Part shown: one piece after another, positions 1 through 64,000 of the stretch
Position numbering within the stretch: position 1 is the first letter of the stretch
Layout of the letters: every line of letters starts with the position of its first letter
Origin: Candidatus Omnitrophota bacterium
GTDB taxonomy: Bacteria; Omnitrophota; Gorgyraeia; JABMRN01; RBG-13-46-9
Reading direction: 5' to 3'
Length of the DNA: 64,000 nt
Assembly (NCBI GenBank): GCA_020346285.1
Contig: CP070780.1
Coordinates: forward strand, 1,113,021 to 1,177,020
Position numbers and translations under genes: made by a program
Notes under the pieces: generated by a model
Databases searched by the model: none
What the model was told of the DNA's origin: nothing
The model's input: only the letters and a program-made list of their open reading frames with translations

Positions 1-1
1 G

Positions 2-481
2 AATAAACGTAGCTGGTTTTATGAGATTGTAACCGAAGGATATAGATACCACATGAGCAATATAAATGCAAGCATCGGTATTGCACAATTTAAAAAATTC
101 GAGAAATTTATAGAAAAGAAAAAGCGTATTGTTAAAGAGTACGACGATTTTTTTAAATATGTAAAGGGCATAGAACTTTTGCGTAGAAATTATACTGAAA
201 GCGCACCGTTTAATTATACGATAAGGGTTTCTGGTTCGAATAGAGAAAATATCAGGGATAGGTTTATAGGTTATATGGCAAAGAGGGGCATATCAATAGG
301 CATAAATTATATACCCAATCACATTCAGCCATTTTTCAGAAGATTCCGAAAAAGACTGCCTGTTACAGAAAAGGTCTGGAAAGAAATCGTATCCCTGCCG
401 CTTTATTACGATATGACGAAGGCTGAACTGAAAAAAGTGGAGTATTCTGTTAAAAGATTTATGGAAGGTAAAAGAAAATGA
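2..481 (+). CDS. DegT/DnrJ/EryC1/StrS-family PLP-dependent sugar aminotransferase, C-terminal part (5'-truncated by the window edge)
   Basis: The reading frame is open from nt 2 (NKRSWFYEIVTEGYRYHMSNINASIGIAQFKKFEKFIEKK). GYRYHMSNI..IGIAQ matches the conserved GxNYRM(T/S)(E/N)(I/L)QAA(I/L)G(L/I)AQL block of DegT enzymes, followed by the usual C-terminal domain. Confidence 0.6.
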   Translation, partial: NKRSWFYEIVTEGYRYHMSNINASIGIAQFKKFEKFIEKKKRIVKEYDDFFKYVKGIELLRRNYTESAPFNYTIRVSGSNRENIRDRFIGYMAKRGISIGINYIPNHIQPFFRRFRKRLPVTEKVWKEIVSLPLYYDMTKAELKKVEYSVKRFMEGKRK

Positions 482-1563
482 AAGTGCTTTTCATACCATA
501 CGGCACAGTAAAGGCGCCGGCGACACGTTACAGGGTTACGCAGTACCTTCCACATCTCGAGAGAGGGGGAATCGATTATTTTGTATTTTCAGCGATTTCG
601 AAGCTTTCGACTTCGTTTATGATTAAATCTCCCGATTTTGCGCCGCCCTTAAGATTTCTATATTATGTATATGTATCTATGGAAAGGGTATTTCGTTTTC
701 TGGCAATACTCTTTATTTCGAGGGGATTCGACATAATCTTTTTGCAGAGAACCACTTTTCCCCTTCGATTGGAGATGTTGCTCTCGATGGCGAATAACAA
801 TATCATCTTCGATATAGACGATGCCATATATTTACCTGATAGGGAGGGGGATGATTTTCTAACCCGCATAAAAAAATATATTAAAAAAAGCGAAGTAATA
901 AATATACTTAGGATATCCAGAATTGTCATTGTGGAAAACGAATATATAAAAAAATTTGTATCGCAATATTGTAAGGAAATCTTGAAATTACCGGGTCCTA
1001 TTGATACCGAGCGGTTTTTTATTCGCAATAAAGAAAACCTTGATGAGGTTGTTATCGGCTGGATAGGCTCTCCGGCCACAACCTTTTACCTTCACATGCT
1101 GGATAATATATTTGGAGATATTAAACAAAAATATGATTTTGTGAAGTTCAGATTTATAGGCCTGGGAAAGTATAAAAATCCTCCAGTAGAATTCGAAAGA
1201 ATAGACTGGAGCTCTGAAACAGAGGTCACGAATCTGCAGAGTTTTGATATAGGTATTATGCCGATGCCCGATAACGAATGGACAAGGGGTAAGCTCGGCT
1301 GTAAAATGCTCCAGTATATGGCGGTAGGTATACCGGCAGTTGTCTCTTTTACTCCGACTAATGCCGAAATAATAAATGACGGTGAAAATGGATTTTTTGT
1401 TACTAAAGAAGATGAATGGATGCGTATATTGTCTATGCTGATAGAGGATGCCTCTCTCAGAAGCAGAATAGGAAAGAAGGGGAGGGGTACCATCCAGGAG
1501 TTATGTTCGCTTCGGAAAAGCGTAACTCACTTGGTTAAAATATTTGAATCGTTAAAAAGGTAG
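478..1563 (+). CDS. GT-B fold glycosyltransferase, family 1 (GT4-like)
   Basis: 361 aa. The C-terminal half has a GT1 donor-binding signature (GWIGSP...FRFIGLG..., E..GKLGCKMLQYMAVGIPAVVS...NAEII.DGENGFFV resembles the EGFG..LEAMA.G.PVI motif). The start overlaps the upstream stop (ATGA). Confidence 0.7.
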   Translation: MKVLFIPYGTVKAPATRYRVTQYLPHLERGGIDYFVFSAISKLSTSFMIKSPDFAPPLRFLYYVYVSMERVFRFLAILFISRGFDIIFLQRTTFPLRLEMLLSMANNNIIFDIDDAIYLPDREGDDFLTRIKKYIKKSEVINILRISRIVIVENEYIKKFVSQYCKEILKLPGPIDTERFFIRNKENLDEVVIGWIGSPATTFYLHMLDNIFGDIKQKYDFVKFRFIGLGKYKNPPVEFERIDWSSETEVTNLQSFDIGIMPMPDNEWTRGKLGCKMLQYMAVGIPAVVSFTPTNAEIINDGENGFFVTKEDEWMRILSMLIEDASLRSRIGKKGRGTIQELCSLRKSVTHLVKIFESLKR

Positions 1564-1602
1564 GATCACAAATCGGATCATTTTTTATAATCAAATTATT
1601 TT
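1564..1602. terminator. possible weak bidirectional terminator region between convergent genes
   Basis: Convergent 3' ends. It contains a tandem direct repeat ATTTTTTATAATC x2 and T-runs, with only a weak GATC...GATC stem. This is a low-confidence call. Confidence 0.2.
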
Positions 1603-3039
1603 TTATAATCCGATTATGGCAGAAAAGCCATCTATCTGTCCTTTTAATTGATGCAACGTCCTGATAGAGAAGAGCCTCTGCAGAATATAGCCCAATCTGA
1701 AATAAAATCTCCTGGTTGCCTTATCTAAAAAGTCAGAAAATTCGTTTTGTTTCATACCGGGATTAATATAATAAATTTGTTTATGGTCAAGTATTGTACT
1801 TTTTGAAAAATCAAAAACATGCCCTTCCCGGGTTAGTATTTCGTATAATTCCGTACCTGGCAGGGGTGTGAATTTGTTGAAGTGGGCGTAATCCAGTTTC
1901 ATATCAATCGCAAAGCGTAGAGTTTTCTCTAGGCTTTCCCATGTCTCGCCGGGGGTACCGACAATAAAATCCCCCCTTACTTCAAGTCCGGCTTCTTTCG
2001 TCAGGAGGACAGCCCTTTTATTCATTGCTACAGTATTACCTTTTTTGAGAAGTTTGAGCATTCTGTCATCACCCGACTCAAAGCCGTACAAAACCTGCCA
2101 GCACCCAGCCCGTTTCATATGGTTTAGAAGGGGGCTATCTACACACGCGCATTTTGTAAGGCAGGTCCAAGAAATCTTGAGGCGCCTTTTCTCGAATTCA
2201 TCGCAGATCTCGTGCACTCTTTTTTTATTCAGTGTAAACGTGTCGTCAAAAAATCTGATTTCCCTCACCCCGTATTTCGAGACGACGTCTTCGATTTCCC
2301 GGAAGATATTAGAGACGCTTCTCATTCTGCAAAGCTTGCCGAATATTTTCCTGTCGCAAAAAGTACATTGCGACGGACAACCGCGGCTTGTCATGATGAC
2401 GACATATGGTACCCTGCGGCAGGATGCCGGGGTCGGCTTGTAAAATTTGGGATGGGGCAACAGGTGCCTTGCCGGCATCGGTATCGAATCCAAATCTTCA
2501 ATAAAAGCCCGATCTTTATTCCGGTGGATGTTATCGCCGTCTTTATAGATAATTCCGTGAACCTTGTCTAAATTCTCAAACTTTCTGTTTTTATAGTTCT
2601 TAAAAAGCTCTTCAACGGTTGACTCACCTTCGCCGGTTATTCCTATGTCAAAGAGACCGGTTTGCATCGTTTCTTTAGGCAAAGCTGTTACGTGGGCGCC
2701 CCCGATCAGGATTTTTGTTGCCGGGAGCTTTTCTCGGATAAATTTAGCCAGCTTCTCGGCTTTTATGAATGCAGGGGTAGTAGAAGTGATGCCGATGACG
2801 TCGGGAGATGTTTTCAATACCACCTTAAAAAGATCGTCGAAGGGGATTCCTATCGCGCAGTCAATAAGCCTTACTTCTATGCCGATTTTTTCTAAGATCG
2901 CCGCGATGTACGCAATTCCGAGAGGCGGCACGATATTGATAACTTTTTTTACGCTCTTTGTTTTTCCGACAGACTCTTCCTCTTGCTCAAAAGGGGGATT
3001 GATCAGCAATACCTTCGGCATGATATTTATTTTACTCAT
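1603..3039 (-). CDS. B12-binding (class B) radical SAM protein
   Basis: 478 aa. The N-terminal Rossmann-like domain carries the cobalamin-domain motif (KILIGGAHVTALP, GG.H.T). It is followed by the radical SAM motif SRGCPSQCTFCD (Cx3Cx2C). Confidence 0.8.
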   Translation of the reverse strand: MSKINIMPKVLLINPPFEQEEESVGKTKSVKKVINIVPPLGIAYIAAILEKIGIEVRLIDCAIGIPFDDLFKVVLKTSPDVIGITSTTPAFIKAEKLAKFIREKLPATKILIGGAHVTALPKETMQTGLFDIGITGEGESTVEELFKNYKNRKFENLDKVHGIIYKDGDNIHRNKDRAFIEDLDSIPMPARHLLPHPKFYKPTPASCRRVPYVVIMTSRGCPSQCTFCDRKIFGKLCRMRSVSNIFREIEDVVSKYGVREIRFFDDTFTLNKKRVHEICDEFEKRRLKISWTCLTKCACVDSPLLNHMKRAGCWQVLYGFESGDDRMLKLLKKGNTVAMNKRAVLLTKEAGLEVRGDFIVGTPGETWESLEKTLRFAIDMKLDYAHFNKFTPLPGTELYEILTREGHVFDFSKSTILDHKQIYYINPGMKQNEFSDFLDKATRRFYFRLGYILQRLFSIRTLHQLKGQIDGFSAIIGL

Positions 3040-3775
3040 TCTGCCACGATATTAACAACCGAATGGTAGTGGCGATATATTTCCATCCGCGTTTACAATA
3101 GTCGCCAAGACTGGAGCCTGTCTTTGAATAGCCACCTCTTCTCGAAGCCCAGACATATGGGATTTCAACTACCCGATAGTTTAATTTTAGGACGCGATAA
3201 ATAAAATCGATAAAGTATTCACCATAATCACCCTTCAATTCAATCCTGTCAAAAATTTCTTTACGTGCCACTACAAAACCGCTGGTGTAATCCTTAAATC
3301 TATGGTCAAGGCAGATCTGCGTGAATAAATTCATGAGTCTACTTAATGCTACTGCTAAAGGAGTATTTGCGGGATCCGTTTTTTCGCCTATCCAATTACC
3401 TCCTAAAACAAACCGGGAGCCGACAGCCACGTCATGGCCCGCATTTATAAGGGACAAAAGTACGGGAAGATATTTCGGGGGCATTGAAAAATCACAGTCC
3501 ATCCAACCTATCGCGTCCCCCGAAGCCAACTCTATGCCCCTTTTTATGCTATTTGTCAAACCATGGCTTTCTTGCCTTACTTCAAGCTTCAAAAAGGGAT
3601 ATTTACCAGTTTTAATCATATTTTCAACAATACCAGCCGTGCCGTCAGGGGAATCGTCATCGACGACTATTATTTCATGCACGTCTTGCAGGGCGTCTTT
3701 TATGGCGTCTATTAAGGGGTGAATATTTTCGGCTTCATTTAATGCAGGCAGGATGACTGATAATCGTTTTTTCAT
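3032..3775 (-). CDS. GT2 glycosyltransferase, polyprenyl-phosphate sugar transferase type (DPM1/ArnC-like)
   Basis: 247 aa. LSVILPALNEAENI...IIVVDDDSPDGT is the GT-A DxD-region signature typical of dolichyl/undecaprenyl-phosphate hexose transferases. The start overlaps the DegT stop. Confidence 0.8.
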   Translation of the reverse strand: MKKRLSVILPALNEAENIHPLIDAIKDALQDVHEIIVVDDDSPDGTAGIVENMIKTGKYPFLKLEVRQESHGLTNSIKRGIELASGDAIGWMDCDFSMPPKYLPVLLSLINAGHDVAVGSRFVLGGNWIGEKTDPANTPLAVALSRLMNLFTQICLDHRFKDYTSGFVVARKEIFDRIELKGDYGEYFIDFIYRVLKLNYRVVEIPYVWASRRGGYSKTGSSLGDYCKRGWKYIATTIRLLISWQNE

Positions 3776-4977
3776 TGGAGCAATCCTTTTAATACATGAG
3801 AGACTTCTTTTATCTCGGTGTCTTTGATTGCCTGGCCGCTGGGAAGGTAAAAACCGCTTCTGGCGATTTTTTCCGTCACAGGGTAAGACTCGCCTTTAAA
3901 ATACCCATCCTTACGGAATAGAGGCTGCTCATGAATTCCGATAAAGAAAGGCCTTGTCTGAATGCCGCGTTCCGCCAATCTTTGCATTATTTTATATGAG
4001 GGCCAATTCTTGTGTTTCTCGGGAGTTATGTGAACCCAGCCTTTTTCAAAATATGATTGGTTTTTTTTATCTTCGTGAAGAAGAACGCTATACATCCAGA
4101 TGACATTTTTAGCCCACTTATGTTCTACAGGCAGCTGAAGAGATAAACCGTTCAGGCCTTCGGAATATTTTTTTGCCATATCGAGTTTACGTTCAATTGT
4201 TCTATCGAGGTGTTCCAATTGGGCGAGTCCGATAGCAGCCTGGATATTTGTCATCCGGTAATTATGGCCTAACTCATGATGTAAAAATCTCGGGGTTTTC
4301 AGAAAACAAAGGTTTCTATGCTTACGTAGACGCCGGACAATTGCCTCGTCAGAGGTTAAAACCATGCCTCCTTCACCGGTTGTTATATTTTTGTTGGCAT
4401 AGAACGAAAAGCATGAAAGCTCGCCGAAACTGCCGCATTTCCGCCAGTAGGCGGTTGCCCCATCCTTAGAGCCCTTGCAGGCATCTTTTTTTGCGGCCTT
4501 TGACGGCCTGGTGCTCAGATATTCCCCGCCATGCGCTTCGGCGGCATCCTCAATAATGATAAGGCCGTGTTTTTCCGCGATAGCTATTATGGGGTCCATA
4601 TCGCAAGGGTGCCCGTAAATATGCACGGGCATAATCGCGACTGTGCGTTCCGTAATTTTCTCTTCTATCTGGCCAACATCCATGCAGTAGGTTTCAGGAT
4701 TACAGTCAATGGGTACGGGCACACATCCATTTTTCACTATGGCCTGCGCGCAGGAAATAATAGTAAAGCTGGGTAAAATTATTTCACTTCCCTTGGGAAA
4801 ATTGCAGACCTCAACGGCCAATTCCAGTGCCACGGTTCCGTTCGAAACACCGACACCGTATTTCTGTCCGCAATACTGCGCCCATTCCGTTTCAAAACGC
4901 TCTAGATAATTGCCGGAAGAAGAAATCCAGCTTGTTTTAACGCAATCGGATACGTATTTTAGTTCATTTCCCGACAT
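3772..4977 (-). CDS. DegT/DnrJ/EryC1/StrS-family PLP-dependent sugar aminotransferase
   Basis: 401 aa. SGNELKYV..C.....SSSG.Y...FE..WA.Y.G.KYGVGVSNGTVALELAV; ...IEDAAEAHG...; GHNYRMTNIQAAIGLAQLEHLD. It contains an approximately 30-aa Lys-rich insertion. Confidence 0.85.
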   Translation of the reverse strand: MSGNELKYVSDCVKTSWISSSGNYLERFETEWAQYCGQKYGVGVSNGTVALELAVEVCNFPKGSEIILPSFTIISCAQAIVKNGCVPVPIDCNPETYCMDVGQIEEKITERTVAIMPVHIYGHPCDMDPIIAIAEKHGLIIIEDAAEAHGGEYLSTRPSKAAKKDACKGSKDGATAYWRKCGSFGELSCFSFYANKNITTGEGGMVLTSDEAIVRRLRKHRNLCFLKTPRFLHHELGHNYRMTNIQAAIGLAQLEHLDRTIERKLDMAKKYSEGLNGLSLQLPVEHKWAKNVIWMYSVLLHEDKKNQSYFEKGWVHITPEKHKNWPSYKIMQRLAERGIQTRPFFIGIHEQPLFRKDGYFKGESYPVTEKIARSGFYLPSGQAIKDTEIKEVSHVLKGLLQ

Positions 4978-5038
4978 TAAAGGTTCGTTTACGGGGATAA
5001 TATTTAGTCTCCCTTGTCCCGTTAGACACGAATAGTGT

Positions 5039-5476
5039 CTAACGGGGCTTAATTTTCCGTTTTGTTAAAGTAGACGAAAACCTCTCTTTTTCCTGAACAC
5101 CAATATACGGGCCTTGCTTTATCTCCAAGAATATACTGCGTTCATGGAAATGGAAACCGTGGCCCCCGGAAACAAGTATAAGGACATCGCCGGGAAAAAG
5201 TTCGCGGCTTTCTGTATAGTTCTTTTTCTGCGAATAAAAGTCGACGCGGACATGCCCGTTTCTAAGAATTAAAACCTCGGAGGTGCCTTTAATGTTGCGT
5301 GGCATTTCATGATGAATATGGGGTTCGATATCCTTATTCGCGTCGTAAACAATAAAACCCACCTGCTGTTTAAACGTTTCAGGCGTAATGAATTCCGTCT
5401 TCTCCGGATTGTAATTTGCCCTGATAATAAGGGCTAAGAGCTCGCCGTTATGTTCTATTTGCTCTTTTATGCCCAT
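5039..5476 (-). CDS. cupin-fold protein, possibly a WxcM/FdtA-like sugar 3,4-ketoisomerase
   Basis: 145 aa. It has a beta-rich sequence with His-containing cupin-like motifs (EPHIHHEMP..., GGHGFHFHE). Its position in a sugar-aminotransferase unit suggests a keto-sugar isomerase. The family assignment is weak. Confidence 0.35.
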   Translation of the reverse strand: MGIKEQIEHNGELLALIIRANYNPEKTEFITPETFKQQVGFIVYDANKDIEPHIHHEMPRNIKGTSEVLILRNGHVRVDFYSQKKNYTESRELFPGDVLILVSGGHGFHFHERSIFLEIKQGPYIGVQEKERFSSTLTKRKIKPR

Positions 5477-5533
5477 TATAAACCCCTATCTCGTGAACTC
5501 TTCTTAAGAGGAGATATCATACCTAAACCTTAT

Positions 5534-5562
5534 TTAATAACATAAAATAACGATTTAATCAA
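5534..5562 (-). promoter_or_regulatory. candidate sigma70-type promoter for the minus-strand unit (cupin/DegT/GT2/rSAM)
   Basis: On the minus strand this reads TTGATT-17nt-TATTAA (plus-strand AATCAA at 5557-5562 and TTAATA at 5534-5539). There is a GGGG Shine-Dalgarno about 7 nt before the ATG at 5476. Confidence 0.25.
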
Positions 5563-5641
5563 GCGAATTTTTAAGAATTCACTTGAAAAAAACCGGGAAA
5601 AAGAAAGGAAGTAGAAGCAATATTAAAATTTGCAATAATGA

Positions 5642-5670
5642 TTGACAACAGAAACATTGTATGCTATAGT
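5642..5670 (+). promoter_or_regulatory. near-consensus sigma70 promoter with extended -10, heading the long plus-strand gene array
   Basis: TTGACA (5642-5647), a 17-nt spacer, then TGcTATAGT (extended -10, 5662-5670). It lies about 90 nt upstream of the regulator start at 5759, which has a GAGGAG RBS. Confidence 0.5.
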
Positions 5671-5758
5671 TTGTTTAGAACGTTTTAAACGATGTGAATA
5701 TCTACAAACACGTAGAAAATTATGAGTGAAAAAGTGGAAAAAGAACGAGGAGAAAGTT

Positions 5759-6313
5759 ATGAGTGAAGAATTGGAAAAAGCCCAGGATATACTTTTGGGC
5801 AAGGTGAACCAACTATGCGCTAAATTCGGGCTCAATAATGTAATGGCCCAACTTTACATCGTACTATACTTACAGGGTAAGTCCATGTCGCTTGATGCCA
5901 TGGTTGAGCGGCTTAAGATTAGCAAGGGAAGCGTAAGCGTCAATATAAGGGCCCTTGAAAGATACGGTGCTGTAAGAAAAGTATGGGTTAAAGGCTCCAG
6001 GAAAGACTTTTATGAGGTAGAGACAGATATTTCCAGGCTAATAATAGAGAGAGTCAAGTCAATGATACAGGGTCGACTATCTGAAGTGAAGGAAGCGATA
6101 GATGCTTCGCATCGAGCGCTTAACTCCATTAAACCTGTAGATAAAGAAGAAAGGGAGTCTATAAAGGTATTTAACGAAAGGTTAAATCAGCTGAATAAAG
6201 TTCAGAACAAAGCCCGGGGCCTCTTTAATCTATTTAATTCGAGTTTTCTCAACAAAGCGATAGGCCTTAAAACCAAGAGAAATAATAAAGAAGAAATGGT
6301 TGAAATTCATTGA
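5759..6313 (+). CDS. GbsR/MarR-type winged-helix transcriptional regulator
   Basis: LGKVNQLCAKFGLNNVMAQLYIVLYLQGKSMSLDAMVERLKISKGSVSVNIRALERYGAVRKVW.KGSRKDFYE matches the GbsR-family wHTH core. I prefer the ATG at 5759 (GAGGAG RBS) over the upstream GTG at 5726. Confidence 0.65.
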   Translation: MSEELEKAQDILLGKVNQLCAKFGLNNVMAQLYIVLYLQGKSMSLDAMVERLKISKGSVSVNIRALERYGAVRKVWVKGSRKDFYEVETDISRLIIERVKSMIQGRLSEVKEAIDASHRALNSIKPVDKEERESIKVFNERLNQLNKVQNKARGLFNLFNSSFLNKAIGLKTKRNNKEEMVEIH

Positions 6314-7307
6314 AAAGATAGAATTTATGAAATTTACAATAGGTTTTGAGAAAGAAGATACGAAAAAACTCCATAAAATGTGGGATGAAATCATAAAAAC
6401 GCACAAATGGTCAGAAGGAAAGTTTACTCAAATGTTTGAGGAAAGATGGAATGCCTGTAACGATGCGGATTCCGTGGCCTTTTCAAGCTGGGGAGGTGCC
6501 GCATTGGCTGTGTTGGAGTTTTTTAATGTGAAGGGAAAAACAGTGCTTTGTCCCGCCAACACATTTATGGCCACGCCTCTCAGTATCATGAAAGCAGGGG
6601 GTAAGGTTCAATTTGTGGATTGCAATAAGAATGACCTTTGTATGAGCGCGGAAGATTTAAAAGAAAAAATAAATAAATATAATCCATTTGCCGTATTTAT
6701 AGTACATATTGGAGGGCATATAGCATTCCAGATAGAGGAAATAGCAAAATTATGCAAAGAAAAAGGCATTATATTGATTGAAGATTGCGCGCATAGCCAT
6801 GGCGCTTCCTGGAGGGGTCGAAAAGCGGGCACATGGGGGAATGCCGGTATATATTCTTTTTATTCCACAAAAACCATTTCCACAGGCGAAGGCGGCATGC
6901 TGGTTACCAGAAACAAGGATCTTCTAAATTACGCCAAAAAATACAGAAATTACGGAAAATTCGAATACGAAGTAGAGGGCTTAAATTACAGAATGAATGA
7001 GTTTACCGCAGCGGTCGGCTGCGTCCAGGTCAATAGATTGGATGAAATCGTTGATTGGAAAAATGCATACGCCAGAAAATATCTGGACCCCGAATATCCC
7101 AACAGAGTCAATTTTCCTGAAGGAATGAAATCCGGCTATTATAAGTATATCGTATTCGATGAAATTGAGAAATCCACGGGAAAGGTATACGATAAACCCT
7201 GCCATCGAATATTGAAAAAGAGCGATAGTCTGCCGAATACCGATTGGATCGCAAAGAATCATTGGTGTGTTCCCATTTATTACAAGGGTTCTTCTACGCC
7301 AAAGTAG
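6300..7307 (+). CDS. DegT/DnrJ/EryC1/StrS-family PLP-dependent aminotransferase (short N-terminus)
   Basis: 335 aa. IEDCAHSHGASWRGRKAGTWGNAGIYSFYSTKTISTGEGGMLVT...; EGLNYRMNEFTAAVGCVQVNRLDEIV. The N-terminal region is shorter than in typical approximately 380-aa homologues. Confidence 0.8.
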   Translation: MKFIEKIEFMKFTIGFEKEDTKKLHKMWDEIIKTHKWSEGKFTQMFEERWNACNDADSVAFSSWGGAALAVLEFFNVKGKTVLCPANTFMATPLSIMKAGGKVQFVDCNKNDLCMSAEDLKEKINKYNPFAVFIVHIGGHIAFQIEEIAKLCKEKGIILIEDCAHSHGASWRGRKAGTWGNAGIYSFYSTKTISTGEGGMLVTRNKDLLNYAKKYRNYGKFEYEVEGLNYRMNEFTAAVGCVQVNRLDEIVDWKNAYARKYLDPEYPNRVNFPEGMKSGYYKYIVFDEIEKSTGKVYDKPCHRILKKSDSLPNTDWIAKNHWCVPIYYKGSSTPK

Positions 7308-7312
7308 AATTT

Positions 7313-7372
7313 CACAGTAGCTGTGCTTCGAAGAATTCTACGAAGCATAGCATCAATGAAATTTCTACTGTG
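7313..7372 (+). promoter_or_regulatory. nested inverted repeat (potential stem-loop) in the largest intra-array intergenic gap
   Basis: Outer arms are CACAGTAG (7313-7320) and CTACTGTG (7365-7372). The inner imperfect palindrome GCTTCGAAGAATTCTACGAAGC (7325-7346) is centred on GAATTC. It lies in the 87-nt gap between 7307 and 7395. Confidence 0.3.
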
Positions 7373-7394
7373 GCGAAGTAGAAAGGGAGGAAAA

Positions 7395-8345
7395 GTGAAA
7401 GTACTGGTTACAGGCGGAAGCGGTTTTATTGGCTCTCATGTTGTAGAAAAATTGTTGGATAGAGGGATAAGGGTAAGGATTTATGACCTTATGTACCCCG
7501 ATTTTTTAGAAAGTCTCGCGGAGGGCAAAAGAAAAATGGTGGAATATTATCAGGGAAGCCTGCTGGAAGAAGACAGAATCAGACTGGCCCTATCAGGGAT
7601 GGATGCCATTTTTCACCTGGCCGCTGTAGCGGATGTGAATGATGTAGCAAGCGAACCCCGATACGCAGAAAATATAAACATGAAAGGGACTTTTAACATA
7701 CTTGAAGCGGCGCGCTTTACAAAGGTAAAAAGGGTTATTTTTGCAAGCACGGTCTGGGTGTACCAGGATACCCCGCAAGAAGAGAAAATCTTGACGGAAG
7801 ATTCTCCTATTTCGCTTCCTTCTCATTTTTATACCGCGACAAAATTTGCAGGGGAAGCAAATTGCACTTCTTATTCAAAACTTTTTAATGTCCCTTTTAC
7901 TATTTTAAGATTCGGTATCCCCTACGGGCCAAGAGCAAGGGGTACCACCGTCGGCGCGATTTTTGTGGATAAAGCCTTAAAGGGTGAACCACTTACTATT
8001 GCAGGAGACGGGAGCCAATATCGAAAATTTGTTTATGTAGAGGATCTGGCCGAGGGTTGCATATTGGCTTTAAAAAGTATCGCCAGAAATAAAATTTATA
8101 ATTTAGAAGGCGATAAGAAAATCACGATCAAACAAATAGCAGAGACCATAAAAGAGATATTGGGCGAGGCCAAGATTGTCTATATCGCAGACAGGAAAGG
8201 TGATTTTTCCGGAAAAGAGATTTCGAACGAAAAAGCAAAAAAAGAGTTAGGCTGGTATCCGCGAGTTTCTTTTAAAGAGGGTTTAACGGAATATATCGAA
8301 TGGTATAAGAGTGTTCTGAAAGATACCGCAGAAATAGAAATATAA
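7395..8345 (+). CDS. NAD-dependent sugar epimerase/dehydratase (extended SDR)
   Basis: GTG start after an AAGGGAGG RBS. MKVLVTGGSGFIGSHVVEKLLDRGIRVRIYDL is the GxxGxxG Rossmann motif. There is a catalytic YxxxK region (YTATKFAGE). Confidence 0.85.
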   Translation: MKVLVTGGSGFIGSHVVEKLLDRGIRVRIYDLMYPDFLESLAEGKRKMVEYYQGSLLEEDRIRLALSGMDAIFHLAAVADVNDVASEPRYAENINMKGTFNILEAARFTKVKRVIFASTVWVYQDTPQEEKILTEDSPISLPSHFYTATKFAGEANCTSYSKLFNVPFTILRFGIPYGPRARGTTVGAIFVDKALKGEPLTIAGDGSQYRKFVYVEDLAEGCILALKSIARNKIYNLEGDKKITIKQIAETIKEILGEAKIVYIADRKGDFSGKEISNEKAKKELGWYPRVSFKEGLTEYIEWYKSVLKDTAEIEI

Positions 8346-8348
8346 TTA

Positions 8349-9017
8349 ATGAAAAAAATTTTAATTATTGCCCCGCACATGGACGATGAAGTTCTTGGAT
8401 GCGGCGGCACGATATTAAGGTATACCGAAGAGAAGAAGGATGTCTTTATATGTTTTATAGCCAATAGAGCGTACCGTCACCGAATTGATAAAAATAAAAA
8501 CAGAATTCAGAAAAAACATACGCTTCTCGCAAAAAGGATTTTAGGCTATAAAGAAGCGGTATTTTATGAATTAAACGACGAACGGCTCGATATATCGGTT
8601 CAGGACATAATAATTTTGCTTGAATGCTATGTGAACAAGATACAGCCTGGCGCGGTGTACATCCCCTTTATGGGCGATAACAATCAGGACCATAGGGCAG
8701 TTTTTGATGCGGCAAGGGTTGCATTGAGGCCTGCCGCGACACCTTTTGTAAATAGTGTATATATGTATGAAATCCCGTCTTCAACAGAACAGTCACCCCC
8801 CTTAAAAGAAAGCGCATTTCTTCCAAATTACTATGTAGATATAACTAAGTACATTGACAAAAAGACGAAGGCCTTTAGCTCCTATAAAGACGAAAGACGA
8901 AAATATCCCCATCCCCGTTCCGAAAGGGCTATCAGGGCCCTGGCCCAGAAACGGGGTGTTGAAATAGGATTTAAATATGCGGAGGCCTTCATGGTTTTAA
9001 GGGAGAAAGCTCGATGA
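8349..9017 (+). CDS. PIG-L/LmbE-family N-deacetylase
   Basis: ILIIAPHMDDEVLGCGGTILRY is the hallmark (A/S)PHxDDE..G.GG motif of the LmbE/PIG-L family. Confidence 0.8.
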   Translation: MKKILIIAPHMDDEVLGCGGTILRYTEEKKDVFICFIANRAYRHRIDKNKNRIQKKHTLLAKRILGYKEAVFYELNDERLDISVQDIIILLECYVNKIQPGAVYIPFMGDNNQDHRAVFDAARVALRPAATPFVNSVYMYEIPSSTEQSPPLKESAFLPNYYVDITKYIDKKTKAFSSYKDERRKYPHPRSERAIRALAQKRGVEIGFKYAEAFMVLREKAR

Positions 9018-9655
9018 TACTCGGAATAACCCCGGCTCGCGGAGGAAGTAAAGGCATACCGAGGAAAAACATTAAAGAGATCGCCGGTAAGCCTTTAATC
9101 GCATGGACGATAGAAGCGGCGAAGTCGGCAAAATTACTCGATAGATATATTGTCTCTACGGAAGATACGGAGATCGCCCGAGTCTCGCGAAAATACGGGG
9201 CTGAAATATTAAAAAGGCCGGCATGCCTTGCAACTGATAAGGCCTCAACACTTGGCGTGCTCCAACATGCGGTTCGGCAAATTCCTTGTGATATTGTAGT
9301 GCTTCTTCAGGCTACGTCTGCAATAAGAAAATCCACCCTTATCGATGAGTGCATAAGGGAATTTATAGATAATAAATATGACTCCTTATCCACTGGTTTT
9401 ATGTGCAAATATGTGGAATATGCAAAGAACGAGCTTCGAAGGCAGGATATTAAAGGATTCTTTCATGATGATGGCAATGTCTATGTACTAAAAGCTGACC
9501 TTGTCAGAAAGGGAGACCGCTACGGTAGAAAGACCGGGAGGAAAATCGTAAGCCGGTGGGAGAACGTGGAGATAGACGATGAATTCGATTTTTGGCTAAC
9601 CGAGAAAATTCTGAAGGATAGTTATAAAGAAGTAATTAGAGAGATATGCGCGTAA
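9014..9655 (+). CDS. acylneuraminate (nonulosonate) cytidylyltransferase, CMP-NulO synthetase family
   Basis: ILGITPARGGSKGIPRKNIKEIAGKPLIAWTIEAAKSAKLLDRYIVSTEDTEIA matches the N-terminal signature of the CMP-NeuAc/CMP-Pse/CMP-Leg synthetases (CTP_transf_3). Confidence 0.8.
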   Translation: MILGITPARGGSKGIPRKNIKEIAGKPLIAWTIEAAKSAKLLDRYIVSTEDTEIARVSRKYGAEILKRPACLATDKASTLGVLQHAVRQIPCDIVVLLQATSAIRKSTLIDECIREFIDNKYDSLSTGFMCKYVEYAKNELRRQDIKGFFHDDGNVYVLKADLVRKGDRYGRKTGRKIVSRWENVEIDDEFDFWLTEKILKDSYKEVIREICA

Positions 9656-10365
9656 CGATACATCAACCGGAACATATGCCGTGGCCCGGATTTTTCCACA
9701 AGATAAACATGGCGGATACATATGTGGTTCTGGATAATGTTCAATATCGAAGGCGATATTTCCAAAATAGGAATAAGATCAGGACTGCGGATGGCTGGCA
9801 GTGGGTAACAGTTCCTTTAGAAAAAGAAACAAGGGATAGACTGTTAATAAAAGATGCCAGGATCTGGAAGGAAAATTTAAAATGGAAAAGCAAGAATCTC
9901 GAAAGCATTTATCACAACTACCGAAAAGCCGAATACTTTATATATTACTGGAATGGATTCGAGTCTATTTATAATAGAGATTATTTTTACCTGGCAGATT
10001 TCAATCTCGCTCTTTTGAAATTTTTCTTTGAAAAGCTGAAAATCAGGTGCGAAGTCCGGCGGGCTTCGGAAATGGATATTTCCGGCAGGAAGGGGGATTT
10101 GATATTTAATATCTGTAGAGCCTTAAAAGCAAAAAAATATATTTCCGGCATTTCCGGAAAGGAATATTTAAATCTAAAAGATTTTAAGAAAGTGGGGATA
10201 GGGGTAGTTTTTCAGGAATTTCACCACCCGGTTTACAAACAATTACATAAACCTTTTATTGCATGCATGTCTATAATTGACCTTTTATTTAATTACGGAG
10301 ATAGAAGCCTCAATATTATCAGGGGTAAGGGTGGTGTCCCCTTGATGGAAGAGGTAATCCTTTAA
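9646..10365 (+). CDS. WbqC-like family protein (O-antigen cluster associated; function unknown)
   Basis: MRVTIHQPEHMPWPGFFHKINMADTYVVLDNVQYRRRYFQNRNKIRT.DGWQWVTVPL matches the WbqC-like family N-terminal consensus. Confidence 0.75.
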   Translation: MRVTIHQPEHMPWPGFFHKINMADTYVVLDNVQYRRRYFQNRNKIRTADGWQWVTVPLEKETRDRLLIKDARIWKENLKWKSKNLESIYHNYRKAEYFIYYWNGFESIYNRDYFYLADFNLALLKFFFEKLKIRCEVRRASEMDISGRKGDLIFNICRALKAKKYISGISGKEYLNLKDFKKVGIGVVFQEFHHPVYKQLHKPFIACMSIIDLLFNYGDRSLNIIRGKGGVPLMEEVIL

Positions 10366-11241
10366 ATGGGGAAGACTATTATAATAGCGGAAATAGGCGA
10401 GTGTTTTAACGGAGATCTGGAGGTAGCAAAAAAACTAATGTTTGCAGCGAAGAACGCGGGGTGTGATATCGCAAAATTTCAAACACTTGACTATGAGAAT
10501 ATTCAGGAAAATGATCCGGAGTCGGATTGGTTTAAAAAAATTGCGCTTACCGTCGAGAAAATTAATCTCTTGATTAAATATGCCGATGAAACAGGCATAG
10601 ATATCCTCTTTTCGCCAGAAAATTTAAAGACTGCAAAGTGGTTAATAAGGTCAGGTTTGAAAGATGTTAAAATCGCAAGCAACACCATGCAAGATAAGGA
10701 ATTAATCAAGTTTATTAATTGCCATTTTGAACATGTTTTTATGTCAACTGGCATGGCTTTGCTTGAAGAGGTTAAGGATGCTGTGGATAGCTTAAACAAA
10801 GTTAGCGAGCTATATATAATGCATTGTGTTTCCGAGTATCCGACAGGGCCCCTTTTAGAAAAGAGAGGCCTTAAGGCATTATCCCATGATGATGTGAGGC
10901 TTAATATGATGAAAATGCTTATGGAAGAGTTTCCGCGGTACAAGATAGGATATTCGGACCATACGCAAGGGATACTCGCGCCTCTAGCAGCGGTGGCCAT
11001 GGGCGCAAAGGTAATCGAAAAACATATCACCCTTGACAGAAAGACACCTATCGAAAACTTCTTAAAAGGCAAGGAATATCTCGGAACGGACCATATTCTT
11101 TCAATAGAGCCGGATGAACTGAAGGAGATGGTAAGAAGAATACGGGAGATGGAGAGGATGTTCGGCACTAATAAATGGGAACGTTCCGAAGGCGAATATA
11201 TGTTAAGGAATTTTTTGAGAGGACGGTTTGCAAGTAAATAA
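10366..11241 (+). CDS. NeuB-family nonulosonic acid synthase, TIM-barrel catalytic domain only (no SAF/antifreeze-like domain)
   Basis: TIIIAEIGECFNGDLEVAKKLMFAAKNAGCDIAKFQT is the NeuB N-terminal signature. It is only 291 aa and the next gene overlaps its 3' end, so there is no room for the approximately 70-aa C-terminal SAF domain. Confidence 0.75.
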   Translation: MGKTIIIAEIGECFNGDLEVAKKLMFAAKNAGCDIAKFQTLDYENIQENDPESDWFKKIALTVEKINLLIKYADETGIDILFSPENLKTAKWLIRSGLKDVKIASNTMQDKELIKFINCHFEHVFMSTGMALLEEVKDAVDSLNKVSELYIMHCVSEYPTGPLLEKRGLKALSHDDVRLNMMKMLMEEFPRYKIGYSDHTQGILAPLAAVAMGAKVIEKHITLDRKTPIENFLKGKEYLGTDHILSIEPDELKEMVRRIREMERMFGTNKWERSEGEYMLRNFLRGRFASK

Positions 11242-12217
11242 AGTTAAGGTTTTATTCAAAACCAAAGGCGGGCATAAAGAGGGGATGGGGGATATTACCT
11301 CTTCTTTAGCACTGGCGGAGGCATTTAGAGATCAAGGCCATGAAGCAATGTTTATTGTCAATGATAACAAGAGTGCTATAGAGTTAATTTCTCAAAAAGG
11401 TTTCAAATATAAAATGGCCGAGACTCAAACAGAATTAGCGACATCGGTCGGCAAGGAGCCAATAGATATAGCGATTTTAAATCAGTTAAATACGCCCACC
11501 GACGAAACGCAAATCTTCAAGGCTAATTCCAAGATGCTCGTTACAATTGATGATACAGGGGATAGTGCTGAATTAGCCGATATCTCTTTTAACGTTCTTT
11601 ACCCCATAGAAAGCGCTTATGTTGACTTTAAGTACATTGCACTTTTTCCAGTATTCCAGGAGAAACATAATATTTCACGGGTGATAAAAAAAGAGGTGGA
11701 AACAATACTTGTTACCCAGGGAGGAAGCGATACTTATGGTTATACGCCGAAGATCATAAAAGGGTTATACAAAGTGACTCCCGGAATAGTCATAAACGTG
11801 GTACTCGGGCCAAACTTTTCTCACCACCTGCACCTTAAACAAATTCTGGAGGATGCACCGCGGAGTTTTAATATTATAAAAGGAAAAAACGATCTGTCGA
11901 ATTTAATGCTGCAAGCCGACATGGCTATAAGCGGAGGAGGTAATATATTGTTTGAACTGGCGTGTCTTGGCGTTCCGACCATCGTTATATGCGGCGAACG
12001 TTTCGAAGAAAAAACAGCCAAGAGATTACAAGGAGAAGGTTTTGGCATAAATTTGGGTTTCGGAAAATATGTTAAGGAAAAAGATATATGCGGTGCGGTA
12101 ACCGAGCTCATGAATGACACAAAAAAACGCAGGCAAATGAGCGCGAAAGGCATGGATCTTATTGACGGATACGGCGCGACAAGGGTTGCGGAATTAATAA
12201 TAAGACAATTGTTATGA
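11228..12217 (+). CDS. PseG/SpsG-like UDP-sugar hydrolase (GT-B-like)
   Basis: The N-terminus KVLFKTKGGHKEGMGDITSSLALAE.F resembles the G.GH..R...LA motif of PseG. A central ILVTQGGSD motif and a C-terminal ISGGGNILFELACLGVPTIVI are also PseG-like. Confidence 0.55.
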   Translation: MQVNKVKVLFKTKGGHKEGMGDITSSLALAEAFRDQGHEAMFIVNDNKSAIELISQKGFKYKMAETQTELATSVGKEPIDIAILNQLNTPTDETQIFKANSKMLVTIDDTGDSAELADISFNVLYPIESAYVDFKYIALFPVFQEKHNISRVIKKEVETILVTQGGSDTYGYTPKIIKGLYKVTPGIVINVVLGPNFSHHLHLKQILEDAPRSFNIIKGKNDLSNLMLQADMAISGGGNILFELACLGVPTIVICGERFEEKTAKRLQGEGFGINLGFGKYVKEKDICGAVTELMNDTKKRRQMSAKGMDLIDGYGATRVAELIIRQLL

Positions 12218-13275
12218 GGATAAATAAGGACCAGTTTAGTTTTTCAAAACGGAAAAATCTTATTTTTTCTTATAAAAGAGGATATGGGGCAATACCGGCG
12301 TACATTGTCAATCGTTTTCAGTGGTATTTTTATCCGAAATTGCATTACGTTTCTAAGTTTCCGATTCACCTGGATGTCGAAATTTCCAATGAATGTAACA
12401 TGCAATGCCCGATGTGCTTTAGGACCACGGAATTTTTTAAAAAGAACATAGAAAAGGGTTTCATGGAATTTTCTTTATTTAAAAAAGTAGTCAACGAAGC
12501 TCGGCGTTATGGTATTTATTCGATAAGAATAAGCCACAGGGGGGAGGCTTTTATTCACCCCAATGTTATAGAGTTTATCAGATATGCCAAGCGTTCCGGG
12601 ATTAAGGAAGTCGCTGCTCTCAGCAATATCTTGGCGCTTCCGCCTTTGCTTTTTGAAGAGGCAATGAAAGCAGGCCTGGACTGGCTCACTATTTCATTTG
12701 ACGGATTGGGCCCGACTTATGAGAAGATTAGACGCCCGGCGAAATTCAAAGATTCTTACGAGAAGGTGAAAGCATATAAGCGAATAAAAGAGAAAGCCCA
12801 TTCACATAAACCCGTTATAAAGATTCAAAGTGTATGGCCAGCCGTTAGAACCTGCGCAGAAGAATTTATCGAGAGTTTTGAACCGTATGTTGACGGCATA
12901 GCTTCTAATCCGTTGATTGACTATTTGCATAAAGACCACCCCCAAGACATAGAGTACTGGGAGAATTTTGATTGCCCTACTCCATATCAAAGATTAACAA
13001 TTCTTTTTAACGGCTTGGTACCATATTGCCACAACGATGAATTTTGTACATATATTATAGGCGATATCAAAAAAGACACAATTCGTAACGTATGGCATGG
13101 TCCGGACATGACAAAAGTAAGAAAAGCTCACAGGGCGTGTCAGGGGAGGACTGTCTTAAGCGCATGTAAACATTGTTTTTTACCCCGCAAGGCCGAGCCG
13201 GTTATAGAACATATAGGCGATAGAAAATTGGTTGTGGAGAAATACACGAAAAGAACACAAAAAATCGGTGCTTGA
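12214..13275 (+). CDS. radical SAM protein with C-terminal SPASM/twitch-like Cys-rich domain
   Basis: FPIHLDVEISNECNMQCPMC is a Cx3Cx2C radical SAM motif. The C-terminus has additional Cys clusters (CPTP...YCHND...C...CQGRTVLSACKHC). Confidence 0.8.
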   Translation: MRINKDQFSFSKRKNLIFSYKRGYGAIPAYIVNRFQWYFYPKLHYVSKFPIHLDVEISNECNMQCPMCFRTTEFFKKNIEKGFMEFSLFKKVVNEARRYGIYSIRISHRGEAFIHPNVIEFIRYAKRSGIKEVAALSNILALPPLLFEEAMKAGLDWLTISFDGLGPTYEKIRRPAKFKDSYEKVKAYKRIKEKAHSHKPVIKIQSVWPAVRTCAEEFIESFEPYVDGIASNPLIDYLHKDHPQDIEYWENFDCPTPYQRLTILFNGLVPYCHNDEFCTYIIGDIKKDTIRNVWHGPDMTKVRKAHRACQGRTVLSACKHCFLPRKAEPVIEHIGDRKLVVEKYTKRTQKIGA

Positions 13276-13290
13276 TTGATAGGATATAAA

Positions 13291-14973
13291 ATGAAAAGAT
13301 TTGTGAAGACCACCGGCCAAATGGCGGAAGCGAGGGATTATTGCTGGGAGGTTTATGAGACGGTACTTGCGCAATTATCCGAAAGGCTGAATTCTATCCA
13401 CAATGTTTCCTATCCTGCCAGGTATTGGGCAATTCTTATGGGTTCCTGGCTTTTACACTTTATCGAGGTGCTCTATGATAGATACAAAAGAATAGAAAAA
13501 ACCTTAGAGCTTTTCCCGGATTTTTACACCAGCGCACTCCCGGAGGAAAAGTGTTCGCTTGTATCTTCCGATACGTATGATTTTTTAGTCAGAAAAGTAT
13601 CACGTAACAATTATTATAACCTCAAGTTATTCAGCATGGTAGTGCGCAAGTTGTGTCCCCAACATGTGAGAGATAGGGATGTTACGCCGAAAGTCGAGAC
13701 CGGACCCAAAACACTTTCCTTTAAGCATAGCCTGAAAAGAGAAATATTTTATAAACTTCTCCGACTATTCGATATCTTTATAAAGAATCCCATAGTTTTA
13801 AGCGATATGTATCATTTGGACCCTATGGATATTCTGGCGCTGAAATTTAAGAGTTTGAAGACACTGGTTTTTATGGATTTCGAGCCATTGCTGGACTATG
13901 ATGTTTCAAAGAATTGCTATTCCGACAGCATGAGAAAGAAACTGAAATTGGGGGAAAGTAGTGATAGATTTCAATCATTGCTTTATAAGGTCATTCCCGA
14001 CGCGATACCCACATGCTATCTGGAGAATTACAGAATATACAAAGACAGTATCGGCCGCGCCAAAAACACGATGCCTATAAGTGCAATAGGGTCTGCCATA
14101 GGTTGGTTTTTTAATGAAAGGTTCAAGTTTTTTGCCGCAGAAGCGTCATTAAAAGGAACTCTCCTTATAGAGTTTCAACGCGGAGGCAACTTCGGTTATG
14201 CCGCTGTTCTCTCACATGAGGCAATGACTTTACTGGAAAAAGATATTTTTTACACGTGGGGATGGACCTCGGAAATAAATAACAAAACAAAACCTCTGCC
14301 GTCTCCACACCTTTCTAAATTGAGAGATACCCATTCAACAAAACTCGATAACGTTTTATTTATAGGTGTAGTTATGTCCCGATATCACTATAGATTTCAA
14401 AGCGCGCTCCTATCCGATGATATGCCTGGCTATTTTGAAGACAAGAAGATATTTTTCCAGGCCCTGTCAGAAGAAATTAAAAATAAGGTCCTATACCGCC
14501 CTTATGTAGATGACCGTGGATGGGGGGAGTTGGATAAAGTAAAAAAAGTATGCCCTAAAGCAAAATTTATATCAAAGGGCAAAGCTATAAAATGGATGCA
14601 GAGAGTAAAGTTGGTGGTTATAGACCATCCGCACACAAGCTTTCTTGAGGCCTTGGCTATTAATGTCCCTTGCGTTTTTTATTGGAAACACGATGTTTAT
14701 TCTATACGCCCGGAAGCAGAGAGGTATTTCGAGCTGTTAAGAGATGCCGGCATTGTTTTTAAGGATCCGTTAAGCGCCGCCGAGAAGGTTAAAGAGATAT
14801 TCAATGACCCGATGAATTGGTGGCAGAGTGACGGCGTTCAAAAAGCCCGCTTCGAATTTTGTAAACGATTTGCTTACGCCGAAAAGAATTGGCTAAAGAT
14901 ATGGACAGAAGAATTAAAAAAATTTCATGTAGACATATCCAAGAAAACAAAAGATGCAAAAGCACATTGTTAA
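13291..14973 (+). CDS. large hypothetical protein, TagF-like/CMP-sugar-transferase-like C-terminal domain (putative surface-carbohydrate transferase)
   Basis: About 560 aa. The C-terminal VKLVVIDHPHTSFLEALAINVPCVFYW resembles the donor-binding segment of TagF/capsule transferases and carries an HP dipeptide, as in sialyltransferase HP motifs. It is a paralogue of the ORFs at 19363 and 51158. I prefer the ATG at 13291. Confidence 0.35.
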   Translation: MKRFVKTTGQMAEARDYCWEVYETVLAQLSERLNSIHNVSYPARYWAILMGSWLLHFIEVLYDRYKRIEKTLELFPDFYTSALPEEKCSLVSSDTYDFLVRKVSRNNYYNLKLFSMVVRKLCPQHVRDRDVTPKVETGPKTLSFKHSLKREIFYKLLRLFDIFIKNPIVLSDMYHLDPMDILALKFKSLKTLVFMDFEPLLDYDVSKNCYSDSMRKKLKLGESSDRFQSLLYKVIPDAIPTCYLENYRIYKDSIGRAKNTMPISAIGSAIGWFFNERFKFFAAEASLKGTLLIEFQRGGNFGYAAVLSHEAMTLLEKDIFYTWGWTSEINNKTKPLPSPHLSKLRDTHSTKLDNVLFIGVVMSRYHYRFQSALLSDDMPGYFEDKKIFFQALSEEIKNKVLYRPYVDDRGWGELDKVKKVCPKAKFISKGKAIKWMQRVKLVVIDHPHTSFLEALAINVPCVFYWKHDVYSIRPEAERYFELLRDAGIVFKDPLSAAEKVKEIFNDPMNWWQSDGVQKARFEFCKRFAYAEKNWLKIWTEELKKFHVDISKKTKDAKAHC

Positions 14974-15014
14974 TAATAAAAAAAACTACATTGCAATATT
15001 CGGGAATATAAACC

Positions 15015-15989
15015 ATGTTTTTTAAAAACCCTGATTCAAAAAGGGAGAATCCTTTTAGAAAGCTGTATGACAACAAAGAATTTAAGACAATTCACCAGCG
15101 CAAAGATAAATTGCCGGATTTTCCATTTTTAGTCGATGTCGAACTCACCAATCACTGCAATTTGAAATGTATTTTTTGCGGGCAGCAAGCTATGAAAAGG
15201 GACAAGGGTTTTATGTCCGAAACAACTTTAAAGAAAATTGTAGACGAATGCGCGGGACATAATACGCCTATCAGATTTATTCGGCTCGGCGAACCATTTT
15301 TGCATCCGAAGATAACGGATTTCTGTAAATATGTGAAATCCAAGGGGCTTATCCTTCATATTACAAGCAATGGCTTGGCGATAACAGGAAATCATATGAA
15401 CTACCTGATCGAACTCGGAGTTGATTCGCTTATTTTTTCATTACAGGGAGCCACAAAAGAACAATACGAGGCGATGAGGGGGGACAATACCTATGACAGA
15501 TTAAGAGGGAATGTTTTAAAAATGGTGGAACTGAGGAAAGATAGAGAAAATCCTTTTATCCATATATCCAGCACTATGACCGATGAATCAAAAAAAGAAA
15601 TAGACAATTTCGTCAATTATTGGGGGTATCTTATTGACGCAGTTAGTATCGGAAAGACAAATCTCTCGCTCTTATCAGCGGCCCAGATAAATTCTTTTAA
15701 GGCTATCGGTAAACTCGAATTGTTGAAGAAACAGGAAACGATCAAAAAAGAGTATCGGTTGTGTACGGAGGTCTACCAGAAATTGAGTATTGACTGGGAC
15801 GGAAAGGTTACCTGTTGCTGCGGGGATTTCGATAATTTTTTGACAGTCGGCGACCTGGGCCGTTCGACACTTTTTGATATTTGGAATAGTAGCAAGGAAT
15901 TAAGAATTTTCAGAGAATTACTTGAAAAAAACATGCATAAATGTCTGACATTATGCAGCACTTGTTACCACGCATATGACGAATTTTAA
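15015..15989 (+). CDS. radical SAM protein with SPASM-like Cys-rich C-terminal domain
   Basis: FPFLVDVELTNHCNLKCIFCGQ is a radical SAM motif. The C-terminus reads C...VTCCCGDF...C..LCSTCYHAY. Its N-terminal motif is a paralogue of those at 12214 and 46280. Confidence 0.8.
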   Translation: MFFKNPDSKRENPFRKLYDNKEFKTIHQRKDKLPDFPFLVDVELTNHCNLKCIFCGQQAMKRDKGFMSETTLKKIVDECAGHNTPIRFIRLGEPFLHPKITDFCKYVKSKGLILHITSNGLAITGNHMNYLIELGVDSLIFSLQGATKEQYEAMRGDNTYDRLRGNVLKMVELRKDRENPFIHISSTMTDESKKEIDNFVNYWGYLIDAVSIGKTNLSLLSAAQINSFKAIGKLELLKKQETIKKEYRLCTEVYQKLSIDWDGKVTCCCGDFDNFLTVGDLGRSTLFDIWNSSKELRIFRELLEKNMHKCLTLCSTCYHAYDEF

Positions 15990-16005
15990 TTATGGAGTTT
16001 AACCG

Positions 16006-17004
16006 ATGGACTTGAGAAAAAAGAAAGTACTTGTAACGGGTTCTGAAGGATTTATAGGAAGCCATCTTGTCGAGAAGCTTTTGGAGGCGGGATGCGATGT
16101 CAGGACGTTTGTTTATTATAATTTTTCCAATTCCTGGGGTTGGCTGGATACCTTTTCAAAGGGTAAGTTGAATAAAATCGAAATTATTACAGGGAATATA
16201 AGAGACCCCAATAATGTCCTAGAGGCCGTAAAAGGGGTAGACGTTATATTTCATCTTGCTGCGCTGATAGGGATTCCGTTTAGTTATCGCTCTCCGGAGA
16301 GTTATGTTGATACAAATATAAAAGGCACCCTTAACATAATGAAGGCAGCGGCGGATTCAGGAGTTGAAAAAATTCTGGTTGCTTCGACATCGGAAGTATA
16401 TGGAAGCGCCAGATATGTCCCCATAGACGAAGAACACCCAAGGCAGGGGCAGTCCCCTTATTCGGCTACAAAAATAGGGGCGGATTATATAGCGCAATCC
16501 TTCCATAGGAGTTTCGGTTTGCCTGTTGTAATTGCCAGGCCTTTTAATACCTACGGGCCGAGGCAGTCTGCAAGAGCGATTATACCGACAATAATAACGC
16601 AGCTTTTATCGGGAAAAAACCGGGTAAAACTCGGCGCATTGGACCCTACGAGAGATTTTATCTTTGTGAAGGATGTGGCTGGTGCAATGGTTGAAATAGC
16701 AAAATCCGACAAGACAACTGGCGAGGAAATAAACATCGCAAGCCAAACCGAGATATCAATAAGGCACCTTGCGCGCAAACTTATAAATATGATTAACCCC
16801 GAAAGTAAGCTGGTAAAAGATGCAGCAAGGTTAAGACCGGAAAATAGCGAGGTAAAGCAGCTTCTGGGCAGCAATAAAAAAATAATGAAGCTGACAAACT
16901 GGAAAACGACATATAATCTGGATGAAGGTTTGAAGGAAACGGTCGAATGGTTTAAAAACAAAGAAAATTTAAAATTGTATAAGTCGGACATTTATAATGT
17001 GTAA
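16006..17004 (+). CDS. NAD-dependent sugar epimerase/4,6-dehydratase (extended SDR)
   Basis: KVLVTGSEGFIGSHLVEKLLEAGCDVR is the Rossmann motif. YSATKIGADY is the YxxxK catalytic motif. ARPFNTYGPRQ is typical of RmlB/GalE-like enzymes. Confidence 0.85.
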   Translation: MDLRKKKVLVTGSEGFIGSHLVEKLLEAGCDVRTFVYYNFSNSWGWLDTFSKGKLNKIEIITGNIRDPNNVLEAVKGVDVIFHLAALIGIPFSYRSPESYVDTNIKGTLNIMKAAADSGVEKILVASTSEVYGSARYVPIDEEHPRQGQSPYSATKIGADYIAQSFHRSFGLPVVIARPFNTYGPRQSARAIIPTIITQLLSGKNRVKLGALDPTRDFIFVKDVAGAMVEIAKSDKTTGEEINIASQTEISIRHLARKLINMINPESKLVKDAARLRPENSEVKQLLGSNKKIMKLTNWKTTYNLDEGLKETVEWFKNKENLKLYKSDIYNV

Positions 17005-18130
17005 AGAGATATATCTGGATGCGCCGAACATCGGAAGATTAGAAAAAGATTACCTTAGCGAAACAATAGATAGCGGTTTTGTATCTACCTTCGGGCCTTA
17101 TATTTCAAAATTTGAAGAAGAAATGGCTAAATACATGGGTGCAAAAAAAGCTGTTTCTACTCAAAGCGGGACTGCCGCACTTCACGTAGCGTTATATGAA
17201 CTCGGCATAGGCAAAGGCGACGAGGTAATAGTTCCTGCATTGACGTTTATAGCCACAGTTAATCCTGTTATATATGTTGGAGCAAAGCCTGTTTTTGCAG
17301 ACGTAGATATTAAAACCTGGAATATTTCTCCGTCAGAAATTGAAAAGAGAATAACAAAAAAAACAAAAGCAGTGATACCGGTTCATTTTTACGGGAATCC
17401 GTGTGATATGAATGAAATAATGGATATTGCCAAAAGACATAACCTCTATGTAATAGAGGATGCAACCGAAAGCCTGGGGGCAAAGTATGATGAGAGGTAT
17501 GCGGGGACTTTCGGAGATTTAAGTTGTTTTAGTTTCAATGGAAATAAAACTATTACTACGGGTGGCGGAGGCATGGTAGCCGGAAATGACGAAAAGAAGC
17601 TGGAGCATATAAAATTTTTGATAAATCAAGCAAGAAATGAATCTAAGGAATATTACCATCCCGAAATAGGCTTTAATTATAGAATGACAAATTTAGAAGC
17701 GTCATTGGGATTAGCACAAATGGAAAGAATCGATGAATTTTTAATTAAAAAAAGGAGATTCCACGATATATACAAAGAAGAACTTAAAGATATTGAAAAT
17801 GTTTATTTTCAGGAAGAATATGAAGAAGCACAAAGCTCCTGGTGGCTATCGTGCGTTATTTTTGGTAACAGCATAGATATACCCCTGTTACAGAAAGAAT
17901 TAAAGAATAACGGAATTCCGACAAGGAGGATTTTTATGCCTGTAATAGAATTTCCACCGTATGAGAACTATAAAAAAAGAGATTATAAAAATTCCTATTA
18001 TATTTATGAAAGGGGCTTATGTCTTCCTAGCTCCACGCTCAATTCCGAAGAGGGCATATATAAGGTTTGCAAAATGTTGAAAAATATCTTGCTAAAAAGA
18101 GGTGAAGGAAAATGCGTAAGGTCTATATAA
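16997..18130 (+). CDS. DegT/DnrJ/EryC1/StrS-family sugar aminotransferase (PseC/LegC-like)
   Basis: IYLDAPNIG..E..YL.E.IDSGFVST.GPY..KFE...A.YMGAKKAVSTQSGTAALHVAL; VIEDATESLGA.Y; GFNYRMTNLEASLGLAQMERIDEFL. Confidence 0.85.
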   Translation: MCKEIYLDAPNIGRLEKDYLSETIDSGFVSTFGPYISKFEEEMAKYMGAKKAVSTQSGTAALHVALYELGIGKGDEVIVPALTFIATVNPVIYVGAKPVFADVDIKTWNISPSEIEKRITKKTKAVIPVHFYGNPCDMNEIMDIAKRHNLYVIEDATESLGAKYDERYAGTFGDLSCFSFNGNKTITTGGGGMVAGNDEKKLEHIKFLINQARNESKEYYHPEIGFNYRMTNLEASLGLAQMERIDEFLIKKRRFHDIYKEELKDIENVYFQEEYEEAQSSWWLSCVIFGNSIDIPLLQKELKNNGIPTRRIFMPVIEFPPYENYKKRDYKNSYYIYERGLCLPSSTLNSEEGIYKVCKMLKNILLKRGEGKCVRSI

Positions 18131-18194
18131 TAGCCGAAGCCGGCATAATCAAAAAGAGTTTTTATGATATAGATTTTAATCTTGGGAGACAGTA

Positions 18195-19271
18195 ATGCTG
18201 AAAAAAGATATTTTAATTAACGAAGGCGCGTCCATAAAGGATGCCTTGAAGAAATTAGATAAGAGTGCTGAGAAGGTATTACTGGTAGTAGATGAGAAAA
18301 GACACCTGTTGGGAACGATGACAGACGGAGATGTCAGGCGCTGTATTTTAACCGGTAAACATCTGGGAGATGGCATAGGCGAAGTCTATCACAAAAAGCC
18401 CATTCATATAAAGAAAAAAGATTTTTCACAAGAAGTAGTGAAAAAGATAATCGTTGGAAAGAGAATAGCGCTCGTGCCGATAGTAGATGAGGGTAATAAG
18501 ATAATAGATTTCGTAACAAGAGATGAGTTATTGTTAGAAGGAAAGATAGAGCCGTTAATTACAGACAAGTTAGATATACCAGTTGTTATCATGGCAGGAG
18601 GAGAGGGCACGAGATTGGACCCCTTCACCAGGATTCTCCCAAAGCCATTAATTCCTATAGATGATAAGCCCATCGTTGAGATAGTTATAGAAGAATTTAA
18701 AAGACAGGGCCTCAGCAAGTATTATTTAACATTAAACCATAAAAGCGGAATGATAGAGGCATATTTTGATGGCATAGACAAAGACTATGAGATAAAATTT
18801 ATAAGGGAAAACACCTTTTTGGGAACCGCCGGCAGCCTAAGGCTTTTAGAGAAAGAGATCGGCAGCATATTCCTTGTTTCTAATTGTGACGTTATTGTTA
18901 AAACAGATTTTGGGGAGGCATTAAATTTTCATAAAGAACAGCGCGCACTATTAACAATTCTCTCTCCCATCCAGCACTACAAGATTCCTTATGGGGTTGT
19001 AGAATTTAAACAAGGCGGAGAGGTTAAAACTATCATTGAAAAACCAGAGTATACCTTTACCGTCAATGCAGGGATTTACGTGCTGAGTAAAGAATCACTG
19101 CAATTTATGCCGGAAAGGTCACGCTTTGATATGACTGATCTGATAAGGGCCTTGATCGAACATGATAAAAAGGTTGTTATGTATCCGGTAAATGAATGTG
19201 ATTATATAGATATCGGGCAATGGGATAAATATCAGAAAACTGTCAGCAGTTTAAAAAGTCGTATGAGATGA
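18195..19271 (+). CDS. CBS-pair + sugar-phosphate nucleotidyltransferase (PtmE-like)
   Basis: The N-terminus has tandem CBS motifs (ILINEGASIKDALKKLDKSAEKVLLVVDEKRHLLGTMTDGDVRR). The C-terminal NTP-transferase domain begins PVVIMAGGEGTRLDPFTRILPKPLIPIDDKPIVE. The same architecture is known from Campylobacter PtmE of the legionaminic acid pathway. Confidence 0.7.
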   Translation: MLKKDILINEGASIKDALKKLDKSAEKVLLVVDEKRHLLGTMTDGDVRRCILTGKHLGDGIGEVYHKKPIHIKKKDFSQEVVKKIIVGKRIALVPIVDEGNKIIDFVTRDELLLEGKIEPLITDKLDIPVVIMAGGEGTRLDPFTRILPKPLIPIDDKPIVEIVIEEFKRQGLSKYYLTLNHKSGMIEAYFDGIDKDYEIKFIRENTFLGTAGSLRLLEKEIGSIFLVSNCDVIVKTDFGEALNFHKEQRALLTILSPIQHYKIPYGVVEFKQGGEVKTIIEKPEYTFTVNAGIYVLSKESLQFMPERSRFDMTDLIRALIEHDKKVVMYPVNECDYIDIGQWDKYQKTVSSLKSRMR

Positions 19272-19276
19272 TATAG

Positions 19277-19363
19277 AGGGTAAGGCATGAGTTTGATATA
19301 AGAATGTTTGCGGATACCTCAAAATATATAACAGGCCACAATCTTGTTGTAGATGGTGGTTGA
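19277..19363 (+). pseudogene. relic of the C-terminus of a short-chain dehydrogenase (SDR) gene
   Basis: The intergenic frame reads ...MFADTSKYITGHNLVVDGG* and ends at TGA 19361-19363. This is the canonical SDR C-terminal motif (YITGq.l.VDGG), with no upstream body. Confidence 0.5.
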
Positions 19364-21150
19364 TGCAGTATATGAATCTGACTAAAAATAAAATGATTAT
19401 AGCAGTTACAAACTTAAATCTATTTGCAGCTATTAAATTGCTGACTAAAAATAGCGGTTATACCGTTTTGTATTACGAAAGATGTATCCCCGATTTTTTA
19501 TATCATCTATTAGAAAAAAGGCATCACATCAGAGAGTGCAGCAAAAGAAATAACCCCGAATATCTGAAAAATGTAGAAAATGAAAAAGAAACATTTCACC
19601 TGTCATCTAATATAGCAGGCCATGATGACTTGGCAAGTTTCATGGAAGAGATAAGCGATATCTTTTGTATTAAAAAATCACATATTAAATCCACCATGAT
19701 TAAACATTTTGTCAAATTGATAAGAGACGATATAACCCTGATGGGACTGGTAAAAAATAAATATAAGGCTAATGAAAAGGCTGAATATTGGGTGAAAAAT
19801 TACGACATTTTTACCCGACTCTCTAATTTAAACGATAATTTTATTAAAGTAAGTCAACTAAGATTATTTGATATAGCGTATGCGTGTTACATATCTATTT
19901 GGCCTATCCACATTTTCCTGTTTTTTGTTAACGGTATATTTAAAAAACGTAAGAAGCAAAATATAAAAATCGTATTCCAGCAATCATACAAGAAACGTTT
20001 CGGGCATAATCCGGAATTCGAGGCTTTTTTTAGATATTTTAAGACAAGAAACGATGTGGCTTACCATTGTTTTAAAAAGAGCGATGGAATATATCAGGCC
20101 GTGGAATCCTCCGGCAAGCCGGCTTTTACTACTCGAGATTTAAGATTGCCATTATCGGAAGGTTTATTATTAGGTTCTCTTTTATTTAGATTAGTTTTAC
20201 TTTTCCCTAAATATAATCCCCCCCAGAAGACAACGTTTTGGAGGATACTCCTTTGTATTTTCAGGGAGTATGCAGTAACAAAAAGTATATTACTGGAATT
20301 TTCACCCAAATATTTCATTCGCATACGCCAGGAGCTACACGAAAACCACCCCGTAACAACAGGGGTATGCGAACTTCTCGAATGCAGCCACATTGGTTAT
20401 GAACATGGTCCGCCTGTTTATTTTGTCGCAGATTATGCATTAACGGATTTTCATTATTTAGGTGTAATGGGTAAATCATCTATGACTGACATTTATGAAA
20501 ATTGCAAATCGGATATCAAGTGGTCCGTCCTTGGCCCGATAACCGCAGATATATGTTATGACATGCCTGTCCCGAGACGCGACTTTAAAACCATTACTTT
20601 AATAGCAGATTATTATCTTTTGCCCTGGGGAATTTTTCCTTATGAAAGTTATTTCAACGAAGTATTTTTCCCGCTTATAGATTTTATGAAAAATATAAAG
20701 AACGTGAAATTAGTATATAGAATCAAAGCCGTTAAAAAAGAGGGCAAAGCGGCATATGTAAAAAATTTATGCAAACGGCATAATATAAAGTGTGATATTG
20801 AATATTCAGCATCCGGGAAGGATATCTCCGGTTTTTCCTCATATACACTAAGAAAATCTGATTTGGTTGTTGTTCGCGGTACTTCTACAATTGCCTTTGA
20901 GTCTCTTTCACTTGGGAAAAAAGTCATTGTTTTCTGTAACAATCTAATGAAACACCCGCTGGAATCCTTTGCTCCGAAGTTAGCTGTAAGAAGCGGTGAG
21001 GAATTCAACAAAACAATATCCTGGTTATGGGGTGTACCATATCCTGAATATATCAAAAGTATAGAACATATCATCAGGCAGACTTGCAAGAAAGCAAACG
21101 GGAAAATGGTTAAGGAATTTTTTGAGGATTTTGTAGGAATAGATAAATGA
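19363..21150 (+). CDS. large hypothetical protein, TagF-like C-terminal domain (putative surface-carbohydrate transferase); start uncertain
   Basis: About 590 aa. The C-terminal SDLVVVRGTSTIAFESLSLGKKVIVF...HP has the same pattern as the ORFs at 13291 and 51158. Several candidate starts exist (TTG 19360, ATG 19363, 19372, 19393). Confidence 0.35.
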   Translation: MQYMNLTKNKMIIAVTNLNLFAAIKLLTKNSGYTVLYYERCIPDFLYHLLEKRHHIRECSKRNNPEYLKNVENEKETFHLSSNIAGHDDLASFMEEISDIFCIKKSHIKSTMIKHFVKLIRDDITLMGLVKNKYKANEKAEYWVKNYDIFTRLSNLNDNFIKVSQLRLFDIAYACYISIWPIHIFLFFVNGIFKKRKKQNIKIVFQQSYKKRFGHNPEFEAFFRYFKTRNDVAYHCFKKSDGIYQAVESSGKPAFTTRDLRLPLSEGLLLGSLLFRLVLLFPKYNPPQKTTFWRILLCIFREYAVTKSILLEFSPKYFIRIRQELHENHPVTTGVCELLECSHIGYEHGPPVYFVADYALTDFHYLGVMGKSSMTDIYENCKSDIKWSVLGPITADICYDMPVPRRDFKTITLIADYYLLPWGIFPYESYFNEVFFPLIDFMKNIKNVKLVYRIKAVKKEGKAAYVKNLCKRHNIKCDIEYSASGKDISGFSSYTLRKSDLVVVRGTSTIAFESLSLGKKVIVFCNNLMKHPLESFAPKLAVRSGEEFNKTISWLWGVPYPEYIKSIEHIIRQTCKKANGKMVKEFFEDFVGIDK

Positions 21151-21160
21151 GGAAATAAGG

Positions 21161-22549
21161 ATGAGAGTTTTGCTGGTTGCGTATGACAACGCTTCCTATA
21201 CACATTGGTTTCCGCAAGGGTTGGCATATATTGCTGCGGTTCTCCTAAAGGAAGGGCACGATGTAAGAATTTATAATCAGGATAAATTTCATTACCCGGA
21301 CAGCCACCTTACGGCGTATTTGGACAAAAACAGATTTGACATTGTTGGCGTAAGCGTAATAGCGGGGTATTATCAATATAGAAAATTACTGAAAATTTCT
21401 GATGCAATAAATCAATCTAAAAATCGTCCGTTTTATATCCTAGGAGGCCATGGCCCTTCGCCCGAACCCGATTTTTTTATTAAAAGAAGCCTGGCCGATG
21501 CGGTTATTATGGGCGAAGGCGAAAATACGATCATTGATTTAATAGAAACCATAGGTGCAAAAAGGCGGCTTGCGGATGTTAAGGGAATAGCATTTCGCGA
21601 TGGAGAAAAAGTGATTATTAATGAAAAACAACCCCTGATCGAGAATATAGATAGCATACCACCTCCCGCTTATGATTTGTTCCCGATGCATTATTATGGG
21701 CTAAGAAGAGCGCCTCACGCTACAAAATTTGATTTTGTAATTGATGTTATATCAGGCAGAGGCTGCAAGTTTAAATGTACTTTTTGCTATCGCATGGACG
21801 AGGGCTTTAGACCGCGAAGTTCTGAAGCCATTATAGATGAAATTAAATTTCTGAAAGATAAATATGGCATTACCTATGTCACTTTTGCCGATGAGTTATT
21901 GATGTCGTCGGTTGAAAGGACAGAGGCCTTGTGCAAAAGTTTTATCAAAGCCGGATTAAATATTAAATGGAGTTGCAACGGGAGGCTAAATTATGCCAAA
22001 TCAGACGTTTTAAAACTTATGAAACAAGCAGGGTGCATGTTTATTAATTATGGCGTTGAGGCAATGGATGACCAGGTTCTTAAGAATATGAAGAAAGCAT
22101 TAACCGTCAAACAGATTATTGAAGGCGTTGAAGCTACATTAAAGGTGGGGGTAAGCCCCGGTTTAAACATTATTTTTGGAAATATCGGCGATAATAAGGA
22201 AACCTTGAATAAGGGGGTTGAATTTTTATTAAAATATGACGACGGGGCACAACTACGCACTATTCGACCGGTAACTCCATATCCCGGTTGCCCACTTTAT
22301 TATTCTGCTATAGAAAAGGGGCTTCTTAAGGATTGTGAAGATTTTTATGAGAACAAACACACAAATTCGGATTTAGTAGCTGTTAATTTTACAAACTTGG
22401 ACGACGAGGAGTTTCATAAGTGTCTATTAAAGGCTAATACCAAATTAATCGAGAATTATTTCAGAAAAAAATCAAGAGTTATTATTAAACAGGCTAAAAA
22501 ACTTTATCTTGAAAAAGATACTTCTTTTCGAGGTTTTCGTCAGCTCTAA
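21161..22549 (+). CDS. B12-binding (class B) radical SAM protein
   Basis: The N-terminal domain has FYILGGHGPSPEP (GG.H). The radical SAM motif is SGRGCKFKCTFCY. Confidence 0.8.
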   Translation: MRVLLVAYDNASYTHWFPQGLAYIAAVLLKEGHDVRIYNQDKFHYPDSHLTAYLDKNRFDIVGVSVIAGYYQYRKLLKISDAINQSKNRPFYILGGHGPSPEPDFFIKRSLADAVIMGEGENTIIDLIETIGAKRRLADVKGIAFRDGEKVIINEKQPLIENIDSIPPPAYDLFPMHYYGLRRAPHATKFDFVIDVISGRGCKFKCTFCYRMDEGFRPRSSEAIIDEIKFLKDKYGITYVTFADELLMSSVERTEALCKSFIKAGLNIKWSCNGRLNYAKSDVLKLMKQAGCMFINYGVEAMDDQVLKNMKKALTVKQIIEGVEATLKVGVSPGLNIIFGNIGDNKETLNKGVEFLLKYDDGAQLRTIRPVTPYPGCPLYYSAIEKGLLKDCEDFYENKHTNSDLVAVNFTNLDDEEFHKCLLKANTKLIENYFRKKSRVIIKQAKKLYLEKDTSFRGFRQL

Positions 22550-22590
22550 AAAGCAGAGATTTTTAATTGAAAAATTGGAGGGAAAAGTAT

Positions 22591-23562
22591 ATGGAACTCA
22601 AAGAAGCTGTTAAAAACAGAGTTGCTTTAGGTAAAAGGCCAAGATTGATTGAAAATGTATTGCTAATTGAGGGAATTGCCAGGGCAGGGAAATTTCTGCT
22701 TGCGAATTGCCTCTGTGCCATAAATGATGTAGAACATACCTGCTCCAACGGCCTTTTAGACAATATTCCTTTTATGGTAAAATTCAAACTGCTCACGCCA
22801 GAGGCAGCCGAAGCCCTTATTCAGAACATAATAGATAACTCGGGGTACGATATCATGATAGGGAGAAATCTCAATTTTCGATACGATGACAAGAGCTGTA
22901 TTTATAACTCCCCAAGGCTAAAAGAATATCTGGACAGGAGCCTAAACTCTGACCGAGATGTTATTGTAGAACAGATTAAAAATAAAAGGCGTTATTTTAT
23001 GCATATTGTCCACCAGGGTTTTCCGAATATCGAAATATTCCTTCGGATGTATTCTAAGATTAAGGTCATTAGAATTGAAAGACATCCCGTTGATTTAGTT
23101 TATTCATGGTTTCAGAGGGGGTTTGGCCGGCGATTGGGCCGAGATGCCCGATTATTTATTATACCGATCCAAGGAATAAAAGGGCCTATACCGTGGTTTG
23201 CACATGAATGGGCCGAGGATTATGAAAATTCATCCGAGATGGATAGAGTAATCAGATTCCTTTACTATATAAATGAAAAAAGCAAGGAAGCATATGTTAA
23301 TCTAAACATGGAAGATAAAAAAAAGATACATACCGTGTCGTACGAGCGCTTACTTACAGAGACAGACGAAGAAATGAAAAAAATAAGCATTTTTCTGGAT
23401 AAAAAAATATTGCCAGGGATCGAGCTAGTCAAGGCGCGCGAAAGAATCCCGGCACCTAATCCTGCATTGGTAAGGAATAAAAAAATGAATTTTATTAAAA
23501 AACAGACTACACCGAAAATCTTTTCCGCACTTATGGCGATGGAAAATGGATACGAGAAATAG
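22591..23562 (+). CDS. sulfotransferase-family protein (P-loop, PAPS-dependent type)
   Basis: IEGIARAGKFLL resembles the 5'-PSB P-loop (PK.G(T/S)T.L). IRIERHPVDLVYSW resembles the 3'-PB motif (R(D/N)P.D...S.Y). I prefer the ATG at 22591 (GGAGGG RBS). Confidence 0.55.
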   Translation: MELKEAVKNRVALGKRPRLIENVLLIEGIARAGKFLLANCLCAINDVEHTCSNGLLDNIPFMVKFKLLTPEAAEALIQNIIDNSGYDIMIGRNLNFRYDDKSCIYNSPRLKEYLDRSLNSDRDVIVEQIKNKRRYFMHIVHQGFPNIEIFLRMYSKIKVIRIERHPVDLVYSWFQRGFGRRLGRDARLFIIPIQGIKGPIPWFAHEWAEDYENSSEMDRVIRFLYYINEKSKEAYVNLNMEDKKKIHTVSYERLLTETDEEMKKISIFLDKKILPGIELVKARERIPAPNPALVRNKKMNFIKKQTTPKIFSALMAMENGYEK

Positions 23563-25762
23563 AAAAAAAATAAAGATAATCACGACACTAGGACCATCGA
23601 CGAACACCGAGAAGGATTTAAGAAACATAAAGGACAAAGGCGTTGATTTTGTACGAATCAATATGTCCCACTCCAATCTCAACGATTTAAAATATTTCAT
23701 AGATATTTCAAAGAAGATAGACATACCTTTTATCCTGGATACAGAGGGCTCGCAAATAAGGGCAGTTCAACTTGGCAGGGAAAAAATCGAATTTAAGGAA
23801 GGGGATATAATAAAAATTTATAATCGAACCATAGCAGAAAACAGGGAAAAGATATGCCTACAGCCGGGGTCTATTGTAGGGCAGTTGAAGAAAGGAGATC
23901 TGATATTCGTTGATTTTAATACGTTGGTCCTTAGGGTATCAGATATTTCTATGATTACCGACGGCTATATTTCCGCGATAGTTGTTACCAACGGAATGCT
24001 CGGAAACAACAAATCTGCTGTTATTGTTTCGGGAGAACAAAAACACTTTGGATTGCCCGTTTTAACCGAAAAAGACAGAAAATCTATTCAATTGGCTTTG
24101 AAAGAAGGGATAGGGCATATTGCCGTTTCTTTTGTAAGAAGGGGGAGGGACCTTGATGAGGTAAGAAAAACGACAAATAACACAATGCGTATCATCGCAA
24201 AAATAGAATCAAAAGAATCTTTGGAAAATATAGATGAAATAATTGAAAAAACAGACGCACTTTTGATTGACAGAGGAGATCTTGGTAAAGAGATTCCGAT
24301 TGAAAGAATACCCTTTATCCAGAAGGCTGTATTAAAAAAAGCGCACGAAAGACAAAAGCCGGTATTTATCGCAACAAACCTTCTCGAATCTATGGTTGAG
24401 AAGAAAAAGCCTACAAGGGCGGAAGTCAATGATGTTATAAATACCATTTTGGACGGGGCAGATGGCTTGGTTTTATCAGCCGAAACCGCTATCGGAAAAC
24501 ACCCCATGGGATGCATCAATATACTGAACAGGCTTATTAAATATTCAGATTCCGCAAGAAATCTTAACTATGTTAGTCGTTTTTCCGATTTTAGCACTGT
24601 TTCATTAATAAAACCGCATGGAGGCAGATTAATCGAAAGATTCGCCGATAAATTACCCGGCGATTCAGATAAATTGGTAAAAATAAAACTATCCGAAGAA
24701 CAGCAAATGGATGTTGAGCAGATTGCTGTCGGGGCATTTAGCCCTTTGGAAGGCTTTATGTGCAGAAATGATTTTCAGGGTGTCCTCGACAATATGCGGC
24801 TTGTAAGCGGGGTTGTATGGCCGATTCCAATCGTGCTTGATATTTCAAAAGAAGAGGCGAAAAAGATTTCTATCGATAATGAGGTAGCCTTAATCGGTGA
24901 TAAAGACGAAATTATGGCCATCCTTCATGTAAGGGATAAATACGATTTTGACAAAAAAGAGATAATAAATAAGTTATACTGCACGGACGACAAGAGGCAT
25001 CCCGGTGTAAAAATGGCAATGAAAATGAAGCCGATCTTAGTGGGCGGCGAAATTGATTTGGTAAAGAGAAGAGAGTCCGAATACAAGGAATATGAGCTTA
25101 CCCCAAGGCAGGTGCGAAAACTGTTCGAAGATCGAAATTGGATGAAGATTGCCGGTTTTCATACAAGAAACGCAATACACAGGGTGCATGAATTTATACA
25201 ATTAAAGGCGTTGGAAAAAGCGCATTGCGATGGGCTATTTATTCACCCTGTTATTGGAAAAAAGAAACAAGGCGATTTTAATATCAAATACATAATAGAG
25301 GCTTATAAAAAAATGATGAAAGATTTTTATCCAAAAGATAGCGTTGTCTTCGCAACATTTTCCACCTTTTCGCGATACGCGGGGCCTAGAGAAGCTATAT
25401 TTACTGCCTTATGCAGAAAGAATTTTGGATGCAGCCATTTTATTGTAGGAAGGGACCATACGGGTGTCGCGAATTATTATCACCCAAAGGCATCCCAACA
25501 GATTTTTGACAGATTTCCCGATTTGGAAATAAAACCCATAAAATTTGATAAAGTGTTTTATTCGAATAAACTTAACAAATATATTCATGGAAGTGACATT
25601 TGTAAAGAGGGGGATTTAGGAGAAGTGCATATAAACGCGACACAGGCAAGAAAGATGTTACAGGCCCTTGAAATGCCACCGGATTGGTTTATGAGGCCCG
25701 AAATAGCTTTAATAATTTTAAACGGACTAAAGAACAAGGAGGAAGTGTTTGTCAAAGAGTAA
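23546..25762 (+). CDS. fusion protein: pyruvate-kinase-like N-terminal domain + full ATP sulfurylase (sulfate adenylyltransferase)
   Basis: The first approximately 330 aa match pyruvate kinase blocks (IKIITTLGPST..E.L....KGVDFVRINMSHS; IAKIESKESLENIDEI...DALLIDRGDLG.EIP.ERIP..QK....K......PVFIATNLLESMV..KKPTRAEVNDV.N.ILDGADGLVLSAETA.GKHP). The remaining approximately 400 aa match ATP sulfurylase: the PUA-like segment HGGRLIER...LSEEQ..DVEQIAVGAFSPLEGFM, the HxxH motif GFHTRNAIHRVHE, and VGRDHTGV (GRDHAG). Confidence 0.8.
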   Translation: MDTRNRKKIKIITTLGPSTNTEKDLRNIKDKGVDFVRINMSHSNLNDLKYFIDISKKIDIPFILDTEGSQIRAVQLGREKIEFKEGDIIKIYNRTIAENREKICLQPGSIVGQLKKGDLIFVDFNTLVLRVSDISMITDGYISAIVVTNGMLGNNKSAVIVSGEQKHFGLPVLTEKDRKSIQLALKEGIGHIAVSFVRRGRDLDEVRKTTNNTMRIIAKIESKESLENIDEIIEKTDALLIDRGDLGKEIPIERIPFIQKAVLKKAHERQKPVFIATNLLESMVEKKKPTRAEVNDVINTILDGADGLVLSAETAIGKHPMGCINILNRLIKYSDSARNLNYVSRFSDFSTVSLIKPHGGRLIERFADKLPGDSDKLVKIKLSEEQQMDVEQIAVGAFSPLEGFMCRNDFQGVLDNMRLVSGVVWPIPIVLDISKEEAKKISIDNEVALIGDKDEIMAILHVRDKYDFDKKEIINKLYCTDDKRHPGVKMAMKMKPILVGGEIDLVKRRESEYKEYELTPRQVRKLFEDRNWMKIAGFHTRNAIHRVHEFIQLKALEKAHCDGLFIHPVIGKKKQGDFNIKYIIEAYKKMMKDFYPKDSVVFATFSTFSRYAGPREAIFTALCRKNFGCSHFIVGRDHTGVANYYHPKASQQIFDRFPDLEIKPIKFDKVFYSNKLNKYIHGSDICKEGDLGEVHINATQARKMLQALEMPPDWFMRPEIALIILNGLKNKEEVFVKE

Positions 25763-25779
25763 TAAAAAAATCGAGGGAC

Positions 25780-27519
25780 ATGAAGCTTTCTGATTATATA
25801 ACAAGATTTTTAGCAAAGCATACCAGACATGCATTTGTAGGAACCGGCGGTTGCATCGTTCATGTTCTTGATAGCCTGAATAAGAGTCCGCACATTCACT
25901 TGGTACCTTGCGAAAATGAACAGGGGGCTGCTATCGCGGCAGAGGCCTACTATAGAGTAAAGGGGAAGATAGGCGTTGCGATAGCAACAAGCGGGCCTGG
26001 AATGATTAATTTGATCCAAGGCATCGCATGCGCTTATTTTGATTCTACCCCGTCTTTATATATTTCAGGCGCACCTCCGACCTATCATTTAAAGGGTAAA
26101 CATAAAGTAAGGCAGATGGGTTTTCAAGAAATGGATGTTATAAAAATTGTTAAACCACTAACCAAATATGCTGTATTACTTACGAATCCTAAACGGATCA
26201 GATATGAATTGGAAAAATTAATTTATTCAGCCTTTGAAGGAAGGCCCGGGCCGGTATTATTAGATTTACCTGACGATATTCAGAGGGCGCATATTAATCC
26301 TCAAAAGTTAAAATCTTTTATTCCCAAAAGAAAAACTCCTACATTGAATAAAACGGCAATAAATAAAACAATGGGCCTTATCAAAAAAGCTGCCAGGCCC
26401 GTAATTATTGTCGGCGGCGGAGTAAAGACAAGAGACGTAAGAAAGGAATTAAAAACATTTTTAAACAAAAGCCGGATACCCTTCGCCACGACTTGGGCAA
26501 CCATAGATATGTTTTTGGATAATGAGCCTAATCTTATCGGCAATTTCGGCATATCTGCAAACAGGGCCGGAAATTTTGCCATCCAGAATTGCGATTTGCT
26601 TATTAGCCTGGGTTCTAGGCTGGATACGCATGGAGCAGGAAGCGATGTGGCCCGATTTGCGCCAAAAGCCAAAAAAATAGTTGTTGACATTGACAGAGCA
26701 GAATTAGATAAACATACTAGAATGAAAACAGATTTGAAAATTCATTGCGATTTAAAGACATTTTTAAAAGGCCTCATTAACTCTTCCGAGATAGAAACGA
26801 GGGACCTAAATCAATGGAAAAGAAAAATACAAGAATGGAAAGATAGGTACCCCATATACCTTGAGAAATATTATAAGCAGAAAAACAAAGTTAATCCTTA
26901 TGTTTTTATGAATGAACTGTCTAAGGAAACAAAAGAGGGGGATATCGTTGTTACAGAGACAGGAGCGACTTTGACCTGGACTATGCAGGCTTATAAAATA
27001 AGAACCCGGCAAGCTTTGTTCAGTGCATTCAACCATGCTTCGATGGGATATGCATTGCCCGCTGCTATCGGCGCTCAATATGCCGCGCCCGAAAACCGGG
27101 TAATATGCATCACAGGGGACGGCGGCATACAGATGAATATTCAGGAACTGGAGACAATCGCTTATAATAAGTTACCCATAAAGATTTTCTTAATTAATAA
27201 CAGGGGTTACGGAATGATCAAGCAGACCCAGGATACCTGGCTCGATTCCGTGTATGTGGCCTCGGACCCAAGTTGCGGGTTAGGCTTTCCGGATTTTCAA
27301 AAGGTCGCGAAGGCCTATAAAATAAAAACACTGCAAATCGCAAATCACGGTGAATTAAAAAAGATGATAAGGAAGGTTTTGTCCTATAAGGGGCCGGTTC
27401 TTTGCGACGTTAAATTAAGGCCCGGAGAGAAAATAATCCCTAAATTGGAATTCGGAAGGCCTTTAGAAGATATGTCCCCGTTATTACCGAGAAGCGAGCT
27501 AAAGGCAAATAGGCTTTGA
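25780..27519 (+). CDS. thiamine-diphosphate enzyme, acetolactate-synthase large-subunit-like (YerE-like carboligase candidate)
   Basis: The N-terminal Pyr domain reads GAAIAAEAYYRVKGKIGVAIATSGPGMINLIQGIACAYFDSTPSLYISG. There is a central domain and a C-terminal PP domain (ITGDGGIQMNIQELET). No small subunit is present. I prefer the ATG at 25780. Confidence 0.85.
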   Translation: MKLSDYITRFLAKHTRHAFVGTGGCIVHVLDSLNKSPHIHLVPCENEQGAAIAAEAYYRVKGKIGVAIATSGPGMINLIQGIACAYFDSTPSLYISGAPPTYHLKGKHKVRQMGFQEMDVIKIVKPLTKYAVLLTNPKRIRYELEKLIYSAFEGRPGPVLLDLPDDIQRAHINPQKLKSFIPKRKTPTLNKTAINKTMGLIKKAARPVIIVGGGVKTRDVRKELKTFLNKSRIPFATTWATIDMFLDNEPNLIGNFGISANRAGNFAIQNCDLLISLGSRLDTHGAGSDVARFAPKAKKIVVDIDRAELDKHTRMKTDLKIHCDLKTFLKGLINSSEIETRDLNQWKRKIQEWKDRYPIYLEKYYKQKNKVNPYVFMNELSKETKEGDIVVTETGATLTWTMQAYKIRTRQALFSAFNHASMGYALPAAIGAQYAAPENRVICITGDGGIQMNIQELETIAYNKLPIKIFLINNRGYGMIKQTQDTWLDSVYVASDPSCGLGFPDFQKVAKAYKIKTLQIANHGELKKMIRKVLSYKGPVLCDVKLRPGEKIIPKLEFGRPLEDMSPLLPRSELKANRL

Positions 27520-27542
27520 TTGAGTAAAAAATAGGCTTTGAT
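27507..27542 (+). repeat. short tandem duplication (AAATAGGCTTTGAT x2, 22-nt period) spanning the stop codon and next start
   Basis: Copy 1 is at 27507-27520 and contains the ALS-like TGA. Copy 2 is at 27529-27542 and places TGA immediately before the ATG at 27543. Confidence 0.4.
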
Positions 27543-28214
27543 ATGAGTAGAGATTTAATTATAGCGGCTAAATGCGCCCCCCGGGAAGGGCATTTACGGG
27601 ATATTAAAAAAGCAGGATTGCAAGCAGTAGAGCTATATCTCTCGGAAGAGATTATGGAAAATCTGCCTAAGGTCATTGGACTGTGTAAAAAATTTCCATT
27701 TAGATATGCCGTTCACGCCCCTAATGCCGTATATAATCCGCGTAAATTAAGAAAATTGACAGAAGCGATCAATGCCGAAATAGCCGTTTTTCATAATGTT
27801 TATTGGGAGGATGAATGGAAGAGGGTCGCTAAAGCTTTTAAAGGCGTCAAGACTAAACTTTGCGTTGAAAATACATCTTCCACCCATGACTCGGTGAAAT
27901 TTATGAGAAGATATGGGTGGGGTAGGGCCCTGGATTTGGAACACGCGCAAATGGGATCTGCCGGTGTCTATGAAGAAGAGTTTATTACTGTTATGAAAGA
28001 GGCTGCCCATATCCACTTAACCGGTTACACCCATGGTTCGCAATTATGGCACACGCATATCCATCATTCACCGAGGCATAATTCATATTTATTGGATTTA
28101 TTAAGAAAAGCAAGATATTCAGGTTTTGTTGTCTCCGAAGCAAAAAAGTCACTCCAGACTTACGCAGAGTTTAAAAAGTTGAAAGAGTTTTATCAAAAAT
28201 GGAGAAATAAGTGA
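27543..28214 (+). CDS. xylose-isomerase-like TIM-barrel protein (sugar phosphate isomerase/epimerase family)
   Basis: 223 aa. The AVHAPN, ALDLEHAQ and HIHLTGY...HTHIHH segments resemble the metal-binding His/Glu/Asp pattern of the AP_endonuc_2/xylose-isomerase-like fold. This is a moderate-confidence call. Confidence 0.4.
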   Translation: MSRDLIIAAKCAPREGHLRDIKKAGLQAVELYLSEEIMENLPKVIGLCKKFPFRYAVHAPNAVYNPRKLRKLTEAINAEIAVFHNVYWEDEWKRVAKAFKGVKTKLCVENTSSTHDSVKFMRRYGWGRALDLEHAQMGSAGVYEEEFITVMKEAAHIHLTGYTHGSQLWHTHIHHSPRHNSYLLDLLRKARYSGFVVSEAKKSLQTYAEFKKLKEFYQKWRNK

Positions 28215-29059
28215 AGGTTCTCCTTACGGGGGTCACGGGCTTTATCGGCAGTTATTTTGTTTCTCAATGGAAAAATAACCCTTATGAGATAATTGGCATT
28301 GCCAGGCGTAATGTAAATCCTGATTTGCAGATACCGGTTGTGTATGCTGACCTGGCAGAGGGCGTTTCGTTAAAAGAGCCGGTAGATGTTATTGTCCATG
28401 CAGCAACTCAAGCATACGGACCAGACGTTCCGGCAGAGGCTTACATTCACAGTAATGTCGAAGGAATGCAGAAGCTTATTCAATATGCGCGGGATTTTAA
28501 TGTGCGAAAGTTCATCTATCTATCCAGCATGTCAATCTACGGAAAAATATCCGGTAATGTCGCAGACGAAAATACCCCCATTGTAAATCCCGGTATATAC
28601 GGTTTGAGCAAATATATGGGAGAATTGCTTCTTCGTGATGAAGCAGGGTGGCTAAATTCTGTGGTCTTACGTTTACCGGGCATTTTGGGTAAAAGCGCTA
28701 AAATTTGCTGGCTGGCCAAGGCGGCTAAAAAAATCAAGAGTGGCCAAGAGGTGTGGATATACAATCCGCAGTCGCCTTTTAACGCCACGATTCACGTCGC
28801 AGACCTCGAACGCTTTATTTCTCAGCTTATCGTTACAGAATTTAGCGGTTTTGAGATTGTTACGCTTGGATGCCGCCAGCCTATTACAATACGAGAGACG
28901 GCGGATTCTTTAAAAAAATATTTAAATTCAACCTCCAGGATACGGGTGAAAGACGCCAAGAAGAAGTGTTTCATTATTTCCACGGACAAGGCACGCAGAA
29001 TGAAATATAATCCCAGAACTGTTCGGGAAACTTTACGTGCTTATAGTAAGGAATGTTAA
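28211..29059 (+). CDS. NAD-dependent epimerase/dehydratase (extended SDR)
   Basis: MKVLLTGVTGFIGSYFVSQW is the Rossmann motif. YGLSKYMGE is the YxxxK motif. Confidence 0.8.
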   Translation: MKVLLTGVTGFIGSYFVSQWKNNPYEIIGIARRNVNPDLQIPVVYADLAEGVSLKEPVDVIVHAATQAYGPDVPAEAYIHSNVEGMQKLIQYARDFNVRKFIYLSSMSIYGKISGNVADENTPIVNPGIYGLSKYMGELLLRDEAGWLNSVVLRLPGILGKSAKICWLAKAAKKIKSGQEVWIYNPQSPFNATIHVADLERFISQLIVTEFSGFEIVTLGCRQPITIRETADSLKKYLNSTSRIRVKDAKKKCFIISTDKARRMKYNPRTVRETLRAYSKEC

Positions 29060-29072
29060 GAGGGGGTTTAAT

Positions 29073-29759
29073 ATGCGAGAATTTAATGCGTTAAAGGGTT
29101 ATCCGCAACCGAAAGGGCCGCGTTATGTCGGAGCTGACATCAGAACAATTAAGAGCAGAATTATAGCTTCGTATCGCGATGAACGGTATTATGACGGAGA
29201 CCGCAACCACGGTTATGGAGGGTTTAAATATGACGGCCGATGGAAGAAAATAGCACAATCAATGTTTAAGGATTATGGGTTAACCGAGAACTCGGCCTTA
29301 CTCCAGATAGGGTGTGAAAAAGGGTTTCTCCTGCATGATTTTCATGAGCATTTCCCGAATATGAAAATTAGAGGAGCCGAAATGTCCGATTACGCTATTT
29401 CGCATTCCATGCCGTCGGTAAAAAAATGGATTGTAAAGATGGACAATTATACCAAGCTTCCCTTCGAAAGCGGAGAATTTGATTTTGTCATTGCTATAGG
29501 GGTAGTTTATGCCTTAACCTTAAGGGATGCTATATCTTGTCTTCGCGAAATTCAGAGAGTAGGAAAGGGCAAAAGCTTTATAACCCTGGGCGCTTATAAA
29601 GACGAACGGGGAGAAAAGCTTTTTAAGAGTTGGACGGTATTAGGTGCCACCATACTTCATGTAAATGAGTGGCCCGAGGTTTTAAAGGAAGCCCGTTACA
29701 CGGGCGATTATCACTTTATGACCGACGAATATCTAAATTTGGCAGAGAAAAACGGATGA
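29073..29759 (+). CDS. class I SAM-dependent methyltransferase
   Basis: Motif I is LLQIGCEKGFLLHDF. Motif II-like is EFDFVIAIGVVYAL. I prefer the ATG at 29073 after a GAGGGGG RBS. Confidence 0.7.
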   Translation: MREFNALKGYPQPKGPRYVGADIRTIKSRIIASYRDERYYDGDRNHGYGGFKYDGRWKKIAQSMFKDYGLTENSALLQIGCEKGFLLHDFHEHFPNMKIRGAEMSDYAISHSMPSVKKWIVKMDNYTKLPFESGEFDFVIAIGVVYALTLRDAISCLREIQRVGKGKSFITLGAYKDERGEKLFKSWTVLGATILHVNEWPEVLKEARYTGDYHFMTDEYLNLAEKNG

Positions 29760-30769
29760 AAAATCAGGATTTTTTAATAAAAATATTGGATAATAATAAA
29801 ATATTAAACCTAGAGTTTTATAAGAAATTATTTTTAATCAGAAGGAGTGAAGAGAAGATTATCGAGCTTTATCCTGAAAATGAAATGAGAATGCCAATGC
29901 ATATGTCTATGGGAGGAGAGGCAATAGCAGTTGGGGTTTGTCATGCTTTAGGAATAAAAGGCCAGGTTTTTGGAAGCTACAGATCCCATGCTATATATTT
30001 AGCTAAGACGCAAGATACGAATAATTTTTTTGCTGAGATATATGGAAAAACCACATCTTCATTAAAAGGAAAATGCGGCTCTATGCATTTGTGCGCACCT
30101 GATTTTGGGTTTATGGGAGCTTCAGCAATTGTAGCAAGTATAATTCCTGTAGCCTGTGGAACAGCTTTTGCAAATAAGAGAAAAAATAATGGTAAAATTG
30201 TTAGCGTATTTTTTGGAGATGGGGCCGTTGATGAGGGTAATTTTTGGGAGAGCTTGAATGTTGCCTCTCTTATGAAACTGCCGATTTTATTTGTCTGTGA
30301 AGATAACGCTCTTGCGGTTCATACTCCAAGGCACCAAAGGCAGGGTTATGATTCTATCGTTAGTATTGTCTCTAAGTTTAACTGTAATGTTCTTGAAGAG
30401 AGCACTACCGATACAGAAGTTATTTATAGAAAAACTTGCCAGGCTATTGAGTTAATTAGAACAACCCAGATGCCCTGTTTTTTGTATTTAAGATATTATA
30501 GGTACTTGGAGCATGTTGGTACTAAGGAAGATTTTGATGCCGGCTACCGCTCAAAAGAAGAATTTGAAAAATGGCATAAAAAAGACCCTGTAAATTTACA
30601 GAGGAAAAAGCTTTTAAGATTTGGGATAGAAGAAGAACAGATAAGAAAACTTGAAGTAGAGATAGAAGGTCGCATTGAGAACAGTATAAGGTTAGCCCAA
30701 AAAGCACCCTTCACTGAAATTAGCGAATTACACAGAGATGTCTTTTATGAAGAAAATAAGAAAGATTAG
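29756..30769 (+). CDS. thiamine-diphosphate-dependent dehydrogenase E1 component alpha-subunit homologue
   Basis: MHMSMGGEAIAVGVCHALGIKGQVFGSYRSHAIYLAK...; FFGDGAVDEGNFWESLNVASLMKLPILFVCEDNALAV is the TPP-binding GDG...N motif. The start overlaps the methyltransferase stop (ATGA). Confidence 0.8.
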   Translation: MKNQDFLIKILDNNKILNLEFYKKLFLIRRSEEKIIELYPENEMRMPMHMSMGGEAIAVGVCHALGIKGQVFGSYRSHAIYLAKTQDTNNFFAEIYGKTTSSLKGKCGSMHLCAPDFGFMGASAIVASIIPVACGTAFANKRKNNGKIVSVFFGDGAVDEGNFWESLNVASLMKLPILFVCEDNALAVHTPRHQRQGYDSIVSIVSKFNCNVLEESTTDTEVIYRKTCQAIELIRTTQMPCFLYLRYYRYLEHVGTKEDFDAGYRSKEEFEKWHKKDPVNLQRKKLLRFGIEEEQIRKLEVEIEGRIENSIRLAQKAPFTEISELHRDVFYEENKKD

Positions 30770-31799
30770 TTATTGTCAGGCATTGAATGAAGCAATGCGG
30801 CAGGAAATGGAAAGAGATCCAAATATATTTGTATATGGACTAGGTGTGCCTGACCATAAAAGAGTATTCACAACTACTGCGGGGTTGGTGGAGAAATTTG
30901 GTAAGGAAAGATGTTTTGATACCCCACTGTCTGAAGATACTATGACCGGGTTCGGATTGGGCGCGGCCATTAGCGGAATGAGGCCTATTCATATCCATAT
31001 GCGAGTTGATTTTCTTCTTCTAGCAGTAAATCAGCTTGCTAATATGGTTTCTAATTACAGATATGCAACAGCGGGGAAATTAAGAGTCCCTTTGCTAATA
31101 AGGGCTGTTGTGGGCAGGGGACGGGGACAATCTTTTCAGCATAGTAAGACTATGCATTCTATCTTTGCGCACATCCCTGGATTAAAAGTTGTTTTGCCCA
31201 CTACTCCCAGGGATGCCAAAGGGCTACTTATAGCAGCTATCAGGGATGAGAATCCAGTAATTTTTATAGAACATAGATGGTTATATTTTGCGGTTGACGA
31301 AGTTCCAGAACTACCATATACCATCCCTTTGGAAGAAGCTAATATTCTGCGTTCAGGCAGAGATGTTACAGTGGTGGCAACTTCGTGGATGAATGTAGAG
31401 GCCTTAAAAGCTGCACAGGTTCTTGAACGAAAGCACAAGATAAGCGTAGAAGTGATCGACGCCAGAATAGTAGCTCCCTTCAATGATAAGCTTATTGTTC
31501 ACTCCGTCAATAAGACAGGACATTGTATTGTGGCGGACAATGATTGGCTTGATTGCGGATTTAGTGCAGAAGTAGCTGCTCGAGTTTCAGAGAAGTGTTT
31601 CAGTCAATTAAAATCCCCTGTGCAGCGAATAGGATTTGCTCCCACTCCCTGCCCTTGCACAAAGTCTTTGGAGAATTGTTTTTATCCAAACGCAATTGAC
31701 ATTATAAAAACTATAGAATCAAAGTTAAACTTGGAAGAGGCAGATTTGTCTAATGAAGACTTTTATGGCTTTGAAAATAAGTTCAACGGTCCTTTTTAA
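30738..31799 (+). CDS. thiamine-diphosphate-dependent dehydrogenase E1 component beta-subunit homologue
   Basis: Transketolase-like Pyr domain (GFGLGAAISGMRPIHIHMRVDFLLLAVNQLANMVSNYRYATAGKLRVPLLIRAVVGRGRGQSFQHSKTMHSIFAHIPGLKVVLPTTPRDAKGLLIAAIRDENPVIFIEH) plus a C-terminal domain. Confidence 0.8.
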   Translation: MSFMKKIRKISYCQALNEAMRQEMERDPNIFVYGLGVPDHKRVFTTTAGLVEKFGKERCFDTPLSEDTMTGFGLGAAISGMRPIHIHMRVDFLLLAVNQLANMVSNYRYATAGKLRVPLLIRAVVGRGRGQSFQHSKTMHSIFAHIPGLKVVLPTTPRDAKGLLIAAIRDENPVIFIEHRWLYFAVDEVPELPYTIPLEEANILRSGRDVTVVATSWMNVEALKAAQVLERKHKISVEVIDARIVAPFNDKLIVHSVNKTGHCIVADNDWLDCGFSAEVAARVSEKCFSQLKSPVQRIGFAPTPCPCTKSLENCFYPNAIDIIKTIESKLNLEEADLSNEDFYGFENKFNGPF

Positions 31800-31832
31800 G
31801 TGGTAGTTGCGTTATAAAATTTTGAGGTGGTT

Positions 31833-32612
31833 ATGAATTTTGGTATTAGCGATAAAAGGGTTTTAGTCGTAGGAACCGGCAAGGGCATCGGGGGGGCTGT
31901 TGCAAGGGCTTTTGCGGCTGAAGGTTGCAGGGTGTCAATGGTAGCCCGTAATCCAGACACGCTAAAACAGCTTCTTGAGGAGATGGGTGGTCTTGAGAAA
32001 GGCCACAGGTTCCTGACGGCAGATTTGCTGGAAGCTGGTGCACCGACAAGAGTTGTAAAAGAGTTTTCGAGCGCGGATGGCCCATTTGATATAGTCGTCC
32101 ATAATGTAGGGGGCGCAATAACGCTTAAAGATCCTCTTGGTCCGGTTGAAGACTGGATGCGCGTATGGCGGTTTAATGTTGGCATCGCCATTGAGATGAA
32201 TGCCCTTTTGGTGCCACCCATGCGGAAACAAGGCTGGGGGCGGGTCATTCACATTTCGTCAATTTCCGCAGAGTTAGGAGAGCCGCGGCTGCATCCTTAT
32301 GGGGGTGCGCTTTCCTATGCGGCGGCAAAAGCATATCTCAACGTATATGTAAGGGGATTAGGCCGCGAAGTAGCAAAGGAAAATGTTATAGTTACTGCAT
32401 TGATGCCCGGACCGATTCTTTCCGAAGGAAAATACGTGGATAAGCTCCGTAAGACGAATCCTGAACTTATGAATAACTTCTTACGTCAACACTGCCCGAT
32501 CGGACGTTTCGGGATGCCTGAAGAGATTGCACCTTTCGCAGTCTTCATGGCCTCGGAGCAAGCCTCTTATGCCAGTGGTTCCATTGTACCGATCGACGGT
32601 GGAAGAATATGA
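31833..32612 (+). CDS. short-chain dehydrogenase/reductase (classical SDR)
   Basis: KRVLVVGTGKGIGGAVARAFAAEGCRVSMVARN is the TGxxxGxG motif. YGGALSYAAAKAY is the YxxxK motif. The C-terminus is YASGSIVPIDGG. Local GC is higher than in the flanks. I prefer the ATG at 31833 (GAGGTGG RBS). Confidence 0.85.
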   Translation: MNFGISDKRVLVVGTGKGIGGAVARAFAAEGCRVSMVARNPDTLKQLLEEMGGLEKGHRFLTADLLEAGAPTRVVKEFSSADGPFDIVVHNVGGAITLKDPLGPVEDWMRVWRFNVGIAIEMNALLVPPMRKQGWGRVIHISSISAELGEPRLHPYGGALSYAAAKAYLNVYVRGLGREVAKENVIVTALMPGPILSEGKYVDKLRKTNPELMNNFLRQHCPIGRFGMPEEIAPFAVFMASEQASYASGSIVPIDGGRI

Positions 32613-32630
32613 TAGTGTGGAAGAAAAAGC

Positions 32631-33848
32631 ATGGGAATATTGTCAAAAATCACTGATCTACTTTTAGGACAGCCGATGTTCAATCTTCTCCAGAAAGCTC
32701 AAAAAATGGAGATATCCGGAAGAAGAATCATTCACTATGAGATAGGCGATCCGAGCTTTGACTCTCCTCCCCATGCTATTGAAGCGGCAAAAGAAGCTCT
32801 CGACGCAAACTTAACGCATTATACAAGTTCCATGGGGCTTTTCGAATATAGAGAAGCGATTAGAGAATACACAAAGGCCAACTCTGGTTTTAAACCCTCC
32901 ATAGATCAGGTTCTGGCCTGCCCTGCTAATGCTGTGATTGATTTTGTTATACGCTGCACAGCTAATCCTGGCGAGGAGGTTATTTATCCCGACCCAGGTT
33001 TTCCTACTTATTATTCTGCTATTACTTATAATAAGGCGATACCAGTAGGTATTTTATTAAAGGAAGAGAATATGTTTCGGATGAGCCCTCGAGATGTCCA
33101 CGATAAAATAACCGATAAGACTAGATTAATTATCATTAACAGCCCCCAAAATCCTACAGGTGCTGTTTTGAAAGAAGAGGAGATTCTTGAATTTGCCAGA
33201 ATCGCGGAGGAACATGATATTTACCTCTTAAGCGATGAGGTCTATGCAAAGCTTACTTATGATAAAGCTCATTATTCGCCGAGCGTAAGAGATCAATGTA
33301 AGGCAAGAACCATTATTTTAAACAGTCTTTCGAAACAATATTCGATGGCGGGCTGGCGCTTGGGTTATGCTATCGGCCCTGAGAAACTAATAGAAAAAAT
33401 GGGATTACTTCTGCAAACAATAATCTCGTGTCTACCGGCCTTTACACAACTTGGAGGCAGGGCTGCGCTTCTGGGCAATCAAGAGTTTATGGATGCCAGG
33501 ATTGCCATGTTGAGAGAAAGGCGCGATATATTAACCGAAGGGCTTAATAAACTTCCCGGGGTCTCATGCGTTGTACCGGATGGGGCATTTTATGTTTTCG
33601 CCAATATAAGTAAAACTGGGATAACTTCAGAGGAATATTCAGAGAAACTTTTGCAAGAGACCGGTGTCTGTGTACTAGCCGGTAATTATTTTGGAAAAGG
33701 CGGAAGTGGATACATTAGATTATGTTATGCCAGTTCGCCGATCAGCCTTATTGAAGAAACGCTTGAGAAGATGAAAGAATTCCATGAAAAAATTGTTTGT
33801 AATTCTGGATTAGTTTGTTCTGGAGGGGAAAATGCAAAGACTTACTGA
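32631..33848 (+). CDS. class I/II (aspartate-aminotransferase-fold) PLP-dependent aminotransferase
   Basis: IIHYEIGDPSFDSPPHAIEAAKEALDANLTHYTSSMGLFEYREAI...; SLSKQYSMAGWRLGYAIGP is the Lys-containing SxSK..(A/G)..G.R.G motif. Confidence 0.8.
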   Translation: MGILSKITDLLLGQPMFNLLQKAQKMEISGRRIIHYEIGDPSFDSPPHAIEAAKEALDANLTHYTSSMGLFEYREAIREYTKANSGFKPSIDQVLACPANAVIDFVIRCTANPGEEVIYPDPGFPTYYSAITYNKAIPVGILLKEENMFRMSPRDVHDKITDKTRLIIINSPQNPTGAVLKEEEILEFARIAEEHDIYLLSDEVYAKLTYDKAHYSPSVRDQCKARTIILNSLSKQYSMAGWRLGYAIGPEKLIEKMGLLLQTIISCLPAFTQLGGRAALLGNQEFMDARIAMLRERRDILTEGLNKLPGVSCVVPDGAFYVFANISKTGITSEEYSEKLLQETGVCVLAGNYFGKGGSGYIRLCYASSPISLIEETLEKMKEFHEKIVCNSGLVCSGGENAKTY

Positions 33849-35520
33849 TTATATCGCTCAATTTCTTATCGGTCAAGGCGTTAGAGATATTTTTATGCTT
33901 ACGGGCTATGGTGCAATGTATCTCAACGATGCTATTGCCCTATCGGGTATTAACTATTATGCTTCTCGAAATGAAGCAGCAGCCCCTATGATGGCTGAGG
34001 CCTATGCTCGTGTGAAACAATCGTTGGGGGCAGTATGCGTAACAGCAGGCCCGGGAGCAACAAATGCGGTATCAGGCTTAGCGGAGGCTTGGGTTGATTC
34101 AGCTCCGATAATAGTATTTTCAGGACAAGTTACAAGGAGGCACACTACCCATAACGCCAATGTTCCAGGCCTTAGGACTTTTGGAACGGCTGAGATTAAT
34201 ATTGTACCGATTGTAAAAAACCTAACCAAATATGCCGCTGTCATCGACGAACCCACGTCGGTGCGTTATCATCTCGAAAAAGCCGTTTATTATGCTACCA
34301 CAGGTCGTCCCGGCCCGGTATGGCTGGATATTCCATTAGATGTCCAACAGGCATTAATTGATCCAAGCAGTTTAGATGGTTTTATACCGCCTAAAGAACG
34401 ATGGTTTAATACGAATCTGACCGCTGCTACTAATTCTGTTATTAAGTTGCTTTTACGCGCTAAACGCCCTGTCCTTGTATGTGGTCATGGTATTCGCCAG
34501 GGGGGTGCAATTTCTGAGTGGCGGAACTTAGTTGATTTGCTCAATATGCCAGTTATATTTTCACGCTTGGGCCTGGATTTGATGCCACATTCTCACCCGA
34601 ACGTATTTGGAATGGCGGGAATTAAGGGTTCACGTTACTGTAAGTTCCTCATGAATGAGGCGGACTTGGTGATTTCGTTAGGGTCTCGCCTTGCTGTACC
34701 CTTTGTAGGTCATGACTTAGAGGCTTTTGCGCCCGGCGCAAAGATAGTGATGGTAGATATTGATAAAGCTGAGTTAAGCAAGCCAGGCGTCCATATTGAT
34801 TTACCTATTCATGCGGACATAAAACCATTTACCCAGGAATTACTCAAGGCCATTGATAACGAAAAACTACCAGACTGGGGAGGGTGGATTGAGTCTTGTC
34901 GAGAACTCACTCGGAAGTGCCCCATATTATCAGCATCTCAAAAACGAAATCCAATCGACTTATACTATTTTATGTCACGGATTGATGCGCTTTCCCAAAA
35001 ACATCACATTCTGGTGACAGATGCCGGTTCCAATTATTATGTAGGAGGCCAGGTATGGCGATTCGAGAATGCTCGGCGTGAGATTACTTCATCTGCTTAT
35101 GCCGCCATGGGCTTGAGTATTCCACTTGCGATAGGTGCAAGCATCGCAGATAAAAAAAGCCAAGTCCTGGCTATTACAGGAGATGGTTCGTTAGAGTTAA
35201 ATATCCAAGAGCTTAAGACCCTATCCCATTATAATTTGAACATCAAACTGTTTGTTATTAATAACGGCGGCTATGTCTCAATGAGAAATTGGCAGGATAC
35301 TGTCTTTGAGGGGCGCCGTATCGACACGGAAGCAACGACCGGCGCCGGAACTTTAAATCTTAGGAAAGTAGCCGAGGCCTTCAATCTCGATTATTTAAAA
35401 ATTGAGAAACATGAAGAGATCGATGAAAAGTTGAAACAAGTGATGAGCAATGATTCTCCTATATTTGTAGAAGTAATTACTGATTATAACCAGAAAATAT
35501 TAGAGCCTTTCGATAGATAA
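33832..35520 (+). CDS. thiamine-diphosphate enzyme, acetolactate-synthase large-subunit-like (second copy)
   Basis: AAPMMAEAYARVKQSLGAVCVTAGPGATNAVSGLAEAWVDSAPIIVFSGQV; the C-terminal PP domain reads ITGDGSLELNIQELKT. It overlaps the upstream aminotransferase by 17 nt. Confidence 0.85.
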   Translation: MQRLTDYIAQFLIGQGVRDIFMLTGYGAMYLNDAIALSGINYYASRNEAAAPMMAEAYARVKQSLGAVCVTAGPGATNAVSGLAEAWVDSAPIIVFSGQVTRRHTTHNANVPGLRTFGTAEINIVPIVKNLTKYAAVIDEPTSVRYHLEKAVYYATTGRPGPVWLDIPLDVQQALIDPSSLDGFIPPKERWFNTNLTAATNSVIKLLLRAKRPVLVCGHGIRQGGAISEWRNLVDLLNMPVIFSRLGLDLMPHSHPNVFGMAGIKGSRYCKFLMNEADLVISLGSRLAVPFVGHDLEAFAPGAKIVMVDIDKAELSKPGVHIDLPIHADIKPFTQELLKAIDNEKLPDWGGWIESCRELTRKCPILSASQKRNPIDLYYFMSRIDALSQKHHILVTDAGSNYYVGGQVWRFENARREITSSAYAAMGLSIPLAIGASIADKKSQVLAITGDGSLELNIQELKTLSHYNLNIKLFVINNGGYVSMRNWQDTVFEGRRIDTEATTGAGTLNLRKVAEAFNLDYLKIEKHEEIDEKLKQVMSNDSPIFVEVITDYNQKILEPFDR

Positions 35521-35540
35521 CAAAATAGAGGAATTTCCCG

Positions 35541-36368
35541 ATGCAAGAAAAAGTGCAAATGCTAAAGAAAAAAGCAAGGTGGGTGCGAACCAAGGTTCTA
35601 AATACCATAGCCAGACTAAGAAAGGGTCATCTCGGAGGTACCTTATCCTGTACGGACCTTTTGGTGGCCTTATATTACGGGAAAATCATGAGATTCGATG
35701 CTGCTAATCCAAATTGGAGCGAAAGAGACAGATTTCTTATAGGGAAAGGGCATGCCCATCTTGCCTTATATTATATATGGACTGACCTCGGATTTTTTGA
35801 TGTTCGCAAATTAGAAGAATATGGAACCGACGGTAGCTCATTAGGTTTTCAACTCGATCGTAACATTCCGGGTTCAGAATATAATACAGGTTCATTAGGA
35901 CATGTGATTGGAATCGGAGCTGGAATGGCATTAGCCGCAAAGATGGATCGCAAGGCCTATAAGACCATTGTTCTTGTCGGTGATGGGGAATGTGATGAAG
36001 GTTCTATCTGGGAAGCGGTCATGTTTGCGAGCCGATATCGATTGAATAATTTAATGACCATTGTTGATAGAAATCAGGCAACAGTCATTGAAAATAGAGT
36101 GGAAGACGATGGTTCCGGGAGATTAGAGGAAAAGTTCAAAATGTGCGGTTGGGAGTCTATAACTATCAACGGGCACTCCTTTGAGCAGATACTGTCCGCT
36201 TTCACTGGATTGGAAAAATTCAATAGGCCCCTGGCGATAATTGCCGATACGGTGAAGGGTAAAGGGGCCTCTTTTTTGGAGCAAGGGGCTAAATGGCACC
36301 ATTTGGTTCCTTCTGCAGAAGAATTTGATAGGGTAATTAGGGAGTTTGAATTGGAGGCTGAAACGTGA
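35541..36368 (+). CDS. transketolase, N-terminal (TPP-binding) subunit of a split transketolase
   Basis: HLGGTLSCTDLLVALYY...; GSLGHVIGIGAGMALAAKMDRKAYKTIVLVGDGECDEGSIWEA is the GDG...E TPP motif. It is 275 aa. Confidence 0.85.
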   Translation: MQEKVQMLKKKARWVRTKVLNTIARLRKGHLGGTLSCTDLLVALYYGKIMRFDAANPNWSERDRFLIGKGHAHLALYYIWTDLGFFDVRKLEEYGTDGSSLGFQLDRNIPGSEYNTGSLGHVIGIGAGMALAAKMDRKAYKTIVLVGDGECDEGSIWEAVMFASRYRLNNLMTIVDRNQATVIENRVEDDGSGRLEEKFKMCGWESITINGHSFEQILSAFTGLEKFNRPLAIIADTVKGKGASFLEQGAKWHHLVPSAEEFDRVIREFELEAET

Positions 36369-37300
36369 AAAATGCAATTGATTTTAGAAATGCTTTTTTT
36401 GATAACTTATATGACATAGCTATAAAAAATAAGGAGGTTGTTTTCATAACATCTGATATGCCTGCAGAAAGCCTCGTCAAATACAATAAGGATTTCCCTG
36501 ACCGATTCATTAATAGCAGGGTTGCTGAACAGAACACGGTGAGTGTAGCAGCGGGGCTTGCACTAAGCGGAAAAAAAGTTTTCATTTATGGTATGTTACC
36601 TTTTGTAACAATGCGTTGTTATGAACAGATTAAGGTTGATATTTGTAGTATGAATTTACCCGTTACTCTTATAGGGCTGGGAGCAGGATTATCCTTTGAT
36701 GTGGATGGGCCAACCGCCCATGGAGTTATTGACATTGCTATTATGCGCTCACTACCTGAAATGACCATTCTCAATCCTTCCGACCCTATTACGGCATCTG
36801 CCTTTGCAGAAACTGCATACAGTAGTTGCACTCCCACCTATATTCGGCTGCACAAAGGTAGAACCCCATCTATTTATGATAATGCTACAGATTTCTCAGA
36901 TGGATTCTCTATACTTAAAAATGGCGATGATCTTTGTATTATTACAACAGGGGTCATGCTGCATACTGCTCTTCGCATAAGAGATGAACTAAAAAGGTAT
37001 TCTCTTGATGCGGGTGTTATTGATTTATATCAATTGAAACCAATTAAAGAAGACTTGTTCCTTAAAGCGTTAACTAACCATAAAAAAATAGTGACCATTG
37101 AAGAGCATTCACTTATTGGGGGACTTGGCAGTATCATCAGTGAAATCATAACCGACAATCAGCGGCCGATTTCACTCAAGCGCATTGCACTTAAAGATGA
37201 ACAGTGTTTTCATTATGGTAAGAGAGAGTGGCTACGCGAGGTGTATAAAGTTGATGCAGATAGTATTGTTAAGCAAATTATAGCATGGGAGAAGAAGTAG
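36365..37300 (+). CDS. transketolase, C-terminal (Pyr + C-terminal domain) subunit
   Basis: FITSDMPAESLVKYNKDFPDRFINSRVAEQNTVSVAAGLALSGKKVFIYGM... It is 311 aa and overlaps the N-terminal subunit by 4 nt. Confidence 0.85.
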   Translation: MKNAIDFRNAFFDNLYDIAIKNKEVVFITSDMPAESLVKYNKDFPDRFINSRVAEQNTVSVAAGLALSGKKVFIYGMLPFVTMRCYEQIKVDICSMNLPVTLIGLGAGLSFDVDGPTAHGVIDIAIMRSLPEMTILNPSDPITASAFAETAYSSCTPTYIRLHKGRTPSIYDNATDFSDGFSILKNGDDLCIITTGVMLHTALRIRDELKRYSLDAGVIDLYQLKPIKEDLFLKALTNHKKIVTIEEHSLIGGLGSIISEIITDNQRPISLKRIALKDEQCFHYGKREWLREVYKVDADSIVKQIIAWEKK

Positions 37301-37301
37301 C

Positions 37302-38372
37302 ATGGGCCTTGTATATGCAAAAATGAAAATATTCCATTTTAAAGACAAAGTAGATTCTCTGTCAATAACAAAAGATGAAATATTGCCTCCCATACAGATA
37401 AGAATCAAACCGACGAATGTCTGCAATCATAACTGTTCCTATTGCTCATACAAGATAGATAACGTACAGATCGGTAAGGACATAGTGGCGAAGGACCGAA
37501 TCCCCAGGGAAAAGATGATGGAAATAATGGATGATATTATTGACATGCAGGTTGAGTGCGTTACCTTTAGCGGGGGAGGGGAGCCGTTCTGCTATCCTTA
37601 TTTGCTTGAGGCCGTTAAGAGGTTGTCCAGTACGCCTGTCAAATTCGCGACCCTGACGAACGGCTCAAAATTAGACGGAGAACTGGCAGAGGTCTTTGCC
37701 CACAAGGCCACATGGCTTAGGGTTTCCATAGATGGGTGGGATGACGAAAGCTATTCTGCCTACAGGGGCGTACCCAAGGGGGAATTCACAAAGGTAATCA
37801 GAAACATAGAGAATTTCAAGAAATATAGAGGAAAATGTTATTTGGGAGCCTGTATAGTTATCGATAAGAAAAACGCCTCTCATGTGTATGAATTGATAGC
37901 GCGGTTAAAAGATAGCGGTATTGACAGCGTCAAGATTGCGCCGTCTATTCTGAGTAATAGCAGTACGGAAATCAATCTATATCACAAACCCATATTTGAA
38001 CAAGTTAAAAGAGAAATTGCTAAAGCATCAGATGAACTTTCAGAGGAAGTGTTTGAGATATTCGACTCATATCATAGCCAGCTCGAAGGCTTTGAAAAAG
38101 GATATACCTGGTGCCCATATCTTCAGATATTGCCTGTTATCGGCGCAGACCTTAATGTATATTCCTGCCACGACAAGGCATATAATCTCGATGAAGGGCT
38201 TATGGGTTCCATTAAAAATCGCCGATTCAAAGATTTTTGGCTTTCGGACAAGAATAAATTTTTTAAAATAGACCCCTCTCGCCATTGCAACCACCATTGT
38301 GTGGTAGATATGAAAAATAGACTTATCCTGGACTATTTGGATGCAGATAAAGGACATTTAGGGTTTGTTTAA
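37302..38372 (+). CDS. radical SAM protein with SPASM/twitch-like C-terminal Cys cluster
   Basis: IRIKPTNVCNHNCSYCSY is a Cx3Cx2C motif. The C-terminus reads C.YLQ....YSCHD...RHCNHHC. Confidence 0.75.
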   Translation: MGLVYAKMKIFHFKDKVDSLSITKDEILPPIQIRIKPTNVCNHNCSYCSYKIDNVQIGKDIVAKDRIPREKMMEIMDDIIDMQVECVTFSGGGEPFCYPYLLEAVKRLSSTPVKFATLTNGSKLDGELAEVFAHKATWLRVSIDGWDDESYSAYRGVPKGEFTKVIRNIENFKKYRGKCYLGACIVIDKKNASHVYELIARLKDSGIDSVKIAPSILSNSSTEINLYHKPIFEQVKREIAKASDELSEEVFEIFDSYHSQLEGFEKGYTWCPYLQILPVIGADLNVYSCHDKAYNLDEGLMGSIKNRRFKDFWLSDKNKFFKIDPSRHCNHHCVVDMKNRLILDYLDADKGHLGFV

Positions 38373-38375
38373 TCG

Positions 38376-40013
38376 ATGAAAAATAATATCAGAGTTCTTC
38401 TAATGACCTCTAAAAGCGATACCCGGGATTTCTATGTAGCCTCGGCGCCGCCACTGGGTTTGTATCGGTTGCAGCATTACATAGCCGGACGGGGAATTAA
38501 GTGTGATGTGTTGGATTTAGGCGTGCAGCGCGAATTAGAGGAAAAATATCTACGCATGGTTGAAGAAGGATTATACGATATCGTGGGCATGAGCGTTACG
38601 CACCGTAACATGATTCCGGAGCTCGAAACCATATGGAAGTTCCGTGTTGCCAGTGAAAAGAGTAAAAAAAGATGTCTATTTATAGCGGGAGGACAAGACG
38701 CGACACTTAACTACAAGCAGTGGCTAAATTCCGGAATTGACCTGATTTTATTAGGTTTTGCCGAAAAAAGTCTATACGAGCTTTGCCTACGGCTTTCAAA
38801 AGGGCAGCATATCGAAACAGGTAAAATGGTCGAAGGGATGGCCGGGTGCGCCGTTCGCAATAGTAATAACCAGATTATTTATCAGCCAAGCGAAATTCTT
38901 ACAGATTCAGAATTCAAGGAGTTTTCGTTTTCTCAGATTATGGAACTGGATATACCCTATGAAATTTACTGGAAAGATTTGGGCAAATTGGACACTGTTG
39001 CCAATTTTCATGAAAACAAATTTGTTGCAAAAACAGTCAGGCTTTATACAGCGAGCCATTGCCCCATGAATTGCGGTTACTGCAGTTCGCGCTCCTTTAT
39101 CCCCGAATCACAAAAGAGAAAGTCTCCGGTTTTTATGCTCTCGGCTTCCGAGGTTCATCAATTAATCGTGCATCACGTAAAAAAATACGGCGCCATGGGC
39201 TTTCTTTTCTGCGAAGACGATTTTATGATTGGGAGCCCGAAGGGAATACAGCGTGTAGTTGATGTATGCCGCCTAATTGCGAGGTCAAAGGAAGACGGCA
39301 CTATTCCAGAAGATACCCTTTTTAACTGTCAAGCGCGAATCGATGATTTTTTGATTAGGAAAGGCCCGAATAAAAAGGTTGTAAATTTGGAAGTTATGGA
39401 CGTTCTGAAGCGTGCGGGATTTCGTGGGTTCGGAATCGGCGTTGAGACATTTTCCGACAGATTGCTTAAGTGTAAGTCGGTTAACAAGTTTGCATACTCT
39501 TACCAGGACTCCCGTTTAGTGCTTGACAGTATGTTAGAAAAGGGACTAAACCCAACGATCAACCTCATATTGGCGATCCCTGAGTCCACGGTAGAAGATA
39601 TGGTTCACTCGATGGAGGTAGCCGTAGAGTATTTCGAGAAGGGATGTCAGATGGCGGTTAGTGCGTTAATGGATTCATTTCCAGGCTCGACGATTCACGG
39701 TACAAAGGATTATCCGGCAACGACGAAAGAATGGAAAAACCCTTATACCAAAGAGATTGTTTCTATCGATGATTACTTTATTCCTAAAAACGATAGGATA
39801 GCCAGTATTACGAGCCGGTTTAGAGAGGTATCCTCTGATGAGCTGGAGAAATTGAAAATTGATGCCTCATGGACGAATTCAGCCGTTCCTAAACCGATTA
39901 CCGGGCTATCTAATTTTATAGGCATTTCAAAATTGCTAGGGAAGCATGATCTGGCTAAGCGCTTCAGGGATGTAACCTACGAGGCATTATGCAAAGAGAC
40001 AATCTTTTCTTAA
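38376..40013 (+). CDS. B12-binding (class B) radical SAM protein
   Basis: The N-terminal domain has LFIAGGQDATLN (GG..T). The radical SAM motif is TASHCPMNCGYCSS. Confidence 0.8.
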   Translation: MKNNIRVLLMTSKSDTRDFYVASAPPLGLYRLQHYIAGRGIKCDVLDLGVQRELEEKYLRMVEEGLYDIVGMSVTHRNMIPELETIWKFRVASEKSKKRCLFIAGGQDATLNYKQWLNSGIDLILLGFAEKSLYELCLRLSKGQHIETGKMVEGMAGCAVRNSNNQIIYQPSEILTDSEFKEFSFSQIMELDIPYEIYWKDLGKLDTVANFHENKFVAKTVRLYTASHCPMNCGYCSSRSFIPESQKRKSPVFMLSASEVHQLIVHHVKKYGAMGFLFCEDDFMIGSPKGIQRVVDVCRLIARSKEDGTIPEDTLFNCQARIDDFLIRKGPNKKVVNLEVMDVLKRAGFRGFGIGVETFSDRLLKCKSVNKFAYSYQDSRLVLDSMLEKGLNPTINLILAIPESTVEDMVHSMEVAVEYFEKGCQMAVSALMDSFPGSTIHGTKDYPATTKEWKNPYTKEIVSIDDYFIPKNDRIASITSRFREVSSDELEKLKIDASWTNSAVPKPITGLSNFIGISKLLGKHDLAKRFRDVTYEALCKETIFS

Positions 40014-40028
40014 AAGGGGGGCTATTAT

Positions 40029-41243
40029 ATGAACAATGGTAAATTAGCTATCTATGGCGGGCCAAAGATAAGAAAAAAACCCTTGCCATATCGGAAGCTT
40101 TTTGACGAAGAGGAATTGGAAAACGTGAAGAGGGTTTTTAAGGACAGTTGGCGGGAGGGGGTTGATTTCGGCTATCAGGGTAAATACGAGAAACTGTATA
40201 CAGACAAATTTTGCGATTTTCAAGGCGGCGGATTCGCTGATGCGGTATCTTCAGGAACAGCAGCCGTCTATCTTGCGTTAAAGGCTTTCGATATTGAACC
40301 CGGAAACGATGTCATTGTCTCTCCTGTTACCAATCCCGGTAGTGTTACTCCTGCTGTAATCCAGGGCATGAACATCGTCATTGCGGATTCCGCGCCGGAT
40401 AGTTTTAACATCGGGCCGGATGAATTTGAAAAAGCGTTAACTTCCGATACCCGCGCCGCAATTTTAACCCATCTGGGCGGGCAACCTATTGATATAGAGC
40501 CGATAATAGAAATAGCAAAGTCAAGGGGCATCAAGGTAATCGAAGATTGCTCACAGGCTCACGGCGCGTTATACAAGGGAGAAAGAGTTGGGCGTTTTGG
40601 GGATATCGCTGCTTCTTCGACCATGTTTTCGAAAACCCTTGCCACCGGAGGATGCGGGGGCCTTGTCTATATGCAGAACGAAGATTACTATTGGTTAATC
40701 CGTTCCCTGGCCGACAGGGGTAAGCATTTTCGCCTTCCCGACTTTGATTTTAGGGATACCGGCCAATGCCTGTTCCCGGCCTTGAATTTTAATCTCGATG
40801 AGCTATCCTGCGCCATCGGCCTTTCGATTCTTTCCCGATTACAGAGCATTATAGATAAGCGCCTTGAAATAACAGCTAAGATAGATACTTCCCTTGAGGC
40901 GTCGTCAGTGGTATTTCCCTGCCGAAGCCGGGACGATTGCAAACCGTCCCCCTTCTTTCATACTGTTGGGGTTGCCGTTGACAAGCTGAAGGTATCAAAA
41001 AAGGAGTTCGCAAAAGCTGTCGCCGCGGAGGGCATTTGGATTAATCCTCACTATAGCCAACTTGTCTCCGAGTGGAAGTGGTTGCATAAATACGTGAAAA
41101 ATGGCTTGAAGACACCCAACGCCAGACGCTTCAGGGATAGGACATTTAATCTCCTATTTAATGAGAAGTTTTCAGATGGCGAAGTCGAAGATATAATTTC
41201 GAGCGTAGTTAAAGTTGAATCGTTTTTTAAAAAAGATCGATGA
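40029..41243 (+). CDS. DegT/DnrJ/EryC1/StrS-family PLP-dependent sugar aminotransferase
   Basis: GKLAIYGGPKIRKKPLP...; ADAVSSGTAAVYLALKAF; IEDCSQAHGALYKGERVGRFGDIAASSTMFSKTLATGGCGGLV. Confidence 0.8.
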   Translation: MNNGKLAIYGGPKIRKKPLPYRKLFDEEELENVKRVFKDSWREGVDFGYQGKYEKLYTDKFCDFQGGGFADAVSSGTAAVYLALKAFDIEPGNDVIVSPVTNPGSVTPAVIQGMNIVIADSAPDSFNIGPDEFEKALTSDTRAAILTHLGGQPIDIEPIIEIAKSRGIKVIEDCSQAHGALYKGERVGRFGDIAASSTMFSKTLATGGCGGLVYMQNEDYYWLIRSLADRGKHFRLPDFDFRDTGQCLFPALNFNLDELSCAIGLSILSRLQSIIDKRLEITAKIDTSLEASSVVFPCRSRDDCKPSPFFHTVGVAVDKLKVSKKEFAKAVAAEGIWINPHYSQLVSEWKWLHKYVKNGLKTPNARRFRDRTFNLLFNEKFSDGEVEDIISSVVKVESFFKKDR

Positions 41244-41264
41244 CAGAGAGCGAAGAAGTATTAG

Positions 41265-42374
41265 ATGATATCAGATAAAGATTTATATAGCCAGAATAAA
41301 TTGCTACAACATTTAGAGAGATTACTTATGTGGAAGAGGGAAGGATTCGCGCACCCTATTTTTATAGACCTTGATCTTACGAATAGATGCAACAATAGAT
41401 GCCCTTTATGCGTTACTTCTCAAAATAGAGATCAAACAACAATGCCTTTCGGGCTTGCGAAAGATGTTATTTCACAACTTAAAAGTATGAATGTAAAGGC
41501 CATTCTGTTAGTCGGAGGCGGTGACCCTACCTGTCACCCTAATCTGGGGGAGGTAATAAGATTCATAAAACGAAAAGGTTTAGAAGTCGCGATCAATACC
41601 AACGCATATAAGATATCAAAAGATACTATAAAGACTATAGTTCGCTGTTGCGCATGGGTAAGAATAAGTTTAGACGCTGGCACCCCGGCAATTTATAAAA
41701 AAACACACGCTATGAATAAAAAAGCATTTTATCAGGTTGTGGACAACATATCTAATTTAGTTGACGAAAAACGAAAGCGTAAACGTAATATAGTTCTCGG
41801 AGCTACGTATCTAATCGGCCCCCATACTATAGAGGGGATATATGATGCAGCGCGGTTATGCAAAAAAATAGGCCTTGATAAGTTAAGATACAGGTTGTTT
41901 GAGCCGGAGATTGACGGTACAGAAATCAGCCTATCCAAGGACGAAAGAAAAAAAGCCGCGCCTGTAAGGCCGTGGAGCTTCACAAAAAAAGAAAAAGAAA
42001 ACATGTTTAACGAGCTGAAGAGGTGTAAAGAATTTGAAGATGAATATTTTTCATTCTCCTATTCCGAAGATAGATTTGAAGCAGTAATAAAAGGAAAATC
42101 ACGTAGTTGTAAAAGGTGCCATATCACCCACTTTATTACGTCCATAACCCCTGACCTCAAAGTATACCCTTGTCCTTATCTAAAAAACATTGAAAAATAT
42201 TGTTTAGGAGATCTGACAAAAGAGAATTTTAAAGAAATATGGTTTTCTGATAAACGGAAGAAAACTTCTGAAAAAATAAATGTCGAAAGGTGTTTCCACT
42301 CTTGCAAATATGAAAAACAAAACGAATTATTGCACAATATAAAAAAAGCAATGTTTCATCCGAATTTTTTATAA
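41265..42374 (+). CDS. radical SAM protein with SPASM-like C-terminal Cys-rich domain
   Basis: IDLDLTNRCNNRCPLCV is the radical SAM motif. The C-terminus reads CKRCHITHF...YPCPY...YC...C.HSCKY. Confidence 0.75.
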   Translation: MISDKDLYSQNKLLQHLERLLMWKREGFAHPIFIDLDLTNRCNNRCPLCVTSQNRDQTTMPFGLAKDVISQLKSMNVKAILLVGGGDPTCHPNLGEVIRFIKRKGLEVAINTNAYKISKDTIKTIVRCCAWVRISLDAGTPAIYKKTHAMNKKAFYQVVDNISNLVDEKRKRKRNIVLGATYLIGPHTIEGIYDAARLCKKIGLDKLRYRLFEPEIDGTEISLSKDERKKAAPVRPWSFTKKEKENMFNELKRCKEFEDEYFSFSYSEDRFEAVIKGKSRSCKRCHITHFITSITPDLKVYPCPYLKNIEKYCLGDLTKENFKEIWFSDKRKKTSEKINVERCFHSCKYEKQNELLHNIKKAMFHPNFL

Positions 42375-42392
42375 AAGGTGTATAAGAGGTGC

Positions 42393-42443
42393 ATGAAAAC
42401 CCGGGATTTTTTACGAAAAATTTTGGCAATGTTAACCGTTCCC
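42393..42443 (+). repeat. 51-nt direct repeat (left copy): a duplicated 5' gene fragment
   Basis: ATGAAAACCCGGGATTTTTTACGAAAAATTTTGGCAATGTTAACCGTTCCC has 47 of 51 identities to 43333-43383, the true start of the gene at 43333. It sits in an intergenic spacer and forms a 30-codon dead-end ORF. Confidence 0.7.
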
Positions 42444-42474
42444 ACAACCGAAATGTTACCAAACAGGAGAAATT

Positions 42475-43230
42475 ATGAAAGACAAAATGAGTGATTTTAG
42501 GAGCAGCAGCCCACAGGAGCTTGCTATCAGAAGAAAATTCTTGGAACATTATAAAAAAAGTCCCATTCCTGATGATCAGCTCTTTGTAAACCTCGGGCTT
42601 TTTCTGAACACCAAAAATTTATCTCGAATCTTATTTATGAATGATATATACAAACAAATTATTGATGTTCAAGGGATTATTGTTGAATTTGGTACAAGAT
42701 GGGGTCCAAACCTGTCACTTTTTGCTGCTTTGCGAGGAATTTATGAGCCATATAACATACAGAGAAAAATAGTTGGATTTGATACGTTTGAAGGATTTCC
42801 AGGCCTATCAGAAAAAGACAGCTCTAGTGATATGATGAAAATAGGTAATCTTTCCTGTTCAGAAGGATATGTTGATTATCTTACAAAGGTGATGGAATTC
42901 CAAGAAGCTGATAATCCTGTCTCACACATCAAGAAATTTGAGATAAGAAAGGGAGATGCAAACATTGAAGTGGTGAAATATCTTGAAGAAAACCCGGAAA
43001 CGATTATTGCTTTGGCTTTTTTTGATTTCGACATTTACGAACCGACTAAAAATTGTTTGCAAGCTATAAAACCCCACTTGGTAAAAGGGAGTTTATTGTG
43101 TTTTGATGAATTGAATGCCCATAGTGCCCCGGGAGAAACTATAGCATTGAAAGAGGTATACGGACTTAATAATATAAAGTTACGACGGCCCCGCTACACC
43201 ACGAGAGTATCGTACTTTATTATAGAATAA
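42475..43230 (+). CDS. TylF/MycF-family (macrocin-O-methyltransferase-like) SAM-dependent sugar O-methyltransferase
   Basis: QGIIVEFGTRWGPNLSLFAAL...KIVGFDTFEGFPG matches the TylF family core (G.(I/V)VE.G(V/T).(R/W)G.S......GRtvw.yDsFeGlP). Confidence 0.75.
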   Translation: MKDKMSDFRSSSPQELAIRRKFLEHYKKSPIPDDQLFVNLGLFLNTKNLSRILFMNDIYKQIIDVQGIIVEFGTRWGPNLSLFAALRGIYEPYNIQRKIVGFDTFEGFPGLSEKDSSSDMMKIGNLSCSEGYVDYLTKVMEFQEADNPVSHIKKFEIRKGDANIEVVKYLEENPETIIALAFFDFDIYEPTKNCLQAIKPHLVKGSLLCFDELNAHSAPGETIALKEVYGLNNIKLRRPRYTTRVSYFIIE

Positions 43231-43238
43231 AGCGTTAC

Positions 43239-43332
43239 TATAACCCTGGGCGCTTACAGGGACGAACGGAGAGAAAGGAAACGATTGTCACTTTATGACC
43301 GCCGAATATCTAAATTTGAAGGAGAAAAACAG
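43239..43332 (+). pseudogene. relic of a methyltransferase 3' end (homologous to the end of the gene at 29073-29759), internally deleted
   Basis: 43239-43278 matches 29579-29618, and 43288-43332 matches 29711-29755, both at high identity. About 90 nt of intervening sequence is missing and no upstream gene body is present. Confidence 0.6.
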
Positions 43333-43383
43333 ATGAAAAGCCGGGATTTTTTACGAAAAATATTGGCAATGTTGACCATTCCC
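43333..43383 (+). repeat. 51-nt direct repeat (right copy), part of the functional gene start
   Basis: ATGAAAAGCCGGGATTTTTTACGAAAAATATTGGCAATGTTGACCATTCCC is the partner of 42393-42443. A related start (ATGAAAAATCAGGATTTTTTAATAAAAATATTGG) occurs at 29756. Confidence 0.7.
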
Positions 43384-44505
43384 GCAGTACTTGTAATACG
43401 GATATTGCGGCCGTTCGTGCTAATCCGTTTTGGAAAACTCCTTAGCGATAGAATAGGTCATTTTGCCATCAATACAGAAGAATATCTGTGCGAGAAGGAT
43501 GCGGGCATGTACGGCCGGCGAATCTTTGATATTTTTTATACCGTTAAACCAATTTGCAATCAACAGTTGAAAAAGATGTGGAGCCGCATACTGCACATTT
43601 CCAAGATTGCGCATTTTTTTGATATTGCCAATAGATGCTTACCGGGATATGAGGACCATTCGGTTTCCTTGCTAGGGCTTATGGATGTTCATGGTCTCTT
43701 TGTGCGTACCGCGCCGCATCTTTCTTTTACCCCAAAAGAGGAACGTATGGGGCTTGATGGGCTCCGGAAGATGGGCATACCTGAAGGCGTTCCTTTTGTC
43801 TGTTTTCATGCACGCAATCAGGCTTACCTGGAAACCGTGTATCCGAAAGCGGATTGGCACAGTCACAGCCACCGTAATTCGGACATTTATAATTATATCC
43901 CGGCAGTAGAAAAATTAGTAAATAGGGGGTATTTTGCTATTAGGATGGGTGCTGTTGTAAAAAAGAAATTGAATAACAATAACCCAAGGATTATCGATTA
44001 TGCCGTAAATCACAGGACAGATTTTCTTGACATATACCTCTTGGCTAAATGCAAATTTCTTATTAATAACGAGGCAGGTATTCATGGCGTATCCGTGATT
44101 TTCAGGAGACCGGTGGTTGAGGCAAATATCGTCCACATTGACCCCCCAAATCTCATCAAAGGGGAAAATAGTTTATTTATCTTAAAAAAATTATGGTCGC
44201 GAAGAAAAGGTCGCTTTTTGACTTTTAAAGAAATACTCAACACCGGCATAGGAAAATTTTCTACAGCCCAACAATATGAAAAGTCCCAAATAGAGTTAAT
44301 AGAGAACACACCGGAAGAAATCAGCGCTGTTTCCATGGAGATGGATGAGCGATTGAAGAATACATGGCAGACGACCGAAAAAGATGAGCAGTTGCAGCAG
44401 CAATTTTGGGCAATACTTAAGCCAATCTGCCCTAATGAAAATGGAATAATTTTTCCACGACTTGGCGCAGAATTTTTGCGCCAGAATAAAGAATTGTTAA
44501 AGTAG
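43333..44505 (+). CDS. hypothetical protein (about 390 aa), possibly a glycosyl/sugar-modifying transferase; no recognisable motif
   Basis: The ORF has a consistent reading frame. I prefer the ATG at 43333 (AAGGAG RBS) over the caller's TTG at 43285. Function cannot be assigned from sequence alone. Confidence 0.4.
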   Translation: MKSRDFLRKILAMLTIPAVLVIRILRPFVLIRFGKLLSDRIGHFAINTEEYLCEKDAGMYGRRIFDIFYTVKPICNQQLKKMWSRILHISKIAHFFDIANRCLPGYEDHSVSLLGLMDVHGLFVRTAPHLSFTPKEERMGLDGLRKMGIPEGVPFVCFHARNQAYLETVYPKADWHSHSHRNSDIYNYIPAVEKLVNRGYFAIRMGAVVKKKLNNNNPRIIDYAVNHRTDFLDIYLLAKCKFLINNEAGIHGVSVIFRRPVVEANIVHIDPPNLIKGENSLFILKKLWSRRKGRFLTFKEILNTGIGKFSTAQQYEKSQIELIENTPEEISAVSMEMDERLKNTWQTTEKDEQLQQQFWAILKPICPNENGIIFPRLGAEFLRQNKELLK

Positions 44506-44519
44506 GAAGGAATATAAGA

Positions 44520-46280
44520 TTGAAGGCTTTAACTTTTATTCGTGATATCTTCAGAAAATATCCCACATTAGTTACAGTTACAACGGTACTGGTAGTTTTT
44601 GTTAGTGTAGTTGAGGCGGCTTGTCTTTTTACCGTTGGCCCGCTTGTTGATGTTTTAATTCATCCTGCTCTCGAGAACATCAGCCCTCTTACCCAAAAGG
44701 TAATGAACGTTATGCAATTTTTTGATATTCCACTGGTATTAAAAAGCTGCTTAATTGTTTTTATTGTATTTGTCATTTTAAGCAGCGCTTTGCGTATCTT
44801 GGTGCGGTATTCTATTTTGAGTATTAAATATATCGTGCTTCGCGATCTTACGGTTGGAACATTTAGTGATTTTTTCCACGCGAGGTGGTATTTTTTTAGC
44901 AGCAGTGGACAGGGCAAACTTTTAAATACTTTCCTGCGCGAACTTAATATTGTAGCCGAGGCCTTCAGGGCAGTAGCATATTTTTTTGCGGGGACCTTGC
45001 AATTAATTTTTTATCTGGCAATTCCGTTTTATATCTCCTGGCAAGTGACGAGCATTAGCCTTATGAGCGCAATTTTACTTTCCTGCCCCTTTATTTTACT
45101 CGGGAAAATCTGCTATTGGTTAGGTAAATTGAATACCGAGACAAGCAATCGGCTAGCCGCCCTCATACAGGAGAACTTTACATTAGCCAAAGTTGTTCTG
45201 GGCTTTGGCAAGCAAGAAAAAAGCATTGATAATCTTGCTTCTACTTTTGATGTTCATCGCAAAATAACCGTTAAGAGCCAGACAATTAACTTAGCCATAC
45301 CAATTCTTTATCGCCCGCTTGGCGTGGCGGTATTAGCTGCGGCCATTATTTCGGCGCAATGGTTCAAAATTCCCATTTCAGAAATGGCAGTATTGCTATT
45401 GGCATTGCTGCAGGTTGTTGTCTCTATAGGTAATTTGATAATGCGAAAAAATTCACTGGATAACTCCCTTCCCAGCTATGAACAGGTCAATGATTTACAA
45501 CGTAAAGCAAAAGAATGGAAGCAAGCCACGGGCGGTAAAATATTTTCGGGGTTTAATAAAGAAATAATTATTGAAGGTGTTTCGTTTGCCTACCCGGGGC
45601 ATGAGCCGGTGTTAAAGGACATTAATGTTAAAATTCCGAAGGGAAAAATGATTGCCTTTGTTGGTAAATCAGGCGCGGGAAAATCAACGCTGATTGACAT
45701 GATTATGGGATTTAACGAATTTATAACCGGGCGAATTACATTTGATGGCGTGAATATCGAAGAATTTAACGTCAGTTCATATCGTAAGCGCATCGGTTAC
45801 GTACCTCAGGACAGCATTCTTTTTAATATGACTATTAGAGATAACTTGCTCTGGGCCAAGGAAGATGCTACCCAAGAGGAGATCAAGTATGCTTGCCGCC
45901 AGGCAAACGCAGATGAGTTTATAGAAGCATTTTCGCATGGGTACGATACATTAGTGGGGGACCGTGGTATTCGCCTGTCAGGTGGCCAGTGCCAAAGGGT
46001 AGCATTGGCCAGAGCGATATTAAGGAGACCCGAGCTTCTTATTCTGGATGAAGCTACCAGTTCTCTGGATAGCCGTTCCGAACGATTGATCCAAGAGGCC
46101 ACTGAAAATATTGCCAAGGAAACCACGGTTATTGTCATTGCGCATCGCCTTTCCACGATTGTAAATGCGGATTATATGTATGTAATGGAAAAAGGAAGGA
46201 TAGTCGAACAAGGGATATATTCTGACCTGGTTAAAATGAACGGCCATTTTAACCGTATGGTAAAACTTCAGGTATTGTAA
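44520..46280 (+). CDS. ABC transporter, fused permease/ATPase exporter (MsbA/PglK-like)
   Basis: The N-terminal half has six predicted TM segments. The ATPase has Walker A (GKSGAGKST), the ABC signature (LSGGQCQRVALARA) and Walker B (ILILDEATSSLD). Confidence 0.85.
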   Translation: MKALTFIRDIFRKYPTLVTVTTVLVVFVSVVEAACLFTVGPLVDVLIHPALENISPLTQKVMNVMQFFDIPLVLKSCLIVFIVFVILSSALRILVRYSILSIKYIVLRDLTVGTFSDFFHARWYFFSSSGQGKLLNTFLRELNIVAEAFRAVAYFFAGTLQLIFYLAIPFYISWQVTSISLMSAILLSCPFILLGKICYWLGKLNTETSNRLAALIQENFTLAKVVLGFGKQEKSIDNLASTFDVHRKITVKSQTINLAIPILYRPLGVAVLAAAIISAQWFKIPISEMAVLLLALLQVVVSIGNLIMRKNSLDNSLPSYEQVNDLQRKAKEWKQATGGKIFSGFNKEIIIEGVSFAYPGHEPVLKDINVKIPKGKMIAFVGKSGAGKSTLIDMIMGFNEFITGRITFDGVNIEEFNVSSYRKRIGYVPQDSILFNMTIRDNLLWAKEDATQEEIKYACRQANADEFIEAFSHGYDTLVGDRGIRLSGGQCQRVALARAILRRPELLILDEATSSLDSRSERLIQEATENIAKETTVIVIAHRLSTIVNADYMYVMEKGRIVEQGIYSDLVKMNGHFNRMVKLQVL

Positions 46281-47272
46281 TGAGAAACATAATAATCGAG
46301 GTAAATTCAAATTTCCACCATATTGCCGGCGAGGATCTTTCCGATAAGGCGGACAATCGCTTCAGGGAATACAGGAAAAAGTGGGAAGAGTGGCCGAAAA
46401 ATTTCCATACGGGGGAATTTCCTCTTTTTATTGATGTTGAGGCAACAAGTGCTTGTAATCTGAAATGCCCTTTTTGTGCCACCACGTTCATGGAGAAGAG
46501 AATAAAAAAAGGATTTATATCATTTGATATCGTAAAGGGGATAATTGACGAAGGTGCCGAGAACGGCTTATACGGAATAAAACTTAACATTAGAGGAGAG
46601 CCGTTATTACATCCCCAGATTCACGATTTTGTAGAATATGCTAAAAAGAGAGGCCTTATAGATGTTTATTTCAATACCAATGCCATGCTACTTACGGAAG
46701 AGATTTCAAGGAAGTTGGTTGATGCGGGACTCGATAGGATCTCGATTTCTTTTGAAGGTTTCACGAAAGATGTTTATGAAGAATGCAGACCGGGCGCAAG
46801 CTATGAAAAGGTTTTGGCAAATATCGAAAATTTACAGACGTTAAAAAGAAAACTCGGTGTTGACCACCCAAAAGTGAGAGTTCAGGCAGTAATGATGAAA
46901 GATTTGTGGCCCACCTTTGATGAATATAAAAAATTCTGGTCAGAGCGAGCGGATGAGGCAGGCTTTCTGGACTTTAAAGAAATGAAGCGCAAAAGAACGG
47001 GTATTCGGTATCCATGGGCCTGCCCGCAAATTTGGCAGAGGATGGCTGTTTGGTGGGATGGCACCGTATTACCCTGTAACCATGATGACGACGGTCTCCT
47101 TGCGCTTGGAAACATACAAAAGGTGTCAATAAAAAAAGCATGGAATTCGCGAAAGTTGCAAGAGATAAGAAATAGCCATAAAAATGGAATCGCGCACGAA
47201 CTTAGTGCATGCAACGGGTGCTATTTACGGGATAGCGAGATACTCAAGCTTGTCGATAAGGATAAGTTGTAA
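46280..47272 (+). CDS. radical SAM protein with SPASM-like C-terminal domain
   Basis: FPLFIDVEATSACNLKCPFC is the radical SAM motif. The C-terminus reads CPQ....WDGTVLPCNHDD...SACNGCY. Confidence 0.8.
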   Translation: MRNIIIEVNSNFHHIAGEDLSDKADNRFREYRKKWEEWPKNFHTGEFPLFIDVEATSACNLKCPFCATTFMEKRIKKGFISFDIVKGIIDEGAENGLYGIKLNIRGEPLLHPQIHDFVEYAKKRGLIDVYFNTNAMLLTEEISRKLVDAGLDRISISFEGFTKDVYEECRPGASYEKVLANIENLQTLKRKLGVDHPKVRVQAVMMKDLWPTFDEYKKFWSERADEAGFLDFKEMKRKRTGIRYPWACPQIWQRMAVWWDGTVLPCNHDDDGLLALGNIQKVSIKKAWNSRKLQEIRNSHKNGIAHELSACNGCYLRDSEILKLVDKDKL

Positions 47273-48018
47273 TGATTATAGCCATTTTAATGGGAAGAAA
47301 AGGAAGTGTGGGATTTCCCGGTAAGAATGTGTACAGTGTTCTGGGAAGGCCCCTTGCGCATTACCCGATGAGAGCCGCGAAGAATTGCCCTGAGATTGAT
47401 AGGATATACCTTTCTACGGATGACAGACAACTTGCAAAACTCGCAAAAGCAAGTGGCGTGGAGGTTATTAAGCGGCCGCCCAAATTGTGCACTGATAAAG
47501 CCCTCGGCGAAGATGTGTACCTTCATGCATATAATTACGCAAAGAAGAAGAACAAGGTTCAAAAGATCGACCAGGTTATTTTGTTAATGTGTAACGCTGC
47601 TACTATTATGTCCGCAACAATTTCAAAAGGAATAAAAATTTTAAAGAAACACCCGAATTATGATTCCTGCGTTACTGTATCAAAGTATAATATGTGGAGC
47701 CCATTAAGGGCAAGAAAGATTGACAGTGACAATCTTTTAAAACCTTTTATTCCCCTTGAATTGTTTGCTGGCTCAAAGAAATTAAATTGCGACAGGGATT
47801 CACAGGGTGATGTATGGTTTGCCGATATGGGCGTTTCGATAGTCCGGCCCCGGTGTTTAGAAAATATAAAAGCGGGGCTACTTCCGCAAAAATGGATGGG
47901 GCAAAGAATATACCCACTTAAGCAAGATGGCGGCCTTGATGTCGATTACGAATGGCAGATACCGCAAATCGAATACTGGCTGAGAGAACATGGTATTTCC
48001 GGCATAAATAAGGAGTAA
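47272..48018 (+). CDS. cytidylyltransferase of the CMP-NulO/CMP-Kdo synthetase family (second copy)
   Basis: MIIAILMGRKGSVGFPGKNVYSVLGRPLAHYPMRAAKNCPEIDRIYLSTDD matches the N-terminal signature of CMP-sugar synthetases. Confidence 0.7.
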   Translation: MIIAILMGRKGSVGFPGKNVYSVLGRPLAHYPMRAAKNCPEIDRIYLSTDDRQLAKLAKASGVEVIKRPPKLCTDKALGEDVYLHAYNYAKKKNKVQKIDQVILLMCNAATIMSATISKGIKILKKHPNYDSCVTVSKYNMWSPLRARKIDSDNLLKPFIPLELFAGSKKLNCDRDSQGDVWFADMGVSIVRPRCLENIKAGLLPQKWMGQRIYPLKQDGGLDVDYEWQIPQIEYWLREHGISGINKE

Positions 48019-48022
48019 ACTG

Positions 48023-48763
48023 ATGGGTAACAAGGGCTCAAAAGGGACTGTTTTGATAACCGGCGCAACCGGCGACATAGGACGAGCAATAGCAACCAGA
48101 TTCGCCGGAGGGGGTTGGAATATAATATGCCACTATTTTTCCTCAAAAGAAAGGGCCGTGGCACTGAAGAGCATAATCGAAAAATACAAGGTCAATTGCG
48201 CTTTATTTAGGGCTAATTTGTTGTCGGAGAGGCAATTATCGGTTTTTATTAGCAGGCTTAAGAAAATTAATATTGATAGCCTTATTAATAACGCCGGCAC
48301 TTGTGTTGGGCACAAGCATTTCGATAGATTAACAGTCCGTGATATCACGAGTACATTTATGGTAAATACCTTCGCGCCCACATTACTTGCCGCGGCCGTA
48401 TTTAAGCGCATGAAGGCCAGGCGGTTCGGAAGGGTCGTTAATATAAGCTCGATTGCCGCCAAATACGGCAGTTCGAGCCATTCCATACATTATGGCACTT
48501 CTAAACTTGCATTAGAGGGGTTGACAAAAACCCTTGCCAGAGAAGGCGCCAAACACAATGTGCTTGTAAATACAATCAGGCCGGGCGTGATAAATACAAA
48601 ATTTCATAAAAAATTTCCGAAAGACATGAAAAAAAGAGTTAAACTTATTCCATTAAGAAAGATAGGCACACCGGCTGATATAGCGGATATGGCGTATTGT
48701 CTCGGTAGCGAAAAAAATAATTTTATAACGAATGAAATTATAACAATATCCGGCGGAGAATAA
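48023..48763 (+). CDS. short-chain dehydrogenase/reductase (classical SDR)
   Basis: TVLITGATGDIGRAIATRFAGGGWNI..., YGTSKLALEG, ITNEIITISGGE. There is an AAGGAG RBS. Confidence 0.85.
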   Translation: MGNKGSKGTVLITGATGDIGRAIATRFAGGGWNIICHYFSSKERAVALKSIIEKYKVNCALFRANLLSERQLSVFISRLKKINIDSLINNAGTCVGHKHFDRLTVRDITSTFMVNTFAPTLLAAAVFKRMKARRFGRVVNISSIAAKYGSSSHSIHYGTSKLALEGLTKTLAREGAKHNVLVNTIRPGVINTKFHKKFPKDMKKRVKLIPLRKIGTPADIADMAYCLGSEKNNFITNEIITISGGE

Positions 48764-48786
48764 CTTTAAAGACTGGAGGAACAAAA

Positions 48787-49665
48787 ATGAAGATAATAGT
48801 ATTCGGAGGTTCGGGATTTTTGGGCAGCCACGTTGCCGATGTACTTTCAGAAAGAGGCCATGATGTTACTATATTTGATTTAAAGCCGTCCTCGCATTTA
48901 AAAGGCAATCAAGAAATAGTAATCGGGGATATCTTGGATAAAAAAGCTGTGGAAGACATGGTAAAAGCAAAAGATTATGTCTATAATTTTGCAGGTATCG
49001 CGGATATTGACATAGCAAAGATTAATCCTACCGAAACAATCAGGCAGAATATACTGGGTAATTCCATAATCCTTGAGGCCTGCCACAAGCAGAGAATCAA
49101 GCGAATTCTCTATGCCTCTTCCGTATATGTCTATAGCAATTCCGGCTCTTTTTACCGTACCAGCAAACAGGCCTGCGAACTTCTCATAGAAGACTACCAG
49201 AAAGCTTATGGGCTCAATTTCACTGTAATGCGTTACGGCTCGCTTTATGGCCCACGCGCCGACGAAAAAAACTGGGTATACTGCATATTGAAGGATGCGC
49301 TTACGAAGGGTAAGATAACAAGAAAAGGTGATGGAGAGGAAATCAGGGAGTATATCCATGTCCATGACGCAGCCAGAATAAGCGCGGACCTTCTGGATGA
49401 GCGGTACGTTAACGAGTTCGCCATTATATCGGGAAATCAGACGATTAAGATAAAGGATCTTCTAGTGATGATTAAAGAAATAATGAATAATAAAATCGAA
49501 ATCGAATATGTTCCTGCAGGATATGAGGAGCATTACGAGGTTACGCCGTATTCATTCAACCCGAGAATCGCGAAAAAAATAATTAGTAATTCATACCTCG
49601 ATCTTGGCCAGGGAATCCTCGACATCATAGAGCGAATTTATAAGGAAACCCCGCAATGCGCATAA
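48787..49665 (+). CDS. NAD-dependent epimerase/dehydratase (extended SDR)
   Basis: MKIIVFGGSGFLGSHVADVLSERGHDVTIFDL; YRTSKQACE (YxxxK). Confidence 0.8.
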   Translation: MKIIVFGGSGFLGSHVADVLSERGHDVTIFDLKPSSHLKGNQEIVIGDILDKKAVEDMVKAKDYVYNFAGIADIDIAKINPTETIRQNILGNSIILEACHKQRIKRILYASSVYVYSNSGSFYRTSKQACELLIEDYQKAYGLNFTVMRYGSLYGPRADEKNWVYCILKDALTKGKITRKGDGEEIREYIHVHDAARISADLLDERYVNEFAIISGNQTIKIKDLLVMIKEIMNNKIEIEYVPAGYEEHYEVTPYSFNPRIAKKIISNSYLDLGQGILDIIERIYKETPQCA

Positions 49666-51158
49666 GGGATAAATTCAGAGTTTTGTTTATATACCCGAAT
49701 CTTATGATGAGCACATTGGTACCTATACATATATCGCTTTTATCCTCTTGCCTGAAACAAGAGGGTTTTCAAACAGATTTATTCGATACCACTTATTATA
49801 AAACAGAAGAGATAAGTTTTGATGAAAAAAAGGTCGAATTATTGCAGGTAAAAAAATTCAACTTGGAAGAACAAGGAGTAAAATATAAAGAAACTGATAT
49901 GTATGAAGATCTGATAAAGAAAGTAAAGGACTATAAACCGGACCTTATTGCTATAACCCTGGTCGAGGATACTTACGAGTTGGGTTTATCGTTGTTAAAC
50001 GCTATTAAAGATTTTGATATTCCGGTAATTGCAGGAGGGGTTTTTGTTACATTTTCTCCGGAGAAAACAATTACCAACGAAAATATTGATATGATATGCA
50101 TAGGCGAAGGCGAAGAAACCCTGGTAGAATTATGCGACAAGATGCGTAAAGGGCAAGATTATCCCATGGTCAAAAACTTGTGGATAAAACAAAACGGCAA
50201 AATTATAAAAAACGAACTAAGAAAAATAACAGACATAAATAATCTTCCTTTCATCGATTATGATATATTTGAGCCAAAGAGATTATATAGGCCTATGTAT
50301 GGCAGGATTTATACGATGATACATATTGAGCTGGACAGAGGCTGCCCCTATGAATGCTCTTACTGCGAATCGCCCCAGCTCAGGCGGCTTTACAGGGAGA
50401 AAGGTTGCGGTGTCTATTACAGAAAGAAAAGTGTCGCGAGAATTACCGAAGAATTAAAATGGTTGCTTAAAAAGTATAACCCCGATTATATCTATTTCAA
50501 TTCCGAATCATTTCTCGCAAAATCTCCAGCGGAACTCGGGAAATTCGCTAATCTGTATAAGCGGGAAATAGGCCTTCCTTTCTGGTGCCAATCGAGGCCA
50601 GAAACGGTTACAGAAGAGAAAATAAAAATTCTTAAAGATACGGATTGTCAGAACCTGCAATTTGGCATTGAGCAAGGGAATGAAAACTTTAGGGCAAAGA
50701 TTCTGAAGCGCAGGTGCTCTAATAAACAGATAATAGATGCCATGAAGCTGGTAGAGAAATATAAGATAGCTTATACGGTTAACAATATAATAGGCTTTCC
50801 TGATGAAACAAGAGAGCTAATCTTCGATACAATAAATATAAATCACCAGATTAATCCCACGACGCTTAATTGTTATATATTTGCGCCTTACAGAGGTACA
50901 TATCTTTATAACTACTGTTTAGAAAAGGGTTATCTTACCGAAGATTACAAGATACACCAATTGCTGGATGGTGCGAGATTAAGAATGAATAGCATTACAT
51001 ACGAAGAGTTAAAAGGATTGCAAAGGACATTTCCGCTTTACGCAAAAATGCCGGAGGAGAAGTGGCCGAAAATCAGGATTGCCGAGAGATTTGACGAAGA
51101 AGGAAATCGTATGTTTGAAAAATTACGAAAAGTGTATTATGAAAGATATTTCAAATAA
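49656..51158 (+). CDS. B12-binding (class B) radical SAM protein
   Basis: The N-terminal domain has VIAGGVFVTFSP. The radical SAM motif is ELDRGCPYECSYCES. Confidence 0.8.
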   Translation: MRIRDKFRVLFIYPNLMMSTLVPIHISLLSSCLKQEGFQTDLFDTTYYKTEEISFDEKKVELLQVKKFNLEEQGVKYKETDMYEDLIKKVKDYKPDLIAITLVEDTYELGLSLLNAIKDFDIPVIAGGVFVTFSPEKTITNENIDMICIGEGEETLVELCDKMRKGQDYPMVKNLWIKQNGKIIKNELRKITDINNLPFIDYDIFEPKRLYRPMYGRIYTMIHIELDRGCPYECSYCESPQLRRLYREKGCGVYYRKKSVARITEELKWLLKKYNPDYIYFNSESFLAKSPAELGKFANLYKREIGLPFWCQSRPETVTEEKIKILKDTDCQNLQFGIEQGNENFRAKILKRRCSNKQIIDAMKLVEKYKIAYTVNNIIGFPDETRELIFDTININHQINPTTLNCYIFAPYRGTYLYNYCLEKGYLTEDYKIHQLLDGARLRMNSITYEELKGLQRTFPLYAKMPEEKWPKIRIAERFDEEGNRMFEKLRKVYYERYFK

Positions 51159-53128
51159 TGAAAAGCATACTCTTTGTATTTGATTCCGGGATAAAAATGA
51201 AAAAGAACCTTAAATTACCGATTACATCCGGAGATTCGATATATTTGTTCCCCCTGACCTCAAAGATTTCCGTAACAGGGGCAATCTTGGAAAAAATCAA
51301 ATCTTTAAATGCCGTTTGCGTTACAATCCCCACCGGAAACGCGGTTAATTCCGCAGCCGAGAGAATAAGGGAAAGGTATATACGGTTTATAGCAGAAATC
51401 ACAAATCAGGTTAAATGCGACAACAGAAACTTAAGAGAAATTTTTGCCGTTGACCGGTACGCCAGCCTGTGGTGGCTTGGCCTTGTCTCCGAGAAGAATA
51501 CAATTAAATCCGACGTTTTTAATATTCTTGCGCAGCTCGACTCGATTGTCGAAACAATAAAAAATAAAAAGATTAGGAAAGTTATATTTGGTTGCGACAA
51601 CGAGAAATTAAAAAGTGTATTACGCGAATACGCCTCCAAAAATAGCATGGCATTTAAAGTTTTGCCTGTCAAGAAGGAAAAGGACATAAAAAAACGTTTT
51701 CGGAAGAGTCAAAGGTTATTTTACCTGCGCCATATTCTATCTTTGTTAAATACCGCATTAAAATTCTTTTTTAGGGCCAAAAAAATCAAGCGCAAACTCA
51801 AGGGCCTGCATTTACCTCCGCCCGGGCGAAGGGAATTTGCGACGATTACATATTATCCGAACATTGATGTTTCTCTTGCGCGTAAGGACATCTTTAAGAA
51901 CAGGTACTACAATAAATTACAGGAAGCGCTGGAAAATGAGAAGAAGAATATCGTATGGGTTGCCCTGTATGCAGAGAATAATTCCATATCGTTTAAGGAA
52001 TCCTTAGAGTACCTGGAACAGTTTGTAAAAGCAGGCTACGATATATTCTTTCTGGAAGAGTTTAACTCAATAAACGCAGGGATAAAAAACCTCCTCTATA
52101 TGCTTCGAAGCGGATTAAAGTTTATCAGGCTTGAGGAAAACATTCGCCGCGAACATGTTTTTGACGGTTACAATTTTTATTCACTCCTCAGAAATGACTG
52201 GTTTGCGTCATTTGTGGGAAGCGTGGGTTATTCGGGCCTTTTATTTTACAGCATGTTTAAGGCGTTTTTCAATAAAATTAAGGCTGAAAAATGCTTGTAT
52301 TTCTGCGAAATGCACGCATGGGAAAAGGCGCTCATATATGCAAGGGATGCCGTGGGTTCGAAAACGGCATTATTCGGTTACCAGCATAGTACGGTGTCGA
52401 AAATGCTTTTGAACTACTTTAATAAACCGGACGAAATAAGGAAACTTCAAAATTATATGTTTCCGCAACCGGACAGAATTATCTGTGACGGCCCACTTCC
52501 CCTGAGGTACCTGAAAGAGTCAGGCTGGCCCGAAGATAAACTTACGATTGCGGAGGCCGTACGTTATGACCATTTGAGAAAACAAATATGCAAGAGCCGG
52601 GAAAAAAAGAAAAATACGGTACTCCTGGCGCTTTCCATTAGCACAGAAGAAAGCAGCTCGATTCTTAACATTACTTACCAGGCGCTCAATCAGTTAAAAG
52701 AAATGGAAGTTTGGATTAGGCCGCATCCATTCGCATCCGTGGAAGATATATTTAAGACCTCCGGCATATCCAAAAAAAATCTTACGTTTTCAATCAGAAA
52801 CGAACCCATCGAAAAATTGTTATCCGAAGCCCATATAGTTATTGTCGGATTCTCGGGAGTTTCTGTAGAGGCCGTAGCGTTTGGTTGCAGGATTGTGACA
52901 GTTAATGTCCCCGAATGGATTAATATGTCGGCTTTAAAAGATATAAAGAGCGAGATTGTAAAAACCGCCGGTTCGCCCGCGGAATTACGGGAAATTGTTA
53001 TTAAAATCACCAAAGAGAAATACGACTTTCAAATGATTAAATCCGAATCCAAAAAGATAATAGACGCTTTCTTTTACCTAGATCGGAAATCTGACGTTCC
53101 GGAGCGGTTTATCGAATTACTCAAGTAA
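51158..53128 (+). CDS. large hypothetical protein, TagF-like C-terminal domain (putative surface-carbohydrate/CMP-sugar transferase)
   Basis: 656 aa. The C-terminus reads VWIRPHPFASVED...AHIVIVGFSGVSVEAVAFGCRIVTVNV, with an HP motif and the TagF/sialyltransferase-like segment. It is a paralogue of the ORFs at 13291 and 19363. Confidence 0.35.
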   Translation: MKSILFVFDSGIKMKKNLKLPITSGDSIYLFPLTSKISVTGAILEKIKSLNAVCVTIPTGNAVNSAAERIRERYIRFIAEITNQVKCDNRNLREIFAVDRYASLWWLGLVSEKNTIKSDVFNILAQLDSIVETIKNKKIRKVIFGCDNEKLKSVLREYASKNSMAFKVLPVKKEKDIKKRFRKSQRLFYLRHILSLLNTALKFFFRAKKIKRKLKGLHLPPPGRREFATITYYPNIDVSLARKDIFKNRYYNKLQEALENEKKNIVWVALYAENNSISFKESLEYLEQFVKAGYDIFFLEEFNSINAGIKNLLYMLRSGLKFIRLEENIRREHVFDGYNFYSLLRNDWFASFVGSVGYSGLLFYSMFKAFFNKIKAEKCLYFCEMHAWEKALIYARDAVGSKTALFGYQHSTVSKMLLNYFNKPDEIRKLQNYMFPQPDRIICDGPLPLRYLKESGWPEDKLTIAEAVRYDHLRKQICKSREKKKNTVLLALSISTEESSSILNITYQALNQLKEMEVWIRPHPFASVEDIFKTSGISKKNLTFSIRNEPIEKLLSEAHIVIVGFSGVSVEAVAFGCRIVTVNVPEWINMSALKDIKSEIVKTAGSPAELREIVIKITKEKYDFQMIKSESKKIIDAFFYLDRKSDVPERFIELLK

Positions 53129-53145
53129 AAAGGAGCATTACCAGG

Positions 53146-54054
53146 ATGAATACATTGTTGACCGGTGCAACGGGTTTACTCGGAAGTTATATAGTGAAGG
53201 CGTGGCGGCGAAGAGGAAACCTTATCGGGTTATATTCCGGTAACTATAAAATAGAAGATAAAGAGATCCCGTATTATATCTGCGATGTGCGCGATAATAA
53301 GCTGGAATCTATATTTCGGAAACACAAGATAGATTCCGTGATACACACAGCAGGAGAGAGCAGGGTAGATTTTTGCGAAAGAAATTATGAACATGCTTAT
53401 TCCACAAATGTGACAGGCACCAAAAACATAATTGAGCTGTGCAAGCGGCATAAATCACGCCTCGTTTATGTATCAACCAATGCTGTTTTTGACGGCACAA
53501 AACCGCCTTACAGAGAAACAGACACCCCCAATCCGATAAATACTTACGGCCGCATTAAATTAGAATGCGAAAAATTGGTCCGCGAGGCATCGGACAACTT
53601 TCTTATCATAAGACCCATCTTGATGTACGGATGGAATAATCCTAAGGAGCGCGAAAACATCGCGACATGGCTTTTAAGAAAACTTAAAAACAATGAGCAA
53701 ATTTTACTTGTGGATGACATATACGATAATATGCTTTACGCGCTCGAATGCGCGGACTCTTTGCTTAAACTTGCAGAAGAATCAAAGGGCAACGTGTATC
53801 ACATTGCGGGGAAGGATATTTTAAACCGTTATCAGTTCGGGTTGAAACTTGCCGAGATTTTCGGTTACGATAAAAATTTAATCAAACCCGTAAAGAATAG
53901 TTTCTTTAAGGAAATAGCGCCAAGGCCGAAAAATACCTCATACGATACGGCTAAACTGGAGAAAGAACTTAAGGCAAGGCTTATGGGCGTGGAAGCGGGC
54001 CTTTCGGCGATGTTCAAGGAGAAAAATTGTGCCAGACAAGAAGCCGTTATTTAG
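53146..54054 (+). CDS. RmlD-like NAD(P)-dependent 4-keto-sugar reductase (dTDP-4-dehydrorhamnose reductase family)
   Basis: MNTLLTGATGLLGSYIV...VIHTAGESRVDFCE.NYEHAYSTNVTGTKNIIELCKRHKSRLVYVSTNAVFDGTKPPYRETDTPNPINTYGRIKLECEK is the RmlD substrate-binding pattern (STD.VFDG....Y.E.D...P...YG.SK). There is an AAAGGAG RBS. Confidence 0.7.
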   Translation: MNTLLTGATGLLGSYIVKAWRRRGNLIGLYSGNYKIEDKEIPYYICDVRDNKLESIFRKHKIDSVIHTAGESRVDFCERNYEHAYSTNVTGTKNIIELCKRHKSRLVYVSTNAVFDGTKPPYRETDTPNPINTYGRIKLECEKLVREASDNFLIIRPILMYGWNNPKERENIATWLLRKLKNNEQILLVDDIYDNMLYALECADSLLKLAEESKGNVYHIAGKDILNRYQFGLKLAEIFGYDKNLIKPVKNSFFKEIAPRPKNTSYDTAKLEKELKARLMGVEAGLSAMFKEKNCARQEAVI

Positions 54055-54955
54055 TATAGCAGCAACGACTTATAATCACGGCGATTATATAAAGGCGACG
54101 TTGAAATCAGTGCTAGAGCAGACAATACAGGATTTTGAACTAATTCTTGTCGACGACGGCTCAACCGACAATACCAAAGAGGAGGTTTTGAGCATTAAGG
54201 ACGAGAGAATAAAGTATTTTTATCAAGCCCCCACCGGCCTACCTGCCTGCGCAAGGAATAGGTCTATCGAACGTACCTGCGGCAGGTATATCGCCCTTCT
54301 CGACGGAGACGATATATGGTCGCAGGAGAAGCTGGAGAGGTCGCTCGGGGTTTTTAAAGAGAATCCCGAAACAGATATCCTATGCCACGACGTAAATGTA
54401 ACCAATGAAAAGGCAAACAGCAAAAGGCGAGTACGCTTCGGGCCGTATCCGAAAGACCTGTATAGCAAGCTATTATGGGAAGGTTATTGCTTCGGAATAA
54501 GCATGTCCGTATTAAAAAAAGAAGTATTTTTCAAATATAACTTTTGGTTTGATGAGGATAAAAGACTTTTTGCGGTAGAGGATTACGAGTTTTTTTTGAG
54601 GCTCGCTAAATCACAAAAGTTTAACTTCTATTATCTTCCCGAGGCCTTAGCAGAACACGTTGTTTCAGAAAAGGGTGCGATATTGAATAATGTCGATAGA
54701 AATGCAAAAAACCTTCTGTATCTCTTTGATACGCACATAAAGAAGCATAATTATGATACCCCCGATAAAAAGGAACGTATCGCAAAAAGGCGTTCATCTC
54801 TTATAAGGAGTATAGCCCTTTTATATAACTATCGAAGAAATTATTCGAAAAGCCGGCTTTGGTTTATAAAAGCAATAAAGGAATATCCTTTTAACATAAA
54901 TAACTATCTAGGTGCTATACTATCTTCTTTGAAGATACGGGTAGGTACTATATGA
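54029..54955 (+). CDS. GT2 (GT-A fold) glycosyltransferase
   Basis: LFSIAATTYNHGDYIKATLKSVLEQTIQDFELILVDDGSTDNT, then ALLDGDD (DxD). Confidence 0.8.
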   Translation: MPDKKPLFSIAATTYNHGDYIKATLKSVLEQTIQDFELILVDDGSTDNTKEEVLSIKDERIKYFYQAPTGLPACARNRSIERTCGRYIALLDGDDIWSQEKLERSLGVFKENPETDILCHDVNVTNEKANSKRRVRFGPYPKDLYSKLLWEGYCFGISMSVLKKEVFFKYNFWFDEDKRLFAVEDYEFFLRLAKSQKFNFYYLPEALAEHVVSEKGAILNNVDRNAKNLLYLFDTHIKKHNYDTPDKKERIAKRRSSLIRSIALLYNYRRNYSKSRLWFIKAIKEYPFNINNYLGAILSSLKIRVGTI

Positions 54956-56397
54956 GAGTATGCCTTGTAAGAACCCCGTTTTTTAAACTTTTAGGCATAA
55001 AAAAGGTGCATTTTCCTTTAAGCATAGGTTACCTCGCCTCCTATCTTGAGAAAGGCGGCCATAACGTTAGCTTTGTAGACGGCGAAGCCATAGATTATAA
55101 CCTATACAGAGGATTATTATACAGAAGCCCTATAAATGAGATAGTTGTTTACGCAGACCCGTACTTTATACAGAGAAAAATTAATGTAGTCACGAAGATT
55201 ATGCAGGATAGAAACGCCAACGTATGGAATATATTAATCAAAAAAATATCGGAGACAAAACCCGACGTCGTAGGCATAAGCTGTTATACGGTAGATATGA
55301 CCGCTGCCAGTGTCCTGGCCGGCAGAATCAAAAAAGACTTGGGCAATATCCCGGTTGTTTTGGGAGGCATACATCCCACCTCTGACCCCCAGGGGACTTT
55401 AGAAGGGATTGAAGGTGCGGATTATGTCGTTGTTGGAGAAGGCGAGGAGAGTTTCTTAGCATTAATAAATAATATAGACAAAAAAGGCCGTTTGGATTTT
55501 CCTGTAAAGGGGATTCTTGCCAGAGGCAGAAATTATTTTGAACCGAGGCCGCTTATTGAAGATTTGGATTCAATCCCTTTCCCAAGAAGGGATTTTTACG
55601 ACAAATCAAATTATATTTTCGGCGCTGCACTTTTGACATCGAGAGGATGCGTATTCGAGTGCACATTTTGCGCTTCACATTTAACATGGACCCGAAAGGT
55701 AAGATATAGAAGCGTTGCTAACGTTATCGAAGAGTTAAAGGTTTTGAAAGCAAAATTTGACGTCAAGAGAATAAGGATACTTGACGATACGTTTGTCCTG
55801 AATAAAAAGTGGATTCTGGAATTCTGCGATGCCCTCAAGAAGAATAATCTGAAGTTCACCTTTAACTGCAGCGGCAGGATCAATACAGTAGATGAAGAGT
55901 TGCTGAGGGTTTTATCCGGAAGCGGGTTTGACTCGATAGCCTTCGGCGTAGAAAGCGGTAGCCCGCGCATCATACATAGCATAAAGAAAAATATAGATGT
56001 ATCCAGAGTCACTGATATTATAAAAATGGCTAATAGATTCAAGTTTGACACGACATCCTTTTATATGACGGGGCACCCCGGCGAGACATTGGAAGATATC
56101 AGAATGTCCGAAGAATTGTTTAAAAAATCAATGTCAAAACGCGGCGAATTGAGCATGCTGATTCCCTATCTGAAGACAGGGGTGGGCAATGAGGCCGAGA
56201 AAAAAGGGTTTAAATTTAAAATCAAAGATTGTTACAAGTTTTTTCACGCGCGAAACAGAGTGTTATTTAATATGACCAAATTGTCTGATAGGGAATTCTT
56301 GGCCGAACATAGGAGATTTGAAAAAATTATTAAGCGAAGAAATTATAAGACAGCATTTAAAAAGCTTTTGAAATTGGCTCTAAAATATTGTTTGTAA
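54952..56397 (+). CDS. B12-binding (class B) radical SAM protein
   Basis: The N-terminal domain has VVLGGIHPTSDP (GG.H.T). The radical SAM motif is TSRGCVFECTFCAS. Confidence 0.8.
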   Translation: MRVCLVRTPFFKLLGIKKVHFPLSIGYLASYLEKGGHNVSFVDGEAIDYNLYRGLLYRSPINEIVVYADPYFIQRKINVVTKIMQDRNANVWNILIKKISETKPDVVGISCYTVDMTAASVLAGRIKKDLGNIPVVLGGIHPTSDPQGTLEGIEGADYVVVGEGEESFLALINNIDKKGRLDFPVKGILARGRNYFEPRPLIEDLDSIPFPRRDFYDKSNYIFGAALLTSRGCVFECTFCASHLTWTRKVRYRSVANVIEELKVLKAKFDVKRIRILDDTFVLNKKWILEFCDALKKNNLKFTFNCSGRINTVDEELLRVLSGSGFDSIAFGVESGSPRIIHSIKKNIDVSRVTDIIKMANRFKFDTTSFYMTGHPGETLEDIRMSEELFKKSMSKRGELSMLIPYLKTGVGNEAEKKGFKFKIKDCYKFFHARNRVLFNMTKLSDREFLAEHRRFEKIIKRRNYKTAFKKLLKLALKYCL

Positions 56398-56421
56398 AGC
56401 CATAAAGGATTTACTAAAGAA

Positions 56422-57423
56422 ATGAATGGTCAGTTTTTTTGGTTAAATTGTTCTCAGAAGGATATCTGGAAAAAGTGGCTCTTAAAACTACCGCATGAGA
56501 AAAGAGACATTTATTATGAGCCGGACTATGTCGGGCTCTATGCAGAAGGCACGAGGAGCAGTGCGGACTGTTATATATATGCAAGAAAAGATAATATTTA
56601 TATTTATCCTTTTATAGTGCGCCCTATTCCTCAAATTGTCGGATATTTCGATATCTCCACCTCCTACGGATACGGTGGGCCTATCTTTAATACCGAAGAT
56701 CCTGTTTTTTTGAATCAAGCGTATCAATGTTTTTACCAGGAGGCTTTAAGACGAAACATAATAGCCGAAATAGTTAAGTTCCACCCTTTATTATGTAATC
56801 ATCCGCCGCTTGCAAATATTTTCAAAGGTAATATTATGAAAATGTGTTCTACTGTTTATGTGGATATAAATGTCGATGAAGGCTGCAGATGGAGAAATAT
56901 ATATACCCATGCAAATAGGAAAAATATAAATAAAGCTAAACGAAATAATATTGAGGTTAAGATCGATCAGAGCGAAGAAGCTTGGCAGGCTTTTAAATTT
57001 CTGTATGAGGCTACTCTGAGCGTAAATAAAGCCGATAAATTTTACTTTTTTTCACCTAAATATTTTGAAGGTATACAAGAACATCTTGCCGATAATTATC
57101 TCTTAGTTTCATGCGCAATTGAGGGAAAGATAATATCAGTGATGCTGGTGCTTCTTGGCACAGTTTATGCCCATTGCCACTTAATCGGCACCCAGAGGGA
57201 GCTTATGACTATGGGGGTTAATAATTTACTTCATCATGAACTTATTTTATGGTGTAAAAAGAATGGATATAAAGAGCTTCATATTGGCGGAGGGCGAAGC
57301 GACAGCGACGATGATTCGCTGCTCAGGTTTAAGAAGAATTTTTCAGATAAGACTTCTGCTTTATATGTAGGAGAATCTGTTTTGAATTACGAAATATACA
57401 ATAAGTTATACAGGAAACGATAG
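56422..57423 (+). CDS. FemAB-like / GNAT-fold acyl- or aminoacyl-transferase family protein
   Basis: 333 aa with a two-lobed architecture. The N-terminal lobe has YGYGGPIF, and the C-terminal lobe has a GNAT-like core (LVSCAIEGKIISVMLVLLGTVYAHCHLIGT..). The assignment is moderate. Confidence 0.45.
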   Translation: MNGQFFWLNCSQKDIWKKWLLKLPHEKRDIYYEPDYVGLYAEGTRSSADCYIYARKDNIYIYPFIVRPIPQIVGYFDISTSYGYGGPIFNTEDPVFLNQAYQCFYQEALRRNIIAEIVKFHPLLCNHPPLANIFKGNIMKMCSTVYVDINVDEGCRWRNIYTHANRKNINKAKRNNIEVKIDQSEEAWQAFKFLYEATLSVNKADKFYFFSPKYFEGIQEHLADNYLLVSCAIEGKIISVMLVLLGTVYAHCHLIGTQRELMTMGVNNLLHHELILWCKKNGYKELHIGGGRSDSDDDSLLRFKKNFSDKTSALYVGESVLNYEIYNKLYRKR

Positions 57424-57426
57424 GCC

Positions 57427-58359
57427 TTGATGATGATTGTTGAAAAAAAACAAAAAGATATAGAACGGTATGTTTTTAATTGGTCTTATTTTAACTCAGC
57501 AAGAGAAGGCTTTAGGCATATACTGGAAACCGAGGGACTAAACGGCAGGAAAATATTAGTTCCTCTTTACGTAGGATATAGTACGAAGGAAGGGTCTGGT
57601 GTTTTTGAACCGATAAGAGAAGCTAAAATGCAGTATGTTTTTTATAATCTGGATGGATGCCTCAATATTAATCTGGAAGATTTGAAGAGAAAAATTAAGG
57701 AAAATCAAAACAATGTTTTATTAATAATACACTATTTCGGATTTACAGATGGAAACCTAAAGAAAATAAAACAATATGCCAAGGAACACGGTATGATAAT
57801 TATTGAAGATTTTGCCCAGGCTTTTTTTACATTTTGGTTAAATCCCATAATTGATTTTGATTATGGTATATTCTCTATACATAAATTGTTTCCTGTAGAT
57901 TCAGGAGGCATGGTAATCGGTAGAAAAAAAATAAAGAGCAGCATTAATAACGGCAATATTAAGTATAATTTATTTAACTATAACATTAAAGAGATAATAC
58001 AAAGACGTATAGAAAATTATAAGTATATCTTGTACAGGATTAAAAAAATGACCGGCTTATATAAAATCACTGTTCTCAAAGAAAAATTGCAGGGGGTTGT
58101 CCCCCATAGTTTTCCGATTTTACTTCCCGACCGTAATATTAGGGATCAGTTGTATTTTCAAATGAATGAAGAAGGTTATGGAGTGATAAGCTTATATCAT
58201 ACATTAATAGATGAAATAGAGAGTCCTTTTACCATTGAGCATAAAATTTCAAGCAGGATATTAAACCTTCCTGTTCATCAGGATGCTGAAAAAGAGGACT
58301 TGGGCAATATGATCGATAGGATGTTTACGATTATCAATGACTATAATAAAAATGTATAG
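57427..58359 (+). CDS. DegT-like PLP-dependent enzyme (aminotransferase/dehydratase fold), N-terminally short
   Basis: GRKILVPLYVGYS...; LIIHYFGFTDGNLKKIKQYAKEHGMIIIEDFAQA...IDFDYGIFSIHKLFPVDSGGMVI follows the DegT core order, including the candidate PLP lysine (SIHK). It lacks the first approximately 50 aa of typical members. Confidence 0.45.
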   Translation: MMMIVEKKQKDIERYVFNWSYFNSAREGFRHILETEGLNGRKILVPLYVGYSTKEGSGVFEPIREAKMQYVFYNLDGCLNINLEDLKRKIKENQNNVLLIIHYFGFTDGNLKKIKQYAKEHGMIIIEDFAQAFFTFWLNPIIDFDYGIFSIHKLFPVDSGGMVIGRKKIKSSINNGNIKYNLFNYNIKEIIQRRIENYKYILYRIKKMTGLYKITVLKEKLQGVVPHSFPILLPDRNIRDQLYFQMNEEGYGVISLYHTLIDEIESPFTIEHKISSRILNLPVHQDAEKEDLGNMIDRMFTIINDYNKNV

Positions 58360-58380
58360 AGAGGGCTTAGAGAATAAAAT

Positions 58381-59061
58381 ATGACCTGGGATGATATCTG
58401 GGAAAAGGTATTTCAAGAGAATGAATGGGGCAGATATCCGGATGAGGGTCTTATCAGGTTTATCGCGAGAAATTTTTTCCAGAGAACAGATAGAGGAAAT
58501 ATCAATATATTGGAAGTTGGATGCGGTCCGGGACCTAATATCTGGTATCTTTCGAGAGAAGGCTTTGACGCTTATGGAATTGACGGCTCTACCAGTGCTA
58601 TTGAAAAGGCAAAAGGGAGGTTGGGCGAAGAGGGTTTAAAAGCATATCTAAGGATAGGGGATATAATAAGCTTACCATATAAAGATAATTTTTTTGACGC
58701 GGTTATAGATATTGAGTGTCTATACAGTAATTCGAGGGAGGATACAAAAACCATTCTCGGAGAGATAAAACGCGTATTAAAGAAAGACGGTTTATTCTAT
58801 AGCAGAACCCTTACGGATGAGATGTATTTAGGAAAAACGCAGACTAAAGTAGGTCATCTGGAGTACAAAAACATATCTGACGGGCCGATAGCTGGAAAAG
58901 GATTTGCAAGACTTATGGATAAGGTAGAAATATCGAATTTATATGGATCTTTTTTCGATATAATATCAGTTGATAAACTCGAATATACCAAAAATAACGG
59001 TTCAATGAAGATTAACGAGTGGATTATTGTTTGCCAAAATAGTCGAAAAAATAGAAAATGA
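58381..59061 (+). CDS. class I SAM-dependent methyltransferase
   Basis: Motif I is NILEVGCGPGPNIWYLSREGFDAYGIDGS. Motif II is FDAVIDIECL. Motif III is LKKDGLFY. Confidence 0.8.
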   Translation: MTWDDIWEKVFQENEWGRYPDEGLIRFIARNFFQRTDRGNINILEVGCGPGPNIWYLSREGFDAYGIDGSTSAIEKAKGRLGEEGLKAYLRIGDIISLPYKDNFFDAVIDIECLYSNSREDTKTILGEIKRVLKKDGLFYSRTLTDEMYLGKTQTKVGHLEYKNISDGPIAGKGFARLMDKVEISNLYGSFFDIISVDKLEYTKNNGSMKINEWIIVCQNSRKNRK

Positions 59062-60062
59062 ATAGAATTTTTATAATAGCGGAAGCGGGTATTAATCATA
59101 ACGGAAGCATTGTAAATGCAAAGAAAATGATAGATGGGGCGTCCGAGGCCGGCGTAGATGCAGTAAAATTTCAGACCTTTAAGGCGGAGAAGGAGATAAG
59201 TAAATATGCGCCCAAGGTTGAATACCAGAAAAGAACTACTGGCGCTGAAGAATCTCAGCTTGATATGGCTAAGAGATTTGAATTAAAGCAGAGCCAGTTT
59301 AAAGAGCTTTATAATTACTGTAAAGAGAAAAGAATTATTTTTTTATCCTCCCCATCCGATTTAGAGAGTATAGATTTTTTAATAGAACTTGAGCTCGATA
59401 CTTTAAAAATTCCTTCAGGAGAAATAACCAATCTGCCCTTTTTAAGGAAGATAGGAAGTTTAGGAAAGAAAGTTATAATGTCAACTGGGATGGCAGATTT
59501 AGAAGAGATAAAAGATGCTTTAGATATTTTAACCGAGGCAGGAACTCCCAAAAAAAATATAACTATTTTACATTGCAATACAGAGTATCCCACTTCTATG
59601 GAGGACGTAAATCTCTTAGCTATGCTTACAATTAGAGATACTTTTAAAGTAGAAGTTGGATATTCTGACCATACACTTGGAATAGAAGTTCCAATTGCAG
59701 CCGTGGCTTTGGGGGCAGCTATTATAGAAAAGCATTTTACACTCGATAGAAACATGGAAGGACCCGATCATAAAGCATCTTTAGAACTCGATGAACTAAA
59801 AGCTATGGTGAAGGCAATAAGAAATATAGAGAAAACTCTCGGCAATGGGATTAAAAAGCCTTCACCTTCAGAGATTAAAAACATAATACTAGTTCGTAAA
59901 AGCATAGTAGCAACAAGACCTATCAAAGAAGGAGAGATTTTTACAGTGAAAAACATTACAACTAAAAGACCGGCAACAGGAATAAGTCCAATGGAGTGGG
60001 ATAAACTACTTGGGACAACTGCCAAAAGAGATTTTAAGAAAGATGAGGTAGTGGAGTTATGA
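59058..60062 (+). CDS. NeuB-family nonulosonic acid synthase with C-terminal SAF domain (NeuB/LegI/PseI-like)
   Basis: IFIIAEAGINHNGSIVNAKKMIDGASEAGVDAVKFQTF; YSDHTLGIEVPIAAVALGAAIIEKHFTLDR; the C-terminal SAF domain begins KSIVATRPIKEGEIFTVKNITTKRP. Confidence 0.85.
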   Translation: MNRIFIIAEAGINHNGSIVNAKKMIDGASEAGVDAVKFQTFKAEKEISKYAPKVEYQKRTTGAEESQLDMAKRFELKQSQFKELYNYCKEKRIIFLSSPSDLESIDFLIELELDTLKIPSGEITNLPFLRKIGSLGKKVIMSTGMADLEEIKDALDILTEAGTPKKNITILHCNTEYPTSMEDVNLLAMLTIRDTFKVEVGYSDHTLGIEVPIAAVALGAAIIEKHFTLDRNMEGPDHKASLELDELKAMVKAIRNIEKTLGNGIKKPSPSEIKNIILVRKSIVATRPIKEGEIFTVKNITTKRPATGISPMEWDKLLGTTAKRDFKKDEVVEL

Positions 60063-61234
60063 AAAGAAAGGTTTGTATTGTTACAAGCTCAAGAGCAGAA
60101 TATGGTCTTTTAAGACCATTACTTGAAGAAATCGCAAATGATAAAAATTTAACTTTACAACTAATAGTTACCGGGATGCATTTATCACCTGAATTTGGAT
60201 TAACTTATAGAGAAATAGAAAAAGATGGTTTTGCCGTTGATGAAAAAATAGAAATTTTATTAAGTTCGGATACCCCCGCCAGTATTTCAAAATCTATGGG
60301 TCTGGCAATGATAAGTTTTTCCGAAGCTTATGGAAGGCTGAAATCAGATATTATTGTTGTACTCGGTGATAGATTCGAATTCCTTAGTGCGGTTGCAGCA
60401 GCTCTTATAAGCAGGATTCCTGTTGCCCATATTGCTGGTGGCGAAGTTACCGAGGCTGCTTTTGACGATTCTATCCGCCATTCTATAACCAAAATGAGTC
60501 ATTTGCATTTTACTATTATAGAAGATTATAGAAAAAGAGTTATTCAATTAGGAGAAGATCCCCAAAGGGTTTTTAATGTAGGTGCACTGGGAATAGATAA
60601 TATAAAAAAATTAAAGCTCTTTTCTAGAGAAGCTTTGGAAAAGGAGTTAAATTTTAAATTCAATAAACACAATTTGTTAGTTACTTTTCATCCTGTGACA
60701 TTGGAAAATAATACTTCCCCGCAGCAGTTCAAAGATTTACTTAGTGCATTAGAAAACCTGGAGGATACATTTATCATTTTTACTAAAGCAAATGCGGATC
60801 CAGGGGGAAGAATAATTAATAAAATGATCGATACCTATGTATCAAAAAATTGTAGTAAATCTGCGGCCTTTACTTCCTTGGGACATTTAAAATATTTATC
60901 AATACTGCAATTTGTCGATGCTGTAGTCGGGAATTCATCAAGTGGGATTGTAGAAGCTCCTAGCTTTAAGATGGGTACTATCAACATTGGTGGCAGACAG
61001 AAGGGAAGAGTAGAGCCTAAAAGTATAATTGATTGCCAACCCACAAAAGAATCAATTATCAAAGCCTTTGAAAAATTGTATTCTAAGGAATTTCAGAGAA
61101 GTCTCAAGAAGGTTGTCAATCCTTACGGCGATGGTAATGCTGCAAAAAGAATTAAAAATATACTAAAAAACTATGACATCAATAATATCTTAAAAAAGCC
61201 CTTCTTTGATATAGATTTTGGGTATAGGAGATAG
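60059..61234 (+). CDS. hydrolysing UDP/GDP-N-acetylhexosamine 2-epimerase (NeuC/LegG family)
   Basis: KVCIVTSSRAEYGLLRPLLEEI; VVLGDRFEFLSAVAAALISRIPVAHIAGGEVTEAAFDDSIRHSITKMSHLHF is the conserved NeuC core. Confidence 0.85.
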   Translation: MKRKVCIVTSSRAEYGLLRPLLEEIANDKNLTLQLIVTGMHLSPEFGLTYREIEKDGFAVDEKIEILLSSDTPASISKSMGLAMISFSEAYGRLKSDIIVVLGDRFEFLSAVAAALISRIPVAHIAGGEVTEAAFDDSIRHSITKMSHLHFTIIEDYRKRVIQLGEDPQRVFNVGALGIDNIKKLKLFSREALEKELNFKFNKHNLLVTFHPVTLENNTSPQQFKDLLSALENLEDTFIIFTKANADPGGRIINKMIDTYVSKNCSKSAAFTSLGHLKYLSILQFVDAVVGNSSSGIVEAPSFKMGTINIGGRQKGRVEPKSIIDCQPTKESIIKAFEKLYSKEFQRSLKKVVNPYGDGNAAKRIKNILKNYDINNILKKPFFDIDFGYRR

Positions 61235-61255
61235 ACATGTTGCAGAAAATGAAAA

Positions 61256-62494
61256 ATGATAGATCGTTTAAAGAGGGTTTGTTTGAAAGAAATTGATATA
61301 GATTATAATGGGCTGTTTAGACACCTCGAAGATTTAAGGAAAGTTTTGCTTGTTACGACTGGCAGGACTGGCTCAGATTTTTTTCAAAGTCTTTTAGACG
61401 GTCATTCGGAAATTTTGCAGTTTACAGGTATGTGGAAGCATCATTGGTGGTGGAAGCAAGCGAAATGCAAAGAAAATTTACCAGACTTAATTAATGAATT
61501 TATCTGGTATACATGTAGTTTTACTTTTTGTAATCATATTGCAAAATTTAAGTCTTGCTATAATAAGCAGGAACGCTGGGGTCAACTGGGAGCTAATAAA
61601 AACGAATCTTTCGAAGTAGATATGGACACCTTTAAGAATCATATGTTGAACATCTTAACCGATAAGGAGTCGAATAGTAAAAATTTCTTTTTAGCAGTTA
61701 ATTTGGCTTACGGTCTTACTACAGGAGTTGACATTAAGAAAACAAAAATAATTTTTTATCACATTCACCATTTCGAGAGATTGAAAGATTTTAAGGAAGA
61801 TTTCCCAGATTTTGACATAATTTGCACAGTAAGAGAACCACGGAATACTTTGGTCTCAGGCATAGAGCATTGGAAAAAATATGATATTAACACATATAAT
61901 TCCAGGTTTTTCTATCAGCTTTTAAAGAGAATTTTTGAAGAGTCTGAACCAATACTGCAAGATACGGGAAACATCAAGACCTTAAAATTGGAAGACTTAC
62001 ATTTATTCTCTAAAGAAACGCTAAGTGAATTTTGTCAGATGTATAATTTGGAGCTTGAGAACTGCATGTTCGAATCTTCTTATCACGGCAAAAAATGGTG
62101 GGGTGATGTTTTATCCGGCAAATATTTAGATGGCTTTAACAAAGATATTAATGAGCGGAAATGGAGAGATAAATTATTTTTTTATGACAATCTTCTAATA
62201 GAATTTATTTTGGAAGATAGATTAAGACATTATGGATATTTTATTGAGAATAAAATATCAAGAATATATTTAATCCTCATTTGGTTTTTAGTCTTTTTGC
62301 CAATGAAATATGAATTAAAGATTTTGGCTTACAATTTCAGAAGTAATAGAACCGCAAACGCCAAACTTTTAGTATTATGCAAGGGCTGGGGGTTTTATAT
62401 ACTGAGAATTCTGCTATATTTTAAATTTATTTTGAAAAAAGTTACTAAAAAAATTTTCTTGGCAGATTTTTTTATTCAAGAAAAATATCGTTAA
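61256..62494 (+). CDS. hypothetical protein with sulfotransferase-like P-loop and hydrophobic C-terminus
   Basis: VLLVTTGRTGSDFF resembles the 5'-PSB P-loop. TVREPRNTLVSGIEHW resembles the 3'-PB motif. The C-terminal approximately 60 aa are hydrophobic (ISRIYLILIWFLVFLPM...ILRILLYF). This is a weak assignment. Confidence 0.35.
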   Translation: MIDRLKRVCLKEIDIDYNGLFRHLEDLRKVLLVTTGRTGSDFFQSLLDGHSEILQFTGMWKHHWWWKQAKCKENLPDLINEFIWYTCSFTFCNHIAKFKSCYNKQERWGQLGANKNESFEVDMDTFKNHMLNILTDKESNSKNFFLAVNLAYGLTTGVDIKKTKIIFYHIHHFERLKDFKEDFPDFDIICTVREPRNTLVSGIEHWKKYDINTYNSRFFYQLLKRIFEESEPILQDTGNIKTLKLEDLHLFSKETLSEFCQMYNLELENCMFESSYHGKKWWGDVLSGKYLDGFNKDINERKWRDKLFFYDNLLIEFILEDRLRHYGYFIENKISRIYLILIWFLVFLPMKYELKILAYNFRSNRTANAKLLVLCKGWGFYILRILLYFKFILKKVTKKIFLADFFIQEKYR

Positions 62495-62530
62495 TAAAGA
62501 TAGGTTGACTAACTTTTAGAGAAGGTAGAT

Positions 62531-63316
62531 ATGAAAGCAATTATTATTGCTGCGGGAATGGGTTCGCGACTGGATCCTTTAACCAATGATGCGCCTAAAT
62601 GTATGTTAGAATTAAACGGCAAGACTTTACTCCAGCATCAGATTGAGGCATTGAGGGGTGCTGGCATAAATAGAATATCTGTAATTAAAGGATATAAAAA
62701 AGAGATGATAGACTATCCTGATTTGGTTTATTATTTCAATGACGATTATCAAGATAATAATATACTGCACTCCTTATTTTATGCAAAAGAAGAAATGAAT
62801 GATGAATTTATAGCCGCTTATTCAGATATCCTTTATAGTAGAGAGATAGTAGAGAGATTGCTTGATAGTAAAGAAGATATCTCAATAGTAGTCGACATAG
62901 ACTGGCGTGGATATTATGAAGGTAGAACAGATCATCCAATTGAAGAAGCAGAAAACGTCATTTTTGATGCTGATAATAATGTGGTTAAGATTGGTAAAAT
63001 TTTACCCGATAAAGATGCTGTTCACGGTGAATTCATTGGTATGATGAAGTGTTCAAAGAAAGGCGCGCTTATTTTTAGGAAATATTTTAACCAGCTAAAA
63101 AAGCGTTATGCCGGAAAGCCTTTTCAGAGGGCTTCTGTATTTAAAAGGGCATATTTGACCGATATTTTTCAGGATATGGCTGATTCCGGTATTAAAATCG
63201 GCTGTGTAATTATTGAAAGGGGCTGGATAGAGATAGATACTATTCAAGATTTTAAGAGGGCCGAAAAGGAATTTTCCAAGAAAGAAGAGGTATTTTTTAA
63301 AAATGAAAAACAATAA
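62531..63316 (+). CDS. LicC-family nucleotidyltransferase (CTP:phosphocholine-type cytidylyltransferase fold)
   Basis: MKAIIIAAGMGSRLDPLTNDAPKCMLELNGKTLLQHQIEALRGAGINRISVIKGYKKEMIDYPDLVYYFNDDYQDNNILHSLFYAKEEM is co-linear with S. pneumoniae LicC (MKAIILAAGLGTRLRPMTENTPKALVQVN.KPLIEYQIEFLKEKGI.DIIIIVGYLKEQFDYL...VFNDKYADYNNFYSLYLVKEEL). Confidence 0.65.
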   Translation: MKAIIIAAGMGSRLDPLTNDAPKCMLELNGKTLLQHQIEALRGAGINRISVIKGYKKEMIDYPDLVYYFNDDYQDNNILHSLFYAKEEMNDEFIAAYSDILYSREIVERLLDSKEDISIVVDIDWRGYYEGRTDHPIEEAENVIFDADNNVVKIGKILPDKDAVHGEFIGMMKCSKKGALIFRKYFNQLKKRYAGKPFQRASVFKRAYLTDIFQDMADSGIKIGCVIIERGWIEIDTIQDFKRAEKEFSKKEEVFFKNEKQ

Positions 63317-64000
63317 GACATTTTGGAATATTTGGACATCATATGCCACATATTACTTTGGAAAAGTAAATTTAAGTATAGTTGTTCCTGCGCTATTGGC
63401 TACATATAAAGACTTGAATTTATATAGTGTTGGGCTGGTGTCGAGCGGATTTTTCTTTGCCTACGCACTGGGCCAGTTCTTGCACGGTCAAATTTCAGAG
63501 CGATACAATCCATTTGTGTATATTTCGTTGGGGCTTATTAGCTCAGCGATTATGAACCTGATCCTTGGGTTTTCTGCTGGTTTTTTCATAATATTATTTA
63601 TAGGAGAGACTCTTGATGGTTTTTTTCAATCAATGGGATGGTCATCTTGCGTAAGAGCAAATGCCTTGATACAAAAGGCTGAAGATAGGGAAAGGTCATC
63701 CACAGTATTGGGAACATCATATCAGGTAGGTAATTCTGTGGCTTGGTTGATATCTGCTTTTGCTGTGGGTCATTGGGGTTGGCAAGCAGGTTTCTGGGTG
63801 GCAAGCATTTTCCTGTTGGCAAGAGGGATATTGTTGTTATTGACAAAACCAAAGATAGAAATAGCGCCCCCTCAAAAAGTGAAAGCGCAAGTAAGAAATA
63901 CTTTATCCTTTCCGATTGTATTGAGCGGTGTATCATTATGCTTACTAAATATGGTCAGGTTCGGAGTTATTACATGGATACCGTTATATTTATTTCAGAA
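63303..64000 (+). CDS. MFS transporter, organophosphate:phosphate antiporter (GlpT/UhpC-like) family, 3'-truncated by the window end
   Basis: The ATG at 63303 overlaps the upstream stop. LGQFLHGQISERYNPFVYISLGL parallels GlpT (G.VSDRSNPRVFL). GFFQSMGWSSCVRA parallels GWFQGMGWPPCGRT. Multiple TM segments follow, and the frame is open to nt 64000. Confidence 0.6.
   Translation, partial: MKNNKTFWNIWTSYATYYFGKVNLSIVVPALLATYKDLNLYSVGLVSSGFFFAYALGQFLHGQISERYNPFVYISLGLISSAIMNLILGFSAGFFIILFIGETLDGFFQSMGWSSCVRANALIQKAEDRERSSTVLGTSYQVGNSVAWLISAFAVGHWGWQAGFWVASIFLLARGILLLLTKPKIEIAPPQKVKAQVRNTLSFPIVLSGVSLCLLNMVRFGVITWIPLYLFQ

Follow-up and report, generated by a model that had tools for sequence, protein, structure and literature searches.

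Flagellin islands of Campylobacter are the classic setting of legionaminic- and pseudaminic-type pathways that include a PtmE-like enzyme. A population-hypervariable 25-kb polysaccharide cassette has been described in one Omnitrophota chromosome (2026 preprint, 10.64898/2026.06.07.730766), and members of Omnitrophota are known to have Tad pili and giant surface proteins (PMC10066038; 10.1101/2023.11.21.568195). Sequence comparison indicates that radical-SAM-rich, same-strand glycan arrays recur on other metagenome contigs and that the present locus type is not a new system. Five loci (L074, L077, L078, L079 and L080) are one-strand arrays, each about 16-22 kb long, with many radical SAM, ThDP, DegT and SDR genes. 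The pair formed by the TIGR04372 transferase and the exporter (g35/g36, Table 1) is adjacent in L045 (40% and 64%) and in L074 and L075 (54% and 62%); in L079 about 5 kb separates a TIGR04372 transferase from an ABC_membrane/ABC_tran exporter, and the 21 kb analysed for L080 contain no such pair. The gene order DegT, CBS-nucleotidyltransferase, g15 homologue is kept in L078, g30 is 65% identical to a gene of L074, and the sub-block g37/g38/g40 is found separately in L043.

The locus studied here was read in a window of 64,000 nucleotides, the whole stretch of DNA analysed, and is reasonably likely to be a composite surface-glycan 'factory', an array for making and exporting a cell-surface sugar polymer that is sulfated and extensively decorated, expressed from one or a few long transcripts. 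HMM annotation assigned 51 of the 53 array genes and five of the six upstream genes to sugar-nucleotide synthesis, tailoring, transfer or export, which bears out the glycan biosynthesis and tailoring programme proposed in the initial annotation; nearly all of its gene calls, whose failure by HMM would have spoken against it, were confirmed by Pfam and NCBIfam.

Table 1. Genes and sequence elements of the locus (window positions).
Feature	Position	Strand	Assignment	Basis
u1	1..481	+	DegT aminotransferase, C-terminal part	PF01041 profile positions 222-358 only
u2	478..1563	+	GT-B glycosyltransferase	Pfam Glycos_transf_1 / Glyco_trans_1_4
u3	1603..3039	-	B12-binding radical SAM enzyme	Pfam, motif check
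u4	3032..3775	-	GT2 glycosyltransferase	Pfam
u5	3772..4977	-	DegT aminotransferase, UCD54938.1	Pfam, exact protein match
u6	5039..5476	-	145-aa protein, divergent from array	without family match
sigma-70-like promoter	5642..5670	+	TTGACA-17-TATAGT, extended -10 TG upstream	11/12 consensus matches
imperfect palindrome, 18 bp	5673..5690		GTTTAGAACGTTTTAAAC, candidate operator	just 3' of -10, at predicted transcription start
g01	5726..6313	+	GbsR/CudC-like winged-helix regulator; likely start ATG 5759, Shine-Dalgarno GAGGAG before it	NF047500 78.6 bits, below cutoff; Pfam
g02	6300..7307	+	short DegT (PseC/LegC-like) aminotransferase	Pfam, NCBIfam, motif check
g03	7323..8345	+	extended SDR, 4,6-dehydratase-like	Pfam, NCBIfam
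g04	8349..9017	+	PIG-L/LmbE-family de-N-acetylase	Pfam, NCBIfam
g05	9014..9655	+	CMP-ulosonate cytidylyltransferase, PseF-like	Pfam; NCBIfam below cutoff
g06	9646..10365	+	WbqC-family protein	Pfam 5e-72
g07	10366..11241	+	divergent NeuB-family synthase without SAF domain	Pfam, NCBIfam
g08	11228..12217	+	PseG-like nucleotide-sugar hydrolase	104 bits vs cutoff 153
g09	12214..13275	+	radical SAM/SPASM enzyme	Pfam, motif check
g10	13276..14973	+	LIC12162-family transferase	TIGR04331, 390.7 bits > cutoff 225
g11	15015..15989	+	radical SAM/SPASM enzyme	Pfam, motif check
g12	16006..17004	+	LegB-type NAD-dependent 4,6-dehydratase, UCD54951.1	471.9 bits vs cutoff 475
g13	16997..18130	+	LegC-family aminotransferase, UCD54952.1	431 bits > cutoff 420
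g14	18195..19271	+	CBS + sugar-1-phosphate nucleotidyltransferase, PtmE-like architecture	Pfam, NCBIfam
g15	19360..21150	+	rare family without model, JSV93_05410, PGAP start 19393	homology matches, predicted structure
g16	21161..22549	+	B12-binding radical SAM enzyme	Pfam, NCBIfam, motif check
g17	22567..23562	+	sulfotransferase (Sulfotransfer_1); likely start ATG 22591	Pfam
g18	23546..25762	+	pyruvate-kinase barrel + PUA_2 + ATP sulfurylase fusion, UCD54957.1	Pfam, NCBIfam
g19	25684..27519	+	acetolactate-synthase-like ThDP enzyme; likely start ATG 25780	Pfam, NCBIfam
g20	27543..28214	+	223-aa protein	without family or PDB match
g21	28211..29059	+	short extended SDR	Pfam
g22	29037..29759	+	class I SAM methyltransferase	Pfam
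repeat copy A	29579..29789	+	gives g23 ATG 29756	87-89% identity with g35 leader and first codons
g23	29669..30769	+	ThDP E1 alpha-like subunit; likely start ATG 29756, overlapping g22 stop as ATGA	Pfam, NCBIfam
g24	30738..31799	+	E1 beta-like subunit	Pfam, NCBIfam
g25	31827..32612	+	classical SDR	Pfam, NCBIfam
g26	32631..33848	+	class I/II (aspartate-aminotransferase-like) aminotransferase, UCD54965.1	Pfam, NCBIfam, exact match
g27	33832..35520	+	acetolactate-synthase-like ThDP enzyme, UCD54966.1; 34% identity with g19	Pfam, NCBIfam
g28	35541..36368	+	split transketolase, N-terminal half	Pfam, NCBIfam
g29	36365..37300	+	split transketolase/DXS-like, C-terminal half, UCD54968.1	Pfam, NCBIfam
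g30	37302..38372	+	radical SAM enzyme, UCD54969.1	Pfam, motif check, exact protein match
g31	38376..40013	+	B12-binding radical SAM enzyme	Pfam, motif check
g32	40029..41243	+	DegT aminotransferase, UCD54971.1	Pfam, NCBIfam, exact protein match
g33	41265..42374	+	radical SAM/SPASM enzyme, UCD54972.1	Pfam, NCBIfam, exact protein match
repeat copy C	42393..42446	+	orphan 18-codon TIGR04372-type gene 5' end	in 100-nt gap
g34	42475..43230	+	weak TylF-like methyltransferase, UCD55893.1	Pfam
repeat copy B	43239..43386	+	genuine leader and 5' end of g35	
g35	43333..44505	+	TIGR04372-family glycosyltransferase, N-terminal membrane anchor	NCBIfam above cutoff
g36	44520..46280	+	fused TMD-NBD ABC exporter, MsbA/Sav1866/ABCB type, UCD54974.1	Pfam, exact match
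g37	46280..47272	+	radical SAM/SPASM enzyme	Pfam; nearest solved structure BtrN
g38	47272..48018	+	CMP-ulosonate cytidylyltransferase, UCD54976.1	Pfam, NCBIfam
g39	48023..48763	+	classical SDR	Pfam, NCBIfam
g40	48787..49665	+	extended SDR	Pfam, NCBIfam
g41	49656..51158	+	B12-binding radical SAM enzyme	Pfam, NCBIfam, motif check
g42	51158..53128	+	TIGR04326 surface-carbohydrate biosynthesis protein	243 bits vs cutoff 250
g43	53146..54054	+	RmlD-like reductase	Pfam, NCBIfam
g44	54029..54955	+	GT2 glycosyltransferase	Pfam, NCBIfam
g45	54952..56397	+	B12-binding radical SAM enzyme	Pfam, motif check; nearest solved structure AprD4
g46	56422..57423	+	Acetyltransf_6 / FemX-like acyl- or aminoacyl-transferase	weak match
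g47	57427..58359	+	divergent DegT-like PLP enzyme	Pfam, NCBIfam, motif check
g48	58381..59061	+	class I SAM methyltransferase	Pfam
g49	59058..60062	+	NeuB/LegI-type nonulosonate synthase with SAF, UCD54987.1	506 bits > cutoff 400
g50	60059..61234	+	NeuC/LegG-type hydrolysing 2-epimerase, UCD54988.1	498 bits > cutoff 236
g51	61256..62494	+	Sulfotransfer_3 protein, hydrophobic C-terminus	Pfam
g52	62531..63316	+	LicC-like NTP transferase, UCD54990.1, opens mobile CDP-alcohol cassette	Pfam, NCBIfam
g53	63303..64000	+	MFS transporter, cut by window end	Pfam

Array layout and transcription signals

The array is unbroken over about 58 kb, or about 4% of the chromosome of this small-genome uncultured Omnitrophota bacterium, and the ORF listing gives 53 consecutive plus-strand ORFs from 5726 to 64000 (roughly 50 in the initial annotation, which had rightly placed every gene from the promoter at 5642 to the edge on the plus strand), the last being open at the window edge. 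Minus-strand ORFs within it are only shadows overlapping plus-strand genes with strong Pfam matches. Such a run has a chance of 0.004 (0.9^52) if neighbours share a strand 90% of the time and of 2e-16 at 50%, which makes chance implausible as its explanation. Proteins of the window match the PGAP series UCD54938-UCD54990 exactly, which belongs to a 1,432,423-bp contig of a Candidatus Omnitrophota MAG, and every ORF looked up (20 plus g15 and g35) corresponds to an exact PGAP protein or to an accession slot fitting an alternative start, that of g35 (390 aa) being identical to the PGAP start.

With longest-ORF starts, 23 of the 52 junctions overlap and the largest gap is 100 nt; Shine-Dalgarno-aware starts give 19 overlaps (eight of ATGA/GTGA type, two or three of TAATG type, the others of 8-26 nt), 20 gaps of 0-25 nt and seven of 63-118 nt (median 11.5 nt), and the PGAP start of g15 (ORF start 19360) leaves 121 nt before that gene. 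The at least 15 ATGA/TGATG overlaps claimed earlier hold as overlaps (19-23), only about 11 being strictly of ATGA/TAATG type, and the gap range of 0-90 nt was slightly too tight, as gaps reach 118-121 nt with other start choices.

The promoter at 5642-5670 lies within the sole long non-coding stretch (249 nt, 29% GC) and ranks first in a scan of positions 1-20000, no site in the window scoring higher. Together with the palindrome and the GbsR/CudC-like g01 it would probably start transcription into the array, and the closely spaced or overlapping genes may then share a single transcript or a few long ones. Internal terminators splitting the array, named in the initial annotation as a counter-finding, were not convincingly present in any intergenic gap; promoter-like and terminator-like counts were close to those of shuffles, apart from an excess of weak terminator-like stems inside coding sequence at 40-60 kb (29 vs 17.3 expected), in consensus scans that are weak tests and cover sigma-70-type promoters and intrinsic terminators. 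A single translationally coupled operon is plausible, and the seven gaps of 63-121 nt, the mosaic GC content and the repeat scars leave room for internal promoters.

Sugar-nucleotide synthesis and tailoring enzymes

Pfam and NCBIfam searches revealed two NeuB, one NeuC, one PseG-like protein and two CMP-transferases. The two nonulosonate modules of the initial annotation are both NeuB-based but not equivalent, one being near the legionaminic/neuraminic models and the other, g02-g08, reaching none of the curated Pse, Leg or Neu cutoffs (NCBIfam). By family assignment, g14, g12 and g13 and then g50, g49 and the CMP-transferase g38 make up a near-canonical route of legionaminic/neuraminic type, with g49/g50 located 40 kb downstream of g12-g14; the window lacks a LegH-type N-acetyltransferase. 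On the same level, g02-g08, including the PIG-L deacetylase and the WbqC protein, form another, divergent ulosonate route based on NeuB, and DegT and SDR enzymes account for further amino- and deoxy-sugars. The six DegT enzymes claimed were all recovered by Pfam (four in the array, two upstream), and the supposed six or more extended SDRs proved to be five extended and two classical ones (Pfam/NCBIfam).

Tailoring would fall to ten radical SAM enzymes, four ThDP systems, SAM methyltransferases and the FemX-like acyltransferase. The radical SAM count agrees with the earlier one (nine in the array, one upstream); five are B12-binding, four are SPASM proteins, and all ten keep CX3CX2C. By analogy, the five cobalamin-dependent members are putatively C-methylases. 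The array leans on unusually many oxygen-independent radical enzymes. The ThDP carboligases called earlier comprise two acetolactate-synthase-like enzymes, an E1 alpha/beta pair and a split transketolase (Pfam/NCBIfam), which by analogy may form C-C branches or side chains. Two of the three methyltransferases reported before are clear, the third (g34) being weak. Sulfation was likewise recovered, with two sulfotransferases and an ATP sulfurylase, the latter above its curated cutoff (NCBIfam), and the pyruvate-kinase/ATP-sulfurylase fusion g18 would supply the sulfotransferases. Sulfotransferases normally need PAPS; no APS kinase domain was found in the window.

The nearest solved relatives of g37 are BtrN (a sugar dehydrogenase) and BlsE, and that of g45 is AprD4 (a diol dehydratase). 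The closeness of these two radical SAM enzymes to the aminoglycoside enzymes BtrN and AprD4, the abundance of DegT enzymes and of radical SAM enzymes that depend on B12 (by analogy, putative methylases), the drug-pump fold of exporter g36 and a regulator as first gene would suit a biosynthetic cluster whose product is a secreted glycosidic secondary metabolite, aminoglycoside-like or other, with the ABCB-type pump serving self-resistance or export and g01 being pathway-specific. Such a product is nevertheless very improbable: Pfam revealed neither a 2-deoxy-scyllo-inosose synthase nor any other enzyme that forms a scaffold among the window ORFs, the two NeuB, the NeuC and the two CMP-transferases are hallmarks of cell-surface glycoconjugates, as are three transferase families named for surface carbohydrate/O-antigen loci, and the same design recurs as a variable locus in many unrelated anaerobes.

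Transferases, export and the carrier

Three large ORFs left as unknown in the initial annotation are putative transferases of the TIGR04331, TIGR04326 and TIGR04372 families, and g15, whose structural model is poor (pLDDT 60.9), is tentatively a GT-B enzyme; the glycosyltransferases listed earlier are thus present and have more company than had been seen. To our knowledge, TIGR04331, TIGR04326 and TIGR04372 have no biochemically characterised member. In the surface-glycan reading, these three families (TIGR04372 membrane-anchored), the GT2 enzyme and the tentative GT-B would build the glycan on the cytoplasmic face, and g36, the ABC exporter reported before and recovered by Pfam, would carry it across the inner membrane as an MsbA/PglK-type half-transporter (nearest solved relatives MsbA and Sav1866). 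Genetic pairing of g36 with a TIGR04372 transferase is seen in unrelated contigs.

In window ORFs of at least 100 aa, Pfam at E<=1e-3 revealed no Bac_transf or WecA-type initiating transferase, Wzx, Wzy/ligase, STT3, hexapeptide acetyltransferase, flagellin or Maf, in keeping with the absences listed in the initial annotation. The window encodes no carrier or acceptor, be it a protein or a lipid-linked polymer resembling an O-antigen or capsule, and because the initiating enzyme, ligase, polymerase, oligosaccharyltransferase and target protein are absent, the term 'surface glycan' rests on family associations. A lipid-carrier initiating enzyme, polymerase and ligase are absent both from the window and from up to 10 kb around the related arrays, which, with the Campylobacter precedent and the giant surface proteins and Tad pili of Omnitrophota, would fit a protein-glycosylation island putting sugars directly on a surface protein (flagellin, pilin, S-layer or giant surface protein). 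This is unlikely, given that genes for flagellin, Maf/DUF115, an FlmG-type TPR transferase, PglL/PglB and a target protein are missing from the window, that the membrane-anchored transferase and MsbA/PglK-type exporter argue for a lipid-linked intermediate, and that the TIGR04331 and TIGR04326 NCBIfam models bear O-antigen-style names.

Mosaic origin of the array

Paralogues in the array are at most 36% identical to one another, GC content varies stepwise between 0.34 and 0.44, and direct-repeat scars flank a 12.6-kb block; at the level of sequence, these features demonstrate piecemeal assembly by recombination and horizontal transfer rather than by duplication. The g35 leader, with its strong Shine-Dalgarno sequence, is repeated at two other junctions, flanking g23-g33 and g34.

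These repeats and stepwise GC shifts also favour, along with the seven longer gaps, the 40 kb between the legionaminic genes and the occurrence of sub-blocks elsewhere (g37/g38/g40 in L043, g35/g36 in L045 and L074, g52/g53 in many phyla), a reading with somewhat less than an even chance of being correct. It takes the array as concatenated same-strand operons, independently transcribed and acquired and perhaps serving more than one glycan (e.g. an O-antigen and a protein glycan), split for example into g01-g11, g12-g16, g17-g22, g23-g33, g34, g35-g36, g37-g51 and g52 onward; the positive GC skew over the whole array is what leading-strand packing predicts. However, 39-43 of the 52 junctions overlap or have gaps of at most 25 nt, even across presumed module borders, intergenic intrinsic terminators were not found and promoter-like matches were no commoner than in shuffles, and one product requires both halves of the legionaminic route.

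As for the extent of the surface-glycan array, the earlier suggestion that the locus exceeds the window holds on the 5' side, where glycan genes occupy 1-5476 and u1 is cut by the window start, showing that the locus goes on upstream. It is borne out on that side only, because at the 3' end the last two genes, g52 and g53, belong to another cassette, a widely transferred one for CDP-alcohol seen in many phyla, with g53 homologues in both bacterial and archaeal phyla at 64-84% identity.

Reading of the locus and layout of the array

The stretch carries what is probably a large nonulosonate-containing surface-polysaccharide locus, a known kind of locus that is distinguished here by its size relative to the genome, by how densely radical SAM and ThDP enzymes are packed in it, and by transferases that are uncharacterised. 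The interpretation offered by the initial annotation was essentially right. The best-supported reading, which we regard as fairly probable, is a composite surface-glycan factory. Such a factory would make at least two CMP-activated ulosonates together with further amino- or deoxy-sugars, and would modify these by methylation, acylation, sulfation, and radical and ThDP reactions that need no oxygen. The glycan would be assembled by unusual transferases, presumably in lipid-linked form, and carried out by an MsbA/PglK-type exporter, with expression running from a regulated promoter in a single transcript or a small number of long transcripts.

The ORF listing gives 53 consecutive plus-strand ORFs (g01 to g53), the last of which is open at the window edge, preceded by six upstream genes (u1 to u6) and a gap of low GC content (see the table). 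Minus-strand ORFs within the array read as shadows, since all of them overlap plus-strand genes with strong domain matches. A same-strand run of this length is far beyond chance (0.9^52 = 0.004 at 90% strand persistence). The promoter-like site in the gap ranks first in a scan of positions 1-20000 and its score is not surpassed anywhere in the window, in agreement with the earlier description of a single co-directional array led by a promoter at 5642. Directly after its -10 box lies an 18-bp palindrome, GTTTAGAACGTTTTAAAC, at which the GbsR/CudC-like regulator g01 may bind as its operator. The start of g01 is most likely at ATG 5759, with a GAGGAG Shine-Dalgarno sequence before it.

With longest-ORF starts, 23 of the 52 junctions overlap, and with Shine-Dalgarno-aware starts 19 do (ATGA/GTGA in eight cases, TAATG in two to three, the remainder overlapping by 8-26 nt); the latter starts give a median spacing of 11.5 nt and seven gaps of 63-118 nt, one gap reaching 121 nt if the PGAP start for the gene at 19360 (g15) is used. 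The claim of at least 15 overlapping junctions therefore stands, whereas the accompanying range of 0-90 nt for the gaps was slightly too narrow. The common strand, the short or overlapping junctions, and the strong promoter-like site before the first gene would fit a single operon. The main rival to a single unit is the leading-strand concatenation of several operons, which would be compatible with the functional reading and to which we give a chance only somewhat below even. Internal terminators splitting the array were not found: the consensus scan of the window placed no plus-strand terminator-like site in any intergenic gap, and the larger gaps, when folded, lacked a GC-rich hairpin followed by a U-tract. 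Promoter-like sites were about as frequent as in shuffled sequence, in consensus scans from which internal promoters may escape, and terminator-like sites also stayed near the shuffle level outside the 40-60 kb region, where weak stems were in excess (29 against 17.3 expected). No Rfam family was found at gathering thresholds (no riboswitch, such as those for cobalamin or SAM, in the leader or gaps), and a tRNA scan found no tRNA. Upstream, a perfect hairpin in the gap between the minus-strand genes u6 and u5 may act as a terminator or RNA-processing site inside the divergent four-gene unit.

Each ORF that was looked up corresponds to an exact PGAP protein or to a slot in the accession series that fits another start choice (UCD54938.1-UCD54990.1; locus tag JSV93_05410 for g15). 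The numbering had suggested a pseudogene within g27-g37; this was rejected, as the apparent gap arises because g34 carries the out-of-series accession UCD55893.1. The public name of g34, 'crotonobetainyl-CoA--carnitine CoA-transferase', is probably wrong, since Pfam gives only weak TylF/Methyltransf_24 matches.

Table. Features of the window with their coordinates, and gene families assigned by Pfam and NCBIfam
Feature	Genes	Number	Coordinates	Remarks
Upstream genes, plus strand		2	1-1563	First cut by window start
Upstream genes, minus strand		4	1603-5476	
Hairpin			5016-5048	Perfect, 14 bp, GC-rich; about -32 kcal/mol including flanks; in 61-nt gap
Gap before array			5477-5725	249 nt, 29% GC
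Promoter-like site			5642-5670	Sigma-70 type, TTGACA-17-TATAGT, extended -10 TG, 11/12 positions
Palindrome			5673-5690	
Same-strand array	g01-g53	53	5726-64000	Plus strand
Rare family	g15	1	19360-21150	585-596 aa
ATP sulfurylase fusion	g18	1	23546-25762	
Repeat copy			29579-29789	87-89% identical
Repeat copy			42393-42446	91% identical
Methyltransferase, weak	g34	1	42475-43230	TylF-like
Repeat, g35 leader and first ~18 codons	g35		43239-43386	
LicC-like and MFS pair	g52, g53	2	62531-64000	
DegT aminotransferases	u1, u5, g02, g13, g32, g47	6		4 in array
Class I/II aminotransferase	g26	1		
Radical SAM, B12-binding	u3, g16, g31, g41, g45	5		
Radical SAM, SPASM	g09, g11, g33, g37	4		
Radical SAM, other	g30	1		
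Extended SDR	g03, g12, g21, g40, g43	5		
Classical SDR	g25, g39	2		
ThDP systems	g19 + g27, g23/g24, g28/g29	4		ALS-like; E1 alpha/beta; split transketolase
Methyltransferases, clear	g22, g48	2		
Sulfotransferases	g17, g51	2		
GT2	g44	1		In array
Fused ABC exporter	g36	1		

Predicted nonulosonate routes and tailoring enzymes

Annotation with Pfam and NCBIfam models upheld the inventory first drawn up from the bare sequence, with small corrections. The six DegT enzymes, ten radical SAM enzymes, the sulfation genes, and the ABC exporter were all matched, while the extended SDRs number five rather than at least six, joined by two classical ones, and the third of the three proposed methyltransferases gave only a weak match. 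Both of the proposed nonulosonate modules are NeuB-based, one being of legionaminic/neuraminic type and the other divergent and below all cutoffs. The absences listed at that stage were also borne out at Pfam E ≤ 1e-3: the window holds no initiating phosphoglycosyltransferase, Wzx, Wzy/ligase, STT3, flagellin, Maf, or hexapeptide acetyltransferase, nor any match to the Wzx/Wzy-type locus markers Polysacc_synt/MATE, O-antigen ligase/Wzy, Bac_transf, and Glycos_transf_4.

The predicted legionaminic/neuraminic-type route would be split, with its front half in g12-g14, its back half in g49/g50 some 40 kb away, and g38 or g05 as CMP-synthetase. In the front half, g12 scores 471.9 bits with the LegB model TIGR04180, just under the cutoff of 475, and g13 exceeds the LegC cutoff (TIGR04181, 431.3 against 420 bits) and is named a LegC family aminotransferase by PGAP; g14 has a PtmE-like CBS + NTP_transferase architecture and passes no equivalog model. 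The back half is formed by a hydrolysing NeuC (g50, TIGR03568, 498.5 bits against 235.9) and a NeuB (g49, TIGR03569, 506.3 bits against 399.65), by models that do not separate Neu from Leg specificity. For the LegF/CMP-synthetase role, g38 and g05 have a CTP_transf_3 domain and pass no equivalog model. A LegH-type N-acetyltransferase is missing, no window ORF having a Hexapep domain; in the related locus L078, a Hexapep gene comes after the g15 homologue.

The second module, g02-g08, consists of a short DegT enzyme, a dehydratase-like SDR, a PIG-L deacetylase, a PseF-like protein, WbqC, a NeuB without SAF domain, and a PseG-like protein, and is, by its domain content, a putative divergent NeuB-based ulosonate route. 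It falls under every Pse, Leg, and Neu cutoff, with Pse scores of 48 bits for PseB (g03, cutoff 408), 151 for PseC (g02, 423), 121 for PseF (g05, 206), 104 for PseG (g08, 154), and 148 for PseI (g07, 340), and a PseH-type GNAT is absent from it. A canonical pseudaminic pathway was rejected on account of these scores.

The combination of pseudaminic- and legionaminic-type routes is shared with the flagellin O-glycosylation island (Pse/Leg/Ptm) of Campylobacter jejuni, and the likeness extends to a PtmE-like CBS-nucleotidyltransferase adjoining LegB and LegC homologues and to NeuB/NeuC/CMP-transferase paralogues. Unlike that island, the window is devoid of Maf, flagellins, and a LegH/PseH acetyltransferase, its second module is not canonical Pse, and it carries an ABC exporter and a membrane-anchored transferase. 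That the acceptor is a protein, the array being a protein-glycosylation island, appears unlikely.

All ten radical SAM proteins retain an intact CX3CX2C motif. The nearest solved relatives are BtrN and BlsE for g37 and AprD4 for g45, and g33 matches the NCBIfam DesII model, so that the closest solved or curated relatives of these three are sugar-tailoring enzymes of aminoglycoside pathways, a group comprising BtrN, AprD4, GenK-type B12 methylases, BlsE, and DesII. Identity to these is low, with E values of 1e-9 to 1e-16, and every NCBIfam score lies far below its equivalog cutoff; the radical SAM enzymes of the window also stand in a surface-glycan context rather than in an antibiotic cluster. 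A cluster for a secreted glycoside is a very improbable reading of the array. Among the other tailoring candidates, g46 is weakly FemX-like.

For PAPS-type sulfation, the window supplies the sulfurylase g18 and two sulfotransferases, one of which (g51) has relatives of at most 67% identity among the matches listed in a metagenome scan; an APS kinase domain is found nowhere in the window. The g18 protein joins a pyruvate-kinase barrel, PUA_2, and an ATP sulfurylase domain (422 bits against a cutoff of 387), an architecture with more than 120 full-length relatives at 55-72% identity, among whose names are Pacearchaeota, Nanoarchaeota, Paceibacterota, and Anaerolineae. Many of these homologues have a fused APS kinase. 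Widespread as it is, the architecture is to our knowledge uncharacterised; speculatively, the pyruvate-kinase domain may regenerate ATP for sulfate activation.

Putative transferases, exporter, and the 3′ end

Three large ORFs without a Pfam match belong to NCBIfam putative transferase families: g10 to TIGR04331 (LIC12162 family, 390.7 bits against a cutoff of 225), g35 to TIGR04372 (227.8 against 45, with a start at 43333 that agrees with PGAP), and g42 to TIGR04326 (243 against 250). Elsewhere, the same 1.43-Mb chromosome encodes a second TIGR04372 glycosyltransferase (protein P0254) that shares 54% identity with g35, so the genome may hold another such locus or a continuation of this one. 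The g15 family is rare and has no Pfam or NCBIfam model, with four word-index homologues and, in a set of 1.84 billion proteins, 58 cluster representatives. Its AF2 model matches only GT-B folds (TM 0.2-0.35), and because confidence in the model is low (pLDDT 60.9), assignment of g15 as a putative GT-B protein is tentative; profile comparison with g42 and g10 was not significant. Both g15 homologues with retrieved context (L077 and L078) lie inside same-strand, radical-SAM-rich glycan arrays, and L078 preserves the order DegT, CBS-nucleotidyltransferase, g15 homologue seen in the window. For g20 and g06, no relative with a solved structure was found.

The sole ABC protein of the window, g36, is a half-transporter of the MsbA/Sav1866/ABCB type with fused ABC_membrane and ABC_tran domains and six predicted transmembrane segments; comparison with MsbA and Sav1866 gives 228-243 bits, and the protein has the features of a type IV ABC exporter. 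A separate Wzm permease/Wzt ATPase pair (ABC-2) is absent from the window. As in PglK/MsbA/Wzk-type translocation, g36 is a fused half-transporter genetically coupled to a glycosyltransferase; unlike in those systems, no lipid-carrier genes lie near it, and the likeness was scored against MsbA and Sav1866.

At the 3′ end, g52 is LicC-like (NTP_transf_3 in Pfam; a phosphocholine cytidylyltransferase family protein in PGAP) and is paired with the MFS fragment g53. Among the matches listed, the pair recurs at 59-84% amino-acid identity in other loci (L003-L017 and L023), in MAGs of Aminicenantes, Eubacteriales, Deltaproteobacteria, Cloacimonadota, KSB1, Saccharibacteria, Methanocellales, and Thermoplasmata, and g53 relatives range from 24 to 84% among those listed in the genome scan. 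This suggests a cassette moving between domains. Its conserved neighbours elsewhere are a methyltransferase, a TagD-like cytidylyltransferase, CDP-alcohol phosphatidyltransferases, and a phosphate porin, so that g52/g53 appear to open a separate, mobile CDP-alcohol/phospho-headgroup module. Of a lic-type phosphocholine decoration module (LicA kinase, LicB permease, LicC cytidylyltransferase, LicD transferase), the window offers only the LicC-like g52, next to the MFS protein g53, and neither LicA nor LicD was seen there or among the neighbours of the pair elsewhere.

Mosaic origin and related loci

The array is a mosaic. Its GC content steps from 0.34 (56-64 kb) to 0.44 (32-36 kb), and no paralogue pair exceeds 36% identity, which means that it did not grow by recent duplication; recent tandem duplication was rejected as its origin on these grounds. 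The leader and first codons of g35 are repeated at two further places in the window, one copy giving the E1-alpha gene (g23) its start codon, ATG 29756, and the other being an orphan fragment in a 100-nt gap. The three copies (87-91% identical) bracket the g23-g33 block and g34, and look like recombination scars of cassette insertion.

The LPS O-antigen (rfb) locus of Leptospira interrogans is, like the array g01-g53, a very long and almost entirely same-strand array of sugar-nucleotide genes, and the NCBIfam models matched by g10 and g42 are named after the Leptospira genes LIC12162 and LIC13510. Multi-paralogue NulO clusters including the legionaminic pathway are described for Leptospira, and the L. 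interrogans rfb and nonulosonic-acid cluster shares with the window multiple aminotransferase, NulO-synthase, and CMP-synthetase paralogues as well as that pathway (PMC3438082). The window differs in its ten radical SAM enzymes, four ThDP systems, sulfation module, and TIGR04372 transferase with ABCB exporter, in being without Wzx/Wzy or an initiating transferase, and in its host, a 1.43-Mb Omnitrophota genome rather than a spirochaete. Closer in phylogeny, a population-hypervariable 25-kb polysaccharide cassette has been reported on an Omnitrophota chromosome, in a preprint that also places genes for LPS/capsule glycosyltransferases and for polysaccharide biosynthesis in the next-largest cargo categories of hypervariable and mobile-cargo loci (10.64898/2026.06.07.730766). 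The array shares phylum and functional class with this example of the hypervariable polysaccharide cassettes of streamlined bacteria, and its mosaic composition and recombination scars are shared with such cassettes in kind, whereas it is more than twice as long as the 25-kb case and has unusual enzymology. In the literature, no description was found of Omnitrophota glycan or nonulosonate loci or of clusters combining nonulosonic and radical SAM genes.

The window makes up about 4.5% of the 1,432,423-bp contig, and the commitment of such a share of the chromosome to one glycan locus suggests a central role for the surface coat in the way these nanobacteria live, their dependence on hosts or prey being suspected. 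No concept of glycan biosynthesis is overturned by the locus alone. One annotated, apparently intact array unites uncharted sugar chemistry, in the form of its radical SAM and ThDP systems, with three uncharacterised putative transferase families and the pyruvate-kinase/ATP-sulfurylase fusion, and with this set it offers, in a compact form, candidates that can be tested for new oxygen-independent carbohydrate tailoring and as the missing nonulosonate transferases.

The design recurs on other contigs. The related array L074, which is 19.7 kb long and has all its genes on a single strand, combines radical SAM/SPASM, B12-radical SAM, split transketolase, methyltransferase, SDR, and sulfotransferase genes with further SDR, B12-radical SAM, and DegT genes, and it encodes a g30-like radical SAM protein (65% identity), a PK-ATPS-APSK fusion (72%), a TIGR04372 transferase (54%), and an ABC exporter (62%). 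Four more same-strand stretches of about 16-22 kb, found via g15 (L077 and L078) or g35 (L079 and L080), are likewise rich in radical SAM, ThDP, DegT, and SDR genes. No initiating transferase, polymerase, ligase, or flagellin occurs in the retrieved stretches of these five loci.

Such loci could conceivably, although we think it rather doubtful, represent a hitherto undescribed type of anaerobic, 'radical' glycan factory, with the window as a full-length example. These would be same-strand super-arrays horizontally shared by uncultured anaerobes, ultra-small ones among them (Omnitrophota, Aminicenantes, Chloroflexota, CPR, DPANN), in which radical SAM dehydrogenases/dehydratases, cobalamin-dependent C-methylases, and ThDP carboligases replace oxygen-dependent tailoring. 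They would yield nonulosonate glycans, hyper-modified, C-branched, and sulfated, put together by the uncharacterised TIGR04372/04331/04326 transferases, flipped by an ABCB-type exporter, and serving as a hypervariable surface coat for host/prey attachment or phage escape.

On its 142-kb contig (ENA ERZ25766727), L080 ends at 16531-21058 in IS/transposase genes, two of them on the opposite strand, an end that fits such loci being mobile or recombination-prone.

Follow-up and report, generated by a model that had tools for sequence, protein, structure and literature searches.

In the biosynthesis of bacillithiol and mycothiol, a PIG-L/LmbE-family deacetylase (BshB or MshB) is paired with a Rossmann/HUP enzyme (BshC or MshC) that acylates the freed sugar amine, and to our knowledge the ligase activity of BshC has never been reconstituted in vitro. 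A comparable pair, set in the context of a glycan sugar rather than a thiol cofactor, occurs in the window studied here, a 64,000-nucleotide stretch of the genome of a Candidatus Omnitrophota bacterium. A Leg-related cluster of Ca. Kuenenia stuttgartiensis provides a precedent for N-deacetylation within a nonulosonate cluster: free-amine/formyl CMP-nonulosonates were detected, the amine of the product is non-acetylated, and a deacetylase gene lies between legB/legC/legF-like and neuB/legF/legG-like genes (bioRxiv 10.64898/2026.04.20.719630). The preprint description, on which our comparison is based, names a formyltransferase and mentions neither WbqC, nor SAF loss, nor radical SAM genes.

The O-antigen cluster of E. 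coli O121 encodes a WbqC of the same Pfam family (PF08889) as the window protein, with just 24% identity between the two, and its O-unit includes Qui4N(N-acetylglycyl) (PMC3210612). WbqC is found there between the Qui4N aminotransferase (DegT) and a GNAT and, as all other genes of the cluster have assigned roles, it is the sole unassigned candidate for the Qui4N glycyl group; unlike the window module, the O121 cluster encodes a dTDP-Qui4N pathway, is devoid of a deacetylase and has the GNAT after WbqC. The sps legionaminic acid pathway of B. subtilis (SpsC/D/E/F/G/M) shares with the window module a DegT protein, a NeuB synthase, a CTP_transf_3 protein and a PseG-like GT-B protein, but there a true 4,6-dehydratase (SpsM) and an acetyltransferase (SpsD) take part, the synthase (SpsE) bears SAF, and PIG-L, WbqC and radical SAM genes are absent. 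Its PseG-like hydrolase, SpsG, serves a Leg pathway (PMC7439481), thus such enzymes are not confined to Pse stereochemistry.

Extent and conservation of the module

Seven plus-strand genes, abutting or overlapping, occupy positions 6300-12217 (Table 1), and all seven ORFs are present with the family assignments given in the sequence-only reading of this DNA. The functional unit is longer than the block outlined there, running to 14973 and adding the genes of a radical SAM/SPASM enzyme and a LIC12162-family transferase. The SDR gene probably starts at the GTG at 7395, which is preceded by a GGGAGG ribosome-binding site and gives a protein of 316 aa.

Table 1. Genes of the module and the matches on which their family assignments are based
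Predicted product	Position	Strand	Evidence
Short DegT-family PLP aminotransferase, 335 aa	6300-7307	+	PF01041 218 bits
GalE-like extended SDR	7395-8345 (ORF callable from 7323)	+	best PDB match 4zrm
PIG-L/LmbE-family zinc N-deacetylase (predicted)	8349-9017	+	PF02585 68 bits; APHMDDE motif
CMP-nonulosonate synthetase, NeuA/PseF type	9014-9655	+	CTP_transf_3 PF02348 87 bits; PseF model 121 bits
WbqC-family protein	9646-10365	+	WbqC 243 bits; predicted HUP/Rossmann fold
NeuB-family PEP-condensing synthase, 291 aa, without SAF	10366-11241	+	NeuB domain only, 188 bits
PseG/SpsG-like GT-B protein	11228-12217	+	PseG model TIGR03590 104 bits (cut-off 153)
Radical SAM/SPASM enzyme	12214-13275	+	PF04055 + PF13186
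LIC12162-family transferase	13276-14973	+	TIGR04331 391 bits (cut-off 225)

The module is conserved at 24 loci, not phylogenetically independent of one another, in at least 8 phyla. Its hosts are found among Nitrospirota, Omnitrophota, Planctomycetota/anammox (the anammox relatives carrying loci L008-L010), Syntrophobacterales, Acidobacteriota, SAR202 and Firmicutes, along with one Desulfovibrio isolate and one Hydrothermarchaeota archaeon, and this recurrence of the gene set indicates clustering far beyond chance. We give somewhat better than even credence to the interpretation that a conserved and self-contained pathway, of which 6300-14973 represents a single copy, makes and transfers a CMP-activated nonulosonic acid with a non-acetyl N-substituent. 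A true LegB/LegC pair is located shortly downstream (16006-18130), and if it feeds the module this may blur the claim that the pathway is self-contained. The earlier observation that a PseH-type N-acetyltransferase is missing was upheld, as the module contains neither a GNAT nor an LbH acetyltransferase; nothing resembling PseH or LegH turned up among window ORFs of 150 aa or longer, where the sole acyltransferase-type match is a FemAB/Acetyltransf_6-like ORF at 56422.

Candidate enzymes for nitrogen remodeling and sugar activation

The best NCBIfam match of the PIG-L protein is BshB1 (57 bits, full length), and its PDB matches are a diacetylchitobiose deacetylase and BshB (6p2t). PIG-L is encoded at 15 of the 24 loci, each time with WbqC; the two are present together at 15 loci and jointly absent at 8, the remaining one being a truncated contig (Fisher p 1e-5, for loci that are not phylogenetically independent). 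Because Firmicutes versions of the module are without both, the pair is accessory rather than core. The structural model of WbqC matches BshC first and class I aminoacyl-tRNA synthetases next, with MshC also among the matches and plain nucleotidyltransferases, which share the HUP fold, at ranks 26-34. The Foldseek E-value of the BshC match is just 0.02 and HMMER finds no sequence link between WbqC and BshC, so the likeness is structural only; the window protein, at 239 aa, represents the core domain alone, whereas BshC is 540 aa and includes a coiled-coil dimerization domain. The strict pairing with PIG-L, the BshC-like fold and the context of WbqC in E. coli O121 together lead us to propose deacetylation followed by ATP-dependent re-acylation. 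WbqC would thus be an ATP-dependent ligase that acylates the sugar amine and, by analogy with the thiol cofactor pathways, the pair would swap N-acetyl for another acyl group, probably an aminoacyl group. The prior suggestion of an N-substituent other than acetyl, or of a free amine, gains support from the co-occurrence of PIG-L and WbqC, the BshC-like WbqC model and the Ca. Kuenenia preprint.

Assignment of the SDR as a PseB-type or RmlB-type 4,6-dehydratase was rejected, and with it the earlier PseB label, as the protein is GalE-like (T. maritima UDP-glucose 4-epimerase, 154 bits), scores just 48 bits on the PseB model and is without the Asp/Glu acid/base pair of 4,6-dehydratases. It has ASTVWVY, an (A/G)ST-x-WVY motif, in place of STDEVY, with YTATK present. 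The missing dehydratase residues would count against a clear supply of keto substrate for DegT. Orthologues of the SDR (58-64% identity) occur at 9 other loci, never alongside the cytidylyltransferase-radical SAM fusion (F575) that stands in for it at 10 loci (Fisher p 0.001 for mutual exclusivity); the N-terminal domain of the fusion is CTP_transf_3 (65 bits), and its gene always adjoins that of DegT. A DegT homologue is present at 22 of the 24 loci, and the window protein retains the Lys of the S-T-K...GEGG motif, scores below cut-off on both PseC (151 bits) and LegC (146 bits), and has as its best PDB match the Kdo8N transaminase KdnA (5k8b, 104.7 bits), 4 bits ahead of NDP-sugar aminotransferases. 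The radical SAM/SPASM family, which we propose to act in sugar oxidation or epimerization, is represented at 17 loci, with orthologues of 53-66% identity at L004, L006, L007, L010 and L011.

Against the PDB, the cytidylyltransferase scores 77-89 bits with CMP-Neu5Ac synthetases and 29 bits with KdsB, which points to a nonulosonate type that is NeuA/PseF-like, not KdsB-like; orthologues with 60-76% identity are found at 16 loci. The TIGR03590 match of the PseG-like protein covers residues 7-255, and no PseG was matched by sequence in the PDB. Most family members have a G-x-GH motif, while the window subgroup has GMGD, with Asp at the position of the PseG catalytic His. Its gene is side by side with that of the short NeuB at 24 of 25 loci, and we propose that it encodes a nucleotide-sugar hydrolase feeding the synthase. 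A LIC12162-family gene lies downstream of the module at 9-10 loci, and its product is proposed to be the transferase for the CMP-activated product. Scores of the module proteins on the PseC, PseF, PseI and PseG equivalogs are all below NCBIfam cut-offs. The description of the pathway as Pse-type was not borne out, given that the SDR is GalE-like, that the synthase prefers the NeuB/LegI-type model (205 bits, cut-off 400) to PseI (148 bits, cut-off 340), and that PseG-like enzymes also operate in Leg pathways.

The compact NeuB-family synthase

The synthase consists of a NeuB domain alone, as had been noted, and its stop overlaps the start of the PseG-like gene (TTG 11228, preceded by a GAGAGGA ribosome-binding site) by 14 nt. 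Homologues from independent assemblies, numbering more than 120 and 64-75% identical, all fall within 288-313 aa and have PF03102 only; their alignment contains 90+ invariant columns that extend into the C-terminal tail (W271, R273, F283, R287 and F288). No SAF remnant follows NeuB in any frame, with stop codons coming next in the NeuB frame, and the N-terminus of the PseG-like protein is complete, its model match beginning at residue 7. The truncation is thus natural, in opposition to the frameshift near 11228-11241 that the sequence-only reading had named as able to overturn it, and on sequence grounds the short NeuB is a compact, strongly conserved subfamily whose natural C-terminus is at the barrel-SAF linker. 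Loss of SAF is not new, since the domain is absent in ~30% of the NeuB family (PMC8208679) and a SAF-less NeuB has been crystallized (PDB 6ncs); the rarity implied earlier does not hold, 40 of the 150 nearest cluster representatives being 230-300 aa. What 6ncs and the short NeuB have in common is the absence of SAF, but in 6ncs the AE-G-NH motif is canonical, residue 134 is acidic and both insertions of the short NeuB are missing; nor is 6ncs any nearer to the short NeuB in sequence (79.6 bits) than PseI or NeuB (78.4 and 75 bits). Relative to NeuB/LegI/PseI (N. meningitidis NeuB, 1xuu; C. jejuni PseI, 8h2c), the window synthase has no SAF and therefore no R314, has an invariant C13F14 for N29H30 and an invariant Glu for F112, does not conserve E134, has lost the N74 loop, and gains two family-specific insertions of 11-12 residues each (~160-171 and 226-236) adjoining Y158 and D242. 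Metal ligands and PEP/aldose-binding residues are retained (E9, K37, Q39, K102, S105, S127, Y158, S197, H199, E218, H220 and D242).

Canonical NeuB requires R314 and F288 from the C-terminal region of the partner subunit (PMC7591256), and a paralogue with SAF is present in the window (59058-60062), both of which would suit a short NeuB that is either a truncated product of frameshift or decay or dependent on a borrowed SAF. We regard this as extremely improbable, and as largely refuted already, given the conserved length, invariant columns and absent SAF remnant, the 36% identity of the paralogues, the nearest outgroup clusters (268-277 aa), which are likewise SAF-less, and the existence of 6ncs. 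A second NeuB occurs within 10 kb at just 1 of 24 other loci, making the previously suggested complementation by the paralogue unlikely. The deleted N74 loop, the Glu at F112, the lost E134 and the absent R314 could also indicate a product that is not nine-carbon, with PEP and a pentose or heptose giving a C8 or higher-carbon ulosonic acid; this is quite improbable in view of the NeuA/PseF-like cytidylyltransferase, the PseG-like partner and PIG-L, which imply a HexNAc-derived substrate, and a module that contains no heptose genes.

Proposed pathway and the fate of the amine

In the pathway we propose, the PseG-like GT-B enzyme would release a free sugar by hydrolysis of a nucleotide-HexNAc derivative, and the short NeuB would condense this sugar with PEP, its insertions and invariant C-terminal tail replacing SAF in capping and in the partner-subunit role. 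The NeuA-like enzyme would convert the product to a CMP-sugar, to be transferred by the LIC12162-family protein. DegT would place an amine on a keto group, to whose formation the GalE-like SDR (elsewhere the F575-type fusion), the radical SAM/SPASM enzyme or both would contribute. PIG-L would remove the N-acetyl group inherited from the HexNAc, and WbqC, as a BshC/MshC-like adenylate-forming enzyme, would ligate an amino acid or other carboxylate to the free sugar amine, a step modeled on BshB+BshC and MshB+MshC. Amination, deacetylation and re-acylation could each proceed at the level of the hexose or of the CMP-nonulosonate.

The timing of amination gives rise to a tentative alternative, which we consider possible though short of even: an ordinary HexNAc would be the substrate of the synthase, and only afterwards would the SDR or fusion, with DegT, act on the CMP-linked nine-carbon acid, as KdnB/KdnA do in Kdo8N synthesis. 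The CTP_transf_3 domain of the fusion suggests a CMP-linked substrate, and its constant place beside DegT, its exclusivity with the SDR, the ranking of KdnA as top PDB match and an SDR that is not a dehydratase all agree with this; however, the lead of KdnA is small, the best NCBIfam matches of DegT are the PseC and LegC models, and GalE-like extended SDRs are known from NDP-sugars, not CMP-ulosonates. A rather unlikely alternative is that PIG-L deacetylates and the nitrogen is not re-acylated, as reported for Ca. Kuenenia, where CMP-nonulosonates with one free amine accompany a deacetylase-containing cluster. The anammox locus L010 has the same module, and WbqC would then act otherwise, for example in nucleotidyl transfer, a function within the range of the HUP fold, or in acylation of the DegT-derived amine, for which the module has no acetyltransferase. 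Our preferred interpretation remains deacetylation followed by re-acylation, and the module appears to represent a widespread, uncharacterized pathway for a sialic-acid-like sugar, known here from its genes.

Gene content and distribution of the module

We conclude that the genes studied here form a conserved module representing a new variant of nonulosonate biosynthesis, distinguished by an insertion-bearing synthase, a PIG-L deacetylase paired with a BshC-like WbqC protein, and the alternation of an SDR with a radical SAM fusion. The seven ORFs at 6300-12217 are as the sequence-only reading described them, and Pfam and NCBIfam assign them to the same families; all their equivalog scores lie under the curated NCBIfam cut-offs. 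Neighbouring genes abut or overlap, and the unit extends through a radical SAM/SPASM gene to a LIC12162-family transferase. The latter shares the window with a TIGR04372 glycosyltransferase and a TIGR04326 gene, three families whose original definition comes from Leptospira O-antigen regions; a literature search on LIC12162 returned only an unrelated genome paper.

In Nitrospirae and Syntrophobacterales the homologues are surrounded by the same gene set. When species-representative genomes were scanned, with content assigned by homology to the window proteins and by all-against-all clustering, 24 loci emerged, spanning Nitrospirota, Omnitrophota, Planctomycetota/anammox bacteria, Syntrophobacterales, a Desulfovibrio isolate, Acidobacteriota, SAR202, a Hydrothermarchaeota archaeon and Lachnospiraceae/Selenomonadaceae. 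Our literature search found no paper describing the module.

Features of the module and the surrounding window, with occurrence across related loci
Feature	Position	Strand	Evidence	Loci
DegT aminotransferase (short DegT)	6300-7307	+	Pfam 218 bits	22
Extended SDR	7323-8345 (callable ORF)	+	likely start GTG 7395	
PIG-L deacetylase	8349-9017	+	PF02585, 67.8 bits (cut-off 28.2)	15
CTP_transf_3 (NeuA-like cytidylyltransferase)	9014-9655	+	PF02348 87.5 bits; PseF equivalog 121 bits (cut-off 206)	16-17 (60-76% identity); different CTP_transf_3 family in 7
WbqC	9646-10365	+	PF08889, 242.6 bits (cut-off 21.3), full length	16
Short NeuB	10366-11241	+	NeuB domain only, 188 bits	
PseG-like protein	11228-12217	+	PseG model TIGR03590, 104 bits (cut-off 153)	24/25, adjoining short NeuB
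Radical SAM/SPASM (~350 aa)	12214-13275	+	counted into same unit	17
LIC12162-family transferase	13276-14973	+	TIGR04331, 390.7 bits (cut-off 225; above)	9-10
LegB	16006		472 bits	
LegC	16997		431 bits	
CBS-nucleotidyltransferase	18195			
CTP_transf_3, second	47272			
NeuB+SAF paralogue	59058		TIGR03569, 506 bits	
NeuC	60059			
Segments of second set	16006-19271, 47272-48018, 59058-61234			
LegC-like DegT and 145-aa ORF	3772-5476	-	284 bits (DegT)	
Sulfotransferase-like genes	22567-23562, 61256-62494			
738-aa fusion ORF	23546-25762			
TPP enzymes, E1, transketolase, aminotransferase group	25684-27519, 29669-31799, 32631-33848, 33832-35520, 35541-37300			
TIGR04372 glycosyltransferase	43285-44505			
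TIGR04326	51158-53128		243 bits (cut-off 250)	
FemAB/Acetyltransf_6-like protein	56422-57423			
Short DegT-like ORF	57427-58359			
Ten radical SAM genes	1603-3039(-), 12214, 15015, 21161, 37302, 38376, 41265, 46280, 49656, 54952			

The module stands at the head of a glycan supercluster whose genes run in one direction over about 58 kb, and in which a second, canonical legionaminic-type set is split over 40 kb. Among window ORFs of at least 150 aa there is no PseH/LegH-type acetyltransferase. Ten radical SAM genes lie in the glycan cluster, of which five are B12-binding and most of the others SPASM, and the related loci are likewise rich in them; we found no paper connecting radical SAM enzymes with nonulosonic acids. 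A single 738-aa ORF joins a pyruvate-kinase barrel domain, a PUA-like domain and ATP sulfurylase, and lies near two sulfotransferase-like genes; this points to a sulfated glycan and to sulfate activation of an unusual kind, linked to PEP/ATP. The sugar cluster also contains two acetolactate-synthase-like TPP enzymes, an E1 alpha/beta pair, a split transketolase and a class I/II aminotransferase, whose task may be the synthesis of an unusual side chain of the keto-acid or amino-acid type. The FemAB-like protein adjoins a short DegT-like ORF, a methyltransferase and the canonical NeuB and NeuC genes, and aminoacyl-tRNA-dependent acylation of the second sugar is possible. Upstream, a divergent LegC-like DegT gene stands beside a 145-aa ORF without a Pfam or NCBIfam match, and this ORF is found again next to a DegT gene in one related locus (L019).

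A NeuB-family synthase without a SAF domain

In canonical NeuB enzymes the C-terminal SAF, or antifreeze-like, domain supplies Arg314 to the active site of the partner subunit. The short NeuB scores above the gathering threshold of the PF03102 TIM-barrel family, has no PF08666 match and stops at the linker. The exact protein is also encoded in a Candidatus Omnitrophota MAG. Its best 120 homologues come from independent assemblies, share 64-75% identity, fall without exception within 288-313 aa and carry PF03102 only, and an alignment of 23 family members contains more than 90 invariant columns, including W271, R273, E277, L280, F283, R287 and F288 of the C-terminal tail. Beyond the stop the reading frame is closed by more stops, and tblastn of positions 5000-16000 with three SAF queries gave only noise (best E 0.13) for a SAF remnant or a stand-alone or relocated SAF domain. 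The stop overlaps the start of the PseG-like gene by 14 nt, with a GAGAGGA ribosome-binding site ahead of that start, and the PseG-like match opens at residue 7 of its ORF. A frameshift, the alternative named in the sequence-only reading, is therefore refuted by the conserved length, the invariant tail, the closed frame and the intact N-terminus of the PseG-like protein, and decay of the gene is ruled out on the same grounds together with the lack of a SAF remnant. The loss of the domain is genuine and ancestral.

A second alternative, dependence on the SAF-containing paralogue at 59058-60062, is rejected on neighbourhood evidence. The paralogue shares 36% identity with the short NeuB, and of the 24 other loci just one has a second NeuB close by, so that the complementation considered earlier is unlikely.

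Loss of the SAF domain as such is already known: about 30% of 13,941 NeuB-family sequences lack it, including whole branches of environmental organisms (PMC8208679), and a SAF-less NeuB chain of 290 residues has been crystallised (6ncs). The short NeuB is a new member of this documented phenomenon. In a library clustered at 50% identity its family collapses to two or three representatives, and 40 of the best 150 cluster representatives are 230-300 aa. Its next relatives (268-277 aa, 39-47% identity) also lack the SAF domain and keep the canonical AEIGENH motif.

When the sequence is mapped onto N. meningitidis NeuB (NmNeuB), the divalent-metal histidine pair and the PEP-binding lysine and serine residues are present. 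Residues H199, H220, E9, E218, K37, K102, S105, S127 and S197, invariant in the 23 family members, align in that order with NmNeuB H215 and H236 (the Mn ligands), E25, E234, K53, K129, S132, S154 and S213; NmNeuB Q55, Y186 and D247 are kept as well. NmNeuB N29H30 is replaced by an invariant C13F14 and F112 by an invariant Glu, while E134 is unconserved, the N74 loop deleted and R314 absent. The family carries two insertions, of 12 residues directly after Y158-P-T and of 11 residues ahead of G-T-D242-H, that are found neither in 6ncs nor in canonical enzymes. AlphaFold models the first with low confidence (pLDDT 55-73) and the second as a helix, and F283 of the tail aligns with NmNeuB F288. The tail and the two insertions may assume the capping role of the SAF domain.

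The SDR, the amination step and the proposed nonulosonate route

The interpretation given in the sequence-only reading is supported in part. It was right about the lost SAF domain and a non-acetyl or free amine, and wrong in assigning Pse-type chemistry and a PseB; the SDR is GalE-like. The short NeuB scores lower on the PseI model (TIGR03586, 148.3 bits, cut-off 340.25) than on the N-acetylneuraminate/legionaminate synthase model (TIGR03569, 205.5 bits, cut-off 399.65), below the cut-off in both cases. The SDR reaches 48 bits on the PseB model (TIGR03589) against a cut-off of 408, and its closest solved relative is the UDP-glucose 4-epimerase of T. maritima (154 bits). The 4,6-dehydratases carry STDEVY at the catalytic strand, and the genuine LegB at 16006 has STSEVY; the SDR reads ASTVWVY, with (A/G)ST-x-WVY in all nine orthologues, and lacks the acid/base pair. 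Model score, best relative and motif rule out PseB and LegB. The ORF of the SDR was called from GTG 7323, probably wrongly; the likelier start is GTG 7395, which follows a GGGAGG site and agrees with the N-termini of all orthologues.

An orthologue of the SDR occurs in 10 loci, and 10 others have beside the short DegT a fusion of about 575 aa that combines a CTP_transf_3 domain (65 bits) with radical SAM and SPASM domains (L004:4174-5892, L012:8201-9970 and eight more loci); no locus has both (Fisher p 0.001). This alternation looks like the non-orthologous replacement of one transamination-coupled step, which could be oxidation to a ketone or epimerisation. Amination may act on the hexose or, later, on the CMP-nonulosonate. 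With its CTP_transf_3 domain, the fusion gives a hint of a substrate that is CMP-linked. The DegT protein, a general member of its family that falls short of the PseC (TIGR03588, 151 bits, cut-off 423) and LegC (TIGR04181, 146 bits, cut-off 420) models, has as its closest solved relative KdnA, an enzyme that adds an amine to an oxidised ulosonic acid; the lead of KdnA is only 4 bits.

The cytidylyltransferase of the module is nearer to NeuA/PseF than to KdsB (PDB NeuA structures 77-89 bits, KdsB 29 bits). The PseG-like family is split at its catalytic motif: most orthologues have G-x-GH, as in PseG, and in the window protein and six relatives the motif reads GMGD, a histidine three residues upstream being conserved (protein of 11228-12217 compared with related loci L006 and L011-L021). 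A PDB sequence search with the window protein matched no solved PseG; its C-terminal domain alone matched GT1 enzymes.

The PIG-L and WbqC pair and its implications

PIG-L and WbqC are both present in 15 loci and both absent from 8, the sole exception being a truncated contig (Fisher p 1e-5, for loci that are not phylogenetically independent). Both are missing from the Firmicutes versions, and the pair is therefore an accessory sub-module. The PIG-L protein carries a zinc motif of the AHxDDE type (APHMDDE), and its best NCBIfam match is BshB1. Sequence searches with WbqC, even at E up to 10, gave no PDB relative, no other Pfam match and no link to BshC. Its AlphaFold model (30 homologues; pLDDT 93.7, pTM 0.90) ranks BshC first in Foldseek (probability 0.95, E 0.02) and has the predicted structural core common to BshC and class I synthetases. 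In the BshB+BshC and MshB+MshC pairs, the N-acetyl group of a sugar is taken off and an amino acid is ligated to the freed amine. Because PIG-L matches BshB1 and the fold of WbqC matches BshC, the pair in the module mirrors these systems, and on a sialic-acid-like sugar it would convert N-acetyl into N-aminoacyl. Literature searches linked neither BshC with WbqC nor nonulosonic acids with a PIG-L deacetylase.

The O-antigen cluster of E. coli O121:H19 offers an independent test. Its genes run tviB, epimerase, rfbB, rfbA, DegT aminotransferase, WbqC, GNAT, wzx, GT2, a serine-acetyltransferase-like gene, wzy, asnB, GT4 and GT4, and a passage in PMC3210612, citing Parolis 1997, describes 4-amino-4,6-dideoxyglucose acylated with N-acetylglycine in its polysaccharide. 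The O121 WbqC gene has the Qui4N aminotransferase on one side and a 140-aa GNAT on the other, and the reading frames overlap (L031:6932-9160; NZ_CP022407, 379932-382160). This arrangement fits glycyl ligation followed by N-acetylation, and since all other genes have an obvious role, the addition of glycine has WbqC as its sole candidate, and the GNAT would acetylate afterwards. The window and O121 (WP_000560507.1) proteins share 24% identity, so the acyl donor in the window cannot be named. Our tentative proposal, possible rather than probable, is that WbqC proteins form a hitherto unrecognised class of small ATP-dependent ligases, similar to BshC, which join amino acids or other carboxylates to sugar amines, acting here with PIG-L to exchange N-acetyl for N-aminoacyl, and that the same class explains the glycyl group of O121. 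The coupling to PIG-L and the accounting of the O121 genes lend this role indirect support. If it is true, a module enzyme could take a substrate without the canonical acetamido group.

In Ca. Kuenenia stuttgartiensis, CMP-nonulosonates bearing a free amine and a formylated one have been detected and assigned to a cluster of legB/legF/legC homologues, a deacetylase, a formyltransferase and neuB/legF/legG homologues (bioRxiv 10.64898/2026.04.20.719630). An anammox MAG among our loci (L010) has the module described here, WbqC included. The preprint supports the earlier inference, drawn from the deacetylase and WbqC, of a non-acetyl substituent or free amine, and reduces its novelty.

How phages, immune systems and neighbouring cells perceive bacterial surfaces is shaped by sialic-acid-like sugars, whose N-substituents fix charge and antigenicity. 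The module is widespread in uncultured anaerobes (Omnitrophota, Nitrospirota, anammox bacteria and gut Lachnospiraceae), and its enzymes are uncharacterised. The short NeuB family is a natural experiment on the purpose of the SAF domain, and at one position of the pathway an NAD-dependent SDR appears to be swapped for a cytidylyltransferase-radical SAM fusion. Our findings also give a candidate function to the WbqC family, present in the O-antigen cluster of E. coli O121, a major Shiga-toxin serogroup; if the ligase prediction is true, the enzyme class that is still missing for N-aminoacylated amino sugars would be provided.
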